From: Phallusia mammillata | Lineage: Eukaryota | Assembly: GCA_965637545.1 (NCBI GenBank) | Contig: OZ281495.1 | Coordinates: forward strand, 12,772,001 to 12,836,000 | DNA: 64,000 bases | Direction of reading: 5' to 3' | Shown here: positions 1 through 64,000 of the stretch, piece by piece | Layout of the letters: each line of letters starts with the position of its first letter | How positions within the stretch are numbered: the stretch's first letter is position 1 | Program-made: the position numbers and the translations under genes | The notes under the pieces: generated by a model | Seen by the model: the letters and a program-made list of their open reading frames with translations, nothing else | The model's database searches: none | Told to the model about the DNA's origin: nothing

Positions 1-3000
1 TGTCCCATCAGGTAATACAAGCTGAGTACAAAAAAGTTTTTTTTCAAAATCTGTACATAACCAAGGTGACAAAAAGAAAAAAATCATGTGTTTCTTACCT
101 CGTTAGTAGCGTTCGTAATGCAAACCTCCTGTGGCTCTACAGAAAAAAAAAAAACCCGTAATGTTTAAAGTGTTCAAAAAGGCTTAACAAATTTTCCTTC
201 AAAGTTGAACAAGGCAGAACTTGATATTGTATTGATACACTGTGTCGTTATTTTTGTGTTTTTACTAAGCGTCATAAACTCTTAATTTAACAAATTTAAC
301 AACCTTTGAATTCAAACCCTAACTAGTTGCGTTCTGCACAAACAGCACGCAGGAATACATAAATGTTACTTGCTAACTTAAGTTTATGACATTTTTCATG
401 CTTTAGGTATACTGCTATGAGCGTTGCCGTTTTGATCCTTGCTGAATCGATCAAGAGTTTATCCTTCAACGTTTGTATGAAAACTTTTCACACTAAGCTT
501 TATGTAAGTGAGACCAAATGTTTGCACGTCTACAAACTACTACGTTCTAAATTGTAACAGATCCCAAATACCGAACACGGATTTTCAGCTAAGAACCTAC
601 CGCAGTTGCATGCCAAGCAGCAGTCCACGTTTCCACACTTAAGGTTGTAACCAAATTCACAAGTTCTGTTGACAGTCGGACAATCTATGTGAACTTGCTC
701 GATCACGTGGTTTCCATTTGAATCAAGTTTGCAAGTAAGAATGTAACACGGTTCGCCCGGCTGCTGCCATGACTCATTGATCTGAAATTACTAAGCGGTT
801 ATCCTATGCAATATACGTATTTATTTTATGTGTACTTATTCAGTGCGGTTGAGTAAAAACTTTTGTTACTTATATCTGTGTTTCACAAAAATATAGAGCC
901 GCGAAAATTTAACAACGTTGTGAGTACGTGCAGTTTTGGATTCGTTTTATAAGTAACAACTAGATTAAATCCATGTGTTTTTGCATAACATACAGGTACA
1001 CTTTTCGCCAAGTTTAAACGTATGATATTTGCCTAAAACTCGGAATCTAATAAAAACGTTCATAATTAAGGGCCAAGCATAAAACGGATTTAAAAATTTT
1101 CATACGTGATGATAGGTTGAAAAGGTTTCGTTTCCCACAATGCACTGCTCCTGTTTGCAAGCTGGACAACATACGTCGATTACTGGTTCTTCGCGGTAAC
1201 CCTATAATGTACAAAGGGTGTAACTTGAGAGCGGGACTGATCCAGTACCAATATACGTTTGAACCACGCCGTTTCCTTCCATATTCAGTATTTTTAACAA
1301 ATGAATAAAAATATATCACCAATTAGAAAAATATACAAAATTATTCTCTAGTTTTGTGCATGAATCGAAAATGTTAGTTTAAATTAAAGAATACAAAAAA
1401 TATTTCACCTTCCAATGTTAAGTATTTTTTAAAGACACTCAGAAACGATTGTAATGTAAGACCTAACCAAACAAATCTCTTGATTCTTCTGTACTAATAG
1501 TCGACTAATGAGGGTCAAAAAAATTAAACTCAACTTACTGTAGGACATGGGGAGCATCTGTTTGAAGTGTCGTTGCATGTTGGTTGGCGGTAACCAGTTG
1601 CTGGATCAAGCACCACTGTGCAAGTACACTCCGTACAAGGCTTGCCTGGAAGCGTCCATACGTCACCTATTGGCTTCACAGTTTGACCCTGAGCTTCAAG
1701 AATCATACAAACAGGTCCAGGCACTGGAATACAAGATAAAATTATGTAAGACGAAATGTCGTATCAGCAATAACTTAAGCTTAAAAAGCAATAGAGTCAG
1801 TTTAGTTTGCATTCGCTTTTTATGTTAGCTTAAAAACAAGGCAGTGGTGGACCGCTTGAAACTTGAAATTTACAAAACACTTACCGCATTTTTCTATAGT
1901 GCAGTTGCACATATCGGTCGTTGTTTCCTTTACTTCGCCCTAAAAACGTAAGTAAAACAATTTTGGACTTACATTTAGATCATTTCAGAAAATTTGTCTC
2001 CGACTACAAAAAACAGCCTAAACAACAAACATCATAAAATATACAAAACTTCAAAATTTCGTATTTATGCTAAATCACAAATTTTAAACATCTCGCGAAT
2101 ACTATTTCGCAGTAAGTCAGCTTTATATGATAAGAATGGGCCACGTTTAACTAGTACCGGAGGATGCAGCACCTAATATCGCAATATTTTCGCAGTATTT
2201 AGTCTATTTTTCGGTGCTCGGTTGATCATTATCAGTAAGTGGCTGGAACGAAGAGTTTTAACATTGGAAGTTCTTTTTGAATTTAACGCAAGTAATGTAA
2301 CTATGATTTACAGTACTAAATGTATTATATCGTTGGTATCAACAGAAATGTGCAATTAACCGAATTTTCAGTCAGCTAATCTAAGGCTACTGTTTCGAAT
2401 AGAGTATGTATTAAAACGGCGTTTTAGATTACCAAAAAGCGTTTGTGTAAATATCAGTTCCTGGTATTTACCCTAAAATAGTAAAATCGACTTTAAATCG
2501 GTATAACGCTTGCATGGCACATTTATTACATCCGTTTATGCTTAATATCAAACACAACACGATTCGAAATGTGACTTACCACTAGGCAGTGCTGCGTAAG
2601 GTTGGCGCAGGTCGGACATACGCATTCAAATTCGTCACAACAAACCGTCGTCACAACCTTTGACACCTGCGGGAGGTTGCAATGTGGAGGGGTGGGTCGG
2701 CACTCAGCGGGTACGCACTCACATGTGTAGTAAGGCTGGCAGCCGGTGAAAGTGTTGTTACGCAGTTCAACTTTGCCAAACGGACAAGTGGTGTTGGGAC
2801 GGATCGCTGGGCAGTTCGTATGATCGCATTCTGACAATTTCAATTGTGTATAGTGTAAAGTTTTTGCATCTTTTCGTCACTAACTTAAATTGACTTTTTG
2901 TATACTTTCTCCCTGCATTTTTTATTTGGGGATATTACACATACTGCAGCCTAAAAAGCGCCCGGCAAATATTTTAATGAATCAAAGTTGGGTACGATTA

Positions 3001-3473
3001 GGCATTTACGATAAACTTTTTGTTTTATTGTGTATTAGAGGTAAAATAAAATCCTTTCCAACCAGATAATTTGAAATTGATATCGTTGCAAAAGCTTGTT
3101 TTAAGCACTCTAATTACAGAAAAGACAAATTAGCAATATTTACATTCAGGCACCATTTTTCAGAAAATTAAAATTGTAGCATAAAAATTTAACTGGTTTT
3201 CGTATCCAACAAATAGTGATCATGTGCAAATAGTTTGCAAATCGTTGCATTTGCAAATGCAAATTCGTTTAAGTACATTGACAACATACCGCATGTATAT
3301 TCTGGACAGCATGCATCGGAGCCATGGACAATCTGCAGTTTCTCGCATGAGCCACATATTGGAGCATCGGGTACATGAGAGCATGATCTATTGACACAGC
3401 TTACGTGAAGAGTGTCCGGCTGACAAGTGCAAACCTGGCACCGATTAGACGTCGGCACCCAACCTTCTGAAAT
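1..3473 (-). CDS. C-terminal VWC-like cysteine-rich modules (8 exons, truncated by the window)
   Basis: [13 protein letters not shown]...CCPEYTC; CCDEFECVC; [13 protein letters not shown]...CCPAC; [13 protein letters not shown]...CCLACNC. No cystine knot or stop codon inside the window. The last 21-nt piece (LVLPDGT) is tentative. Confidence 0.85.
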
Positions 3474-6400
3474 CTAAAAAAGTAGTTTTTGTTTTTTGGT
3501 CAGTGAGTTCCAGCAACAACAACTGACTAAGTAGTATTTCTGTCTAGGTTTTACATAGGGATGTGCAAACAGCGGCCTAATGAATAAAGGTTGTGCGGCC
3601 TTTGGAGATGCCTTAATTATTGTTTTGAGTGTGACCAGCCTAAACTATTTAATGCAGCTCTTTCAAGCTTGTCCAATTCTTTTTTTTAGCAGAATCCAGT
3701 CCTTTTTTCTGCAACCTACTGTGAATTTTACTGAACAATACAAGACTGTGGCACGCAACAAAGTATAGTAAACTTTTGTTACGTAAGGTAAAGTAAAAAA
3801 AAAGCAAGGCACAGCTAAATTGCAAGCAAAGATGCAGATACAGCTAAATTGCATGTGTATTTAACCAATATCAGTGTTCAGGGTTGCACAGCATTCACTG
3901 GAAGCGATAAAACAAACAAAATCCTGTAATATCTATTATCACTTACGTTGCGGTAAACATCCTGCTCCACGTCGTAACATTTATAGCAGATTTCGACGTT
4001 CCTGCACATGCCGTCGATCATCACCTGATCAGTGGGACAATCAAGGAAGCAACCCTCTGCTTCCTCTGCACTCTGAAGCGCTGTACCTTCCATACCGAGA
4101 TGTTCACAGTCTTTTTCGTACGGCCGCTTTCGACAAGGGTCGTACGTGAAACCAGGTGGGCAATTTAGAGCTAAGAAGTAATAACTAGATTAATTAACGA
4201 ATCAAGCTGTTAGTCCCAATTAACAACGAATAATAACCAAACTAACATCGGTTTATCACATTACCACGTTAGATCTAATATTTAAATCAATATTGACGAC
4301 CTAAGAATTTTTGGCACTTTTCTGCTTCGTGCCTTAGCTGATAAGTGTAAAAGAAATATAACACACTATTCTCTGTCTTAACTTTGAGTTTCTTAATTAT
4401 TGTTGGGTTACAAAACCGTAAATATCAAGCAAGCTTGAAAACTATGCATGATACATGGCAGTTAAATTGCGTTTTGTTGTAATGTAACAGGACCAGTATG
4501 CATAGACGACCGACCATATTTCCGTTAGCCGACCGATACCTAGATCTAACCACAATCATTGCCACCCACGTAAAGGGCGGATTTAGCATGCGTAGGGTCA
4601 CTGGGTTACCGTTGGATCTGTACCCCATCCCTATACAAATAAAATGACAAAAACACCCTTGCTTTAGTCCAGTTATTACCCTCCTTAATCCGCCACTGGT
4701 CCCATGAGACAGGTAAAGAAAAAAATTCTAGACTTTCATCTATCAAAGACCAACAAAATCTTACGGCAATTGACGATTTCCCTCCAATTAACACAAGCAC
4801 CAATGTGGCGACAAGCTTCAGCGAACGAAGCGATGGAGTCACAAGCCGAATAGTTCTTTGTACAAGTGTCCATTGTACAAGCCTGGAAATAGCGGTCTAA
4901 AAACAAGATCAGTGACATTGGTTAAAAAGGGGAGATCAAAAAGTCACTGAAATAACAAAACTTTATTCTTTTGTACAAAAGATGTTTTGCTAATCTACAT
5001 GTAAACAACGACAGAATTTGCTACTTATTAAACGCATAATAATTAGGAATAAGCTTACTTTTATTTTTAGCACGTACCAAATTTTCTATGGCCACTTACA
5101 CAATGAAATTTGTCTCATGTAATGTGCAACTACTTACTGAAATCCACAATTGCTCTGCAGTTTTCAAATCCTGGCCATAAAGTGATTATGTTGCATTGTG
5201 GGTCAGGTTCCTTTACACAAGCATTCTTCGCGAGTTGTTTCGTACAAGTGGCAGATGACTGCACAAAGAAACATACAACAACGTAAAAAAGTTTCAGTGG
5301 TTTTGATTCATACTGTTAACTTAAAGCAAATTACGAACCGGTACTGTCCAATTGTATCCAAACTCCATAGGATCCGAGATGACGTCACCCGTTCGCAACA
5401 TTAGGTCGTTTGTACGCAGTTTGTCACAATTTCCTGCAACAAAAACATAGACTAATATATGTAGCATGTGACCTACACCCCCAGACTGTGCTTGAAAAGG
5501 CAAAAAGACGGACTTTTCAAAACACAACAAACATGAAAGATTATGAGGAATTAGAGTTGTTTTAGGAACAGATCGGACCAACAACAACGCCTGGAAAACT
5601 TTAGTTCTCGCTCAAGAATGGTTTGAATTCTTCCATACTCTTTGGAGACACAAAACCTCATGTTAACTGTCGGATACTTATTCTGTTTACGAAATTAAAG
5701 TAGACAGTTTTTAATGCAATAAATTTGTATGTTTGCCCCCAAAATGCCACGTCATCCGCTTAACCGCTTGATGGAGGTATCATGAAAATTCAAGCACTTG
5801 TTCACCTGTTAAACTCTATATAACACTATGTTCTTCAGGGCATAGTTTAAAAATAAGTTCATCTTGTGCACTTATTCCTGGACGTTAAATTTTTACAACT
5901 TTTACTAAATGTTTAAAGCGAAACTCAAAAACGGTAATGATTTTTAGGAAAAGTAATTCACCAAAAAAAATCAAGACCTTTATTCTTTATTCAACAATGG
6001 AAAATGCTCTCAGCCCAATCGCATCAACCTTTCAGAAGCTGGGTAAGTGTAAATTAGCACTTCTGGCAATCGTGTGTACTGGTAATACGTTACCTGGATA
6101 ATGGCTGATGCGAAACAATCGCATGAAAAGTTCGGCAAAATAGGTTGTGCGATTAACCGGATTTATTATGTATTTTTTTGTTGTATCTTTATCTGTATTA
6201 TATATTATTCTAAAAAAAATTGCAAAAAAACTCGCTCCACGCATCGAAATACAGCTTCGCACTAAAACCGACCATCAAGTACAAGTCAGCTGCAGTATCA
6301 AACAAAAAAGCTATATATTACTTACCACACATGCCCTCCGTCCTACTATCCCAGGTGTGTGCAGACAACGCAATGGCGACTGAATGTTCAGCAGGTGTGA

Positions 6401-9400
6401 ATTTCACTTCCAGTTCAATAGTTGCCACAACTAAAGTAAATGTCCGATGTCCGACCACCTTTATACTCATATCGGATGATGCTATGCCTTCCCCATAAGG
6501 AAAGCGCAGTGGAATGCCGTTTCTGGTCGCCTAACAGAATGTAAAGAATATGTAAAAACAATAGGTAATATTTCTAAGGCCAAAAAAATAATTGGAGCAA
6601 TTATGTTTGTTTAAACAATGTATTCATAAGATTTTAAAAAAGGATAGTGTTATAGAGGTTTGATTTATGCTTACAAGTGGAAGAAGGTTTGATCAGTTGC
6701 TGCGGTTAAAAATTTTTCTCAAAAAAACGAATTCATGAGAAAATTACTTTAATTTTTTATCTTAATTTACGCAAACGTAGCAAATTTAGTTTTGTTTTTA
6801 TCTAATTGACCGAAGTGTTAACAATGTTTAAAGGAGCATAAAAATATTCACCCTAATCCTATTTTAAGCACTACGAAAAAACTACGAAAAATAAATTCCT
6901 ACAGACACTGTTAATTAAATCCAGATGCGAGATTCTAATATTTTATCAATAAGTTGTCTTACTATCAGCACGTCATATTGTTAGCAAGAAATATTGTTTT
7001 AATTCAATTATACCGTAAGGTCTTCGTATAGTTCATACACCCGATTTCCGAGCACCACTGTGATTTGCACAACACAAGACTTTGCTTCAGGATAGTCGGG
7101 GTTGCATGGACCTGTGGTTTGGATGACCTCGAAACTTGATTGGTTCCCAGTAAGTTTCGAGTTTCGCGCCAACACGTTTTTGCAACCCGGCATGCTTGGG
7201 TAGGCATAGTAGAGACCGTCGAATGTGTGGTAAGCCGGATCGGCCGCAATGTTACAGTAGCCTGGTTAACATATAGCAAGTTGTTGTGTAAGAACTAAGA
7301 ATAAATGGGGTATGATAAATAAGCTTATAGTTTTGTTATGGTACAGTTAACTGACCCGTAGGGGGAAACATAATTGTATGTCGGGTCGCGCGTTTCAGGT
7401 CGGGTTCAAGCTTAAGTTTGAGTAAAAGCTTTATTCAGGTTGGCTTCAGACTCGGAATCATTTGTTTTATAAATGATAAAAAATGGATTTTGGGGCGAGA
7501 TTTTGACTTGTACGTTCAAGTTTGGGTCCCAACTTTTGCCCGCTTGCAACTGTGGTCGAACAGTAGCGCGATTATTTTTTCAGCCAAATAGTTCTTTTTC
7601 TGTTTTGAATATTGTTGAATGTCACAAAAATATTTTGAAGGAACTCATTTTTGTGTGTAACGCCTAACAGAATTATAGCCTTCAAGGCAACGGCTTGTGT
7701 TTGGTGCTGGTTATAAACTGCTCAACGAACATTGATTTAGTCACAAGATAGCATGAAAACATGAAAAAATAATCAAATCAAAGACACATCAACTTTAATT
7801 TTAAATTTTTTACGTTCAAATTTAAATTTTAAAATTTTAAAATCCAATTCTACATTTTCAAATTATATCGTGTCAGATTTTTGATTTTTCTTCCAAAATA
7901 AAGTCCAAACCTAAAACTTACACTGACACTCCCATTGGCAGTTACAGTTGGAGTCGTAGTAAAGCATGGGAAGCATTCCGTTTTCACAGTTTGGCATCGT
8001 TCCATGATCACACCTCAGCTGTTTGTTGATAAGCACCAACTGTCCGTCGGACGTACAAATGTAATACTTGCACTTGTCGTTGGGGTCAGGGTACACCGTT
8101 TCATGGACAGCCAGAGCCTAGCGATAATTTAAAAAAATGATAATGTACAGCTTAGTGTTTTCAAACTTAAAACAAAAAAGTAATTCGCCGCAAAGGCTTT
8201 CACGACTTTGGGTATTAAATTGCCTTAGACCTGTTTCGGCTGTGGTTTCTAAGTCATGGTGTTTTTAAGCAACTCTCCATACAAAAAGCCACATTTTCTA
8301 TTAAACCAAGTAACCCGAATAAACTGAACGAATTAAAAAAAGAAAATATTATGGGCAATGCAAGGAATCTTTTTTAACTTGATTTACATCAAGTTAATGG
8401 TAGTGCATATATGTTATTAACCTGATAGTTTTCTTTCAAGGCGACAATGGAAAAGTTTTTTTTGTTTTTAAGGAAAATAATCAGGGTTGAAACGATCCCA
8501 TAATCTAAATGCGGTTGCCTTTCACGTCAAGTCTATCGAAAGTAACGATAAAAAACATTGCAACACAAACAACAATGAGACAAAGTTTTGTGAAGATTGT
8601 CAAAAGCATCTAATGGTTATTCAGGGATTTTTTTATCAAATAATGATGTAGTCGACAACGACACTTTTGGCTTTGACTTTTATATTGAAGCTCCGCACTG
8701 GCAGCACGTTTAAGCTTACTTTCAATACTGCACATAATACCTAAAGCACCAAACCATACTACAATACTTTCAATACTGCACATAATACCTTAAGTACCAA
8801 AATTACCAAACAGTACTACAATAGTTTCAATACTGAGATCAAACAATACTAAAACTCACCACACTAGTTTGAGATGTTTCGTTGAAATGTTCACAAAACA
8901 CTTGCGTCGTTCTCGCAGGAGCTGCAAAACAACATTTTTATTTGCTTAAAATAACAGTCAAATACGGTTTCTAAATTTAACGGTTTAAAATTGTTTTACT
9001 TACTTGTGGGGCCTGTGGTGATTTCAGGCGGTGTGTAGGTGGTTTCCCTCGTGACGTTGGGCTCTGGTGTAACAGTGGTCGTTATCTTTGCAGTTGCTGT
9101 GCATTAAAGAAGTATGTTAAAAACATTCAAAAAAGGAAGTTCAACTATTTTATGTTGGCTTGTTTGTTTTTTTCTTTTTCAAAAAAATCAACAACATGTG
9201 AAAAGAGGGTATGGTCCGGTTTTGCTTGCAATTTGTTGGTTGTGTAAAAGTTGTAAAAATACTTGTTTTTTCTAGAAGGAGACGAGCCAAACTATTCTCA
9301 ATGACACATGTTACTGTCAATTTTCGCTAAGACACATGCCGTTAAGCGTTTGTCCATTTCAAAAACTTTGTAACAAAATCTGAATCACGAAACTAACAGT

Positions 9401-12400
9401 AAAATGCCACTTCCTTTCGTAACTTTGAAAATGAGATATGTATAATGGCTAGCTAATAACAAACTCGTTTTGTTGTGATTTTTGTTTCGTCGGTCGATGC
9501 TTGTAAGCAAATGTCATAACACGTCAAAATTGGGTTGCTTTTCTGTTATCTTGGCGTCATTTTTCACCCTCACAAACTATACAACTATATTCCATGTCTT
9601 GTCTCATCTTGCCCCTACCTACGTGGATCAACGAATATTCCGTTTAATCGAATATTCCGTTCAATAGAAGATTCTGGATAACCGAATATTCCGGATTACC
9701 GAATATTCCGGATAAACGTATATTCCGGATAATCGAATATTCCGGTTAATCGAACATTCCGTTTATTCGAATATTCCGGATAAACAAATATTCCGTTCAA
9801 TCGAATATTCCGGATAAACGAATATTCCGGATAAACGAATATTTCGGATAATCGAATATTCCGGGTGATCGAACATTCCGTTTATTCGAATATTCCAAAT
9901 AATCGAATATTTCGTTTAATCGAATATTTTGTTTAATCGAATATTCCGGTTAATCAAATATTAAGTTTAATCGAATATTCCGGATAATCGCATATCCGTT
10001 TATTCGAATATTCCGGAGATTCGAATATTCCGGTTAATCAACTATTCCGAATAATCGAATATTCCGGTTAATGGAATATTCTGTTTAACTAAATATTCCG
10101 TTCAATCCTGTGGTTCTCAATCTGATACGGATCGCGTACCACCTGACAAGTTTTTTTCTATCGCTGCGTACCACCTGACAAGTTTTTTCTATCGCTGCGT
10201 ACCACCTGAAGTTTATGTCGAATCTACAGAAATATGTTGGCTTAAGCCACAATTGTCTGTTTATGGTTAGGAATTTTAAAACGGAAAATAGTGTACCTAA
10301 CTTGTTTTATGTGGGGTCTTTAAACGTTGGGAAAAATACGGTAAACTGGTTACCATTTAAACTTGTTGGTTGTTTCTAAATTGTAAAAAATACATCGTCA
10401 CAACGTACGCGGTTCCATGTGTATCACTTACTTAATACGGGAACAGCACAAATGGAATCATTCAGAATTCTCATAGCTAAGTCAATCGGATTTTCTGCTG
10501 TTGCTGCTTCATTTTGCAGTTTGATTCGGACATTATCAGGGGAAAGATAATCTAACATATTGTTCCGACTGTTTCTTGATCCCAGTGCCAAAAATCGGAA
10601 TCCCTCATCACTTAACGTGCTGACCATACCCTGGACCGCTCCAAAGGTGTTTAACCCGACAATCGATAATATAACCTGTAAACAAGGTGTTTTAGGTTTA
10701 TAGCAAACGCGAATAATTTGTTGAAAATTTTATTGTTGAAATGTTTAGTTATTTTAACTTGGCATATCTTTTGCCGGTAAACTACCGTGTATTATCAACT
10801 ACCGGTCGGACAGATTTAGAAATGTTCTAATATTTTAACATTTTTAACATAACAAAGCTCTTCATGGCTGTTTTTCAGTCACAAGACAGAATTTTGCAAA
10901 CTTTAATAAATGCCGAACAGTTTTAAACGCAGTGGTTTACTTTTAGTGGTTTAAGTTTACAACTTCAGCGCAAAAAAGGGCTTTCCAAACGTACTTAATC
11001 AAACGTTGTTACGTGAATAACAAAATGATGTGCACAACATAATATTTTGAAAGCCACAGAAAGGTTTAGCGCAAATCGGAGTAACGTGGATAGTCTGAGT
11101 TTTATTCGTATTCTTTAGTGTTTGGGTTCGAATCCCGGCTACACCTTTTGGTGTAACTCACTTTATCGACATTTTCTCCATTGCTGGTTATTGTTCTAGT
11201 TTTCCCAGCAAGTTGGTGGGTGACAATGTTAAGAGCAGTGGCAACATCACTTCTCTGATCGTTGCTGAACTTCCGTATGTCTGTGAGGGCTCGGACCAAT
11301 GTATTGATATCACTGGAGAAACCACCACTCAAAAGCTGAAACAAACGCAAAAAAAGAGTCGGTTTCTGCAAACTACATGATGGTTGAAAGAAATTGAATC
11401 AAAGTCCAAGTCGAAAATAAAAAATAAATAATGCATTTAGCAAACAAAATTTGAAAAGTTAATAAAAAGAACAAAAAAATGGTGCAACAAACTGTTAAAC
11501 ACATACTGGTATTTCAGTGCATGTTGAGCTTATTTCATAGTACAATGTATAAAGCTTTAACGAACTATTAGGCAACATTTTTTAGTAGGTCGTATAACGC
11601 TTTAACGAACTATTAGGCAAACAGTGTTTATTAAAAGCTACAGTAAAAATCCACAAAGGAAACTGGCAACAGTATGATGTATTGGTAACGGAATACAACA
11701 GCAAAAAAATACACTTTTACTATTTCCTGCAGTTGTCTAATAGATTACAAAACGTTGGTAACGTCACACAATAGGCGGGTATTCACTGTTTTTAACTTGA
11801 AGACGATAATCTAAGTAGAAGCTGTGAGTCGGTAAAGTTTTGGTACGCTGAGTGGGTAGCAATATTTTAAGCCGAGGTCATAATGATTTTTTGCACACCA
11901 ACAATTTGACGAGGGTATTGGATAAGTATACCTGAGCTCCTTCATTATTAAATGCAACGACGGCTATACGAGAATTGTCAGGTCCAAGAACTATTCTTTT
12001 CGTTATTGCCGAGAGCACGTTGTCGAAGTAGCGGCCATTAGCTGGTGTAGTTGCAGCGTCGACGACGATTGTCAGGTCCATAGGTTTCGGACATTTGTAG
12101 ATGGGTTCTGTTGGCCAAATAAGAAACTTTTGATCATGTATATTTCTGATATGAATAGTTCGTCACGGCTCCAATTACACAAAAATATGCTAATTAAACA
12201 CCAAAATAGCAACCCAGCTACATTTGACTCTGTGTTGTGAGAAAAAAACTGTCTAACAACTGGATAAGCACACTACTACAGCAAAAAAATAAACATCACA
12301 GGATTGAGGCTGTAAAACGACATAAAATCCGCCAAAATAAAGAATACATAGTTGACCCCTACTATTTTTATCAATAGTTCTGCATAATAAAAGTCGTTTA

Positions 12401-15400
12401 GTTCCAAAACAGTTTATACCCTTTTAAAAAGAATCAGCAAAGTATAAATGACCAACCAAACACGTGACACAGAATCCATTAAAAATGGCTTAAAAGGGGA
12501 TCTTGCGGCTTTAGATACTTTTTAAAACCACTACATTAGATCACCCAACGATACCTGGTGGTTCGACGATCGGTCGAGCACACGGAGCAGTGCAGCATTT
12601 GATACTAGCACTGTAGTTGTAACACCACGAGCCTTCTGCCTCCGACACATCAATGTGATAGCATTGTGGGAAGTCGTTAAGATTGCAACGAAGATTTGAC
12701 TGAAGTGTTCCCTGGTCACTCTGCAAAAAAATATGACTTTAAATAAATCAAATGAAACATAACGATACGACTTCGTTTTTAACACGAATGAAGCTGTTTA
12801 CAAGAGAGCATTTATAGCAGGAAATATGTACAAAACGTTAAAACAGTAAGGAGAACAAAAAGGGCACACATAATTGACAGTTAACGGTTTTGTAGAAACA
12901 TCGCAATGCGTTTTGTGAAGAGAGCCAACATAAAACTGAGTTTGGCAAACAGTGATTAATACAGCTGACTTTGGTGCTACGTTTGAAGTTAAATTTCAAA
13001 AATGGGTCCAAGAAAAAAACGTATATTCTTCACAAGTTTTTCGGAGTGTTTTTTGTTTTAAATGTTAAAAACATGCAAATTATCTCACCTCGCATTTTAT
13101 TCCGAGCCCAGTATACGATGGTCGACAGATGTCACTGAAGTTGTTTCTGTACGAAGCCCAACTCTCGAAGTCACCAACGTTTTCATGAGTCGGTTCATAG
13201 TTGCTCACCGGTTCTGGTTACATAAGTAGGTATCCGGTTATATAGCATAAAGGTCCAACAAACATAGAACAACGAGTGTACAAAAAACAATTGACTTAGA
13301 ACAAGATTGGGACTTGCAATTTAAAGGTGTTTGGGGGTATGGGTCTACCTACTGATGCGCTAGTTTACATACTCCATTTTTTGCCTTCTAACGCAGTGGT
13401 TGTTAACCTACAGTTAAGGGGCCGTGTGTCACGGTTTGCCTGCCTTGCATACACGTGAGAGTTCGGACACCTTACTTCTTAACTTGTTCTGTTGTATTTT
13501 TATATCAAGCCACACGCAGCTACCACACGTGGTGTGTTCAGCAACTCAATAATAGAATGAATGTCCCGTATGTAAACAGCATCACACCACATATCGGCAC
13601 AATCAGCTATGTGACGTAACAACGGTATGACGTACAACGAAGGGAAAAAAGGAGAACATTACTGTAAGGCAGAACATTACATTACTGACACCGTTGAATA
13701 TGCGACACCGTGGAATATGGACTAATTAGGTTAACTACATAACCCGTTTTATTGCATATAAAGCTTGTCAACCTAAATGTGCGATTAACCGGATTCGTCT
13801 GTAGTTTCTTAAGGAACATAAATGCAAAAACGGTTAAGCGTGTTTAACTTTCTAAAAAAGTTTTAAACTTTTATGATGCGAAAAAAAAATCCATCCTTTA
13901 TACAGCTGATAAGATCAAAAAGTGACGTGACTCACCCGTCCAGTAGCATTCGCACACCTCAGTGGTGCTAATCTCTGATGTCGTGGTCGTGTAAACACCA
14001 GGGGTCGTAGCTAAAAATGTGTAAAAGTTACTGGATACACACAGTGCTGGATTAAGGGTCTGCTGGCCTGTAGGCACAATTTATAAAGGGCCCGAAAATC
14101 AGGATTGCCAACTAAAAAAAATAGAATTATTAGTGTTGCCAAATCATTCTGCTGATTTTGAAGTGGCCTGGATTTTTGACTGGCCTGTAGGCACGTGCCT
14201 ACTTTGCCTAATGGTTAATCCGGCACTGGATACACAAAAGAGCAAGGTAGAAGGTGGACAGGAAAATGCAGACGGCGAACACAACTTTGTAAGTTTACCA
14301 TTTTAAACCAGCTTTGTTTTTGACAAAGCCAAATATATGTGTAAATATTACGTTGCTTCTGACAACTTTAGATGACATTGATAACAAACAAACAAACATG
14401 AAAGTAGAATATGTTGATGTTATTGCATTGAATCATGCTTCCTATAATGATGAAATTACAATGTTCTTCATAGTATACAAATCTTTTTCATGATGTTTCA
14501 TAAATCTATAAAATTGACAATTTATGTTTTGATTCAGTAACACACCCCAGTCCCTTTTATACAGTACAAGAAAATTTTCATAATGTTTGATGTTTCACGA
14601 ATCCATAACAATGACAAGTTATGCACTGGTCAGGTATTCAATAATACCTTACAATCCCTGACAACATAAACTTACTTCTGTGTGATGGTGGAACACAAAT
14701 TGCGTTAAAAACAGCGTTGACGGGTCCTGGGTTGTTTAAGTTGCTGTACCAGTTCACATAAGTTACTAGGCCGTGGAATGAAATCCGTTCCATCTCAGAA
14801 ATATTTGCAGCTAGTAAACCTACAGTGGCAATGTAAACTTCGCTACTTCGGTTCGTTCTTAACTCGTCAAATCGGCGAATCGGTTCGTCCAGAGAATCCT
14901 GTGGAACAAAAAAAATAGTCTGTTACTTCTGTTAAATTTTGCGTTCCTTCTGCTAAAGAAATTAAACCGTAATCATGATTTTTAGAATGGTGATAGTGTG
15001 GTGGTCAAGGACAATAGACTTTGTGGAGTTGTTGTTTGATGTTGTTAACGAACTGACAAACTTATTTTTACAAAACGCTTTAGTATTTTAAATGAGAAAA
15101 ACGCTTTGTGCAAGAAAACAGTTTCAATTTACGATATTTAGATGTTTCTAGTTATAAAAATACTTTTGTTTCTTAAGTTCATTTGCAACTGTCAGAACCA
15201 AAAAAGTTTTGTTTCATAATAAATAGTTCATGTGGTTCTACAAGCCAGCAAGTATGTGTTTATTATATCCTAGAATTTGGTAAGAACAATACAGATGCCA
15301 CATCTTGCAAAGGAAATACGAAATGACATAATTATCTAAATTGGCCACTAAATTATCATACATTTCTTCACATTCTTTCAGACAACTGTGTGTTCGTCTT

Positions 15401-18400
15401 GAAATTCTTCAGTCCATTACTATACCTTGGATCTGGCGTCGTTGATAAGTAGAACGGCCCAAGGAACATCAGAACGAGCTCCGCGATCTGTTCTCAGTAT
15501 TTCATCAAGCACAGCTGTAAGAGCTTTGCCAGTGTTTGTCACACCAGGTAGTTGCTGGATGGTGTCTATGGTGTCAAGTGTAGCGTTCCACGTTGTTCCT
15601 TCGCTCAATGTTGATAAGACTTGAACCGTAGGACCGTAAGTCACTATGGCGACCTACGTTGATGCGTAAAGTAAAAAGTTTGATGCTAGATTTATAGAAT
15701 GTTCAAAATTAAAAAAAAGAGATTTTTTTTCAGTTTGTTGGCATTTAGTTTTTAGAATTTGACGCCAAAGAAAAAGTGAATCGCAATATAGTCACAGCCA
15801 AATTTGTTTTCTAAACTTAGAACAAATCAAACTATTAATGCACATTAAAGATTTATATTGATGAATTTATTTTTTCATTTAAGCTTCTTTCTCAACAGAT
15901 TAGCACAATTTAAGTAATAAGAAATTTCGCTGATGCTCTCAATATAAAAATTATATTGTTGTCTCTTTAAAATGAAATATACTTGATACCTGATTGGTTT
16001 TAGAAGCTATTTTCTACATTTAGTTTACTATAAATTTACGTGAGTTCCTGTGGGCTTGATGTCCAACGAGCCAAGTACTTTCCGTAAAAACTTCTTCACG
16101 CTTTTACGACGGAAAACAGCGAGTATAGACGTGTCAACTACCACCACAAGATCGTGGACGTAAAGACATTTTGGTGGAGGTGGGGCTAAAGATAGAAGAA
16201 ACAAATAATATTCCGAGATTGGTTCACACTGCAGACTAGCGGTAAAAAATAAGCTGCTTTTTTTCTACAGTGAAAACTGGCAAAGAATAATCATTTGCAA
16301 TAAAATAGTAACTGTCGCTTGATTGATAAGCCAAAAAAATATTACTTCGGTTAATACTGTGATCACTAATTGTTGACTGCACTAATACCAGAGTAAAGCC
16401 CTCAAACAGCAGTAGTATTTTATTTGTAACAAGATAAATGTATTTTGTTAACGTCTTCAGTATTTTAGGACAAAAATTGTTTATCATGTTAAATAATTAT
16501 TTAAAAATTTATAAATTATAATTTATTACAGGAAATCTTTTAAGATTAGTTTATTGCAACAAAAAATCTTCGGATTTTATGTTTTACCAAAATTGATTAC
16601 TAACCCTTACGACCGTAAAATGGCATTTTAACACACACAAAAGAAAAAAATGGTAAATAAGTGCACACGTTTTACACACATTCATTGGGTATATTGACGA
16701 AACTTACCTGGTGGTGTAATAGGGGCTGTACACAAGTGTTCGTAAACAAATTCCAGAGCATCAGGAATCGAAGAGTTCGGTTTTACCCCAGCATTCATAT
16801 CAGCAAAACTTGGGTAGTGTTGCACAGGTATACTTGGTATGGATTGGTTGAGTTGATCCACTGTATTTCGTTGCATTCCCACCACTACAATATCTCCATT
16901 TACTACCGTTTTTACGTGGTCGTAAAGTTGGGTCAGAGGACCGGTGAGATTACTCTGTAAAGTTTGTTTTCTGCTGTAAAGTGGAATGTTTAGGATTGTT
17001 ATGAAAGTAACTGCATATATACATATCGTATCAAGAAAATAATTGGTCCACAAAAAGTAGAAATGGTATGTCACATCTATTCGTTTTTATGCCCGATTGA
17101 TTTATTAAGATACATCGTTGTTTTTGTGCATACGTCTTTTCTGTGGAACCATTACTGTGCTTTACATATATTTACAGTATTACGATACAGCGATGTTTTT
17201 AAACCAAACTACACCTAGATTTTGTAAACTACATTCCTTATTCGAATAAAATCATATTGCATTATTTGGCATGAAATATGCAAAAATAAATTAGCATCAG
17301 TGCAGTAAAATTGAATCAAACCAAATGAGTGAAAGACCAACTAGGTTGCTAAACGTTCAGAATCTTCCAAGAGCTAAGTCAGCCAAACGTAAACTATGCA
17401 CAAATAAATTTATATGAGGTAAAACAATGTTATAACTTTTGAATGTGCAGAGATTGTCACACCAGGTTGGAATTGTTACAATATAAATATTATTTTGCAA
17501 ACAAGAATATTTCCCTTGCGACGTACAAAACTAAATTTAAACGTCATACCAACCTCGTTAGGTTCGTTGGTAACAAGCAAAACCGACCAGGTTGTATTTT
17601 CGTTCATTGCTTTAGCTGGTCTTATCACTCTGTTGATCATCTTATGGATGACTCTGTCGACTCTGGGAGTTATTCCGCTCGGTTTTGTGTTGATCCCATC
17701 TATGCTGTTAATCACGTCTTCAATGGTCGGCGAGTCGCCAATGTTAGTTACAATTTTACTGAATTTGGAGTACAACAACAGCGCCACCTAAAGACAAAAG
17801 TACATTGCAAAACAAATTAGACATAAACCACAATTTTCATGTTGCTTAGTGGGTAAGCAACAATCCAAACTGTGTAATTATTATTGGGTGTCTTTGAGTC
17901 GTATTGTCAAGTAATTCAATGCTTTAGTACGCTATGGTTAATGCATAAAGTTCAATCAAAATTACACAATAAAACACGTTAATAACCATGAAATGGGAGA
18001 TGTGATGCAGTTGTGTTTTTACATTTGTATGTAAACTACACTTTAAATATAAACGTAACCATTCTGACGTTAGTTATCCCTTAAAACATACATAGTAGGA
18101 CTTAATCATTGCATAGCAAACACCAATGACAGTCAGATAACTCAATCATTGTGAAGATAACTTAAAATTTTCTAACATACTTTAGTACAAAAAAGTATGG
18201 TATTCCAGTTTTTGATACCTTTGTTTCGTTGTCTTGAACATTGAACTTGCGCACGACACGTTTCAAGAACTTTTTCATTTCTTCGAAGTCGGATTGGTTG
18301 GTTCCACTGGTGTCAACCGCTAACACCAGATATGGTGAATGTTCGCATACTGGTGCCTCAGTGGTGAAAACTTCAGTGGTGGTAACTTCAGCGGTAGTGG

Positions 18401-21400
18401 CTGGTGTGGTAATTTTGGTTGTCACTTCCGTTGTCTCTGTGGTAGGTTCCTCGGTAGCAGCTGCTAAGTTTGAACACAAGAATGTTTTGTTTTTTGTTAA
18501 GATTTATGTGGTAATTTTGGCATACAAAGTTGTTGACATAAGCGTACCTGTCGTAACGTTTGTGACAAAAACTTCGCAAATCTTATTCTGTACGGCTTCA
18601 ATCGTCCTTGGCAGCTCGTCAACGGAATGGAAAGTCAAAGTTCCGTCGTCGTGGTTTAAAGTGGTCAGTTGGTCAAAGTATGGGATCTCTTCCGGCCCTG
18701 GACCAACAGTCACCAAACGCACATTCAAGGCCTCAATCTTACGCAACTCAGTCATCAATTCAGTAACGTTATCCTTGGGCAGATGGTCAAGCATAAGAAC
18801 GACCACTTTTTCGGCGTTTCGCCTGATTCCATCACCCAGCAACAAGTGGTAGACGCTGTATTCCAAAGCCGGTGTAAGGAAAGTTATCTCTGATAGGCGT
18901 GCGAGGCCCTCAGGTGATTTTAGCTGCTTGTCAATAGCGTCGAATGCCTCCCGTTTTGTATGACTGTTGTGTAGATTAATGATAAGCTGCGGTACCGGTC
19001 CGTACTCTACCAGCGAAAAACGAGTTTTCAACACCTGTAAGTTACAAAAGTGTGTTGTTTAAAGCAGGATATAGATATTGGAGTTTTGGGCGTAATGGTT
19101 TTTATCTCGGACTTGGATGTGGTGTTAAATTTTCAGTTTTGACAGAACAAGTCTAAATCCGAAATTCATTTAGTTTAGTTCCTTGTTTTGACAAAACTTA
19201 TACAGGTGTTTTAATTTCAAGGCCAAAGTCCGAAAATTAAATGTGTGTTTGAGTATGATCATTTTAAGTCTATATACAAGGCGGCCGGATTCTAAACTAA
19301 AAATAAACTTAGAGTTGGAACTTAAGCCAAAATTCTTAATAAGTGAAGTTTAGTTACCTAAAATGAAAGATGGTTTTGCGAAACACCTTGCATGATGATA
19401 TAATAGGTTTGGGTTTTTAACGTCATCTCGGAAATAAAAAATAAAGATTTCAAAAATTAAAATAAACTCACATCGAGGTCCATTCTTCTAACTATGTCTT
19501 TTATAAATGCACGACTAAGAGCAGTTCCATACTCTGTCATCAACATGTGTCGGTCAATAAGAAACACCAAGTCCATGATAACGGGGCAGACCCACGGTGG
19601 AGGAGTAGGGGGCGACTCGGTTGTCACAGAGGGAGTGCTGATCACTGGGGAGGTCGTGGCCCCTGGCAAGATGGGCACGTGACACAAGGAGTTGTACATG
19701 AAGGATACAACCGGCATGACGAAGTAGGGAAGAAACCTTGCTCTGTGTAAACAGAAATGAAGATTAATTGTGCATTTTGAAAGTACCTTAGTATAGTAGG
19801 CGTGGTTAAACCCAACAAGATGGACACATACCTGTACGCGTTGACATAGCCGTAGTAATTTACAACTCGGTCCCAGCGGGCAGAGCCCGCGTCGTCGGTC
19901 ACTACAGAGGACACGACAATACCTTCAGATAACAGACCCTTCAGCTCCCCAGCTGGGATAAACGTTTCTGGATATCTTCTCATTATAAACACCACTATAC
20001 GTCTTACGCCGGGTTCTAAGGTTCTTCCGTAGGTTTGAAACAACTCTTTTGCGGCGACAATACCCTTGACCATCGACAGAGAGCCGGTTGAAGGCGAGAC
20101 TTGCATATTGGCAGCTATTGCGTTTTTGAAGTCTTCCGGTGTCTTTGCCATGCCGTCGGTAACCGGAATAGCGTTCCGGCCGAGACGTATAATTGCGGCA
20201 TGTACAAAATCGTCGCTAAAAGCAACAGCGTCCCCAAATATTCCAAGGAATCGGCGTAAGGCATAGTCTGAGATTTGACTCGCTGTTAGAGCGTCGTCCA
20301 CAACAAACACAGCGTCCACTTTGCATGGGAAAGTTGGTACAGGGGGTGCAGGAGACACTGTGGTTGTAGGTGCAGGTGTTGTAACATTGCCGTACTCACA
20401 AATCAACTCAAGAGCTTCGTATTCCAAATCTACAAGCGCATGCAGAAAAGCAACAGGAATTGTTCCGTAGTCGACAGTTGATAACTGCGCCGGGTTTGGT
20501 ATACTTATTCCCCCTATCAGGTAGGTGATGACAGTAACTCCACGCGTTCGAGCAGTTTGAACTTCGGACAGCACATCATCAAAGCTTTTCCTTGCCATCA
20601 TCATGAAAATCACCTTCCTGGCTGTGTACCCAATGGAACGCGGATTGGAGCTAATTACGTTATCTAGAGCGTACCGTAGCGCCTTTCCGGCGTTAGGGGC
20701 AGTGGAACGGCCGTAATGGTTCAGATTATTTACTGCTTTCACAACCTGTGGTGCTGTGTAATACTCGGCAAGATTGAAATCCAATTCTGGGTTCTCGCCG
20801 TAGCTTACCGCTGCAAACCGTGACCTTGCCTCGTAACCTTGATCTAGCAAGGTCACCTGACGTTGAATAAACGACATCAGCTGTTGGCTGTCGGACGAAG
20901 GACTAAGCAACGCAGAGTCATAGACATATACACCGTCGACGGCCGTACACACTGGAACTTTTATTTTAGGCGGCGGCGTTGGTGGTGCGGGTGTTACTGG
21001 AGCGCAGAATTTATTCACAAGGTCGTATGCTGTGTGTGGTAGGAAATGTGCTGGGCTAACAGGGAATTGCCGGTAGCTGAATTCCTCGATGGCGTGTGAT
21101 TCAAGAAAGTTCGTCTCGACTGCTATAGCGTGAAAACTAACGTTCAAAGCACGCATGCCGTCCCACACGCGGTTGCTTATGACGCCCGTGATAAGGCGAT
21201 TTACTAAGATGACGATTTCGCGAAATGGGTTGCGCTCAATGCTCTCGGTGTAGTTAAGCATGTCAATGGCAGCTTGAAGGTAGGCGTCCATATGTAAAGG
21301 TGCATTGGGGACTTTGGGACGCACACGCTCAATGGCATAGAGCAGTGTCACTTCATATATTGGGCGATTTAAGAAGAGGATGTTGCGTGGCGCATCACCG

Positions 21401-24400
21401 CTGACTATTAATCCGGAATGAGTTTTGTATTTATCATAATTGATCAGCCCGTCCATCTCGTTAAAGTATTCCTTGAGATATTTCAATAGTGTCTTGTTCG
21501 ATAACAGGGCCTCGTCTACTATGAACACTATGTCGGCCAAGGGGCTGCAGGGTGGAGGTTTGGGTGGTACAGCAGTAGTCGGCACAGTCGGGGGCGCCGT
21601 CGCGCCAGAGTATTCGCGACAAAGACGATCCACAATTCCACGCTCAACAGCATCGATTTCATCGTGACTGGCTGTGGAGAAAACCAAAGACTGGTTGTTC
21701 GCTGGAAAGGAGCTGAGACGTTCATTGAGCGCTGCATCTGGTCCGACTGATAAAAGTGAGATTCCATTGGTTCTCAAACGTTGAAGCGAGTTGTTTAAAC
21801 TAAGATCTTCAAGCGGTGCGCGATGCATAAGGTTGATTATAAACTTGCCATGATGGGCGTAGCGGTCTGTACGTAGTGTGAACACGCTTTCAGTGAGGTA
21901 ATCCAGTGCTTTTGGGAGTCCTAGAGGACCTGAGGCATCGCCATTGTACTCTAACCACACTATAGCCTCTTCCGAGAGCAGGCCTTGATGGAAATCGTCA
22001 AGGCCAAACGCCAATGATGGTGGAGCATCACCACCATACAACACTGTAGCTACTCGGACAGCTGTACCCACTGCAAAGTTATCCATAGTGTTGATAAGGA
22101 GTTCACGGACTTGAGAAGCATTGCTGATTAACCAGAGGCGATCTAATAGGAACACAATGTCAGCTACTAAATATTCACAAGGCACGTAATGTGGAATCAA
22201 CGGAGCTGCGGCGCAGACTGCCTCAAAGACTTGGAAGCCTGAGTCTATGAGCTGAGACATGGTAAGAATATGAGTGTGGAACTGTTTGCTGGTAACAAGA
22301 TTCCGGGTGTCGGAGTTCACAGCCTTGGGGAATCGAGAGAGAACAGACATGACAATGTGATTGCTGTAGATTTGTTGCAGCATCGTTATGTTTACCGGGC
22401 TCGGTTTTCGGGATAACAAAAGCTGAAAATAATAGACGATTTTGAGTACACTGTTCACGGTTTTAAATAATCTTTTATTTCTTACGAACTAATGATGACA
22501 ATATCACTTGTCGAAACGTATTAGTCATGTTTGATACACAAATACTGGCTCTGATTTTTTTGCTCAGGTTAGGATTTTAAGATATGTCGAGAGAATCAGG
22601 ATTAAGTTAAAGCACAAAACAAATTTGAGGGTAAACAGTATTTTGTAGCTTCTCCAAAAAAAGAACAAATTAATCAAGTTAAATCAAATAGTTTGAACAT
22701 CACTGAACTTGACATTTTTGCAAGAAATTAATACAGTTCCTATAAAAAAAAAGTATTTTGAGACACTAAACACAGATCTGTTTATAAGTTTAATGAAAAC
22801 GAATATTTAATAAAGCAACAGATTATATACAATTCAATGACCCAACTTACAATGATAGTTTTGTTTCCAGCTCTGGTCGAGTTCAACATTCTGATGGCTT
22901 CAAATATTGCCTCGTTCGTATTCGCTTTTAAAGCTGTTGGCTCTGGCTCAGTTGGACCTCTCAAAGAGATTACATTGATCAAGGTGAGAATGTCGTCCTT
23001 GGTTTTCGTTGCATCAAACGGTTGGACAACTTTAGTGGTGTTACCTTCGTTTAGGATTGCCACCTGACAAACAAAACATTTAGTGATACTGTGTCGTTCT
23101 AGGTTCTCAACAAGGGTTTGGTTTTTAAACTTTTCAAACATGCGGCGCATTACCAAAATAAAATTTCGTGCACACTTTATAGGCCAACAACGCAAAAATT
23201 TTAAAAAGGAAGGTAATTTGCCGATATAGGGTAGTGGATTACATGGCTTTCAATAATAAATTAGTTAGAAAGTAGCTTTAACGGTTGTACATGTTACATT
23301 TTGTCATTATTAGCACACCTAGGACTCTCTCCGGACGCATATCAAACTGAAAAAGGTATGACGTAAAATACACGCAAGCTTTAACTTGAAATCGGGGGCC
23401 GTCTGTTTGTTTCCCTCAAAACTTGTTGTATAAATATCGAGCTTTTCAAATTTTCTAAACACATTATTTTTTCACCTGTACGGCTTCTGGTCCAATCGTG
23501 ATTCGATCAAGCGCGTTGTGAAAAAATTTGCGCAAAGCATCTCGCGTGGACGGGGACTTCGAATTAGCCAGAGCACTATCCACAATAAATACGACGTTGG
23601 AACGTTCTTCGCAAAGGTAAGGTGGTGTTGTGGTAACTAAAGGTGTTGTTGTGGCAACTGTCGTTGCTGAAAAAAGTAATAAAAACATGAATTGTTTACA
23701 TGTTTAAATATGCGTAAGTTTAACGTGGATAAAGAAAACTTTAAATTACAAAGTAAATCCAAAATATAACATACAACTTTTGTGTCAAATTTTAAGTGAC
23801 AGAATTGACAAGCCGCCGTTATTACCAGTGGTTCCGGTGTATGGTTGAGTAGTCGGCACAGGAGTAGTGGCAGGAGTGGTTATCAACAGCGTTGGGGGAA
23901 GTATGAAGTACAATGCTGATAACAAAAGAATACAAGTCAGTACCAAAAACAATCTTTCAACGCCGATTCACAAATACTCACAATCGCAAATTTCTTGTGC
24001 TAGTGCCTTCATAACATCATGGTTTACCAGCCCGCTGTAACCACCTCCTATGACCTTATAGCGTACATCTGGGTAAACTGAATCGAAGAGCCCAGTCAGC
24101 ATAGCTAGATTAGGGTTAGGTGGCGCTAGAGCGCTTGCATCCGAACCGGTTGGCGTGTTTCCATTTACCCCGCCATTGACCCCACCATTGACCTCGCCAT
24201 TGACCCCGCCATTGACCCCGCCATTGACTCCGCCATTAACCCCGCCATTGACCTCGCCATGGACATCACCATTGACCCCACCATTGACGCCAAAACCATT
24301 TACGTGCCCGTTGACAGCACCATTGAGGTTTCCATTTAGTTCTGGTGTGGCGCTGTCGTTTGAAACAATAAGGACAAACATTCTAAACCGCATTCCCGTT

Positions 24401-27400
24401 TGGTTAAGAGCTTTGATTCCTTCACGTAGTGCGTCAAGTCTTTGATATTCATCAGCATCGATCACCATAACAAGGGATTGCGCGATGACAAAGCGCCCAA
24501 AGAAGTCCATTCCAGGGATGTTGAACCCTGTTACATGAAACATCCAATCTCAAAAGGGTAATTACAAAAATTTCTTTGTTAAGACCAGGAGTGCACAGCC
24601 TTTGACCGTATGTCAACATTTAGTGATAAATAGCAACAACTTCGTGATACGAGCATGTATATCAAAACATGTCTAGCGCAAGCCTTGGAGCGATAGGTAT
24701 TTGGCTTCAGAAACGGCGTTCAATAAAACTTAAAACGGAGAACGGAGTTCAATGTTCTACAAAGTTAGTAGGCGTATGTTGGAACGCCACAAGGGTTGTC
24801 GTTACTGCCAAAAACCGATGAATCGGTCAACAATATCAATAATGCATAGTAGACCAGAACATTGCGCTCAAAAACTTATGTACAAATGGTATCTTAAGTT
24901 GTCCAGTTTATGTTTACCGACAAGCTGCTCTGAAAACCGCTGCATGGCTGTGCCAGCGTTTCGTGAATGTGTTGCTGGAATTTGTAGGTTTTCGACCTTT
25001 TGTCTGAAGAGAGGACCCTGACTGTTGTACTCGTTGGTCGCCACGAAATACGGGGAAGTTGTATGGATGTTGTCATCATAAGTGATCACTGTGGGCTACA
25101 AGAAGAAATTAATTTATTTGTTCATGTTTGTGCTAATGCATTGTTACGTTTGCCAATTGACGAAACCGATTTGCCCAACCCGTTTTAAATTGAATCTTTT
25201 CAGCATGCTACAGTTTAGGATTTAGTATATGCAAAACTTGCCATCTTCCGGATGCCATTAACCAGAATCGTCTTTGTCGACAATTTGCATTATTAAGTTT
25301 TCAAACATCTGAATTCGAACGTAACGTCATTGGGATAAGGCTTCAAGTATTTAGTTTTCAATTAGTTACAAAAACCCACACACAAACAGAATAGCTCTAA
25401 CCGTCAGCGCTTGACGGCTAAATTATTATTTTCGCATTAAGTACATTGTATTCAATAAAAATTGTTTACCAAGTGGTAACTAACGGCAATATGCGGGCAC
25501 CTATGGTATTAAGTACCACCACAAGATTCCAGACAGTTTGCTCGAAAAAAAAACACTCTTAAAAAATTATATTGTCCATGTTTTCAGCTCACCAAGGTTT
25601 GTGCGTTCGAAACTACGAAAAACTTCGACAGTTCTTTAACAAAAGTTTTCAGTGGTGTGATGTCCTGATTCAGTTGTGAGTTAATATCAGTGGATCCGTC
25701 CAGCAAAATGATCAAATCATTTTGAGTGAACTCGCATCCAACAGCTGCAATGTGCACAAATATATTTAGGTTTGGATCTGAAATGGAAACGTCCTTTTTT
25801 TTCTTTAAAATTTAGCCACTAAACTGATAAAAAAGAAAATTGTACATGTGGTTTTTTCCTATGATTTCTATTTCCATCTTTTAAACTTGATGTATTTTTA
25901 ACAATTAAAGTAAAAAAAAATTACGCAATGGTGTTGTGACTTCAGGAATGGTTGACTCAGTAATAGCAGTGGTTCCAGTGGTTCCAGTGGTTCCAGCAGT
26001 TCCAGCGGTTCCAGCGGTTCCAGCGGTTCCAGTGGTTCCAGTCGTTGGTGTGGTTGCTGTAGCAGTCGTGGTGGTGTAGTTAGTGAGCACTGCAACGAAC
26101 AGATGGGTAAAAACACGCAGAATGCATTACGACCCAAATTTCAATAAACCATTTTTTTTTAATTTTACAGTTGGTCTAGGGTTGAACAATTTATATGCCT
26201 GGTTTTGCCTTGGCTTGGGGGATTTGACAAAAAATGTAATAAATACACATAATTAAACAGTTTTTCATCGGCAAATGTTAGTTGCACTGTGTTTTGTTTC
26301 AAATGTTAGTTGTAACAAGCAACTTTTAAGTTAACATATAGTAGATGTTCGGGTTTCGTGAACTTACTGTTGCGTAATGCAACATGGTGCCATTTGCTAA
26401 CTATGGTGTTGAAATAACACAGACAATCAATCATTTCCGTTATGCCTCAAATAACAGGCGAACGGCAGAAGGATGTGATATTGCTCGGTTTGCTCAGATG
26501 GGACAGGAAACGTTTAGGCTTGCGTTGTTAAAAGAAACAAACCATGCATTTCAAAAACGAATAACTGACGCATTCTTTATCGCAACTATCGTAACTTTAT
26601 TCGCGTGTATTCTCTTTTTATTGTGTAAAGTTAGAAGCGCATTACGCAAACTGGCAACCGGATATAAAGGCCGCGCCCAGTTGCGTCAGTATATATAGGC
26701 CTCGCCCAACTGCGTCATGTTTATGTAATGTAATGTTATGTTTTATTGTTATGTTTTGTTTTCGAGTTTGTAAATCTTTGTTATAGTATAATCTTACATT
26801 GCATCCAATAAAATCAAGAGGTGGTGTGGTAAAGGTTGTAAGTATTTAGGGGGCATAGCCCTGCTAAATAGTTTAACTCTAATTTAAACTAGAAAATAGT
26901 GCACAGAGATCGTAAGCGTTAGAGTGAATTCACCCCTGATTGACTATAAAATTAGATTTTAGTTTGTGACGACAGTTTAGGACTTGAGACAGATAATTCA
27001 GTCTCAATAGGCTAACTGTAGCGTTAACACTTACGAAATAATTTTATAAACTCATTGTCCGAAGACTCTTGGTTAGGATCAGGATTAATGAACTTACTGC
27101 AAACTGCATCTCTTATTTCTTTCACGAGGTTTTCCAAACCCGGACTTCCCATAGGAAGAGTTATTATATTTCGTGGTTTAACTGCCGGACCCACGGAATT
27201 TTTTAGAGAAGTCACATCAGTAGTTGTTGGGTCTCCTGGCACCACAAGGGCCACTATTTCAGTTCCGTCGAACCTGGCAGCGGTCAAGGCTCGGTCAACT
27301 GTGACGTCAGCGGCATCAAGAGGCGGCGAGTCGATTGACGTCACTTCGATGATGGCCACGCGACGTACGCCAGGTCTTCCACCGTTGCTCGCTGTAGAAA

Positions 27401-30400
27401 TAATATTCTTAAGGTTTTAATGCGATGTGAAAAAACGTGTAACTATAAGGGAGTTACAAACAAAACGAAGTTACACAGAAAAATTGAGTTGTACGGTTTT
27501 TCTAATGGTCAATATATCTTCTGAATCTAATTTTAATGATCTTACGTTTGAATTTTTGGTTGAGTCCTTCTTGTATCAAGGGTGCGCTCCTGTCCTTGAT
27601 TGTGTTCGGCGTCTGAAGGTTGTCAACCAAACGCAAAAATTCTTCTGAGTTTGTGGCTGAATCCAGGGGAAATCCCGTCGGGGGATTCCCATAAAGCTTG
27701 TCGGCGTAAAACTCGACCCCGATCTACAAAGTATATTATTATTCATAAATAGTTCTAGAAAACAAATGCATTTCCGCAGACGACAAAATATAATATCATA
27801 AACCATATCAGAAACTGGATATTTACCTGCGTGTCATTCGGGCCAATTTTAAAGTTAAAATCAAAAGTCCTCAAAAAGTTTTTAAAATTTTCCACGGGTG
27901 CCAATTGTCCAGGGGCACTTTTCCGCGAACCATCAAGAATAATGAGCAGGTCGGTGGGTTCCATGTTGGCACACTCTGACAAAAAAATCCAACATGCAAA
28001 TACATGACAAGATCACAAGACACTCACCAAAAGGTGAATGTATTATGAGTTTTAAAAGATAAGTTCTTTTAAGCGATAACACATTAGCTCATACCTGGCG
28101 CAGGTTTTCTTGTTGTAATAGAAGGTGTCGTTTCAACAGCTTAAAAATCAATCAAAAAAGAGTAAATGAAAAATAAACTAGAATAGTGGTTTTCCTATAT
28201 ATTGCCAGTTTATATATACTACATCATAAGTTATTTAACGATGTATCACACATACAATTTACTATATTTATAATGGATATCCATTTGGCACCTACATTTC
28301 GGTGGGTCCCTATCTTTTTCCTGGCACTTTATAACATAATTGTTTCTGCAAGCATAATCTAATGGGTCCCCACACATATACATATGCGATTTGGTAACAG
28401 TAAAAATGGGGCACAATCATTGTTAGATATTTACCAATTTACTATACACATCATTTGATCTACACATATGATTGTTTTGCAAGCAAAAACGAATGAGTCC
28501 CCACACGCGCGTTTGTGCGGATTTATGGTAAACAAACGTCCTGGTTATTTTTAGATTCTTAAGGAAAACTTAACCAACTTTAGCCTTAACCCAACTTTAA
28601 AAGTTTTGTCCGTATTCTTTTTGCATCATTATTGTCATATAATTACAAAAAACAGTGAATAAGAACAGGAAAAATACTTTCAATTTAATCTCATGCTTTG
28701 ACCTTGATATTGTTGTTCAAGGTCAGTTTTTAAACACTATTTTCCAAAACTGAAAATGTGCTTGATAACTTTATAAAACGACATAGCATAGCTGCGCAAA
28801 AACAGCTGATTTCTAGCACCAACACGACTGTCTCGTAAAACGTCCGTCTGGACGTCAAGCTGAGCACTCACGCTGCATTCACCCGCCTTAATCGTAAACA
28901 AGTGAATTCTGAGCACTCCCGCTGCATTCACCCGCCTTAATCGTAAACAAGTGAATTACTACTTTGAGAGTTGAGACTTCTATCTGACTGACAGTGTACA
29001 CATATTATGGGCTGTAAAAGTAACAATTTGGCCGATTAAGGCAAATTTTTAAATACTAAACGAATAACCTGCTGCAAACAATTGTTTAACATTTCAGCAC
29101 ATTAAGGCTTGTATTTCTGGCCTAAAACTTATTATTTTGGGATTTAAGGGGTAAAAATGGGTGAATCCAATAAAAAGTTACAAAATTCGTTAGAATAGCT
29201 TACATTGCACCAACCAACAAAGCATGAAACCCTCAGATTATGTACTTGGGTCAGTACAGCCGTTTTTAATTTTTTTCGTTTTGGGGGCCTGTGGGTGAAC
29301 CACTGGGCCCTTTGGGGTCAAACTTCAGGAGGATCAAATTCGGAACAATAACTAACATCTGTGCCAATTTGAATAAATTTAAAGCACTCTTTCTTGACCA
29401 AACGCATTTAACAAACCAGCATTAGACAGAAACGAATATTTTGGGGTTTAAGGGGTGAAAATGGATAAACCTTTTTTTAAGGTACAAAATTATTTGAAAT
29501 ACCTTATATTGCACCAAACAACAAAGCACATAACTCCTAAATGAAGTACTTTAGCAAGTATAGCCGTTTCAAAAATTTCACGTTTTGGGGGGCTGTGGGT
29601 GAACTGAGAGATCAAACGGGGTCAAAATTCACAAGGACCATCTCTAGACCAATATCTATAATGTGTGTAAATTTGAAAAGGTTTGAACCATTCTTTCTTG
29701 ACCAAAACGTGGGAACAAATCCGCGTTAGACGGAAAAAAAGAAAAAAATATATAGACAAAAACAATATTTGTCCCCTTCAGGGAAGGGGACCCATAATTA
29801 TATTGCAGTTTTTTTTAAAAAAGTAAAATTATTTTGCAATTTTATGCCGAAGTGCACAGAATCTTCCAGGGACGGATTTAAAAAAAAAATTAAGGGGGGT
29901 GTCCAAAAATTTTTTGGGAAATTCCCTGATGCGATACTGACGTTGTATGATACGATTTGGGTGTTCCCCTTTCTAAAAAAACGTCATAACTTTGACGTCA
30001 CTCACTCACCCAAAAAAAGTGCGGTCGCAAGGTATCACTTTTGTAACTACGCTGTGCATAATGCATAACAGAGATTTGGGGTTGGAAAAAACTGTTTTAC
30101 TAACATGCACGCACAAAGCTTGTGATGTTGCACTGTTTATAAATTCATAAACATAACCAATAGTTACCGCCCTGATCATTTGCGTCTCTTTAATTAAGAA
30201 GTTTAAACGACATTGCTTTAACTCTAACACAACACAAAATGTTTACCGATATATTTTCTTGGCGAGCCGCAAAAAGAGGAACTTTTTTCTACTAAAACCT
30301 AAATTTGCTGTTTAATCGTCTCCACGTTTTGAGACCTGAGTATTATTACCCCATGCACCTTTGAAATCGCTCTGTTCTGATGTTAGCTATAAAAAATTCA

Positions 30401-33400
30401 ACGCGTTTATACCACAATACGCCGCCTCACGCCAAAGCTAAATACTTAATTTACACGTCAAATGACAAGTAGTTAATTGTTTCGTTGCTAAAGTTCAAAA
30501 CGACGCTTTAAGCAGCAGAGTGCTTTGTCCATAATTGCAAGCAGGTTCAAAACAGAAAGTACAAGACCCCAACCCAACTTGTAACTTTAGCATGCCGCAA
30601 AGGCGAGTGGCATTTCTTATTATCTGTTATCCATTAGACAAAAAAAAGAAAAACAACATTTGATTTTAGCGAAATTGTTAAAATTTCCAATTACGGCTCT
30701 TGGCTCTACTATCTAGCTTACTCAGCAAAACTGCTAATGCAAGATAAACGTGACTGTTAAAATACATTAGTTGCTTAAAGAAAACCTTTGAAGGGCTGAA
30801 CGCCTTTTTGAAACGATGACTCGCCTTTTAAGTTGCGCAACGTTACGAATGCAATAAAATTGGTTATTATGCAAGGCATAAATAATGCCAAGCATTGACA
30901 AGTTGCCAATTACATGTACCATGGTTCGATTTACACCGATCGAATATTTGTGACAAACAATTACGTGTTTGGTAGGTCATAAACATTTTAACATTGAACG
31001 TTTTAAACGGTTTAGTTGGATTTAACATTGTTTAAATGCGAAAACAGCTTAATACATTACATTTAGTGCAGTCAGCACTTTTGACTTTAGTGTCCTTGGC
31101 GGATAATTACTTTTCTATTGTCAGCACAATAAACTCTTCATTTTAAACCTTGTCACGTCACAATAAACTTGTTACGTCACACCCAATACAAAACGATAAA
31201 GACTCACGGCTTTGAGATAACGACTTCCTGTAATCATGCAGCGGTAAACGGAACGTTTGGCCTATTTAATTTTCGCACAACTTTTTTAAAATAGGGGTTC
31301 GGCAAATTTCACCAATTTTCTGAGGGGGGTGTCAAAACACCAAACACCCCCGTCTAGATCCGCCCATGGAATCTTCACATACAAATCGAGATGTTTAAAT
31401 ACTAATATCTTGATTTTTTTAAATCTTGCCATGAAAATTAGTAACAGATCTACAACATGCAAAAGCACACTAATAAATCGTTACTTACTTATTTCTGGAG
31501 AAACAGGTGGTGTAAACGTTGTGTATTCTGCTGTCATAGGTCGATCTATATAATAAAGTCATAAGGTGTAGTTTCTTTACGCTTACTTTCCTCATTACTT
31601 ACAAATGTTGCACCCCTAAACACGACTCCCTTTATTAAAAACAAGCTTCTACATTTACATTAATTATTCTTACACATGCAAATGAGATCCCTTAAGGCCG
31701 GTACGTCATTCGGAAGATTTGGGAAACCCCCAGGAACTTCAATGACGTGTGTTGGCGTCACAGAGGTCCCCACGCTGTCCAAAAGCCGTTTGAATGTGGC
31801 GTTATCGGTCGGTGCATCTGGAACCACTATTGGAATCACCACAATGTTGTCTTGTATAACGGCAGCTGTGATGACATTGGCGACTGTTTCGCGACTCAGC
31901 GATGGCGGGTCTTGTGACGTCAAAGTGACAACAGCAACTTTCCGGCGATCTGGTGAACTCGCTAAAGTGTACGGAAATAGTTAAAGCCGTAATGTAAGTA
32001 TTGCAATACCTGTATATGGGCTACTCATGCGCCAAGCGTTAACTTTGAGGTTTACAACTGACATTATAATGTCAAAACTATAGTTCAAAATCGTACACGG
32101 TCAAAGTTTAATACATTTTTGAATTAAATGTAGATTGGTCTTGTGCAACATATTTCGTGTTTAAAAAACAGTTGTGTATGTTAAGTTTGCTAAAACAACT
32201 AAGCTAAACACCGCTTCGTGAGACTCTCATAAAATATATTGCGTTGGATCAGAAAAACAAAACCCTAAAGTGCAAAACCCTAAAGGTATCAAAAATGTTT
32301 TACACAAAAATAATTTGAAGATTACCCGATTTTATGCGCCGTAGACTTTCTCGAATAAGCGGAGAGGAAGGCAGACGTAGACGACCGGGATTGGTCAGAT
32401 TGTCAATCGCTGCAACGAGTTGATCAGTTGTGTTAAATGCGTCTAATGGAAATCCATGGGGAAATTCCTGTTGCACCGAATCGCCGTAAAATATGACACT
32501 AACCTGCAGAAGAAAATGATTAGGAAGTTTAACCACAACTTTGTGAGAATTTGTGACCAACTCATTTAGACATAGTTTAGAAAAACGCAACATCTTAAGT
32601 TAAATAAATATCACTTTGAGTTAGTAGTGTATTATGCGGTTTAACCTATATGCAAGTAGTTTTATATTTCGGTGACTAATTATGTACAATCAGTAAATTA
32701 TGCGTAAATATAAGTAAAAATAAGTAAGTGATTATGCGTTTATCTAAAATTTTGTGTTGAAATAAATTGGACCTTTAAGTGAATTATGCTCTTGAAAGAA
32801 ATACGCGATTATGTGGATTAGACCTTATAAATGAATTGCGCAGTTACATAAATTATGCGATTGTCAATGATGCGTATGTTAATTAAAAATGTTTTATGAC
32901 ACTGTTTTTCCGTTGTTACATAGTACATTTATTTGTCAACCGATGTTGGTGTGGCAAATAACCATAGACTGCAGAACGTATGTTGACATATCACTTCTTC
33001 ATGCACAAGAAAGGCATTTAAATACAAGCCACCCTCGCCAGTAAGTCGCAAAAACACAAAAATACAAAAAGAAGGTGATCAGTGATCACTTACCCTTGTT
33101 TTATTGCTGGCGATTGGAAGACTTCGCACGATATCTTTGAGAACTCTCTTGTATGTTTCTAATGGATTTAAACCTGGCGGTCTGTCTGATCCGTCCAACA
33201 CGAACACCAGATCGGTGGGTGGCATGTACTCACAAACTGCATGACATAAAAAAAGTTGAGCTATTAGACCACATTGGTCAAACTTAGATACATGTAAGTT
33301 TAAAAAATATATTTAAATTAGTGCAAGAAAAAATTAATATCGGATACATTTAATACAAAATAAATGTTGGCAATGCGAGTGCAAAATGAGTTTCACTTTG

Positions 33401-36400
33401 ATTGTTGGTCAAAACAATACAAAATTGTTTGCATCTAATATTTTATTGATTGACTTAGAACGTGATGTTTTGTGTCAGGTCGTCCTTGCAGCCGTTGTAA
33501 AAAAGTGCCCACTTTTAAAAACTTATGATTAGAAACAAAGGTACTAATAACGCTTTGCTACATCTTTTACTACGCTTTATCGCCTGTGTGGATAAATGTG
33601 TTTCACAGCAATTGTTAGTCTTCGGCTAATCATTCATCGCACATACGTGAACACAAGTCACTTTGCTCTAACAAGTGCTCTAGGTTTCACAAAGGTGACC
33701 GTTTATAGTCCGGTTTTAGTGTCAAAAAAAGTAAAATGTAATAAACGACGCTGTTTTATATCTTATATTACCTGGTGGTGGAGCTGAAACTTCTACTGTT
33801 GTTGCTTCTGTCAAAACTTCGGTGGTTGTCGCTGCTTCTGTGGTTAGGACTGTTGGTAAAACTGCGCGATGTTTAAAGGTTAGTAACTGTCCGAAATCGT
33901 TTTGCGTGTTTTGCAAGCTTCATTAAAATCGAAAATAAAATAAGTATTGAGGTTTTCCGATTTTTTTGCCGCTAAACACAATACATACATAAAACGAATT
34001 TAGTCGTAAGCACTACCAAAGTTGATTTAAGCATGGTGTTCACTGTTCACCAGTGGTACCCAACCGGGAAGGAAATTCCTCCCTAGGATGGAATTTAAAA
34101 CTTGATGGGAGGAATTTACACCAGTTTTTGCATGTGGTTTGTAGCAGAGTTGCAAGTCGGGCCGGGCTTTTCGGGCCGGGCTTTTCGGGCCGGGTTCGGG
34201 CCGGGTTCGGGCCGGGTTCGGGCCGGGTTCGGGCCGGGTTCGGGCCGGGTTCGGGCCGGGTTCGGGCCGGGTTCGGGCCGGGTTCGGGCCGGGTTCGGGC
34301 TTAGGTATTTGTGAGAAAACGGGCTTAAAACGGGTCTGACTTTACGTTCCGTGTCCGCCATTGTTTTTTTAAATAAAATCACTCAGCTAAGTAACAATTC
34401 TCTGGCTTTGACCTAATGCCCACGCCCCAAAACGTATTGTTTACCCCATTGTCTACTATTGTTCATTGTGTTTGTTGTCTTTCTCTTTTTTCTTTCTCAT
34501 CCTTTGTTGCAAGGATTTCGTGGATAGGCCTGTCAATCAAAATTTCGGGCCTAAACGGGCTTTGCATAAACGTTTCGGGTTCGGGCCGGGCTTCGAGCTT
34601 ATACTTTCGGGTTCGGGCCGGGTTCGGGTTCAGATTTCGGGCCCGCTTGCAACTCTGGTTTGTAAATAGATACTTATGGTCTGGGAATGTGACCTGTGAA
34701 CTTAATAAAAGACCCAGTTTTAATTGATGTTTGTATGGCTGAGTATCTACTATCTACTATATCAGGGAGAAATGAAAATGTTTAAAAATTTTAAGGGAGA
34801 AATTGTTGTTTAGAAATGTTAGGAACCACAGGTGTACACCGTTAAAAACTTCAGTCTTTTTTGAAAGCTTTCTAAACATTCGCCGAATTATGACGGCATC
34901 TTGCGAGTCATATTCGAAATTTGATTTTAGTTGGTTGCAACCACTTACCTCCACAAACCAAATCCCGAATATCGTCGCCAAAAGACGGCAAAGAAGCAAG
35001 TCCGTCGTAAACTGACAGCACTCGGTTTTGGTCGAAATCTCCACCTACGCTGTTCGCAATTCGCAACATGCTTCGAGGGAAACCCCCCATTCGGTTTACA
35101 GCAAGCACTATGATTTCTATCCCGCTCGCCGCGTCGGTTGCCATGACTTCGGCGATGTTGGGCATCGAGGCGGAACGAAGTTCGATAATCGCTACTTTTT
35201 TCACACCCGGCCTTCCACCAAAAGCGCCTGAAAATGAAATTTTGTTTGCAATTTAAAAACCTAATTAGGGAGATTAAAGTACTTTACCTTTGAATTTTTG
35301 CTCAAATGTCTCGTTGATCAATGGTCCGTAGTTGAACGCACGCATCTTGTTTGTATATTGGAGATTGGACACAGCGTTCAAAATCGCTGATCTTGACTGA
35401 TATGCGCCGAGCGGAAAACCGTTAGGGAAGGTCCCGTAGAGTGTATCGGCGTAAAGGTAAATTCCCACCTTAGTAAAGACACAATAAGAAATTTGCAGCT
35501 GAGTTTTTGTGTTATGTTTAATACCTGGGTGTCACTGGGTCCGATTTTAAGGTAACTTGTAAAGTTTTCGAGAAGTTTTTGGTGGTACGTCAGTGGGTTG
35601 TCACTGCCAATTGACTTGGATCCGTCAAACAGAAACAATATATCTGTTGGGGCCATTTCGGCACAATCTATAACCAAAGTGTTTGTTAGACAAAACATTG
35701 GCACTGGTGTACCGCATCGTCTGAAGGGTAAGTTATATGACTGTACGTTAAGTTACAAACGAAAAACTTTTTGTAAAAGCACCCAGTCGCTAAAGGTGTT
35801 TAGATTCCACACTGACGAATTTTAAAGAACACATTTTGAACTAGTTTAGAGGCAATTCAAATGCCCAGCTACCATTTTACCCGCTGTGATGTTTTAAACG
35901 TGTTTTGCAAAAAAGGTAAAAATGTGAATGGCGATTTACTTCAAATTGGCAGTTTTCACCCTTTTTACACCGCTTCAAAACAGCTTGTTAAGAAAACATT
36001 TGCCCTAATAATTTACATTAGTAGTTTAAAGATAAATAAAAAAAATTCATCTATCGTTATTTTCAGTTCTAAGCGCCTATTTCTCTTAGTTCCCTATCTT
36101 CACATGTTTGCAAACAACACCATAGGAGCTGAGACCACTACGTCTACTTTGTAACAAAATGTATCTTCGCGCGTATGTATAACTGAACCACCGAAGGTAA
36201 TGGACAAAATGTAAACGTATACCTCACGCCACACAAAATTAAAACTTACAAGGGGGAGGGGATGGAGTGGTTGGTTCAGTTGTTCCTAAAGTCACCTCAG
36301 ATGTTTCAGCTGGTGTCGTTTCAACCGTTGTACCCGGAGTTTCTGGTGCTAAAGTGTAAAATCTAATGATGACACACTGCCTTAAGATTTATAGTAAAAG

Positions 36401-39400
36401 TGGAAAGTTGTTCAAGTCACCGTCAACTCCTAATCATAAAAAAGATAAGAAAGACCCAAATACACGAAAAAGTCACACAACAGTTAAAGTCAAACAGTTA
36501 GCATGTGCAAAAGGTATTGAAAATTTAGTTAGAGTACAATTGTTTTTCAAAAAAATAGCAAAGGACGTCCTGAGTCTTGTAAGTGGCAAAATTGTACAAT
36601 TTTATCCGTATTTAAGGATAAAAAATGACTTAAAAATAATTTGTACTTACCAACACAAACCAAGTCCTTTAGCGGGCCAGCAGCTTCAGGAACAGCCGTA
36701 AATCCTTTACTAACTGTCAGCATGTTTTTCGAGTCGACGGATGTTCCCACAAAATCCACACAGCCCTGTAGCAACGGTAGCATACCGTTTGATGCGTCAG
36801 GCGATACTAGCATGGGAATAATCTCGATTTCATTAGCAGTGGCTTGCGCAATAACATCGCTGACGGGAAGACCGAAGCCTGGTAAAGAGATACAAGGCAG
36901 CCGAACATCCAGTACTACAACTTTTCGTACCCCAGGTCGACCACCGGCAGCAGCTGAAGAAATGATATGAATTTTATGGGAAAATATGGATAGTTTGGAC
37001 TTGGGATGTTAGTTTGACCTGGAAAATTAGATTTGCCCTACAATACTTGTTTTTTTTAAACAAAAGAGTCTGTTTTTATTTTTACGGATTTTGTTTGATT
37101 TAAAATGCTTAATCTTAAGTGATGCTCTTTTAAGTTAGTAAAGTATGGTCCAAAAGGTTCAGAGTCACTTCGGGGGTTACTATGTTTTAAACTTTATTAG
37201 ACTGCTGCTATTTGTGTAACTCAGATTATAATGTTGGAAAAAGGCCGTACTCTAATACATTAAAATAGAAACGCAAGATTTTGTTAATAACGATTCCAAC
37301 GCACACTTTGCTTAAAAATGATTACAAAAAATGCATGAGCCCAACATACGGAGAAATTTCGTGGTGAAAGCTTGTTGTAGTTGGGATGAGAAATCCATTC
37401 CAAACCGGCCAGGTGGAGATAGATTGTTGATCGCGGTATCGAGACTTTCCCTTGTCGGGTTGGCGTTGAGGGGAAATCCCTGCAGAACGTCACCGTACAG
37501 AAACACACCGATCTGTAAAAACGTTTTTTTAGAAATTGTAACTCAGGTACTATGCTCAAGGCAAAACAAGCCAAAAAATTAGTAGCAATTTTTGCACACG
37601 TTTCAAATCCTACAACTTTTTTTAATTTCTTTAAAAATTTATTTCGTTTCAAATTGTATGCCAGTTTAGTGTATCTTTTTTTCCGTTTTTAATTCACTGC
37701 AGTCAGTATTTAAGAAAATTGCCTCTGCTTATCTCGATGCTAAAACCCTGACGAACAATCCAGCGGGAGCCACATTATACACATTTGTTGACATTATTAT
37801 TTTATTTTTTTGATCTGCATATGTGTATTCACTTACCTGTGTATCTTCCGGGCCGATATTAAACTTTTTCGTCATATTGACCAAGAGTGTTTTGTAGTAA
37901 CTCAGCGTATTTGTGCCAGGTATCATGTCGCTCATACCGTCCAACAAGAAAATTATATCAGTTGGGGGGAGGTAGTAGCACTCTACAATAAAATAAATCA
38001 TTTTATACTAGTGATCAAAAGGACGTGCAAGTGCAAGTATGGGTTCTGCAGAAAAACCTCTCACAATTGTTGGTTCTAACCTATCGACACTTGTTAAAGC
38101 AAAGTTGGGTAATCACATAACAGTTAATCGCTTAATCTGTTTATTTGCACAAAAGAATTCGGCAAATTGTCTATGCAATTAACCGAATTCGTTTAAAGCG
38201 TATTACGCGCCAGTTCTAATGGAACCGGAACGAGGCACGCAGGTCAATATATTGCTGTAATTGTGTTTCGCATAATTCATTTAGACGCTAACCTAACACA
38301 CGGTAAAACAATTCCAAAACATAAAAACTAAAACCTACCATATTTTCTTGTATTTCCAGAAAATAAAAAAATAAAACAACTTTACAAGCACAGATATTTT
38401 TAGCCTTATTCAAACGTCCTCCAAGCTAACCACTTTTCAGCACAAGGGCATCACACTTTTGTAGTAACCCGTCGTAAAACGTACCTGGTAAAGGTGGCGG
38501 AGGAGTTGTAATAGCAGGCGTAGGAACAAATTCTGAACAAGATTGTTCGGTTTAGTAATAATTTTTCATGAAATTCAGGTAAAGTCAAGAAGAAAAACAG
38601 CGTACAAAAATCAAGAAATTCTTTCATTCGTCAACAACTCTTAGAAAAAGCAGTAGGCCGCAATGATAGGTTAGCTGTAAACAGCGCACAATGTTTCGAC
38701 AAATTAGGTCGTCAACTGCACTGATGAAACCGTATAAAAACAGTCGTCACAATTTGCTTTACCCTTTACTAAAACTAGGGCATGTTTTGCTGCTAATATA
38801 CTTAGACAAATATGTTAGTCCGAAAGAGGAAGACCAACATTCTGCACGTAGCCTATAAACATGTAGGCTATGATGGAAAAGAAACTCCCATTTAATATAA
38901 TTTATATCCACTATAGCAGAGGTTTTTGGCCATGAACCACGAATTCAATTAAAAGAATATCGTCTAATATTCCTTCGTCAAGTAATGAAAAAGTAGTCAT
39001 AAACACCAGCAAGCATACTGGTTTGAAATATTCTCCTCAAATGGAATTTAAAAAAATAATTTAAAGGTAAACATTTGACAGCTAACAATGGCCAACGAGT
39101 TAAATAACTTTATTCATTCTCAATGTTCAATAAAATAATGCAACTAGTTTGTGAACAAACATACTGGAGGCCTTGCGGACCACCGGTTAAGAACCACTGC
39201 ACTAGACGGTTCAGCATACAGTTTAAATGAAAGTTGCATACACCCACCGGGAGGAGAGCATATCGACTCTGTTAAGTTCTTGAGCAGAATGCTTTTGTGA
39301 TCGGGCGTAGGAGCGATGAATACTGGACCGGATCCGGCCATCATGTTGTTCATAATGACTCGATCAACCGATTTTACCCCAAGCCCAATCATGTGAAAAC

Positions 39401-42400
39401 TGCTTCCGTTTGCGTACGTCTCTCGCCTTATTTCGTAAAGTTTGTCTTCCATTTCTTGGTACTTGTCCAAGTCCTGTAACCAGACAAAAACACGTTATCA
39501 CATAACGTGTATTTATAATGGTAAGCTCTTTAGAAAATGTCAAGGTAGATTTTCTAACTAGAAATGAGTTGTTAAACTATGTAATATGCGTGAACGTGTC
39601 AGTTTCCGTACAAGTGTGTGTAGAAAGCCTTCTCAATTAGTTATTCAAGATTTAATCTCACGAAACTGAATTCACGTATTCAATTCAACTATTAAGAAGT
39701 TTTTCAATAAATTACTCCATTTATCACATTTTTAGCGTGCCGGTTGCCTTATGTAATTTGTGTAGCGGACTTTTTACTCTCATACTCTACCTTTTGTATT
39801 TGCCTTGTAAGAGAAAGTTTTAAGGCATGGAATTACATGGCCCTTAAATAAATAATACGCGTAAAAAAGGCTGGTAAACACTATTTTAACTTTTTCACGC
39901 CTAGAAAACATTTGTCACGACAGTCGACAGCCAGCAAATTATAATCCCTATTGTCATATACTGACTAAAATCTAAAAAAAAAACATTTAAAACTAAAAAT
40001 AACCAGAATCACCTTAGCCCGTCCATCCGTAACGACGACTACTACAAGAGGAACGTTTGGTCTTCTTCCAGGATTATGAACTTCCACACCCAGTTTATGA
40101 ATGATGGCGGTGTAGAGATTCGTCGTGCCGTGCAGCATTTGTAAATTACTGATGGCTTTAACCATTCCGGACTTGTTTCTTATGTAGGTAGAAAGATCCC
40201 ACTCAATATGACTTTCACCCCCGAACTGCAACACTCCCACCTTGGTTAAGAGAAGTATGGACCAAATTACAGCTTAAGCGGAAAGCACATCAAAATAAGC
40301 TAAATATGCCAACTTTTTTCATGCCCGATTGTGTTAAAAGAAAACAGAAAAAATGTTGCATAATGACATTTAACATTTTTCAGTATTCAATTTTTAATAT
40401 TTTTTTTGCATTCGTGTTGCAGATCCATTTTAAAAACAATAAACAAACGTTAATCATATGCACTCATCGTTTGTACTCCATTGATTGAAAATAAATTACC
40501 TGATGCATTAATGTATTGTCAAAATATACAGTGTTTTTATTTGTTTACTTACTCTTGTATAATCGTTGTCAATATCGAAATTTTCCAAAAATCCGTTTAA
40601 TATATATGTCAGGACTCCCAAGCCTCTTTGCCCTATGCTGAATGAAGTGTCCAACACGAAGACAACGTCCGCCTCACAACCTTTTACTCCTAAGTGCAAG
40701 AATAAAATACATATAACGCACTTTATATTGCTTTGAAAGTTTAAATATCGTGTAATCCCTGGAATCAAGTTCGTTTATATAACGTGTCATCCGCTTAGCG
40801 GTTAGACGTTGTCACTTATTTCTTTCCAGCTCTGTCGGTTTGAGCAGCATCGAGTTAGGTCCACAAGTGATGTGGCATTCACTGCATGTTTAATTCCCTC
40901 TATATATTGCAGTCTTTGCCTTCCCCTTGATCTCTTGCCGTGGGGTCGTCCATGTAAACCAGTGATTCTCAAACTGTGTGCCGTGAGAGATTTCCAAGTG
41001 TGCCGCGAAATATTTTCTGATTAAAGTGCAAACATTCCCTCATGTTTTAGGATTTATGACGAAATACTGGTGTGCATAACAACGTTTCCAAGCTCATATT
41101 TTTGTTCTTGGCAATGAAAAACATCCATAGCCACCAGAATAAAGTTGAAAATTAACATTCTGTGAAAAAGGTTTTTTATGTTAACCTGCGAAGTGTGCCG
41201 CAAAAGAAAATTATAGTTTTTTAATGTGTCGCATGCTCAAAAAGTTTGAGAACCACTGATGTGAACACAAGTATTCCAAAGTTTCAGGGTGTCGATTTAT
41301 GTGTCCATAATATTTTAGACATTGTTTTTGCATGAATCTAATGAATTGATGTTGTACTTTCAGTTCTTTTAATATGGAGTTGTTGGTCCTATGTTCTTTC
41401 CATGAAATTCTTAGCAAGCGACGTAAGCAGCACATTTCAAAACTTTGTAGCTTAGCGCGATCGGTCGCTCGTAAGTTTTTCGCAAGCATAGGTAGCAACA
41501 GGCCAAACCAAAGATTTAATAAGATAAACCTTAAAGCTATTGCTGATAGTCATATCTTTCCAGATAGAGCGGAGATTCTGTGTGGCTGCTCTTGCCATAG
41601 CCAGCCTCCGGCTAATTTCAGGGGAGTCACTACCTGAATCACTTATGCTTGCTCCCAAGTAGGTGAAACTGCTGACTTGTTCTAAAACACTTCCAGAGGA
41701 TGTTACAATAGCACTTGTTGTGGGATGTTTTGCTACCACCATAACTTTTGTTTTATTTGTGTTTATAAGCAGGCCCATTTTTTCACTTTGTATTTCCAAT
41801 AGCTGAAAAGATCGCTGAAGTGATTGCTTTGATCCAGCAAGCAGGACTGCATCATCTGCATATCTTAGATTGTGCAGCTTTTCTCCGTCATAGTCAAGGC
41901 CACCATATCCACCCTTGGACTGACCCATGACTCTTTCTCTGTACAAATTGAAAAGAAGTGGGGAAAGCACACAACCCTGTCGAACACCTTTTTGTATGGG
42001 AAAATGTCGGGAAAATCCTTCTGCAGTTTGAACTGTCGCTGTTTGACCCTCATACAGGGATTTTATTAGCCAAATGAAGTGGTGTGGGAAACCCCACTGT
42101 GATAAGACTTCCCACAACCGATGGTGGTTAAGACAGTCGAAGGCCTTTACGTAATCGACAAAGCACAGATGTAACGACATGTTGTACTCCAGTGCCTTTT
42201 CCATTATAATTCTAAAATTGAATAGTTGATCGCGAGTTCCCCTATGTTTTTGGTAGCCCGCTTGTTCTCTAGAAATGATTTCATTTGCTCTTTTGCTCAT
42301 TCGTCTGACTACAATGTGTAGCATGATTTTACTAGCGTGTGGAATGAGAGCAATAGTTCTGTAGTTGCAGCATAAAGTGGAGTCCCCTTTTTTTAACAGA

Positions 42401-45400
42401 GGAATGAAAATGGAAGTTTTCCATTCTTTCGAAAAAATATCAGTATCCCATATTTTTTGACACAAGAGGTGCAGCAGTTTTTCAAGTGTTGCTCCACCAA
42501 GTTTTAGAAATTCTGCTGCAATTCCATCCACACCTGGCGATTTATTTGCCTTTAGACGGTTGATCGCCTCACCAACCTCAGAGAGTAGTATGGGGGGGGG
42601 TTCGAGTAAACTTGCCTTATCCGGCGTGACTGATAAAACATCAGGCACACCATCAGCCTTGTACATATTTTCACAATAGGCAGCCCACCCTTCTTTGATT
42701 CCCTCACTGTCTCTTTGCAATTGGCAAGTTCGTTTACAAAAGGAAAATAAATTAGCTAGATACAAAAAAAGCATACACTAAACACTCAAAAACTGAAGTT
42801 AGTCCCATACTGGCTTACCTTCTGTTACCGTGACAGCCTCAGTGGTTTCTATGGTCACTCCCTCTGTTGAAACTTCGGTGATCGGCGTAGCTGCTAAATA
42901 TGAAATATTGGTTCATATTGCACAGTACAAAAGATAAAATGAAGAGCTTACCGGTCGTTGTCGGACCTCGCGTGGTTGTGATAAATTCTGGAAATGAAAA
43001 TTATCTATTAATTATCAACGAAAGTAAGACGAACAACGGTTATTCAATGTAGAAGGTAAGAATCTTAAAATTTAGTTCGAAGAATATGAAAATAGTATAT
43101 ATATAAAAAAATATGAAAAAAAATAAAAAGAAACCAAGAAGAAGGTACCGTGTTATTTTGAAAAATTCAGTAACTATTTCAGTATTGACTAGCGAAGCGA
43201 GAGTCGCTATTTTCGAAAAAGAAAGGTAATAGTAAAAAGGGGAGCCTTGACATCAATGTCTTGAATAGATTTGTGGAACGGTTTGCAAAAAGCAAAGAGT
43301 TTTCATTTTTGCGCGGTGAAACTTCTCTAACAGTCTTGGGACGCTTAACAATAATAGCTAAATGGCAGTGTCACCTCCCACGTTGACCAGCACTATAATT
43401 CAATTCAATCACCACTATTTTATCAGTTTCTACCTGCACAGACCGAGTCCTTGATCTCCGACAACCGACTCTCAATCTCACTTAATCCGCCATGGGCATT
43501 GAAAACATCGGATGAGGGGACGCTACTTCCAAGGTTTGACACGAACTCGTCGACAGATTGCGTAAGAGCTGATCCGAGTCCAGGGGAAACGCCCAGCACC
43601 ACCACTTTTGCTCCCATGTCGTGGGCTCGGATGATGTTAATAGGAAGAGGTGTGACACCAGCAGAGGTGCCTTTCTTCGTTGCAAGAAGGATGTACACTT
43701 GAGGAACCAAAGGTCTTGGTTTTCCTTTTAAAAAACGTATAGTTTACCAAAAAAGTAACATTTCGGCAACATCTTTTTTTGTTTGTTTTTTTGAATTTTC
43801 CTCACATTTTGACCTAATAGAGTTTTATGTAAGAATAATTTATGAAAATTTTTGTCGTTAGAAAATTTTTGCGTCACAAAGTTTGTTTTACTTACTGGCG
43901 GGCAATCGTTTTAAAAATTCTGAAAATGCATTGGCAGGATCCGGGTTTTGTGAATTTGTTTCGTTTATTGCTTGAATCGCTTCATAAGTTTGTTGCAAAT
44001 TCCGAGGTTCTAATTCAAACGTTCCGTCATCAAGGAGATTGGAATCGAAGCCTATCACGGACATCTAAAAAGGCAACAAATTTCCAAACTTAGGTTGGAC
44101 CAACTAGTTTAATTGGTTACAAAAGTGGTATAATTACCAGCCGTATAATTACCACTGCTTTCTAAATTCGCTTTTACCTGTGCATTGCTTCCTGACATGA
44201 CAAAACTATCTGAAAACTTCTTCAACACACGTTTTAAGTCATCAAGGTTGTGACCCCGCGTCAACCAATCAGAGGTGTCCACCAGCCACGTGACATCAAC
44301 CGGGCCGTAGTCGCAAGCTGTTGTGAGTAAATGCAAGTTTCAATGTATTTGTAGTCAGTTCATCAATTGAGTTATTGGGAAACGGGTTTTACCTGGTCGT
44401 GTTCCAGTTGTAACAGCTGTTGTTGGTGTTGTGGTAACTGTAAGGAAAACAATACACATAAATTTTGTGGACAGTAAGCAAATTATGCCTTGGTGACAAG
44501 TTAACAATTCAAAATTTAAAGCAAAACTGTATGTTAATATTTAAAAACCCAAAAAACCTTGAGAGTGTTTTATGTTTTATGTGACTTCGTTGTTAATCAC
44601 TGGACTGTTTTTTACCCGGGTATGTTGTAAACTCTGGTGCAGTTGTTGGCGGAGCTGTCGTTGTGGTCACAATATAACAGAAGAGATCGGCTAACTCAGA
44701 AGCCATTATAACCGGATCATCAGCAGCCGTAAGCAGCAAAGTCATTCCTTCCAAAACTCTCATGTATTCATCCCTCCTCGACTTGGTGTAATTCTTAAAA
44801 GTTTCCTCAAAATATCCAACTACGAAGCCGTACCCATCGCGTTTAAGGCGCTTGATTTCACCCAGTATACCGCCATCAGTTGAATTGCCTAGAAGTTGAT
44901 CTGACTCTGGGAGCCGTGTAAGAATAAGAAGAAAGGTTTTGGCGTATTCTGTAACTCTAAGGTTACGGCTGAAGACCAGTTCCACACCAAATTGTAAAGT
45001 GTTCGTCAAGTCAAACGTGTTACCACTGCTCACTTGTGTAATCAGGGAACCATTTGATGAATCAAATCGCTGAAGAAGACGTGTTTTGTTGCTTCCTTCC
45101 TCGTTTAAGTGGATCACTGCCGTGGTAAAGTCCCCGACCAATGCCAACTCAACTCTTGAATACTTAGTACCGTTGTCTATTGCCAAATCGGCAAAGGTGT
45201 TACGCAGCAACGTTGTTACAAATCGATTTCGGTCTGGTCTTGCCCCAATAGCATCATCAACGATAACATATATGTCAATAGGGCGCAAGCACGATGGCGC
45301 AGGTGTAGTTGCTGCGGCTCTTGTTGTGCCTGTTACGGGTGCTGTGGTCAAGGTGGGTGTTGATGTTACCGCTCCTGTCGTGCCCGTTGCAGTTCCTATG

Positions 45401-48400
45401 GTCGAGGTTGGGGTAGGTGTTACCGCTCCTGTCGTGCCCGTTGCAGTTCCTATGGTCGAGGTTGGGGTAGGTGTTACCGCCCCTGTCGTGCCCGTTGCGG
45501 TTCCTATGGTCAAGGGTCCAGTCGGTGTTACCGCTGCTGAACCTGGAGAAGTAGCAGTCGGTGTTACAGCTATTGAAGCCGAAGTAACTGTCGGTGTGGT
45601 TGTGGGTTGCACAGGCACGATCCCTGGTTCACATAAATGTGGTGCAATGTCCATTTCCAGGTCGTTTTCTACAAGTTCGCGCGAGTTGGCCACGCGTCGG
45701 AAGTTCCCTGATGGTCCAGCTATGGTTGCAACATCATCTACACTAAGTGCCCCATCGAAACTTACGACTACGACATTGACACCAGAGTTATGAAGGTCGT
45801 TTAAGACTGTTGTGTCCCTGTTATCAAAAATTGGCTTTGACTTCATTATTAGGAATACAGACGTGTTTCTATCCACCAACAAAGATCTCTTTTCGTTGAG
45901 AAGAGTTTCAAGTGCAGCGCTAAAGTTTGCTGTTGGGCCACCAGGAAGGTTAGGTTGAAGCGAATTCTTGTTTGTGAGGAATGACTGCATTTTAACGTTG
46001 TCATCTGGTGCAATCAGGTAGTTAGCAGCGCTGTCATACTGTATCACACCAACTCTGACTCGATTTACTCCAGTTTCATCAGGGACAAAATTAAGCGGAT
46101 GCAGAGTATAGGATAGTTTGTGTGTAGCGTCGATCATGTCCTCCAAGTTCTTAGCAGTGATGGCCTCTGAATTGTCCCACAAGAAGAACACGTCGGTAGT
46201 ATTTGCGCAGTATGTGGGTGAAATTGGCAGAGTCAGAGGCGCGCGACATACTTTATCAGTAATGTAGTGATACTTTTCCGATACGAAGCTGTTTAAAACG
46301 TACATTACGTTGTCGACCCCCAATAACTCGGTCCAGGCCTGTTTGTCTGCTATGTTGGTATAGGCTTGGGGTGCTGTTACCACTGTTAACAAAACACTGC
46401 GTTGCTTGATACGCTCAATGGCAGCGTTCATTGGTATTTCGTTTGTGGGTTGGCGACCTTGAAGTACCAGGATCGATTTCTGTACTCGGCCGTAAGGTCT
46501 GGCACCTTTATCGCTATTTGTAAGGTAGACATCTGTGACCTCGTCCAGTGCAAACTGCATATCAAATACCCGCACTGTCTCAGCCACCCTGGTCACTTTA
46601 GTGTTTAGCACCGACTGAATACGACCGTCGAGGTCCTGCAGCAATGCGACGGGGTCCCAAACAAAGTTGTTGACTCTCCACGTACGGTGAGCAGCGAGAA
46701 GAACGGCTACGTGAGTCCGCGGTTCCGAAATTGTAATGTTTTGCAGCAAGGCCTTGATAAGGTCAAACACCAACGCCTGTTTTGTGGCTTGGGTCGCTGG
46801 GTCTGTCGCGAGCAATAGGGACGTGTCGATAACTATAACCAGATCAGCAATCATAGTACAGCTCTCCGTCGGTGCCGTAGGCGTCGGCGGTGTCGTTACT
46901 GTCGGTGCTGGTGTCGTTGGCTCAGGCGTCGTTGTAGCTACACTTACTGTTGTGCCCTCGCAAAGTTGGGTCAAAATGCTGAAGGACATACGAGCGTAGG
47001 CTGCTGTCAAGATGTCGTGGATTTGACTTACGTGATAATACGTGGTTGTGCGTGTTGCAGGTCGGGGAGAGCTATTCTGCCAAACAGTCAAAATTATCAG
47101 CTTGATTTTGCGCGCTGCCGCCACTTCGATTGCCTTTGTGATGTTGTCTTGGGGTTCGGAGAAAATAATTATAAACAGCAAGTCTTCAATGGTGCCGTTC
47201 ACATCGTGTATTGATGAAGAGTTAAACGAATCTAGGGCCTTTAATATAGCGTCACCCAAAAGATTGCTTTTGCTTCGTTGCAATTCCAGATCATTGACAG
47301 CGTTTGCTACAAGACTCATATTCTGGTTGGTTGTAATATTTAGATCCTGCTCCACGAAGTCCCCAAACTGGTCGATTCCTACGTGAAGCTTGGAGCCGTT
47401 CTTACCAAAGTCCACAGGGGCAATAGCGCTCACGTAAGCCATAACTATCGTCTTCATGGCGTTAAACTCACTGGCGGCCAGCTGATTCGTGCTGTGCAGA
47501 AGGAACATTATATTTACTGCACCGTCGCAGAACCTCCGCGACGCTGTTATAGGTAGCACGTGTTCATAAGGTGTAGTGGTGGTCTGTGCGGCAGTTGTTG
47601 GGGTTTTCGCAGTTGTGGCGGTCCCTGCTGGTGTTGTAACCTCAATTGTAGTGGCAGTCTCTGCTGAAGTAGTTGCGTTGGTGATGTACAACCCCGCAGT
47701 AGTGATGGGAGTTGTAGGATAAACTTCGGTGGTCAATTCTGGTATTGTTGTGAGACATTCGGCTGGAGTGTAGCAATTCAGATCCCCTGTGTGTGTGCAT
47801 ACGCTACAAAATAATTATAGCGTTTAGAGTGAATCCTACTTCTCATCGGTACTGTGAGATTTAACTTACCATATCAAGCAGGAATCACTGATAACCGTAT
47901 CACCATCGTTGTACAGCTTTCCCATAACATGACAAGTAATTGGGCAGCTCTCAATGCATTGTCCAGTGTTCTCGTCAAACAGGCTCCCTGAGAAATCAAT
48001 ATCAAATTAGGTATCAGTGCGACATAGAGCAAACAAATAAAAGCAACATTATACACGGATTAGAAAAGTAATTTAATCAACATCTGCATGATGTATTCTT
48101 TATAGACAATATACTCTAGCTCTTAGGTTTTTAAATTAATGAAAAACAAGTCTGCAACTAAAAAATGTAGAAAGGCTGTGTTTTAAAAAAGAAAAGGCCA
48201 ATTTTTTGGGTAGTTGAGTTGAGTTGAGTATATTTCTCTTGGTGAAAGACAACATAGCGACACAATAACTAAACAATCACCAAGCCGCTCATCTTTGAAA
48301 CTTTTAGGAGCGCAAAACAGTAAAAGGCACAAGTAGTGGAATCAAGACTAAACGCTTTAGCTGCAACATATAATAAAGCCAATATTGGCTTCTCGTTGTA

Positions 48401-51400
48401 AGTTTGAAAGATGGCTGTGAACAAACCTTCCGGACACTTCGGAAAACAACCTTCCACGCATGGGACCTGCAGTGAACATTGGTTGTGTGAATCGGACAGA
48501 TACTTATGTTGGCAGGTTGTTGGGCAAGCTGTCTCGCATTCCCTGTAGTGCCACAAGCAGTTGGACTCGTTGTTGTTGTAGGCCTCACACATAAGTGCTG
48601 CAAGGTAAGATATATTAATTTAAATCTGGCTAAATAGTTTTCGTTTACATTTTTTAATGTTAAAGTGTCTGTGCAAACTCTGGTTTCGGAATGCCCATAG
48701 ACAAGTATTTATCTCCAACTAAATTTGCAGATTATTTTAAACATGAACGATTGTTCCAAATTACAGATAAAACATTAAAATGCGCATATAGATTTAATGT
48801 TATTTTTACTTACGACACACGGACGGTGTCCTCCACCGTAGTGGCAATCCGGCAGCTGCACATACCGCAGCATACGCCGCCACAGCAGTACAGAAACATT
48901 CACAATCGCCTCCTGTGTTGCACCCGCATGTGTCAAATATACAATTGCTGTAGTACCACGTCACGTCAACCTACAAACCACGGAAACAAATTAAACCGTC
49001 GGTGTCCACAAACCCCAAAGAGGTCCGGTTTTAGAGGGTGTGTAAATGCAAAATATAAGGTACTGTTAGGTTTCTGAAAAGAGGACAGTTGCAGGTTGGG
49101 GTCCAAAGACTACAGAAAGGTTTGAAATCACGAGTTTAAATTGAATTATCTAGGCTAGGAAAAATTTCGGACGCTAAGTGATATTGCTATGGGTTTTTTT
49201 CACTGTTAAATCCAAAATAAACATATTCATACCAGGCTGTGACATGGTACAAACACTTCGCTGTAAAGAATCTTACAGCTCTTTTGCGCCCACGGGTGAC
49301 GGGTGGGAAAGAGTTTACAGGGACTGGTCCATTCGCCAACGTTGTCGCAACTTGGTGATGTCTAGAGTGTAAAAAACAATGATTAAAGAGCTAATTGAAA
49401 ACAAACATTTTTAGTAACAAACAACATAATACAGTTTTAAAAGAAACTTCGTGTTATCAAGGCAATAGGGTTTTTTTCAAAAAATATCGCTCGTATGTAT
49501 TGGGGAAGTTACACCTTTGTATTATTATAGAAGTTGACCTAACCTTCCAACTGTTTCCAAACTCGTATGACGTCACCGCCTGCATTTGGTCGCTTTTTAC
49601 TGCGTCATTGTTCTGATTGTCGTCAAAGTTTCCACACAGGCCACATACCTTACCCTGTAAAAAACGTGTTTCACAGTTCGTTAGACGTAGAGGACGTGAC
49701 AGTTTTTCTCAGAATGTTTGTTTTTGTTTGCCAAGTCAAGTTACAAAATCTGCATACAACTCTATAGTAAGTTATTTTAGAAGAGCATTAGAGAAGAAGC
49801 TTTTACACCTAAATCACGTAGCAGAAGTTAAACACGAGTTCCAAACTCACTACTGGGCCACAAAGTTTACCGTCCTGCAAAAGTAGTTGGACACGGTTTA
49901 CAAAAACCTAAAATAAGCTCAAAAGCTCAATTTTGGCAGCAAAGTTGAAATATCAAGAAACACAACAACTTGGGATTTACAACTTGCCTTGTGTTTTGGA
50001 TCCAGGCGAACGTTGACGGTCGACTTTCGATCCCACGACACGATCAAGCCAATATCATCAACAGTGACCACAGTTAACATGCCGACTTGGTGATAATCCC
50101 ATAGTGTGCGAGTTCGATTAGAAGTTGAACCAGGTGCGAGACCGATTTTTACAATTTCACGCTTTTCTGAAAATAAGTGTAAAAAAACATAACTAAAAAA
50201 AGTAAATTAGCAGCAAAAACTTGAAGACTTTGTTAGAAGCCCTCTTGCATTTAAAAGTGGGGACAAAGTTCTAAATTTTAGCAACAGTTAGAGTGAGCAC
50301 TGCTTACTAAATAATAGCCAAGCAGAACAGCCTTTACAAAAACATTCACTAACAGTTTTCGTATTCAAATGGAAAAAAATTAAAACTTCCTGAACTTTCC
50401 AGTACTATTTCTTTCTGGCTTATAACGGTAAAAGCGAATACTTGGTTGGTGGCACAATGCCGTTGTAAAAGTAAACCGATTTTATTTATATTTAATACAT
50501 TTTAGTTTTAATTAATATTTCTAGACTTCGTAAACTTTATCAAACACCCTACACTCAACATCGATAAAGCCTTTTATCCAAACCTAACGGTTTGGGTATT
50601 TTTGTTTTCACAGTAAACAACAATATAAATTTCTATTATCTTACCGTATCCGAAACCCTCATGAGTGAGCCGAATGGTGACTTTATCTTCAAGAATAATT
50701 AGAACACTTTTCGTGCAAGTCATCCCTCCAACACCGCACAACATATTCTCAACGTGGACGCGGAACGTGCCAGCGCCGTTGTTGCAATAATCCTGTGAAC
50801 AAGATGAGCATGATTTGAGCACAAGCCAAAATATACTATTTGCGGCGACTCATAACAAGAATGACAATGCCACTGACAAATAATATTTCATGGGTATACA
50901 GTAGGACTCACATGAGTTAAAATATATGTGCACGATCCCATATAGTCAAACTTATATCCGTCAAAGGTGATGTAATGCGGATCTCCATAAGCTGTACATG
51001 AGCCCACACATGACTTGCTGGTGCAGTTCCACAGTCGGTTGACACACTCACTAAGGAACAACAATAAATAAGAAATAAAAGCCCGCATGGAAACCGGTTT
51101 TGTTTTTCCAGCCCTACGTTTAAACCAAAATCCTCAACGGACAAAATTTAAGTATTGTCAATTTAAACCAGGGTTCCTCAACGGGGGCGATGGTGACAAT
51201 TTTGGGATTTGGGGGCGATTTTACTTCCAAGGGGGGCGATTTCAAAATTACTGAATGTATAAAAATATTCAAGAATTGTCAGACTAAGCTAACTTACATG
51301 CAAACGTTATTCGTCTTGAAAAAAACATCAGTCGCATGCGGCGCATGAGCTTTTGCTGCTATTATATAAATTGCATTTGGCGATTTTTTTTTACTTTTTT

Positions 51401-54400
51401 TGATATCTATAGCAAGGTTGGTCTGTTTATTAGGCCACAGGGCGCGCTGTTAAGGCTATGTATGGTGACCGGCTCTACATTTTTCAAATATAACAGTATA
51501 ACGAGCTTTCACTCAAACTTGTTTCACTTTTACCATTTCTATAGGCCTAGCGCTTCAAAAACTGCGAACTTTTTGTATCTTTTATTAATGTGGAATGTAT
51601 AGGTTTCTCTTGCACTGAGTAATGATCCATTATTGTCAATCAAAATTACAAAAAGGCTATTGTTTGCGCATAATTGTAAAATGTAATCTTGTCTATGACG
51701 TCACAAACTTTGCTTAGATTCTTTAGAATGGCGTGAAATTGACCCTCAGTGTTGTTGTAGCAATTAAATTGGGCTTTAACTGTTAACATGAGCTTTCGTG
51801 GTGCTCTGTAAAACTAACTGCACGCAAATGCTCAAGAGTCAAGAACTTTAATAAAAATAACAATATAATGGGGGGGGGGCGATTTTGAGCCAGTTCCCTA
51901 GCAAGGGGGCGATTTCGCTAAAAAGGTTGAAGACCACGGATTTAAACTAACGTTTCGTATAATGTTGTTGCGTAGAGGCTGATTTTACAAACTAGAGAAC
52001 AAGCAAAATAATCTACTGCCGCGTTGCCTACCCACGGTTATTCTCTGTAGTAATATAAACTCAAAACGCTTGTGTGATGGTGTTTTCAAGTTCTTACCAT
52101 TTGTTGCAGTCGACGTTCAACGTATGTCCCGGGAAAAAGGCACGGTTGCTATAGTAACAAGGACAATCGAGGGCTTGAATACAAACCGAACGTTCCGAGT
52201 CAAAAACTTGACCTTCAGCGCAGCCGCATCCCTCCACACAAATATCTTTAACAAAAGGTTGTTGTATGAAAAAATTGTTTTAAATTTTTGTCCCGAAAAG
52301 ATTTCAAGTTTTATCGTAAAAAATCATGCCATATCCAGTAACAACTTAACATTGTAATTTGTTAAGCGTTACTTATGCAAATAGTAATAAAGCTTGGTCT
52401 ATACTATAGTTTCGAACCCATTACATCACTTAAAATCACAATTTAAAATATTGGCATAGTTCGTTTCAAAGGCTCACATACTCTTTGGAAAAAAACGCAT
52501 TAAGTAATTAACAATTAAATATCGTTTTTTTTAAACCAGCATGTTTGACACAATTATTGAACATAAACAACATTATTACTTTGAGCGCATTCCTCTCCTA
52601 ATGTTTTGCATGTTGCCTGGCATTCAATTCCTACTGGATTTACTTCGCTAGAGTTGCACGTCTTATAAACTTGTCCGGGAGGGCAGTCAGTCGAACCTGC
52701 AACACGACGGTTAAACATAAAATGGTTTTCGGTACTTGTGAGGTAACTTGTACTAATTTAGAAATCTTAAACACCAAATTTTACTAAAAAATTTGGGTCG
52801 ACTATTAAAGAAGTGTGAAACTTACGGAATAATCTTGCGCCAGCGTCTAGCAGCGATCCGCCTTGCGGTAGGTTTTGAACGCAAGTAAAACGTCCCTCCA
52901 TACAATGGCTGCAAAATAAAATGTAACCATTTATCAGTTTGCTGATTCTGACACCAACCAGAGAAACGTTAAGCCACAAAGGGTACAGCTTTGAATCAGC
53001 AGCAAGAGTAATACACAGAACAAACAAAACAGTTTGGAAACAAACAAAAAAACAATATTTAAAAATGCAAAATAAAAAAAGTATGAGATAAAAACACAAA
53101 AACATAAACTCGCTTAATATGGAACAGTAAGTATTTGTAGATTTAAATAAACATGTTGTAAAAATGACATCAGCATTTTGTTGATTTAGGCCAATAATAA
53201 GTTCAAACAGGGCGCTTAAATACTTTTCTATTGCTGCTACACAACATCCATTTGCCAAGTTAAAATTGAACCTTGTTGCAACAAAACATTAAAAGTTGCC
53301 AATTAAAAGGCTAAATAAGATTTCCAGTTTTAACTGTACAAATTGGATTTCCTGCAACAACAAGGTTACTAACCACTTACCAAGTAGTAAATTCCCTGTG
53401 TACTGTCTCGTATGCTGAGTAAATCAATCCATTGTGGTAACATTCACACTGTGATTTGTCAACGCAAGACCCGTGAGCATCCATGAAGGTGCCTGTGGGA
53501 CAATTGCAACCCTGCACGCAGCGCTCAGGGCAACGCACAGTTTGGTCTGATATGGACCGACATGTTGTGATGCAGGAGCTGCCACATTCCTGGTAAACTT
53601 GGTTGTAAGGGCAGGTTGCCTCTGACAAAAATATAAAAGACTGGTAAGTTGGAAAGGTAGAGCAGTTCTAGAAACGATTTGTTTTGTTTCAGCGTGTTGG
53701 AGTGGAATGATATGTTAATTAAGGCTTTAGAGAAAGTAAACATAAAGTTACCTTACGGTAATCAAGATTAAGGAAACACTGATATAAACTGACGAACCAT
53801 GCAGATCCTAGACTTGTTACTTATCCTGCATGTTGTCACCAAAGGTAGGCAAATGTCAATTCAAAGTATTCACATTGTTTTTTTACCAAATGTGTCTTGT
53901 TAGGTCAGTATTTTTGACCACCTTCGAGCAGAAGTATAAACAAACAAATAATAAAAAATTTTTGGTATAAGGAACAACTGGTTATAAGACGCAGTTTAAA
54001 ATTCATGGGACTTGTGTTAGGTTTAGGTTAGTTTATTTTTAAAACTGTACAAATTAAAAACTAAAATCTCGACTTACGGCAAAAACTCGCACTTCGCCAT
54101 TCGGTGACGTATCCAGCATGGGCACACACTCTAGCGAAATGCGCCACAGAATTGCAGAGACAAACTTCGCCGTCCTCACAGGCACATACATCGAACAGAC
54201 ACTGTTGGTAGAATTTGTTGGGAGGAACGTCGATATGACAGAGTTTGAAAATACTGCTCGTGATAATCGCACACTCGGTGACCGCAAATGGAGCTGAAAA
54301 AGAAAACTGGATCATAAAAGTCACCTAATAACTAGGCCAGTGGTTCTTAACCTTTTTGGTGTGGTTTCCCACTTAAGTAAATCACCAAGTTCGAATTTCC

Positions 54401-57400
54401 CCCTCTGTTATTTTTGTAATGATGTTTTGTGCCCAACATTAACAAAAAAATATTCTTTAATCGAAATAATTTGGTGAAGCGATTTGGTCGGGACCTTAAA
54501 GGGATACTGCAATCTTATTTAGTTTGAATAGTGATTTCGTGAGAAAGTAAAATCAGGTGGAATTTTGAAAAATCTCATGTGATTGCATTAGTCATTTATT
54601 GCATCACAATCAACTCATCAAATGCATTTATTCGCGAACAATAACAAAGTCATTGATACTTTTAGTAATGTCTGTGACGTAACAAACGATTTTTGGATTT
54701 TATGCGCGTTGTAAAACTAGGTGAAGTTAATCTTACATGTTGTTGCGGAAAATATTGTATTAACTTAACTTTCAATGGTTAATTTCAACCCACGGGCCCG
54801 AGTTTGGTGACTTCTAACTCACATAATTTCCCTCCAAAAACATTAAATTTCCCACCGGTTAAGAACCACTGAACTAGGCTATATTGACCCTAAAATAAGG
54901 CATGTATATAAAGCTTATACAAGCGCAAAACGTTTTCGAGGGAACGACGTAGCAAAACATGCCCGAACATAAGGATAGCGAAAATCTTGCTGGTATCAGA
55001 AATATGGTAGAGCCTGGTTAAAAAATAGTCTTATCGCTTGGTCTACCCATTTAAACAGGGTTTAGGTGCTGGTACACAGCGATAGAAAAGTCGTCATGCG
55101 GTACACGGCCAGTATAAGGCCGAGAACCACTGCTGTAGAAGATTCGTAGCATTCTAGATCGATTATGCTCAGATGTTTAATATTTTTGTAGCTGCATAAG
55201 CCACTTGCATAAGCAGTGTTAGCTTGTGTAAGTTCGATCAACATCTATGATCACTTTACGCGCGTAACTTTCATTACACCTTACGTGAAATGAAAAGTAT
55301 GAAAACTAAAATCTCCTTCGGTTATCATGAGTCACTGGCATTGGCTGTTCTGATAGCATCCGGTCAATTCGGAAACGGTGAAAGCCAAGCAAGGGCGTAA
55401 TGCTACGTAATACTCGAAGCAATTTTGTTTGTCAAAACGGTTCGAGTGCCAAGGCCTGTGCGTCCGTTTTGGCCGCAAAATGGCTCAGAATCTTGTGGTG
55501 AAAGGCGGAATTGGAAATGTCGTTGAACAAGGGAATTGACCTACCTCGCTGCTGGTTGACTTGGCACGGTTCGACAAGCTGATTAGGTAACATGTCAATG
55601 CAATTCGGGTTGGCCTTCCACGAATTTCCGAACGATACCGGGTTGCGCTCGACCAATCCTGAAAAATCAAATCGCTATAAGCCGGACATAAATAGATTAC
55701 TGGGATCAGCCCTGAAGCAGCGATCATGACACACTCATATATTTATCACAAAGTACTTCGTCCACGTTGGCTAAAACTTTTCTTTAAAATCATGTCCTGG
55801 TATCTCAAAGTACATACCGTTAAAGTTCATCAAATCGTCTTTCTGGTTATCGTTGTAGTTTCCGCACAAACCACATAACTTGTTCATCCACCTGGGAACA
55901 AAGAAAAATGCAAAAGTAAGTTTTTATCGATAGAAGATTATTGTGCTACCCAATTCTTGTTTGCATGATGGCAACAAAACAAAAGTTTGAAATTTTAAAT
56001 TATTTAGTTGTTACCTTCTTTCCGCCCTGACGTAAACTCGCGAAGTTCCATCCCAATCCACAACAATTCCGATTTGAGTTCGGATTTGGACAAACATCGA
56101 TGAAACCTGAGTGACCTGGAATGTATCTGAAAAATACGTACTTCCCATGTATTACTCAGAAGGAGATTCAAATAAGTGTAAAAAAAACAATTTAAAGACC
56201 CATTCCACCCCGCAATATAATAGTGACTATTTTCGTTCAAAGCAAAAAGAACAAACGGAAAGTATAGGTCCCAACTGCGATTTCGACATTTGAAATCATT
56301 TCCGTTGATGCCACGTGCTAATACAAATCAGCCAACTCATTTACATACAAGTTATCACCATTTGTCCCACCACTATTTTTTACCGCAAACCAACGCAAAA
56401 TTACTATGTTGGTTACCAGGGGAAGCAATTGGTCCAAATCGATAAGGGCGTCGCTTTGATGTAGACCAACTGGCATCGGAACGGACGAAATCAAGTCTTA
56501 ATCGGTGACTAATTGACTGGATACATCAGGCTTACCGCGAATGTATGGAGGCACAACAACCCGGCCGTCCACACTGACCACTTGACCACGACTCAGGCGG
56601 ATGGTCACTCTCGGTTGTGTTAGCGAGGTGTTGTCCATTGCTGGATTAACACGCAATGAGAGGCTGATTTCCTTGGTACACGTCACAGTGGCATCAGAAC
56701 CGCAAACCGTATTGTCAACGTTGATTCTGAATGTAAGAGAACATTTCCCCTAAGCTTTTTAATTGTTTTTCTTTAACGCATTTCAGACACCAGATATCAA
56801 AATGGATAAATCCGAAGTTAAGTAGAAAATGTTTTGCGACGTTTTTACTTCCAAGTGTAAAAAGTTGTACACCTGTATAGTTTCAATTGAATTGAAAACA
56901 GTCGCTGAGTTTTGTGTGCATTTGTGGGTCACTTTTTAACTTAAGACAATAATGTAATAATTACTCATTCTGTTTATGAATGTGTTTAGACATGGACACA
57001 AAATCCAGTTGCAAAATAATGTAACAATCCTACTTAGGCCAAAAAGTACCGAAACAGGTTTGTTCCACTGCAGTCCTTCACAAAAGTGTATGTGCACTCC
57101 CCATGCATTGTGTAAACAAAACCGTCAAATGTCTTGTAATGAGGATCGCCTACTGCTGAACACTCAGATGCGCATGGTAGATCGGTGCAGTTCCAAATGG
57201 CACTCTTGCATTCACTGTAAAATCAAAACGATTAAAACTAGCTTTCTATTGTAAAGGTTTAAAAGAGGTTTGTTTAAAAATTTGTGAAAAAAGGGTATTT
57301 GTAATTGCTTTTAAACTCTTCCGTTAAAGGTTTTCAAGTTTTTATAGCAAAGCTAGTTTTAAACTATCACCTAACAAGAACCAACTGTTAATTTCCCTTA

Positions 57401-60400
57401 CCACTGAGAGCAGGCTTGTCGAAGAACGTATTGAGCCGGGTAGATGATGGAGTTGTGTTCACACGGGCACTGGTCTTCCTGGACACACTGACCGTCGTGA
57501 AGGAGAGTTCCAGATGGACACACGCACCCATCTACACAATGCTCCTCGCATCCAGTGTCCGGTGTCACAAGGTTGTGGCAGGTCCGTGGACAAGAAGAAC
57601 CGCACTCGGTGTAGACCATTCCTTCCGGGCAGATGACCTCTGCAATCAAATGTTTTAGAAAAGTTGGTTAGTATGAATGCACGACGTTCCAAAGTTTTAA
57701 TTTCCGTTTCGGCGTGTGTTGTGTATACCGACTCGCGGTTTACTCACTTACAAACAGACAAACACACTTTTTTAAGCCGATGAGTTTTCACTCAAAAAGC
57801 AACAAACAAAGCAAAAAGTTGATTTTTTATCAACAAAGACGGATTCCTCAGAATTGTTGATTTTTTATCAGCAGAGAGCAACTCTTGACACTCGTGCCAT
57901 AGCATACATGCGAGGTTATTATGATGACACGCCAAAGCAGTATGCCATCTAATCTCTTTAAATGTACTAAAAACACGTACAAATTTGTCTGCTTTCTGAT
58001 TACTATTTAGTTCAACTGATGAAAACCATCGCAAATGTGTTAATTGCCAATATAAGTCACCATTTTGATAAAAAAGTAAATTAGCACGCTCGGTGAAAAA
58101 GTTACCGACAATCTGATCTAAATTATGCTTTAGCAAGAAAGAACTCAAAACCTTGCGTAAAATACGATCACATTTTTAAAACTTATTCAAAACAATATAC
58201 ATCATAATAATTGCTGAAATTTCATCACAAAGAATTGGGAGGACAGTTTTTAACTTACCGCAAAATCCAGGCTGTCTCCATTCCGGTCTGAGATCGGTTT
58301 TGCTCATACAAAGACGAGAGTATTGCGCCACTGAATTACACTGACAATCTGGTCTGAACGTTCTCTGAAATTAAATACAATAAATAAAATATCAAGTAAG
58401 AGGCACGCCAATTAATGTAAGTTAAGTTCTGGGTGTGCATGTTATGTCAATCAGTAGCAAAGTAACACGCATTAGAATAGTAATGTTTTACGATGAAGTT
58501 AAAAAGCATGAACATCTGCTTTATAGCCACAAATCAGTTCTTTACACCAACTTTACACTTCCAACATGGTATAACAATGTTACAGCCTACCACTTAATGA
58601 AAAGCCTCAGATTTACTAAAAAGTAAAAGATTATCCTAAAACGATATGTTAAGGGCTAAACATTGTCATTATCAAAACTTCTGCGTTATTCTGCCAGTGT
58701 TGTATGTACGGAGCCAATATTTTAAGACGGGAAACTTGTGTAACTTACCTCACATCTACAAAGATCTGAAACACACCCATCAACCAGTGGGTCAGGATCA
58801 ACTCCAGCCGCAACGCAATCAGCAAAAGCACGGTGGTTCGGTATAAACACCAAACACACAGCATGGATCGTCTGTGCCAAAAAAAGTTATCAATAAAAAA
58901 CTGGGTTTTAACTGGGTTTCACTGTTCAAGTATTTTATTTCAACATTCCGTTGTGTTTATTTTATCAAAAGTAACATTTAAGGACGTACAAACGTTTGAC
59001 GGTCCTTGGTGTTGAGGACAACCAAGGTAATACAAATACAATATATTTGCGGTCAATACCAAGCTATCGGTAAGGAAAATTGAGCTATAACAGTCTTACA
59101 TCGACGATATCTGCATCCAGGCCTTCGCAGTCGTATGGTAGTACTGCAACATCGGTACAGTGACTGTGAATACCAAGTACTCTCCATCCTCGAGCCAACC
59201 ATATTGGGCTACTCGCGGGACTGTCTGTGCAAAAACAAACAATTATTACAAAAAAATTTCAAGCATACTCTTATAATTTCCGAATATATCAAAAAGACGT
59301 GTAAAGCACATAAGTCAAATACAGGTAACATGAGCATGAATCGTAGGTGCAAAACAAAACGGGTTCATGCCCAAAATCGTATGTTTTTTTCAAAAAAAAT
59401 AGTTTTTACACAAAAATGCTTCTACAATCCACAGTTGAAAATCTATGGGTTTTTTAACTTGGCATAATTCCGCACTTATTATACAGTCTAATAGTCTATC
59501 AAACAGATGTTGGTTCATAATGATAATATGTTCCCATTTTTTAGTAAAATACAATCGTGGATAAACCCAGTATTTCTACACAGATTTGATATTCATATCG
59601 GTAAGCCCCGAATCGACGATGCAGACCAACAGCTCACTAAAATCCAGATCACATGACGATTGGAAGCAAATAGGTTTTAGTCGTGGATTCGAATTCCACA
59701 GATTGGTCTAGCTCAGTCCTGGGCATTTTACGGCCCGCGGGCCACATCCGGCCTGTTGGCTGTCCCTGTCCGGCCCGCGTGAGGTTTAAGTACATTAAAA
59801 CACCAATCCAATATAGGTCTATTTATGCTATGCATAAAATAAGGCAATTTTGCTGTTATTTTAAAAAGCAATTTGTTACATATGACTACGTAGTGATGCA
59901 CGTGCGTAGGCGAACAGCTACGTGTGATGCTGGTCAAAATCGTAATAAAACACAAGTTGTTCAACCAATTGTTACGTTGCCTATAATGCACTTTTGTGTC
60001 GAAATAATACAGCGGGGATGGGAAAAGCACATAAACCTGATTTTTACAAACTGGAATTGATCAACCTAATTGAATAAAAACTTTGGGTTTTAACATTTCA
60101 GCGTAATATTGCAAGCTAAATTGCTATTTTTCATGTCAATTCGCCCGCTTATTTTTTATGCAAACTATAAATATTTGCATAACAACGCTCAAATGTAGAA
60201 TTAAGTTTAACCAAGTTATCGTTGGTTTGGCCCTCGGACATAAGTCAGGTTTCTTATGTGGCCCCTTTTAAAAATTAATTGCCCACCCCTGGTCTAGCTT
60301 ATGCCATTCCGCATGGTGAAGCCTGGAAAAGCGGCTTAATACCGTTTGATACTGCCCCAAAGAGGCCTAATGTAACAGAGTTGTAAACGGGTCTGAAATT

Positions 60401-63400
60401 GGAGCCCGAACCCGGCCCGAACGCGAAAGTACAAGCCCGAAACCCTGCTCGAACCCGATTCGTTTTTGAGAAGCACGTTTAGGCCCGAAAGTTTGATTGA
60501 CAGGCCTATACTTGAAGACTCAAAGTCCCAGACAACAAACACAATAGACAATTGGTATCGAACAAGGCGTTTTGGGGCTGTTTGATATTAGGTCAGGTCC
60601 ACCAACTGGCTATTTATCTAGTGATTTTTTTTTTAATCCTGACACAGAATGTACAGTCAGGCCCGAATCAGGCCGTTTTTTGAGAAAAAACAAGCCCGAA
60701 AATCTGGCCTGATTTACAACTCTGCAATGTACTGCTACCTGGTGTATCCTCTTTGCTCAAACGTTTGATCGCGTTTATAATTACAAAACAACTTACTGTC
60801 GGGCAAAACCATATCATTGGAGGAATCTTGGTCGGCATTTCCGCATAATCCACATAGTTTTCCGTTATACGTTGAATCTTCCAACTCGATTTCAGCCAGA
60901 CCGTTGCCGTTCCACATAATTATTATCCCAACTTTCATTACAACTTTCAGATATTGGCCGATGCGAACAATTGAAAAGCGTTCCTGGGCAAACTTTGTGT
61001 GGTCCAAGCTGAATAAAAATGTTTGTATTTTGACAAACAGATGGTTGTTTTTGCACAGCTTTAACTTTTTATTAGGAGCACTTGTGACACACTTTTAATA
61101 CAAAGAGTATTATTTGTAAACTACCGCCAGGCATGCTTTGTACCGATTTTGTGTACTATCTGGATGACGTATAAGAAAATAGCTTCGGAAAATTTTGAAG
61201 AAAGTGGCTTCGGAAAAATCGGATCTTTGCCTAATCCCGATAGATTTTGTGGTCTAATCGGGTCCGGATAGTACAGGGTTTACTATATAACTGGCTTTCA
61301 AAGCATATTTTGCCTGGCATCTTGTGAGATTTTTGGGGTTGGTAATTTACATGAAAAAATGGCAACTAAACTTACACTTTGCCGTTCATCATTGCTACGT
61401 TGTTAGGGAGTAGTGTTAAGCTATCTGATCCTTGAAAGTTAATGATTATCGCCATAAACTCTGCAGTTGTGTTAACAAGAGGAAGCAGTTCTGCCGGAAG
61501 CTGAAACAATAAGCAAAGTATTATGTAGCAATAAATAATTAAAATTAGATACCAACTTGTAGCAGATTTTACAAATTTAAACAGATATGGTTTTAGGTAA
61601 ATGACGGTTTAAACTAAACTCCTTTAAATAATAGTGTAACAGCCATTGCCCTTAAATGCAATTATAAGTCCATGGTATAAAATAACACGCTTTATTTATG
61701 AAATCAGAGTTCAATCGGGCATTTTGGGTCGGGCAAAAATGTTTTTAACAAGCCGGCATAATTCGGGCATGAATTAACATTCTGTGTCTATTATTGTTCA
61801 TTGTATATGTGTTCTTTTTCATATTCTGTACAGCCGTAGTTTTTGTAGGCTTTAATATGGGCATGTAAAACAAACTTTGGGCTTAAGCGTTTTTTTTTTT
61901 TTCAAAACTATTTGGGTTCGGGCCGGGCTTCGGGTTCTAATTTTGGGCTCGCTTACAACTCGGGGTAAAATATTTATTTTTTGTTGCCAAATAGATTAAG
62001 AGTTACCATTTGCTCACCATCTCGTATGCAGTCTGGTTTGCTATCTCTCCCGTTTCGCGATGAATCGGAACATAATCTTCTGGGTTCTTGGACAGTTCAA
62101 TGGAGAAGGTGTGGTCGGTGCAGTCGGAAATCATTGTGTAATGACATATACCAGGAAAATCGTATGAGCTTCCATCAAATGTGCGTATATGTCGAGCACT
62201 CCACATTGTACAAGTGCTTTCAGCGTGCCGGTGAGACGACAATGCTGCAAGGTATCAATTGGATAAGTGTAGGCTATAGGTTAAATCAGGGGTGGGCAAA
62301 CTACGGCCCGCGGGCCGCATGCGGCCCGGCAAAGGAGTTTGTGCGGCCCGCCAAATGTTCACAAACTTTGAAGAGAAAGTTACCGAGCAACGCTGAATAG
62401 AATTATAAGCACAGGCGTAGATTTTTAAAAATACCGGGGATGCGACTTGCCTAAACACAGATACTTTTTACGTGCTTTAGCCTGTTGTTTCTGCCATGCA
62501 AATCGTCACTTGACACAATTTCTTTGTTCGATAAAGTAAAAGCGGTTTACGTTTTGAAATACAGCCCACTTTGCAATGTTGACGCCAAAACTTTGGTCAC
62601 TTTTGAACAAGTTTAGGTTGTTGCAGTACTTTGCAAACGAACATTAAACACGGCTACTAAAAGCGGCTCGCATTGTTTAATGTTAGCGCAAGGAATATTA
62701 ACAAAAAAAACGTGGTGTAGCCTATGTTGAAACAAATGCTTGTTTATTTTTTAAATCAATTACAATTGTAGCTTTTCAACCAATGTGTGTACAATCATAA
62801 AAGTGACAAGAAACGTATTTGCAGATAGCTGAAAATATACTATGTTAATATTTTGGGCTAAATCAGGGGTACACAACGTGCGGCCGTAAGGCGACATGCG
62901 GCCGCGGAGACAAGTTTGTGCGGTCGTGGCCATGTATGTTAAAATACATGTACTGGCGGCCGTGACGTAACTGAAACTATTATGCCTAATATTTTGATTT
63001 TCAAACTGCTAAAAACAGATTTCGTGAAACTGGAAAAAAGATTACCAGCCTAGTGACCTGTGACCATATACGCCAGGCTTTTTACCTGCTTATTATGTGC
63101 AAACAATGCAAAAAACAGGCACCGCAATCGTCACTATACAGTGTATGACGTCATAAACAGTTAGCTCCGTTCAGCTAAACTAATGCACCAAGTTAGAAGT
63201 TATTAATCTGAGCATTTTAGACGGCTTTAAATGGTATATATAGGATATAAACCTAATTCTTTACACAAGTTATTTTAAAACAAAAAAAAAACAAGCAAAC
63301 AATTGGCGGCCGTTGGTGAAATACTATGCGGCCCCATAAGATTAAAAACCTTTGAATGCGGCCCTTGCACTGAAAAGTTTGCCCACCCCTGGGGTAAATC

Positions 63401-63901
63401 AAGGCTTCCTAAATTTTTCAGTTCACGATTTTTAAAACAACATTTTTGCGACTGCAGGTATCAGATAAACAACATTAATTTGTAAATGTCATTGAAACTT
63501 TGTGAAAAATTGACGTACCCAAAAACGTTTAACAGTCAAATAATGTTTTTATGTCACACTTTTAATGTCGACCATATACCACGGAAAAAACTTATGGTTT
63601 AACATGACACCATTGCCTCCACAAGCCCGCAGTTTAAAACTTACACGAAAAACTTCGGGTTTAGTGTAAATGTAGGAATGTTTTGTATCTGATATATTTT
63701 ACAAAGACTTGTAATATATTATTGCAGTTATTAATTTTCGATATGTTTAAAGAATAACCAGAACGAAAACTTCCGTTCTAAATAAAAAAACGGCTTTTTT
63801 CTTACTTAGTTGGCATTGGTCCCCGGCATATCCAGCACTGCAGCTGCACACATTCGGCGAAGTACATTTTCCGCCGTTTTGACACCGCTTCGTGCAAACC
63901 G
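1..63901 (-). CDS. Giant secreted von Willebrand factor/gel-forming mucin-like protein (EGF-D1-D2-D'D3-19xVWA-CysD-VWA-D4-VWC); partial at both ends; 92 exons, ~6,900 aa in window
   Basis: Exons in transcription order (high to low): 63806-63901,62018-62244,61376-61500,60797-61008,59100-59224,58749-58871,58259-58364,57402-57639,57050-57214,56536-56726,56015-56126,55818-55891,55545-55658,54078-54293,53381-53621,52826-52908,52580-52696,52098-52245,50912-51050,50645-50792,49988-50166,49544-49654,49233-49361,48814-48970,48427-48597,47870-47987,44616-47803,44393-44437,44178-44317,43896-44064,43434-43724,42952-42987,42819-42893,40553-40689,40013-40240,39248-39473,38485-38532,37837-37982,37350-37512,36651-36953,36250-36348,35525-35667,35288-35468,34949-35227,33772-33861,33094-33236,32326-32503,31674-31961,31489-31545,28095-28139,27827-27975,27546-27723,27098-27391,25925-26089,25593-25744,24918-25095,23982-24527,23826-23915,23476-23666,22851-23063,19832-22422,19472-19742,18548-19034,18219-18463,17554-17787,16708-16954,16040-16185,15426-15653,14676-14898,13936-14010,13089-13213,12555-12720,11932-12107,11162-11335,10432-10675,9004-9096,8860-8921,7922-8117,7014-7261,6326-6530,5339-5433,5138-5258,4765-4896,3947-4170,3290-3473,2580-2830,1885-1939,1539-1723,1106-1201,601-781,99-136,1-21(partial). 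Every junction is phase-compatible and no internal stop was found. Confidence 0.92.
3947..7261 (-). CDS. D4 assembly (VWD4-C8-TIL), 6 exons
   Basis: [16 protein letters not shown]; GMCGNCD; EFGYNW; C8 [10 protein letters not shown]...[12 protein letters not shown]...CVNWR; [13 protein letters not shown]...EGCFLDCP. Confidence 0.92.
7380..7556. mobile_element. Degraded one-ended copy of the CAGAGTTG-family MITE
   Basis: TCGGGTC/CGGGTTC motifs and terminal GCCCGCTTGCAACTGTG matching 34641-34657. Confidence 0.55.
7922..9096 (-). CDS. Thr linker exons and D4N module
   Basis: ...[14 protein letters not shown]|[21 protein letters not shown]...[12 protein letters not shown]...CNCQWECQC. The 62-nt exon 8860-8921 is needed to restore phase. 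Confidence 0.85.
8717..8835. repeat. Intronic ~50-bp tandem repeat (2.3 copies)
   Basis: TACTTTCAATACTG-like starts at 8717, 8765 and 8822. Confidence 0.8.
9631..10106. repeat. Degenerate 17-bp minisatellite (~28 copies) with palindromic cores
   Basis: Consensus CGAATATTCCGGATAAT, containing the palindromes GAATATTC and TCCGGA. Confidence 0.9.
10108..10209. repeat. hAT-like end (CTGTGGTTCTCAA) followed by a 31-32-bp repeat x2.4
   Basis: GCGTACCACCTGA at 10134, 10166 and 10197; no matching right end or TSD found. Confidence 0.6.
10432..12107 (-). CDS. VWA20 (3 exons)
   Basis: [14 protein letters not shown]...[13 protein letters not shown]...|DVATAL...|VILSIVG...FRFLALG...DSIC. Confidence 0.88.
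12555..14010 (-). CDS. Thr linker plus mucin CysD (Mucin2_WxxW-like) domain, 3 exons
   Basis: [25 protein letters not shown]...DIC...IKCE...[11 protein letters not shown]...[12 protein letters not shown]; resembles the CysD pattern C-WT-W...P...GDxE...C...IxC...C...CxNYxVxxxCC. Confidence 0.75.
14042..14228. mobile_element. hAT-type MITE (187 bp)
   Basis: TIRs CAGTGCTGGATTAA / TTAATCCGGCACTG; perfect TSD GATACACA. Confidence 0.9.
14676..16185 (-). CDS. VWA19 (3 exons)
   Basis: [14 protein letters not shown]...GTH|VAIVTYG...GVTNTGKAL...[17 protein letters not shown]|...YIATVG...NAIC. Confidence 0.9.
16708..18463 (-). CDS. Thr/Glu linker plus VWA18 (3 exons)
   Basis: [16 protein letters not shown]...NETK|VALLLYS...WSVLLVTN...|DIVVVG...EHLC. 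Confidence 0.88.
18548..19742 (-). CDS. End of VWA16, linker and VWA17 (2 exons)
   Basis: FMYNSLC...[14 protein letters not shown]...|RFSLVEYG...EKVVVLML...RLVTVG...NKIC. Confidence 0.9.
19832..22422 (-). CDS. Second giant exon (2,591 nt): end of VWA12, VWA13 (21619-22179), VWA14 (21004-21549), VWA15 (20398-20949), most of VWA16 (from 20325)
   Basis: ORF 19642-22458. [24 protein letters not shown] and DAVFVVDD strands, each Cys-bracketed, separated by Pro/Thr linkers. Confidence 0.92.
22851..23915 (-). CDS. Linker exon plus first two exons of VWA12
   Basis: [14 protein letters not shown]...IGPEAVQ|VAILNEG...KTII|; continues in phase 0 into the second giant exon. Confidence 0.88.
23982..26089 (-). 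CDS. Thr/Gly linker exon plus VWA11 (3 exons) with an internal (VNGG)n insertion
   Basis: [15 protein letters not shown]...|PTVITYDD...|SLVMVID...MFVLIV-[NG repeat]-...QEIC. Confidence 0.87.
24161..24340 (-). repeat. Coding 12-bp repeat encoding (V-N-G-G/E)n
   Basis: CCATTGACCCCG-type units; 14 Asn-Gly dipeptides in frame inside VWA11. Confidence 0.9.
25968..26042 (-). repeat. Coding 9-bp repeat encoding (G-T-T/A)x8
   Basis: AG(T/C)GGTTCC units in the linker exon 25925-26089. Confidence 0.9.
27098..28139 (-). CDS. Linker micro-exon plus VWA10 (3 exons)
   Basis: [16 protein letters not shown]...IGPNDTQ|IGVEFYAD...GFPL...|[11 protein letters not shown]...DAVC. Confidence 0.9.
28860..28957. 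repeat. 49-bp near-perfect tandem duplication
   Basis: CTGAGCACTC(A/C)CGCTGCATTCACCCGCCTTAATCGTAAACAAGTGAATT x2. Confidence 0.9.
29105..29800. repeat. Two diverged ~304-bp tandem units followed by a terminal hairpin; possible Helentron-associated (HINE-like) element
   Basis: TATTTTGGGRTTTAAGGGGT at 29133 and 29437; TTCTTGACCAAA near 29392 and 29695; 9-bp stem GTCCCCTTC-agg-GAAGGGGAC at 29771-29791. The family assignment is inference. Confidence 0.5.
29867..31368. mobile_element. Non-autonomous hAT-type element (1.5 kb)
   Basis: Imperfect TIRs CAGGGACGGATTTA / TAGATCCGCCCATG; perfect TSD GAATCTTC; no transposase-sized ORF inside. Confidence 0.8.
31489..33861 (-). CDS. Linker exon, VWA9 (3 exons) and following linker micro-exon
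   Basis: [16 protein letters not shown]...|VSVIFYGD...GFPL...|[11 protein letters not shown]...DLIC; linker [18 protein letters not shown]. Confidence 0.88.
34145..34657. mobile_element. hAT-type MITE, CAGAGTTG family, with an amplified TCGGGCCGGGT array
   Basis: TIR CAGAGTTGCAAG at both ends; TSD GTTTGTAG / GTTTGTAA. Confidence 0.85.
34157..34300 (+). repeat. 11-bp tandem array (TCGGGCCGGGT)n, ~12 copies
   Basis: Ten consecutive perfect units after two variant units; this array produces the spurious [11 protein letters not shown] ORFs. Confidence 0.95.
34949..36348 (-). CDS. Linker exon plus VWA8 (3 exons)
   Basis: [20 protein letters not shown]...IGPSDTQ|VGIYLYAD...GFPL...|[11 protein letters not shown]...DLVC. 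Confidence 0.9.
36651..38532 (-). CDS. Linker micro-exon plus VWA7 (3 exons)
   Basis: [15 protein letters not shown]...IGPEDTQ|IGVFLYGD...GFPL...|[11 protein letters not shown]...DLVC. Confidence 0.9.
39248..40689 (-). CDS. VWA6 (3 exons), complete MIDAS
   Basis: [16 protein letters not shown]...VGVLQFG...GTTNLYTA...[14 protein letters not shown]...ESIC. The last donor is ambiguous (two in-phase GT sites 6 nt apart). Confidence 0.93.
40778..42724 (-). mobile_element. 5'-truncated non-LTR retrotransposon (RTE-like), intronic, same sense as host, frameshifted and interrupted by a MITE
   Basis: RT motifs [47 protein letters not shown]. Frameshift near 41470. C-terminus [12 protein letters not shown]...SW, stop at 40802-40804. 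No endonuclease domain. Perfect 12-bp TSD CAAGTTCGTTTA at 40766-40777 and 42725-42736. Confidence 0.93.
40960..41258. mobile_element. hAT-type MITE nested in the RTE-like element
   Basis: TIRs CAGTGATTCTCAAACT / AGTTTGAGAACCACTG; 8-bp TSD ATGTAAAC / ATGTGAAC. Removing it restores the RT reading frame ([16 protein letters not shown]). Confidence 0.9.
42819..42987 (-). CDS. Two Thr/Glu-rich linker micro-exons (36 and 75 nt)
   Basis: [12 protein letters not shown] and [24 protein letters not shown]; both phase 1-1 with canonical splice sites. Confidence 0.78.
43434..44437 (-). CDS. Linker micro-exon plus VWA5 (3 exons)
   Basis: [17 protein letters not shown]...MSVIGF...[11 protein letters not shown]...VVVLGV...DSVC; intron phases 1,1,0,1,1. 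Confidence 0.88.
44616..47803 (-). CDS. Giant 3,188-nt exon: end of E3, Thr-rich linker, VWA1 (46960-47529), VWA2 (46246-46860), VWA3 (45631-46209), PTS repeat, VWA4 (44677-45291)
   Basis: ORF 44593-47736 (1047 aa). Four Rossmann-type VWA patterns ([33 protein letters not shown]), each bracketed by Cys. Acceptor at 47804-5, donor at 44614-5. Confidence 0.92.
45364..45534 (-). repeat. Coding 54-bp tandem repeat x3 ([18 protein letters not shown]), mucin-like PTS
   Basis: TGTTACCGC at 45364, 45418, 45472 and 45526; near-identical DNA units. Confidence 0.92.
47870..52696 (-). CDS. D'D3 assembly (TIL'-E'-VWD3-C8-TIL-E), exons 17-26
   Basis: [13 protein letters not shown]...ECQATC; [14 protein letters not shown]; [10 protein letters not shown]; [20 protein letters not shown]; [23 protein letters not shown]...[10 protein letters not shown]. 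Confidence 0.95.
49655..49987 (-). other. GC-AG intron
   Basis: The donor AAG|GCAAGT is the only site giving phase 0 into [11 protein letters not shown]; the nearby GT sites give phase 1. Confidence 0.85.
51169..51939. mobile_element. hAT-type MITE (771 bp)
   Basis: Imperfect TIRs CAGGGTTCCTCAAC / GTTGAAGACCACGG; subterminal GGGGGCGAT motifs at both ends; perfect TSD ATTTAAAC. Confidence 0.85.
52826..57214 (-). CDS. D2 assembly (end of E1, VWD2-C8-TIL-E) and D2-D' linker, exons 9-16
   Basis: [14 protein letters not shown]; [16 protein letters not shown]; FGNSWK; C8 [26 protein letters not shown]; [17 protein letters not shown]; linker [13 protein letters not shown]. Confidence 0.94.
54338..54871. 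mobile_element. hAT-type MITE (534 bp)
   Basis: Perfect 15-bp TIR CAGTGGTTCTTAACC; perfect TSD AACTAGGC. Confidence 0.92.
57402..62244 (-). CDS. D1 assembly (VWD1-C8-TIL-E), exons 2-8
   Basis: [27 protein letters not shown]; [10 protein letters not shown]; C8 (CVSDLCRC...[13 protein letters not shown]); TIL ([18 protein letters not shown]...CVDGCVCP). Confidence 0.93.
59714..60291. mobile_element. hAT-type MITE (578 bp)
   Basis: Ends CAGTCCTGGGCA / TGCCCACCCCTG; subterminal GGCCCGCGGGCC; perfect TSD GTCTAGCT. Confidence 0.88.
60376..60724. mobile_element. hAT-type MITE, CAGAGTTG family
   Basis: TIR CAGAGTTGTAAA / TTTACAACTCTG; GCCCGAA motifs; interior matches 34520-34657 in reverse orientation; TSD TAATGTAA / CAATGTAC (6/8). 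Confidence 0.8.
61705..61963. mobile_element. Degraded CAGAGTTG-family MITE
   Basis: CAGAGTTCAATCGGG at the left; GGGTTCGGGCCGGGCTTCGGG...GCTTACAACTCGG at the right; TSD not convincing. Confidence 0.55.
62287..63391. mobile_element. Composite hAT-type MITE (two left ends, one right end)
   Basis: CAGGGGTGGGCAAACT at 62287, a second CAGGGGT end at 62864, right TIR AGTTTGCCCACCCCTG ending at 63391; flanks GGTTAAAT / GGCTAAAT / GGGTAAAT. Confidence 0.8.
63806..63901 (-). CDS. EGF-like domain exon (phase 1-1), N-terminal to D1
   Basis: 96-nt AG/GT-bounded exon translating [31 protein letters not shown] (six-Cys EGF spacing with the NGGxC motif). Confidence 0.88.
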   Translation of the reverse strand, partial: RFARSGVKTAENVLRRMCAAAVLDMPGTNAN

Positions 63902-64000
63902 CTGTAAACCAAATCCAGATTGGACAAAAAATGGTTCAAATTGACAAACCAAAAGTTTGTAACACATAAATTAGGCCAAGCATTGAAAAATTTTGTACGT

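Follow-up and report, generated by a model that had tools for sequence, protein, structure and literature searches.

Tunicates form the group sister to vertebrates, and a locus of the ascidian Phallusia mammillata raises the question of whether A domains were inserted into a mucin-type scaffold before vertebrates appeared. In the literature, von Willebrand factor (VWF) figures as a mucin scaffold that acquired VWA domains by insertion, and usually as a vertebrate invention with three such domains (PMC3308698, PMC6109156); an unpublished ascidian "proto-VWF" was mentioned by Hynes in 2012 (PMC3308698). Three points are taken up here: what the locus encodes, whether it is a single gene, and which parts of it resemble VWF and which the gel-forming mucins.

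A single exon chain fills the window

On the minus strand of the window, as the whole 64,000-nt stretch analysed will be called here, a chain of 91 exons runs without a stop codon from 63806-63901, the first exon seen, to 99-136, the last, with a coding sequence of 20,852 nt and 6,950 aa. The chain has no end inside the window, which the gene fills and overruns on both sides; the 90 introns comprise 89 of the GT-AG type and one GC-AG. The original prediction had described a continuous frame of 92 exons and more than 6,900 residues; the single stop-free frame and its length stand, while the exons counted here are 91.

The chain was obtained with an exon-chain finder, run with a raised exon penalty and self-trained models, and by hand curation. 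The finder scored 1146 on the gene strand, whereas the opposite strand gave 124 and a shuffled sequence 21. Several settings were rejected: a low exon penalty gave 265 mostly tiny exons, a restriction to GT donors placed the VWD of D3 in wrong frames (the GC-AG intron and a weak donor were identified by eye), and a minimum intron of 70 nt missed the 56-nt intron in A8. For one VWC exon (3290-3473) and the first two exons of A6 (40553-40689, 40013-40240), the borders were set by ortholog alignment and inspection of acceptors, and two good linker exons that had been hidden by masking of the RT region were restored to the chain. An Rfam search of the window gave no match.

The locus is one very large spliced and transcribed ascidian gene for a secreted-type, Cys-rich glycoprotein of the VWF/gel-forming mucin superfamily, and we hold its architecture and its unity as a single locus with high confidence. 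The predicted order, EGF-D1-D2-D'D3-(VWA)19-CysD-VWA-D4-VWC, was rebuilt with Pfam matches for EGF, VWD, C8 and TIL, the CysD and VWC labels being the ones without a Pfam or PDB match in exon-by-exon searches. The features are collected in Table 1.

Table 1. Features of the gene in 5' to 3' order; all lie on the minus strand (-). HMM, iterated HMM of the VWA units.
Feature	Position	Evidence
Gene part in the window	99..63901	91 exons; stop-free chain, strand and shuffle controls, RNA junctions, collinear orthologs
EGF-like exon, first seen; gene 5' end outside the window	63806..63901	Pfam EGF_2 E 5.9e-6, EGF 6.8e-5
D1 (VWD1-C8-1-TIL-1/E-1), exons 2-8	57402..62244	Pfam VWD at positions 1-46 and at 90-154, two C8 halves, TIL 1.7e-15
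CGLC motif of D1	60843-60854	
D2 (VWD2-C8-2-TIL-2), exons 9-15	53381..57214	Pfam VWD start and end, C8 5.6e-20, TIL 1.1e-13
CGLC motif of D2	55864-55875	
R-L-F-R/S at the D2/D' junction, interrupted by an intron; minimal putative furin-type site	52692..52835	spliced sequence
D' (TIL'-E'), exons 17-18	52098..52696	Pfam TIL 1.4e-3 on second exon; Cys pattern; collinear in L006, L007
D3 (VWD3-C8-3-TIL-3-E-3), exons 19-26 and first 16 codons of exon 27	47755..51050	Pfam VWD start and end, C8 7.6e-15, TIL 6e-3
GC-AG intron of D3	after exon 49988-50166	
CGLC motif of D3	49634-49645	
Giant exon 27, 3,188 nt: D3 end, PTS linker, A1-A4 and linkers	44616..47803	one open frame
VWA A1	47002..47529	HMM E 1.8e-37; Pfam
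VWA A2	46243..46860	HMM 9.5e-42; Pfam
VWA A3	45652..46209	HMM 8.7e-36; Pfam
Tandem repeat of the A3-A4 linker, 18-aa Thr/Pro/Gly unit (54 nt x 4.1)	45317..45539	TRF; translation
VWA A4	44674..45291	HMM 5e-37; Pfam
VWA A5, 3 exons	43435..44315	HMM 9.7e-41; hhalign group vs verified units 96.7%; ortholog exons
Two probable cassette linker exons, phase-symmetric, T/E/V-rich	42952-42987, 42819-42890	strong splice sites, linker-like composition
VWA A6, 3 exons, intact DxSxS	39255..40678	HMM 5.3e-43; Pfam VWA 7.9e-12; borders set by ortholog
VWA A7, 3 exons	36652..37980	HMM 7.2e-49; hhalign
VWA A8, 3 exons, 56-nt intron, intact DxSxS	34950..35665	HMM 3.2e-49; hhalign
VWA A9, 3 exons	31675..33234	HMM 1.2e-46; hhalign
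VWA A10, 3 exons	27099..27973	HMM 1.2e-46; hhalign
VWA A11, 3 exons	23982..25736	HMM 2.9e-34; hhalign
(VNGG)n loop insertion in A11	24161-24288	TRF
VWA A12, ends inside giant exon 19832-22422	22210..23613	HMM 1.4e-39; seven-unit profile 4.3e-11
VWA A13	21616..22179	Pfam VWA 1.1e-9; AF2 and Foldseek
VWA A14	21001..21549	HMM 1.6e-43; Pfam weak 9.4e-3
VWA A15	20395..20949	Pfam VWA 1.3e-14
VWA A16	19679..20328	HMM 6e-39; hhalign
VWA A17	18573..19588	Pfam VWA 6.2e-8; HMM 7.5e-48
VWA A18, 3 exons	16727..18347	Pfam VWA 2.5e-5 and 0.023 on two exons; HMM 4.5e-44
VWA A19, 3 exons	14692..16168	Pfam VWA 1.1e-8 and 8.4e-3; HMM 2.5e-48
CysD-like ten-Cys module, 3 exons	13936-14067, 13089-13213, 12555-12720	exons and junctions in RNA
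VWA A20, 3 exons	10445..12093	all junctions in RNA; HMM 1.5e-38; hhalign
PTS linker exons	9004-9096, 8860-8921	RNA junctions
Cys-rich pre-D4 module	7922-8117	RNA junctions
D4 (VWD4-C8-4-TIL-like), exons 7014-7261 to 3947-4170	3977..7261	Pfam VWD 5.7e-9 (profile positions 1-70), C8 8.6e-8
C-terminal Cys-rich VWC-like modules, 7 exons	99..3976	language-model look-alikes, Cys pattern

The N-terminal D assemblies

When Pfam was applied to the exons, VWD-C8-TIL was found three times in order, with successive profile positions, together with the TIL of D'. In the PDB, pieces of D1, D2 and D3 matched the corresponding assemblies in VWF and in MUC2/5AC/5B in a position-specific manner: the best stretch for D1 was VWF 294-367, D2 matched VWF 579-648, and C8-3 matched the D3 of VWF, MUC5B, MUC5AC and MUC2. 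The CGLC motif is found in D1, D2 and D3, compared with the VWF criterion of D1 and D2, and in D3 it reads CGLCGN. The putative cleavage site at the D2/D' junction corresponds only to a minimal R-x-x-R, the VWF consensus being R-X-K/R-R.

Twenty VWA units between D3 and D4

The VWA array had been predicted to lie precisely between D3 and D4, with nineteen units before the CysD-like module and one after it, and this is what was found: the iterated profile gave exactly 20 full-length units at that place, each bracketed by cysteines, and the end of D3 shares one exon with A1-A4. This exon 27 starts at a split Cys codon (TG/C), Pfam recognizes VWA in four stretches of it, and 99% of its words are present in RNA runs. 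No VWA-like ORF was found in the window outside the exons. About half of the units are Pfam-positive alone, the rest having been joined in by profile-profile comparison, and they are 16-23% identical to one another. Terminal cysteines are present in 20/20 units, most of which carry no metal site, DxSxS being intact in A6 and A8. By sequence, the A units matched collagen VI chains best, and the PDB matches of a seven-unit profile were collagen VI, mussel PTMP1 (second-best), integrin I domains and VWF A1/A3. VWF A1-A3 stood no nearer to the A-unit profile than collagen VI or integrin I domains did. An AF2 model of A13 (pTM 0.71) gave VWF A1 as its best Foldseek matches, with TM scores of 0.71-0.74.

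Between the A domains lie Thr/Pro-rich linkers, which contain small tandem repeats. They measure 4-151 residues and amount to about 935 of the 6,950 residues, with 280 Ser+Thr, these counts including the CysD-like module and the A11 loop insertion; the largest coding repeat is the 54-nt unit of the A3-A4 linker. Given this small PTS content, the protein falls outside the usual meaning of a mucin. Neither an RGD motif nor a Gly-X-Y (collagen) region was found in the 6,950 aa.

The CysD-like module and the C-terminal region

The three CysD-like exons gave no Pfam or PDB match when searched exon by exon. For the last of them, the 16 best named Atlas clusters were all PF13330 Mucin2_WxxW (score 0.68), which is taken as a lead only, and the Atlas search with the middle exon returned only noise. 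The place of WxxW is occupied by W-T-E-P, WxxW itself being absent from the module. The PTS linker exons and the pre-D4 module (7922..9096) had no family match in an exon-level search. In D4, the TIL part was assigned by its Cys pattern alone, the TIL-4 exon being without a Pfam or PDB match. The VWC-like exons likewise gave no Pfam match exon by exon, and for one of them (3291-3473) the ten best named Atlas clusters were all VWC, with scores of 0.84-0.74, again a lead. The CysD and VWC labels are accordingly used here as leads from weak evidence, that is, from language-model look-alikes.

Transcription and the unity of the locus

All eight splice junctions in 8000-13999 were seen in RNA contigs from four runs of two studies, and the transcript appears in many RNA runs of four studies. 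Single spliced RNA contigs reach 8.9 and 14.3 kb; the longer one begins at A6, takes in the CysD-like module and D4, and ends about 1.3 kb past the window, reaching beyond 8000-13999 by 9.7 kb on the upstream side and 3.4 kb on the downstream side. The junction-level RNA check of the link from A20 to D4 reaches only as far as 7922-8117. In the RNA contigs, no link was observed between exon 27 (A1-A4) and exon 40553-40689 (A6). The single gene described in the original prediction is borne out by one RNA contig from A6 to past D4.

This break might mean that the locus gives at least two products, one with D1-D3 and A1-A5 and another from A6 to D4, or isoforms that skip A cassettes. Indeed, at most 1 nt separates the start of the 14.3-kb contig from the acceptor of exon 40553-40689, and the intron before this exon is large and holds a same-strand retroelement RT ORF as well as the two phase-symmetric candidate cassette exons; most A-domain cassettes also begin in one phase, so that skipping would preserve the frame. 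No LTRs or inverted repeats were found in the RT intron, from which a spliced-leader 16-mer was also absent. Exon 43434-43724, however, ends without a stop, exon 40553-40689 starts in the middle of a linker with neither Met nor signal peptide, both halves of the gene are present in the same RNA runs, and the order A4-A5-A6 is collinear on single contigs of other species. Inclusion or skipping of cassette exons accounts for the contig break and makes two genes unnecessary. We consider a locus with several products very unlikely, and a single gene is assumed in what follows.

Conservation in other species

The domain order is kept in three other species. A metagenome contig is collinear from D3 to A8. 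In L006, a compact contig, collinearity starts at D1 and extends as far as the 14th VWA; in L007 it starts at D' and reaches the 7th VWA. The D3 exons are 60-77% identical in an ortholog contig, and the orthologous giant exons show 45, 32 and 29% identity to exon 27. Among 1.84 billion representatives, an exhaustive search found no annotated protein resembling the A1-A4 exon. A homologous-protein search with the whole giant exon gave 0 matches, PTS words having probably swamped its candidate list.

Relationship to VWF, mucins and other multi-VWA proteins

In vertebrate VWF, A1 binds GPIb, A2 contains the ADAMTS13 site and A3 binds collagen, and the terminal Cys pair is known from A1 and A3. 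The Phallusia gene shares with VWF the order D1-D2-D'D3-A domains-D4-C domains (here VWC-like modules), the CGLC in D1 and D2, a basic motif ahead of D', A domains that mostly lack a metal site and are stapled at their terminal cysteines, and a giant exon that opens with the end of D3 and goes on to code for several A domains. It differs in having 20 A domains instead of three, none of them assignable to A1, A2 or A3, as well as an N-terminal EGF, a CysD-like module, PTS linkers between all A domains and a mucin-type D3 TIL, and in lacking RGD. With MUC2, MUC5AC and MUC5B it has in common the frame D1-D2-D'D3 ... D4-VWC (here VWC-like), CGLCGN in D3, Thr/Pro-rich repeats, a CysD-like ten-Cys module, a D3 TIL motif common to these proteins only and a C8-3 closest to that of MUC5B/5AC. 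Whereas these mucins hold kilobases of PTS at their centre, a folded VWA array stands there in Phallusia, and its single CysD-like module is without WxxW.

The "chimera" label of the original prediction is apt, since the D1 TIL/E exon matches the VWF propeptide far better (95.6 bits, compared with 58.6 for MUC5B and 48.4 for MUC2), while the matches of the D3 TIL exon are restricted to MUC5B/5AC/MUC2. Two readings of its origin follow. The gene may be the tunicate orthologue of vertebrate VWF, a "proto-VWF", in which case the A insertion would be pre-vertebrate and the three-A form a reduction. Consistent with this are the position of the array, the Cys pair of each A domain, the superposition of A13 on VWF A1, the VWF-like D1 TIL/E, the giant multi-A exon and the ascidian proto-VWF mentioned by Hynes (PMC3308698). 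Nonetheless, we regard such orthology as doubtful, given that the D3 TIL exon points to mucins only, that C8-3 scores higher with the D3 of MUC5B/5AC than with the D'D3 of VWF, and that, by sequence, collagen VI, PTMP1 and integrin I domains lie as near to the A-unit profile as VWF A1/A3 do.

Alternatively, the gene might be a tunicate-specific paralogue of the gel-forming mucins in which VWA cassettes, for example from a collagen VI-like gene, were gained and expanded independently, convergently with VWF. The mucin-like D3, the PTS linkers with small tandem repeats, the CysD-like module and the collagen VI chains as best matches of the A units argue for it, as do the many multi-VWD genes in tunicates (PMC4948705). 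It is nevertheless less parsimonious for an independent insertion to hit the D3/D4 position exactly and to bring the same terminal disulfide staple, and D1 TIL/E is clearly VWF-like; independent gain is proposed tentatively, at somewhat short of even odds.

The Ciona gut chitin-membrane mucin Ci-GFM1, of 2,880 aa with D1, D2, D'D3, D4, VWC and CK (PMC6109156), is by its published description an ascidian member of the scaffold with a small PTS region, and differs in having chitin-binding and other domains and no VWA array (PMC6109156). Collagen VI alpha-3, other multi-VWA matrix proteins and mussel PTMP1 share the long tandem VWA arrays; they have, however, no VWD/C8/TIL, and collagen VI has a triple helix, whereas the Phallusia gene is without a collagen repeat and embeds its array in a VWF/mucin frame. 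Ciona CiVWFL1/2 are also ascidian genes named for their similarity to VWF, and it is plausible that they are relatives or orthologues of the Phallusia gene, the orthology of VWF-like genes among ascidians being called unclear (PMC13635237). The caution that such endostyle genes had already been described in tunicates was well placed, as they serve as Ciona markers (PMC8462739), and novelty is tempered by the fact that ascidian VWF-like genes and a "proto-VWF" are already in print.

A proposed extracellular polymer

The best overall explanation, to which we assign a probability of roughly 60%, is a gene of VWF/mucin frame whose product would form a disulfide polymer and, from it, an extracellular fibre or net. 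A polymerising secreted protein had been predicted: this is a reasonable inference from the CGLC of D1, D2 and D3 and from RLFR/S before D', with the qualification that it is no usual mucin. A disulfide-linked polymer is thus probable, by analogy with known members of the superfamily. As in VWF and MUC2/MUC5B, a cystine knot would pair the subunits by their tails. The positions of the signal peptide and of the knot would fall outside the window, the knot, if present, in the approximately 1.3 kb of mRNA beyond it. Head-to-head joining through D3 would take place in the acidic late secretory pathway, aided by the CGLC-bearing D1-D2 propeptide, which would be removed by cleavage after joining. 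What results would be a long string joined by disulfides, to which every subunit contributes a rod made up of 20 A-domain beads. Most of the beads carry no metal site; each would be clamped by a terminal disulfide, as known from A1 and A3 of VWF, and O-glycosylated linkers would space them. The CysD-like module may add lateral contacts.

For the resulting fibre or net, the best candidate would be a filament of the pharyngeal feeding net, supplied by the glandular zones of the endostyle. CiVWFL1/2 are endostyle-specific according to the passages citing Sasaki 2003 (in PMC8462739, PMC12212465 and PMC13635237), and VWF-like genes mark zones 2 and 4 of the Ciona endostyle, which are its protein-secreting zones (PMC8462739, PMC13635237). 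A role in the feeding net is nonetheless a guess by analogy, possible though far from assured. The polymer might equally serve haemolymph clotting or wound plugging, tunic or larval adhesive secretion, or an egg-coat matrix, since its architecture suits any shear-resistant or adhesive extracellular polymer; PTMP1 is a VWA protein that binds collagen in adhesive threads, coagulation-type domains are induced in Botryllus rejection reactions according to one report (PMC2527998), and the transcript occurs in many RNA runs. Against these uses, of similarly doubtful standing, the published expression of ascidian VWF-like genes is in the endostyle only (PMC8462739, PMC12212465). Returning to the feeding net, the joint account in which the gene is the tunicate counterpart of VWF as well as an endostyle-net filament, with the A insertion arising before vertebrates in a feeding-mucus polymer and the three-A haemostatic form being a later reduction and co-option, seems unlikely.

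Significance

The gene places A domains at the VWF position in the sister group of vertebrates, is transcribed, and keeps its array order in at least four species, which makes it an invertebrate candidate for studying the origin of VWF from mucus proteins. It provides a concrete sequence with which to ask whether the A insertion predates vertebrates and what the polymer did before platelets. The gene may further be considered for the protein of ascidian filter nets, which is still poorly defined, and, with 20 stapled A domains per subunit, its product would be an unusual natural string-of-beads polymer for studies of mechanics and adhesion.

Gene Model and Transcription

The original prediction for this minus-strand gene was an EGF-D1-D2-D'D3-(VWA)19-CysD-VWA-D4-VWC protein of 92 exons and more than 6,900 residues, and this architecture was confirmed by a 91-exon frame, by Pfam and by an HMM that finds 20 VWA units, with the CysD and VWC labels standing as leads from look-alike searches. 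The DNA is AT-rich, eukaryotic and free of gaps, and both the similar ORF pieces and every long ORF with a domain match lie on the minus strand. VWA domains occur in two very long ORFs, the longer of which has a Cys-rich beginning followed by Thr/Pro-rich runs alternating with VWA domains. A self-trained exon-chain finder, combining codon log-odds, splice-site matrices and phase-consistent dynamic programming, yielded after tuning a stop-free chain spanning the entire window, with a score of 1146 on the gene strand vs. 124 on the opposite strand and 21 on shuffled DNA. Curation by hand covered the VWD region of D3, which called for a weak donor and a single GC-AG intron, the recovery of a very short intron in A8 (the VWA units being numbered A1 to A20, 5' to 3'), the correction of the first two A6 exons against an ortholog, the shift of one VWC acceptor, and the inclusion of two linker exons from a retroelement-bearing intron. 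The final model comprises 91 exons, 20,852 nt and 6,950 residues, is open at both ends, and contains 256 Cys and 82 N-x-S/T sites, with a median intron of 409 nt. The borders of a few exons, e.g., the starts of exons 62 and 66, are uncertain by some codons. The end of D3 and units A1–A4 are encoded by a single giant exon (exon 27), whose first base completes a Cys codon at the end of D3: TG closes exon 26 and C opens exon 27.

Positions of exons and other features of the gene
Feature	Strand	Positions	Remark
Exons 1-8	-	63806-63901; 62018-62244; 61376-61500; 60797-61008; 59100-59224; 58749-58871; 58259-58364; 57402-57639	
Exons 9-16	-	57050-57214; 56536-56726; 56015-56126; 55818-55891; 55545-55658; 54078-54293; 53381-53621; 52826-52908	
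Exons 17-26	-	52580-52696; 52098-52245; 50912-51050; 50645-50792; 49988-50166; 49544-49654; 49233-49361; 48814-48970; 48427-48597; 47870-47987	
Exons 27-33	-	44616-47803; 44393-44437; 44178-44317; 43896-44064; 43434-43724; 42952-42987; 42819-42890	
Exons 34-44	-	40553-40689; 40013-40240; 39248-39473; 38485-38532; 37837-37982; 37350-37512; 36651-36953; 36250-36348; 35525-35667; 35288-35468; 34949-35227	
Exons 45-53	-	33772-33849; 33094-33236; 32326-32503; 31674-31961; 31489-31545; 28095-28139; 27827-27975; 27546-27723; 27098-27391	
Exons 54-62	-	25925-26089; 25593-25777; 24918-25095; 23982-24527; 23826-23915; 23476-23666; 22851-23063; 19832-22422; 19472-19742	
Exons 63-72	-	18548-19034; 18219-18463; 17550-17787; 16708-17010; 16040-16185; 15426-15653; 14676-14898; 13936-14067; 13089-13213; 12555-12720	
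Exons 73-82	-	11932-12107; 11162-11335; 10432-10675; 9004-9096; 8860-8921; 7922-8117; 7014-7261; 6326-6530; 5339-5433; 5138-5258	
Exons 83-91	-	4765-4896; 3947-4170; 3290-3473; 2580-2830; 1885-1939; 1539-1723; 1106-1201; 601-781; 99-136	
Long ORFs with VWA domains	-	44596-47814; 19645-22488	
GC-AG intron	-	49655-49987	Donor AAG/GCAAGT; sole non-GT donor among 90 introns
Short intron in A8	-	35469-35524	56 nt
Reverse transcriptase ORF	-	41452-42774	440 aa; Pfam RVT_1, 2e-33; host-gene strand, inside intron 40690-42818
Coding minisatellite		24161-24288	12-nt x 10.7; (VNGG)n loop insertion within A11
Coding repeat		25967-26046	9-nt x 8.9; Thr/Gly/Pro linker
Coding repeat		45317-45539	54-nt x 4.1; Thr/Gly/Pro linker
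Intronic satellite		9632-10100	17-nt x 27.6
Intronic duplication		29133-29706	304-nt x 1.9
Intronic microsatellite		34170-34300	11-nt
Dispersed intronic element		34395-34753; 60339-60587	Two copies, opposite orientation
Repeat-like intron segment		13427-13707	Short RNA contigs, two runs; 5 mismatches plus indels

No LTRs or inverted repeats were found around the reverse transcriptase ORF, which is probably a truncated non-LTR retroelement.

The gene is transcribed: 90–99% of the words of the 3.2-kb giant exon were present in RNA runs that several studies had made from this organism, and in the stretch 8000-13999 about 17% of the words were found in RNA runs, a figure equal to its exon fraction. 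All eight model introns of this stretch were reproduced exactly by contigs of four RNA runs and, on the plus strand, all have CT..AC at their ends. RNA depth within them was zero except at a diverged repeat copy, where the matching RNA seems to stem from a diverged, transcribed member of a dispersed repeat family and not from the intron itself. One RNA contig (14,349 nt, run X6) spans the stretch as one spliced piece and extends past it by 9,732 nt on the upstream side and by 3,395 nt on the downstream side, with its 5' end at most 1 nt from the acceptor of exon 34 (the start of A6) and its 3' end about 1.3 kb of mRNA past the window edge. Given this extent, A6–A20, the CysD-like module, D4 and the C-terminus belong to one assembled transcript. 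The proposed continuity from exon 27 to A6 rests on the frame, the splice sites, the occurrence of both halves in the same RNA runs and the orthologs. Ahead of exon 34 lie two phase-symmetric candidate linker exons (exons 32 and 33), and the break of the contig at this acceptor may represent a branch between their inclusion and skipping.

Domain Organization

Pfam searches with in-frame single-exon sequences identified an EGF domain in exon 1 and the following components of the D assemblies (VWD-C8-TIL): in D1, VWD profile positions 1-46 and 90-154, both halves of C8 and a complete TIL; in D2, the start and end of VWD, C8 (6e-20) and TIL (1e-13); in D', the second half of TIL; in D3, the start and end of VWD, C8 (8e-15) and a weak TIL; and in D4, VWD positions 1-70 and C8. 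A CGLC motif is present in D1, D2 and D3, and the D2/D' boundary reads R-L-F-R/S.

A VWA HMM that started from four similar units was refined in repeated rounds on the gene model and converged on 20 full-length units (E 1e-34 to 1e-49), and no VWA-like sequence was found outside the exons in the window. Units A1–A4, A6, A13, A14 (weakly), A15 and A17–A19 are Pfam-positive on their own, and the Pfam-negative units, compared as a group with the verified ones, matched them with 96.7% probability (E 4e-10). When a profile of seven contiguous units was compared with the PDB, it matched collagen VI chains, mussel PTMP1, integrin I domains and VWF A1/A3, with similar per-domain scores. The AlphaFold model of A13 has a VWA fold (pLDDT 66, pTM 0.71), and its best 23 Foldseek matches were all VWF A1 (TM 0.71–0.74). 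All 20 units carry one Cys at the start and another just past the last helix; the DxSxS motif is intact only in A6 and A8. The linkers (4–151 residues) are mainly rich in Thr, Pro, Glu and Val and contain coding minisatellites with unit lengths of 54, 12 and 9 nt; the three coding repeats listed in the table are likely length-polymorphic.

Units A19 and A20 are separated by a module with ten Cys, made of three exons (70–72), all confirmed by RNA. Searched singly, none of these exons gave any Pfam or PDB match. In the ESM Atlas look-alike search, the best 16 named clusters for the last exon all carried Mucin2_WxxW but scored low (0.68), and the middle exon returned only noise; the motif in the module is W-T-E-P, not WxxW. 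The module is referred to as CysD-like, a tentative designation. Downstream of D4 the exons are Cys-rich and, for the one that was tested, the ten best look-alike clusters were all VWC (scores 0.84–0.74).

Relatives and Family Placement

An exhaustive HMMER search with the giant exon against 1.84 billion representative proteins gave 20 matches in total, and no annotated protein with this array was found among them. The top three were unnamed ORF fragments (45, 32 and 29% identity), and among named proteins the best matches came from distant animals and were collagen VI-like. The same gene is present on the source contigs of all three fragments. Model residues 1059-3215 have collinear counterparts on a 38.5-kb metagenome contig, which covers the D3 exons (60–77% identity), the giant exon and the units as far as A8; a second, compact contig (L006) has D1, D2, D', D3 and two giant exons in collinear order, with at least 14 VWA units before its end; and the third (L007) extends from D' through at least the seventh VWA unit. 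Since the units correspond one to one by position between the gene and these contigs, the sequences indicate that the array is old and that every unit is individually conserved. In introns of the orthologous gene of the metagenome relative, transposase-derived ORFs of the FAM200/GTF2IRD2-like and ZBED5 types were observed (ortholog contig; L001, 7824-8165, and L004, 12899-13912).

The family was compared by PDB searches with single exons, the matches being position-specific. VWF residues 579-648 align with C8-2 of this gene, and the D3 of VWF, MUC5AC, MUC5B and MUC2 aligns with C8-3, for which isolated mucin D3 chains scored higher (59 bits) than VWF D'D3 (46 bits). The TIL-3 exon matched only MUC5B, MUC5AC and MUC2, sharing the pattern C-x-YN...C-x-WHY...EGC-x-PKCP, and none of the VWF chains in the PDB. 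In contrast, the TIL-1/E-1 exon clearly favoured the VWF propeptide (95.6 bits, compared with 58.6 for MUC5B and 48.4 for MUC2), and VWD1 was equidistant. The scaffold therefore belongs to the superfamily of VWF and the gel-forming mucins, and its affinities are mixed. The earlier interpretation is supported in part, the notion of a polymerising secreted fibre being drawn from the biology of VWF and MUC2/5B.

Possible Function and Significance

To the domain order, motifs, transcription and conservation established here, a working model may be added by analogy with VWF and MUC2/5B. The protein would form tail-to-tail dimers through a cystine knot, which would lie outside the window, and head-to-head disulfide multimers through D3, aided by the CGLC-bearing D1-D2 propeptide. 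The model also includes furin-type cleavage and secretion as long strings. Every subunit of such a string would be a rod in which O-glycosylated spacers separate 20 A domains, all stapled and most of them metal-independent.

As for ascidian VWF-like genes, the Ciona 'CiVWFL' genes are endostyle-specific markers (PMC8462739), and endostyle clusters of Botrylloides are marked by VWF-like transcripts (PMC12212465); orthology among ascidian VWF genes has been termed unclear (PMC13635237). Because of these expression sites, our guess is that the protein might be the filament of the endostyle feeding net, although a role in clot, adhesive or tunic is also conceivable.

According to Hynes, VWF is a gene of the mucin type that was modified when three VWA domains were inserted into it (PMC3308698). 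Lang et al. considered that VWA defines VWF and that PTS plus CysD defines MUC2/5, and counted 17 multi-VWD proteins in Ciona (PMC4948705). In the literature, no account of an array of 20 A domains together with a CysD-like module was found. The gene bears on the origin of VWF and on the biology of ascidian mucus.

What the first reader, a model, noticed from the sequence alone, without database searches (positions are those of the whole stretch)
52660..52908. VWF-like propeptide junction: long D2-D' linker with GSLL and R-L-F-R|S
SEEN: the spliced sequence reads C|[41 protein letters not shown], with a phase-1 intron inside the final Arg codon. KNOWN: human VWF reads [42 protein letters not shown] and is cut by furin there; MUC2/5B have a much shorter linker. 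The linker length, the GSLL-x-DA stretch, an RxxR directly before Ser and a nearby phase-1 intron all resemble VWF. INFERENCE: D1D2 is a cleavable propeptide, suggesting VWF-style processing in an invertebrate. RLFR lacks the P2 basic residue, so it is only a minimal site.
Basis: partly seen in the sequence, partly recalled or inferred. Interest (0 to 1): 0.72.

Follow-up and report, generated by a model that had tools for sequence, protein, structure and literature searches.

The report
VWF-type propeptide junction in sea squirt
A giant mucin/von Willebrand-factor-like gene, from a sea squirt according to earlier scan notes, has the same long linker and Arg-x-x-Arg motif at the spot where vertebrate VWF sheds its propeptide; lancelets share it and ordinary mucins do not, so this cutting site probably predates vertebrates, but no cutting has been shown.

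Summary
On the minus strand, RNA-type contigs from three studies join exon 53381-53621 to mini-exon 52826-52908 and then to exon 52580-52696. The spliced text reads ...[32 protein letters not shown]|STDCPPGQ..., with a phase-1 intron inside the last Arg codon (C|GT).

I aligned 97 relatives across this junction.
- Only vertebrate VWF (13 species) and one lancelet gene (four Branchiostoma genomes, REGR|FAMC) have a 25-30-residue linker with R-x-x-R exactly three residues before the first TIL' cysteine. The window has the same layout with a 22-residue linker.
- None of the other 77 (mucins, otogelin, SCO-spondin, hemocytin, a Ciona savignyi relative) has RxxR anywhere in the linker.
- RLFR is the only RxxR in 432 spliced residues.

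The phase-1 intron is also present in a lancelet mucin gene, so it is family-wide. The exact GSLL match is to human VWF only; the vertebrate consensus is PGA[YM][LF]xD.

The tree is unresolved. A clade of window + lancelet gene + VWF is not rejected (AU p = 0.21).

No ascidian orthologue was reachable and no cleavage evidence exists. RLFR is only a minimal furin motif.

Verdict: homologous to the VWF propeptide junction (likely) and cleaved by a furin-type convertase (about even odds). This is a new member of a known kind.

The parts
53381..53621 (-). Exon for TIL2 and most of E2 (end of the D2 assembly). It ends with TG of a split Cys codon.
   Evidence: Pfam TIL, 50.8 bits. The best solved-structure match is human VWF TIL2, 118 bits against 80-85 for mucins and FCGBP. 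AG acceptor at 53623-53622 and GT donor at 53380-53379. The 3' joint is seen in RNA contigs. The 5' two-thirds has no RNA contig.
52826..52908 (-). 83-nt junction mini-exon. It carries the last base of the Cys codon, the end of E2 (HCMEGRFTC), linker residues [18 protein letters not shown], and the first base (C) of the P1 Arg codon.
   Evidence: Joints 52908/53381 and 52696/52826 are present in runs X1, X5 and X13 and absent from DNA run X17. Reading frame. The same mini-exon, phase 2 in and phase 1 out, occurs in the lancelet VWF-like gene, in gar VWF and in a lancelet mucin gene.
52697..52825 (-). 129-nt phase-1 intron (GT..AG) that splits the P1 Arg codon as C|GT.
   Evidence: The human VWF exon 17/18 boundary at c.2281|2282 is phase 1 in codon 761, the P3 residue (PMC7109749). 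Gar VWF has it in the P3 codon, the lancelet VWF-like gene in the P2 codon, and the lancelet mucin two codons before the Cys.
52826..52835 (-). Codons for R-L-F plus the first base of the P1 Arg. The motif R-L-F-R is completed by GT at 52696-52695. P1' Ser is at 52694-52692 and the first TIL' Cys at 52685-52683.
   Evidence: It is the only RxxR in 432 spliced residues. It sits at the same offset (-7/-4 from the Cys) as RxKR in 13 VWFs and REGR in 7 lancelet entries.
52580..52696 (-). Exon for the start of TIL' (D'): (R)[38 protein letters not shown].
   Evidence: RNA joints on both sides. It aligns to VWF and mucin TIL'.
52098..52245 (-). Exon for the rest of TIL' and for E'.
   Evidence: RNA joints. 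Pfam gives a partial TIL match.
48814..51050 (-). D3 exons (VWD3, C8-3): 50911-51050, 50645-50791, 49987-50166, 49544-49653, 49231-49361, 48814-48968.
   Evidence: All joints are seen in RNA contigs. Pfam VWD. The translation is continuous through 49231-49361 and the frame continues in 48814-48968.
53622..62278 (-). Upstream D1 and D2 exons, the putative propeptide: VWD1, C8-1, TIL1 (57404-57631), VWD2 (57043-57210 and others), C8-2 (54079-54294).
   Evidence: tblastn with lancelet P0151 and gar VWF is colinear, with no in-exon stops. Pfam VWD, C8 and TIL. The evidence is homology only. No RNA contig was seen in the part laid, 53450-54700.
63810..63905 (-). EGF-like exon upstream of D1. The gene probably starts beyond the window end.
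   Evidence: Pfam EGF_2 and EGF_PEAR1L. It is 55-61% identical to the N-terminal EGF repeats of lancelet P0151.
44596..47803 (-). Giant exon after D3: end of E3, Thr/Pro-rich stretches and four VWA matches.
   Evidence: Pfam VWA, 113.7 bits, 4 stretches. It starts with the last base of a split Cys codon (TG|C after ...SDSCLI), the same position as the A1 exon of gar VWF (...ELCQI|C).

Best explanation
This is the E2-TIL' (D2-D') junction of a very large secreted VWF/gel-forming-mucin-like protein. The domain order is EGF, D1, D2, D', D3, Thr/Pro-rich stretches and arrays of VWA domains, D4, then Cys-rich C-terminal exons.

The junction is homologous to the propeptide junction of vertebrate VWF. 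It is a flexible linker of about 22 residues ending in R-x-x-R, followed by Ser and, three residues later, the first cysteine of TIL'.

The most likely mechanism has three steps.
1. EGF-D1-D2 acts as an assembly propeptide while D'D3 forms N-terminal disulfide links in the acidic late secretory pathway.
2. A furin-type proprotein convertase then cuts after RLFR.
3. The mature chain begins at STDCPPG.

Shown here: the exons, their splicing, the motif, its exact positional match to VWF and to a lancelet gene, and its absence from mucins.
Inferred: homology by descent, accessibility of the linker, and the cleavage itself.

Because P2 is Phe and P6 is not basic, cutting would be slower or less complete than at the RSKR of VWF.
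For: Splicing and reading frame.

Census of 97 aligned relatives:
- RxxR at -7/-4 from the TIL' Cys occurs in all 13 VWFs and all 7 lancelet 'mucin-2-like' entries (four genomes).
- RxxR occurs nowhere in the linker of the other 77.
- Linker length is 22 residues here, 25 in the lancelet gene, 25-30 in VWF and 4-14 in mucins, otogelin and nearly all SCO-spondins (one SCO-spondin entry is 21). Only a few insect hemocytins (18-31) are also long, and they lack RxxR.

Within lancelets, REGR is invariant across four Branchiostoma genomes while the upstream linker varies. B. lanceolatum and the B. belcheri hybrid add Arg at P6.

The lancelet gene's D2-D' region hits vertebrate VWF (about 200 bits) well above mucins (about 145 bits or less). 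The window's TIL2 exon hits human VWF (118 bits) above MUC5B and MUC2 (80-82 bits).

VWA domains follow D3 in one giant exon that starts at the same split Cys codon as the A1 exon of gar VWF.

The VWF site lies in an unresolved, exposed segment at exactly this E2-TIL' junction (PMC9169620).

Minimal R-X-X-R motifs are genuine furin sites in BMP2/4/6/7 (PMC11735993).

An AU test does not reject a clade of window + lancelet gene + VWF (p = 0.21).
Against: - There is no protein-level evidence of cleavage.
- RLFR lacks the P2 basic residue that every vertebrate VWF in the set has, and it has no basic P6. Aromatic P2 is, to my knowledge, unusual in furin substrates.
- The lancelet site has Phe at P1', which is also atypical.
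- The ML tree, built with the linker columns removed, leaves the chordate backbone a polytomy and weakly places the window with lancelet mucins and otogelin (81/86). Only 2% of bootstrap trees unite the three RxxR groups.
- No orthologue from another ascidian was available, so conservation within tunicates is untested.
- The lancelet gene carries the motif but has no VWA domain. The motif is therefore not tied to a VWF-like architecture.
- RNA contigs stop 30-69 nt into the TIL2/E2 exon. D1-D2 and D'D3 have not been shown on one mRNA.
Confidence: 0.5

Rival explanations
1. The junction is an uncleaved flexible hinge. It descends from the same ancestor as the VWF junction, or has simply grown longer, but RLFR is a relic or a neutral motif. 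D1D2 stays covalently attached, as in MUC2 and MUC5B, and the linker serves only as the 'bridge' joint between beads of the assembling polymer.
For: - The motif is only minimal, with P2 Phe and no basic P6.
- The central part of the protein is mucin-like, with Thr/Pro-rich stretches.
- The tree weakly places the window with lancelet mucins.
- MUC2 assembles with an intact and equally flexible E2-TIL' junction (PMC9169620).
Against: - RxxR is at the exact offset used in VWF, and it is the only RxxR in 432 residues.
- The same offset is invariant in four lancelet genomes while neighbouring linker residues change.
- None of 77 proteins with uncleaved-type junctions carries RxxR in the linker.
- P1' Ser matches VWF.
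Confidence: 0.3
2. The linker is cut, but not by furin at RLFR|S. One candidate is another secretory-pathway protease that accepts a hydrophobic P2, such as an S1P/SKI-1-type enzyme (Arg at P4, hydrophobic P2). The other is an extracellular trypsin-like enzyme acting after secretion.
For: - R-L-F-R has Arg at P4 and a hydrophobic P2. From my own knowledge, this fits the S1P preference R-x-hydrophobic-x at least as well as furin's.
Against: - The feature shared by the three chordate groups is the two Arg residues at P4 and P1, not the P2 residue, which is K/R, G or F.
- No S1P-type motif is present in the lancelet or VWF sequences.
Confidence: 0.12
3. The resemblance is convergent or accidental. 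The sea-squirt linker lengthened independently, and an RxxR happens to sit before TIL'.
For: - Phylogeny does not unite the window with VWF.
- The exact GSLL match is to human only, not to the vertebrate consensus.
- The intron is family-wide.
Against: - The chance of R at both -7 and -4 is about 0.002 per lineage.
- The same arrangement appears in all three chordate subphyla and nowhere else among 97 relatives.
- The AU test does not reject a single clade.
Confidence: 0.08

Closest known systems
Vertebrate von Willebrand factor propeptide junction (human R760-S-K-R763|S764, furin)
   Same: - Same place, the E2-TIL' junction.
- Long linker: 25-30 residues in VWF against 22 here.
- Arg at P4 and P1, Ser at P1', and three residues between P1 and the first TIL' Cys.
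- A phase-1 intron within the motif.
- VWA domains follow D3 in one large exon that starts at the same split Cys codon.

   Different: - P2 is Phe instead of Lys/Arg, so the motif is minimal rather than optimal.
- The intron lies in the P1 codon rather than the P3 codon.
- The protein has many VWA domains in arrays (not three), Thr/Pro-rich stretches and an N-terminal EGF exon.
- Cleavage is not demonstrated.
- Orthology is unresolved.
Branchiostoma 'mucin-2-like' gene (XP_035684621/2 in B. floridae; MUC5AC/mucin-2-like in B. lanceolatum; hybrid-assembly entries)
   Same: - 25-residue linker ending in REGR three residues before the TIL' Cys.
- The same mini-exon, with phase 2 in and phase 1 out.
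- N-terminal EGF repeats.
- Highest BLAST score to the window's TIL2-D3 segment, 310 bits.
   Different: - No VWA domains; it has CysD (Mucin2_WxxW) instead.
- P1' is Phe.
- The intron is in the P2 codon.
- Only 38% identical to the window.
Gel-forming mucins MUC2 / MUC5AC / MUC5B
   Same: - D1-D2-D'-D3 scaffold, CGLCGN motifs and the same mini-exon structure.
- A flexible E2-TIL' joint (PMC9169620).
   Different: - The linker is only 5-12 residues and has no RxxR.
[quoted passage not shown]
Ascidian VWF-like genes (CiVWFL, KY.Chr1.1785 and KY.Chr10.1161; Botryllus BvWF)
   Same: Ascidian genes named for their similarity to VWF and expressed in endostyle zones (PMC8462739; PMC2527998). They are the likely orthologues or paralogues of this gene.
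   Different: None of the papers I read mentions a propeptide site.
Minimal furin sites of BMP2/4/6/7 prodomains (R-X-X-R)
   Same: An R-X-X-R without a basic P2 that is nevertheless cut by furin and releases a prodomain (PMC11735993).
   Different: An unrelated protein family, and the P2 residues differ.

Membership tests
Vertebrate-type VWF (orthologue) | N-terminal D1-D2-D'-D3 with VWD-C8-TIL-E modules | tested here: met
   Pfam VWD, C8 and TIL on the exons. tblastn is colinear with gar VWF and lancelet P0151.
Vertebrate-type VWF (orthologue) | VWA domains inserted directly after D3 | tested here: met
   The giant exon 44596-47803 has 4 VWA matches. It starts at the same split Cys codon as the gar VWF A1 exon.
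Vertebrate-type VWF (orthologue) | Exactly three A domains (A1-A2-A3) and no mucin-type Thr/Pro-rich or CysD modules | tested here: not met
   VWA matches occur in at least three separate exons or blocks across about 30 kb, together with Thr/Pro-rich stretches. The architecture is VWA arrays, not A1-A3.
Vertebrate-type VWF (orthologue) | Groups with VWF in a phylogeny | tested here: inconclusive
   The backbone is a polytomy. AU p = 0.21 for the clade window + lancelet gene + VWF.
Vertebrate-type VWF (orthologue) | Long E2-TIL' linker ending in a convertase motif three residues before the first TIL' Cys | tested here: met
   22-residue linker and RLFR|STDC. The offset is the same as in 13 VWFs.
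Furin/proprotein-convertase cleavage site | Optimal consensus R-X-K/R-R | tested here: not met
   P2 is Phe.
Furin/proprotein-convertase cleavage site | Minimal consensus R-X-X-R followed by a non-hindering P1' | tested here: met
   R-L-F-R|S. Minimal motifs are cut in BMPs (PMC11735993).
Furin/proprotein-convertase cleavage site | Site lies in an exposed, flexible segment | not tested
   This is inferred only from VWF and MUC2, where the junction is unresolved in cryo-EM (PMC9169620). The spliced sequence has no reference, so I could not fold it.
Furin/proprotein-convertase cleavage site | Substrate enters the secretory pathway (signal peptide) | not testable with these tools
   The 5' end of the gene appears to lie beyond the window; an EGF exon sits at 63810-63905.
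Furin/proprotein-convertase cleavage site | Motif conserved in orthologues | tested here: inconclusive
   It is conserved at the same offset in the lancelet gene and in VWF. No ascidian orthologue was found in the protein collections.
Furin/proprotein-convertase cleavage site | Cleavage observed | not testable with these tools
   This needs protein work.
Gel-forming mucin with uncleaved D2-D' junction (MUC2/MUC5 type) | Short E2-TIL' linker (5-12 residues) without a dibasic-spaced motif | tested here: not met
   The linker is 22 residues with RxxR. The mucins in the census have 4-14 residues and no RxxR.

The most novel reading that the evidence does not exclude
The last common ancestor of chordates already had a gel-forming-mucin-like protein whose D1D2 was released by a convertase at the E2-TIL' junction. 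On this reading, VWF's propeptide-assisted assembly and processing is an inherited trait that first served mucus-net or matrix proteins in filter feeders, such as the ascidian endostyle VWF-like proteins and the lancelet 'mucin-2-like' gene. It would have been taken over for haemostasis only later, when the motif was sharpened from RxxR to RxKR.
Probability: 0.35. Interest if true: 0.7.

Novelty: new member of a known kind. Interest (0 to 1): 0.55.

Why it matters
Published comparisons treat the furin site as a feature 'which exists only in VWF' (PMC9169620) and say VWF has no apparent invertebrate orthologue (PMC4948705). One review mentions an ascidian 'proto-VWF' only as unpublished data (PMC3308698).

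Here the same junction layout appears in a sea-squirt gene with VWA arrays and in a lancelet gene without VWA domains. That would date the propeptide cleavage site to before vertebrates and separate its origin from the acquisition of the A domains.

The idea can be tested directly. Express the N-terminal fragment with and without convertase activity and see whether mucus-type polymers in filter feeders use VWF-style propeptide processing.

Tried and rejected
- Exhaustive representative search with the TIL2 exon. The top 150 were dominated by multi-TIL proteins, and no ascidian orthologue appeared. The only hit above 50% identity was a 79-residue fragment from an ENA metagenome assembly.
- Word search with the giant exon, residues 1-400. 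It found nothing, probably because Thr/Pro-rich words swamped it.
- Word search with the stop-free frame that contains the mini-exon. Nothing was found, so the species' own RNA-derived fragments are not in that collection.
- I tried to build a profile by aligning single window exons to a long relative (A1 and A2). MAFFT scattered the short rows, so I dropped the idea.
- PDB search with the 27-residue mini-exon alone gave no hit.
- Exact look-ups of P0035 and of the intronic reverse-transcriptase ORF were not on record. I therefore could not confirm the species myself.
- I considered an internal start at the in-frame Met of HCMEGRF, because the RNA contigs end nearby. I rejected it as a functional start because the following residues have no signal-peptide-like hydrophobic core.
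- I did not fold the junction, because the spliced sequence has no reference.
Full report
WHAT IS THERE. The finding lies on the minus strand, inside a gene that fills almost the whole window. Stop-free frames with Pfam matches give this order.
- An EGF-like exon at 63810-63905.
- D1 and D2 exons from about 62278 to 53381.
- D' and D3 exons from 52696 to about 47870.
- A giant exon at 44596-47803, with Thr/Pro-rich stretches and four VWA matches.
- Many further VWA exons, including a 948-residue open frame at 19645-22488.
- A fourth VWD at 7011-7265 and Cys-rich C-terminal exons.

An intron at 41452-42774 holds a reverse-transcriptase ORF. Earlier notes of this scan name the genome as the sea squirt Phallusia mammillata. 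I could not confirm that myself.

THE OBSERVATION. On the minus strand the mini-exon runs from 52908 to 52826, 83 nt.
- Its first base completes a Cys codon begun in exon 53381-53621 (TG|C, phase 2).
- It then reads [27 protein letters not shown] and ends with the C of an Arg codon.
- After a 129-nt GT..AG intron, the next exon starts at 52696 with GT, followed by TCG ACT GAC TGC. This gives R-S-T-D-C-P-P-G.

Contigs of three RNA-type runs from three studies carry both joints, 52908/53381 and 52696/52826. They also carry six further joints downstream. The DNA run is colinear with the genome. The nine exons I joined translate without a stop into TIL2-E2-linker-TIL'-E'-VWD3 and the start of C8-3.
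- The PDB VWF chain agrees, apart from an engineered furin site.
- RSKR is at residues 760-763 (PMC9169620).
- Cleavage is at Arg763-Ser764 (PMC7109749).

IS IT MORE THAN CHANCE? RLFR is the only RxxR in the 432 spliced residues. With Arg at 3-4%, R at both -7 and -4 from a given cysteine is expected about twice in a thousand. I collected 220 relatives. In 97 of them both flanking cysteines could be aligned.
- RxxR sits at exactly -7/-4 in 20 of the 97. These are all 13 vertebrate VWFs (RVKR, RVRR or RGKR, then S/A-x-x-C). They also include all 7 entries of one lancelet gene from four Branchiostoma genomes (REGR, then F-A-M/R-C).
- None of the other 77 has RxxR anywhere in the linker. This group covers MUC2, MUC5AC/B, MUC19, otogelin, SCO-spondin, insect hemocytin, snail proteins, a Ciona savignyi relative and a lamprey VWA+CysD protein.
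- Linker length is 22 residues in the window, 25 in the lancelet gene and 25-30 in VWF. It is 4-14 in the mucins, otogelin and nearly all SCO-spondins (one SCO-spondin entry is 21). Only a few hemocytins (18-31) are also long, and they lack the Arg pair.
- Within lancelets the Arg pair is invariant while upstream linker residues vary. Two of the lancelet genomes add Arg at P6.

WHAT WEAKENS.
- The intron. The mini-exon with phase 2 at its start and phase 1 at its end is shared by gar VWF, human VWF, the lancelet VWF-like gene and also a lancelet mucin gene. Gar has the intron in the P3 codon. Human has c.2281|2282, codon 761. The lancelet VWF-like gene has it in the P2 codon, and the lancelet mucin two codons before the Cys. 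It is a family-wide intron and not a VWF mark.
- GSLL-x-DA. Non-mammalian VWFs read PGAYLPD, PGAMLSD or PGAYFPE, and the lancelet gene has nothing similar. Only a loose P-x-G-small-hydrophobic-L-x-D pattern is shared, and the exact GSLL match is to human alone.
- Phylogeny. An ML tree of the TIL2-to-D3 segment, with the linker columns removed, leaves the chordate backbone unresolved. It weakly places the window, on a long branch, with lancelet mucins and otogelin. Forcing window + lancelet gene + VWF into one clade costs 3.6 log-likelihood units (AU p = 0.21). The clade is neither shown nor rejected.
- Other similarity measures lean towards VWF. The window's TIL2 exon scores 118 bits on human VWF against 80-85 on mucins and FCGBP. 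The lancelet gene's D2-D' region scores about 200 bits on VWF against about 145 or less on mucins.
- The giant exon begins at the same split Cys codon as the gar VWF A1 exon. I did not check whether mucins share that intron.

HOW IT MOST LIKELY WORKS. In VWF the E2-TIL' segment is a flexible, exposed bridge, and furin cuts it after tubule assembly (PMC9169620). The sea-squirt protein keeps the scaffold and both D1 and D2 CGLCGN motifs. It also keeps the long linker, Arg at P4 and P1, Ser at P1', and the three-residue spacing to the first TIL' cysteine. The simplest reading is that (EGF-)D1D2 is a propeptide released by a furin-type convertase.

The motif is only minimal, with P2 Phe and no basic P6. 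Minimal R-X-X-R sites are cut in BMP2/4/6/7, and kinetic studies show that furin prefers a basic P2 (PMC11735993). I put homology of the junction to the VWF junction at about 0.75 and actual cleavage at about 0.5. The rivals are an uncleaved hinge (0.3), cutting by another protease (0.12) and convergence (0.08).

CAVEATS.
- No orthologue from another ascidian could be retrieved. The collections do not even hold this species' protein.
- The RNA contigs end 30-69 nt into the TIL2/E2 exon, and none covers the upstream exons within 53450-54700. The share of sampled words in 16 RNA-type runs (0.09-0.12) fits the downstream exons alone. The tool warns that contigs cannot show RNA ends and that holes prove nothing. 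Even so, D1-D2 and D'D3 have not been shown on one mRNA.
- The lancelet gene has no VWA domain. The junction type and the A domains are therefore separable characters.

COMPARISON AND NOVELTY. Ascidian 'VWF-like' genes expressed in the endostyle are known (PMC8462739, PMC2527998). A 'proto-VWF in ascidians' has been mentioned as unpublished data (PMC3308698). Comparative work found no apparent invertebrate orthologue of VWF (PMC4948705), and structural work describes the furin site as existing only in VWF (PMC9169620). I found no paper that describes a convertase-type motif at this junction in tunicates or lancelets.

I file this as a new member of a known kind: the VWF propeptide junction, outside vertebrates, in minimal form. 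It is moderately interesting and easy to test. 

Noticed in passing
window 53410-54700: The RNA-type contigs of X1, X5 and X13 end at 53441, 53449 and 53410, inside the TIL2/E2 exon. None covers the rest of that exon or the C8-2 exon (54079-54294). The word shares of 16 RNA-type runs (0.09-0.12) fit the downstream exons only. This could be low 5' coverage of a very long mRNA, a filter, or a shorter transcript.
   Followed up: partly
window 47803 and 47870; L003 34128-34839: The giant VWA exon starts with the last base of a split Cys codon (...SDSCLI|C), the same position and phase as the A1 exon of gar VWF (...ELCQI|C). This agrees with another first-reader note on this window. I did not check whether mucin genes share this intron.
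   Followed up: partly
window 63810-63905: An EGF-like exon upstream of D1 is 55-61% identical to the three N-terminal EGF repeats of the lancelet gene P0151. The gene's 5' end and signal peptide probably lie beyond the window.
   Followed up: partly
window 41452-42774 (-): An intact 440-residue ORF starting with ATG, with reverse-transcriptase-like sequence, sits inside an intron of the VWA region. It is probably a LINE-type element.
   Followed up: no
window 51164-51951 and 54316-54700: These stretches have very high depth in the DNA run (up to about 72,000 against about 90 elsewhere) and some depth in the RNA-type runs. They are high-copy repeats in introns.
   Followed up: no
window 23971-24549 (-): An open frame contains a long run of (N/E)GGVNG-like repeats between VWA exons. 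This is an odd low-complexity insert in the VWA array, if it is coding.
   Followed up: no
P0203 (Lampetra planeri, 3269 aa): This lamprey protein combines VWA and CysD (Mucin2_WxxW) domains, as the window's gene is said to. Its E2-TIL' linker is short and mucin-type, with no RxxR.
   Followed up: partly
window 12544-12738 (-): This exon piece was flagged by another first-reader note as a CysD domain. On its own it gave no Pfam match at E <= 0.001. The domain may be split over several exons.
   Followed up: partly
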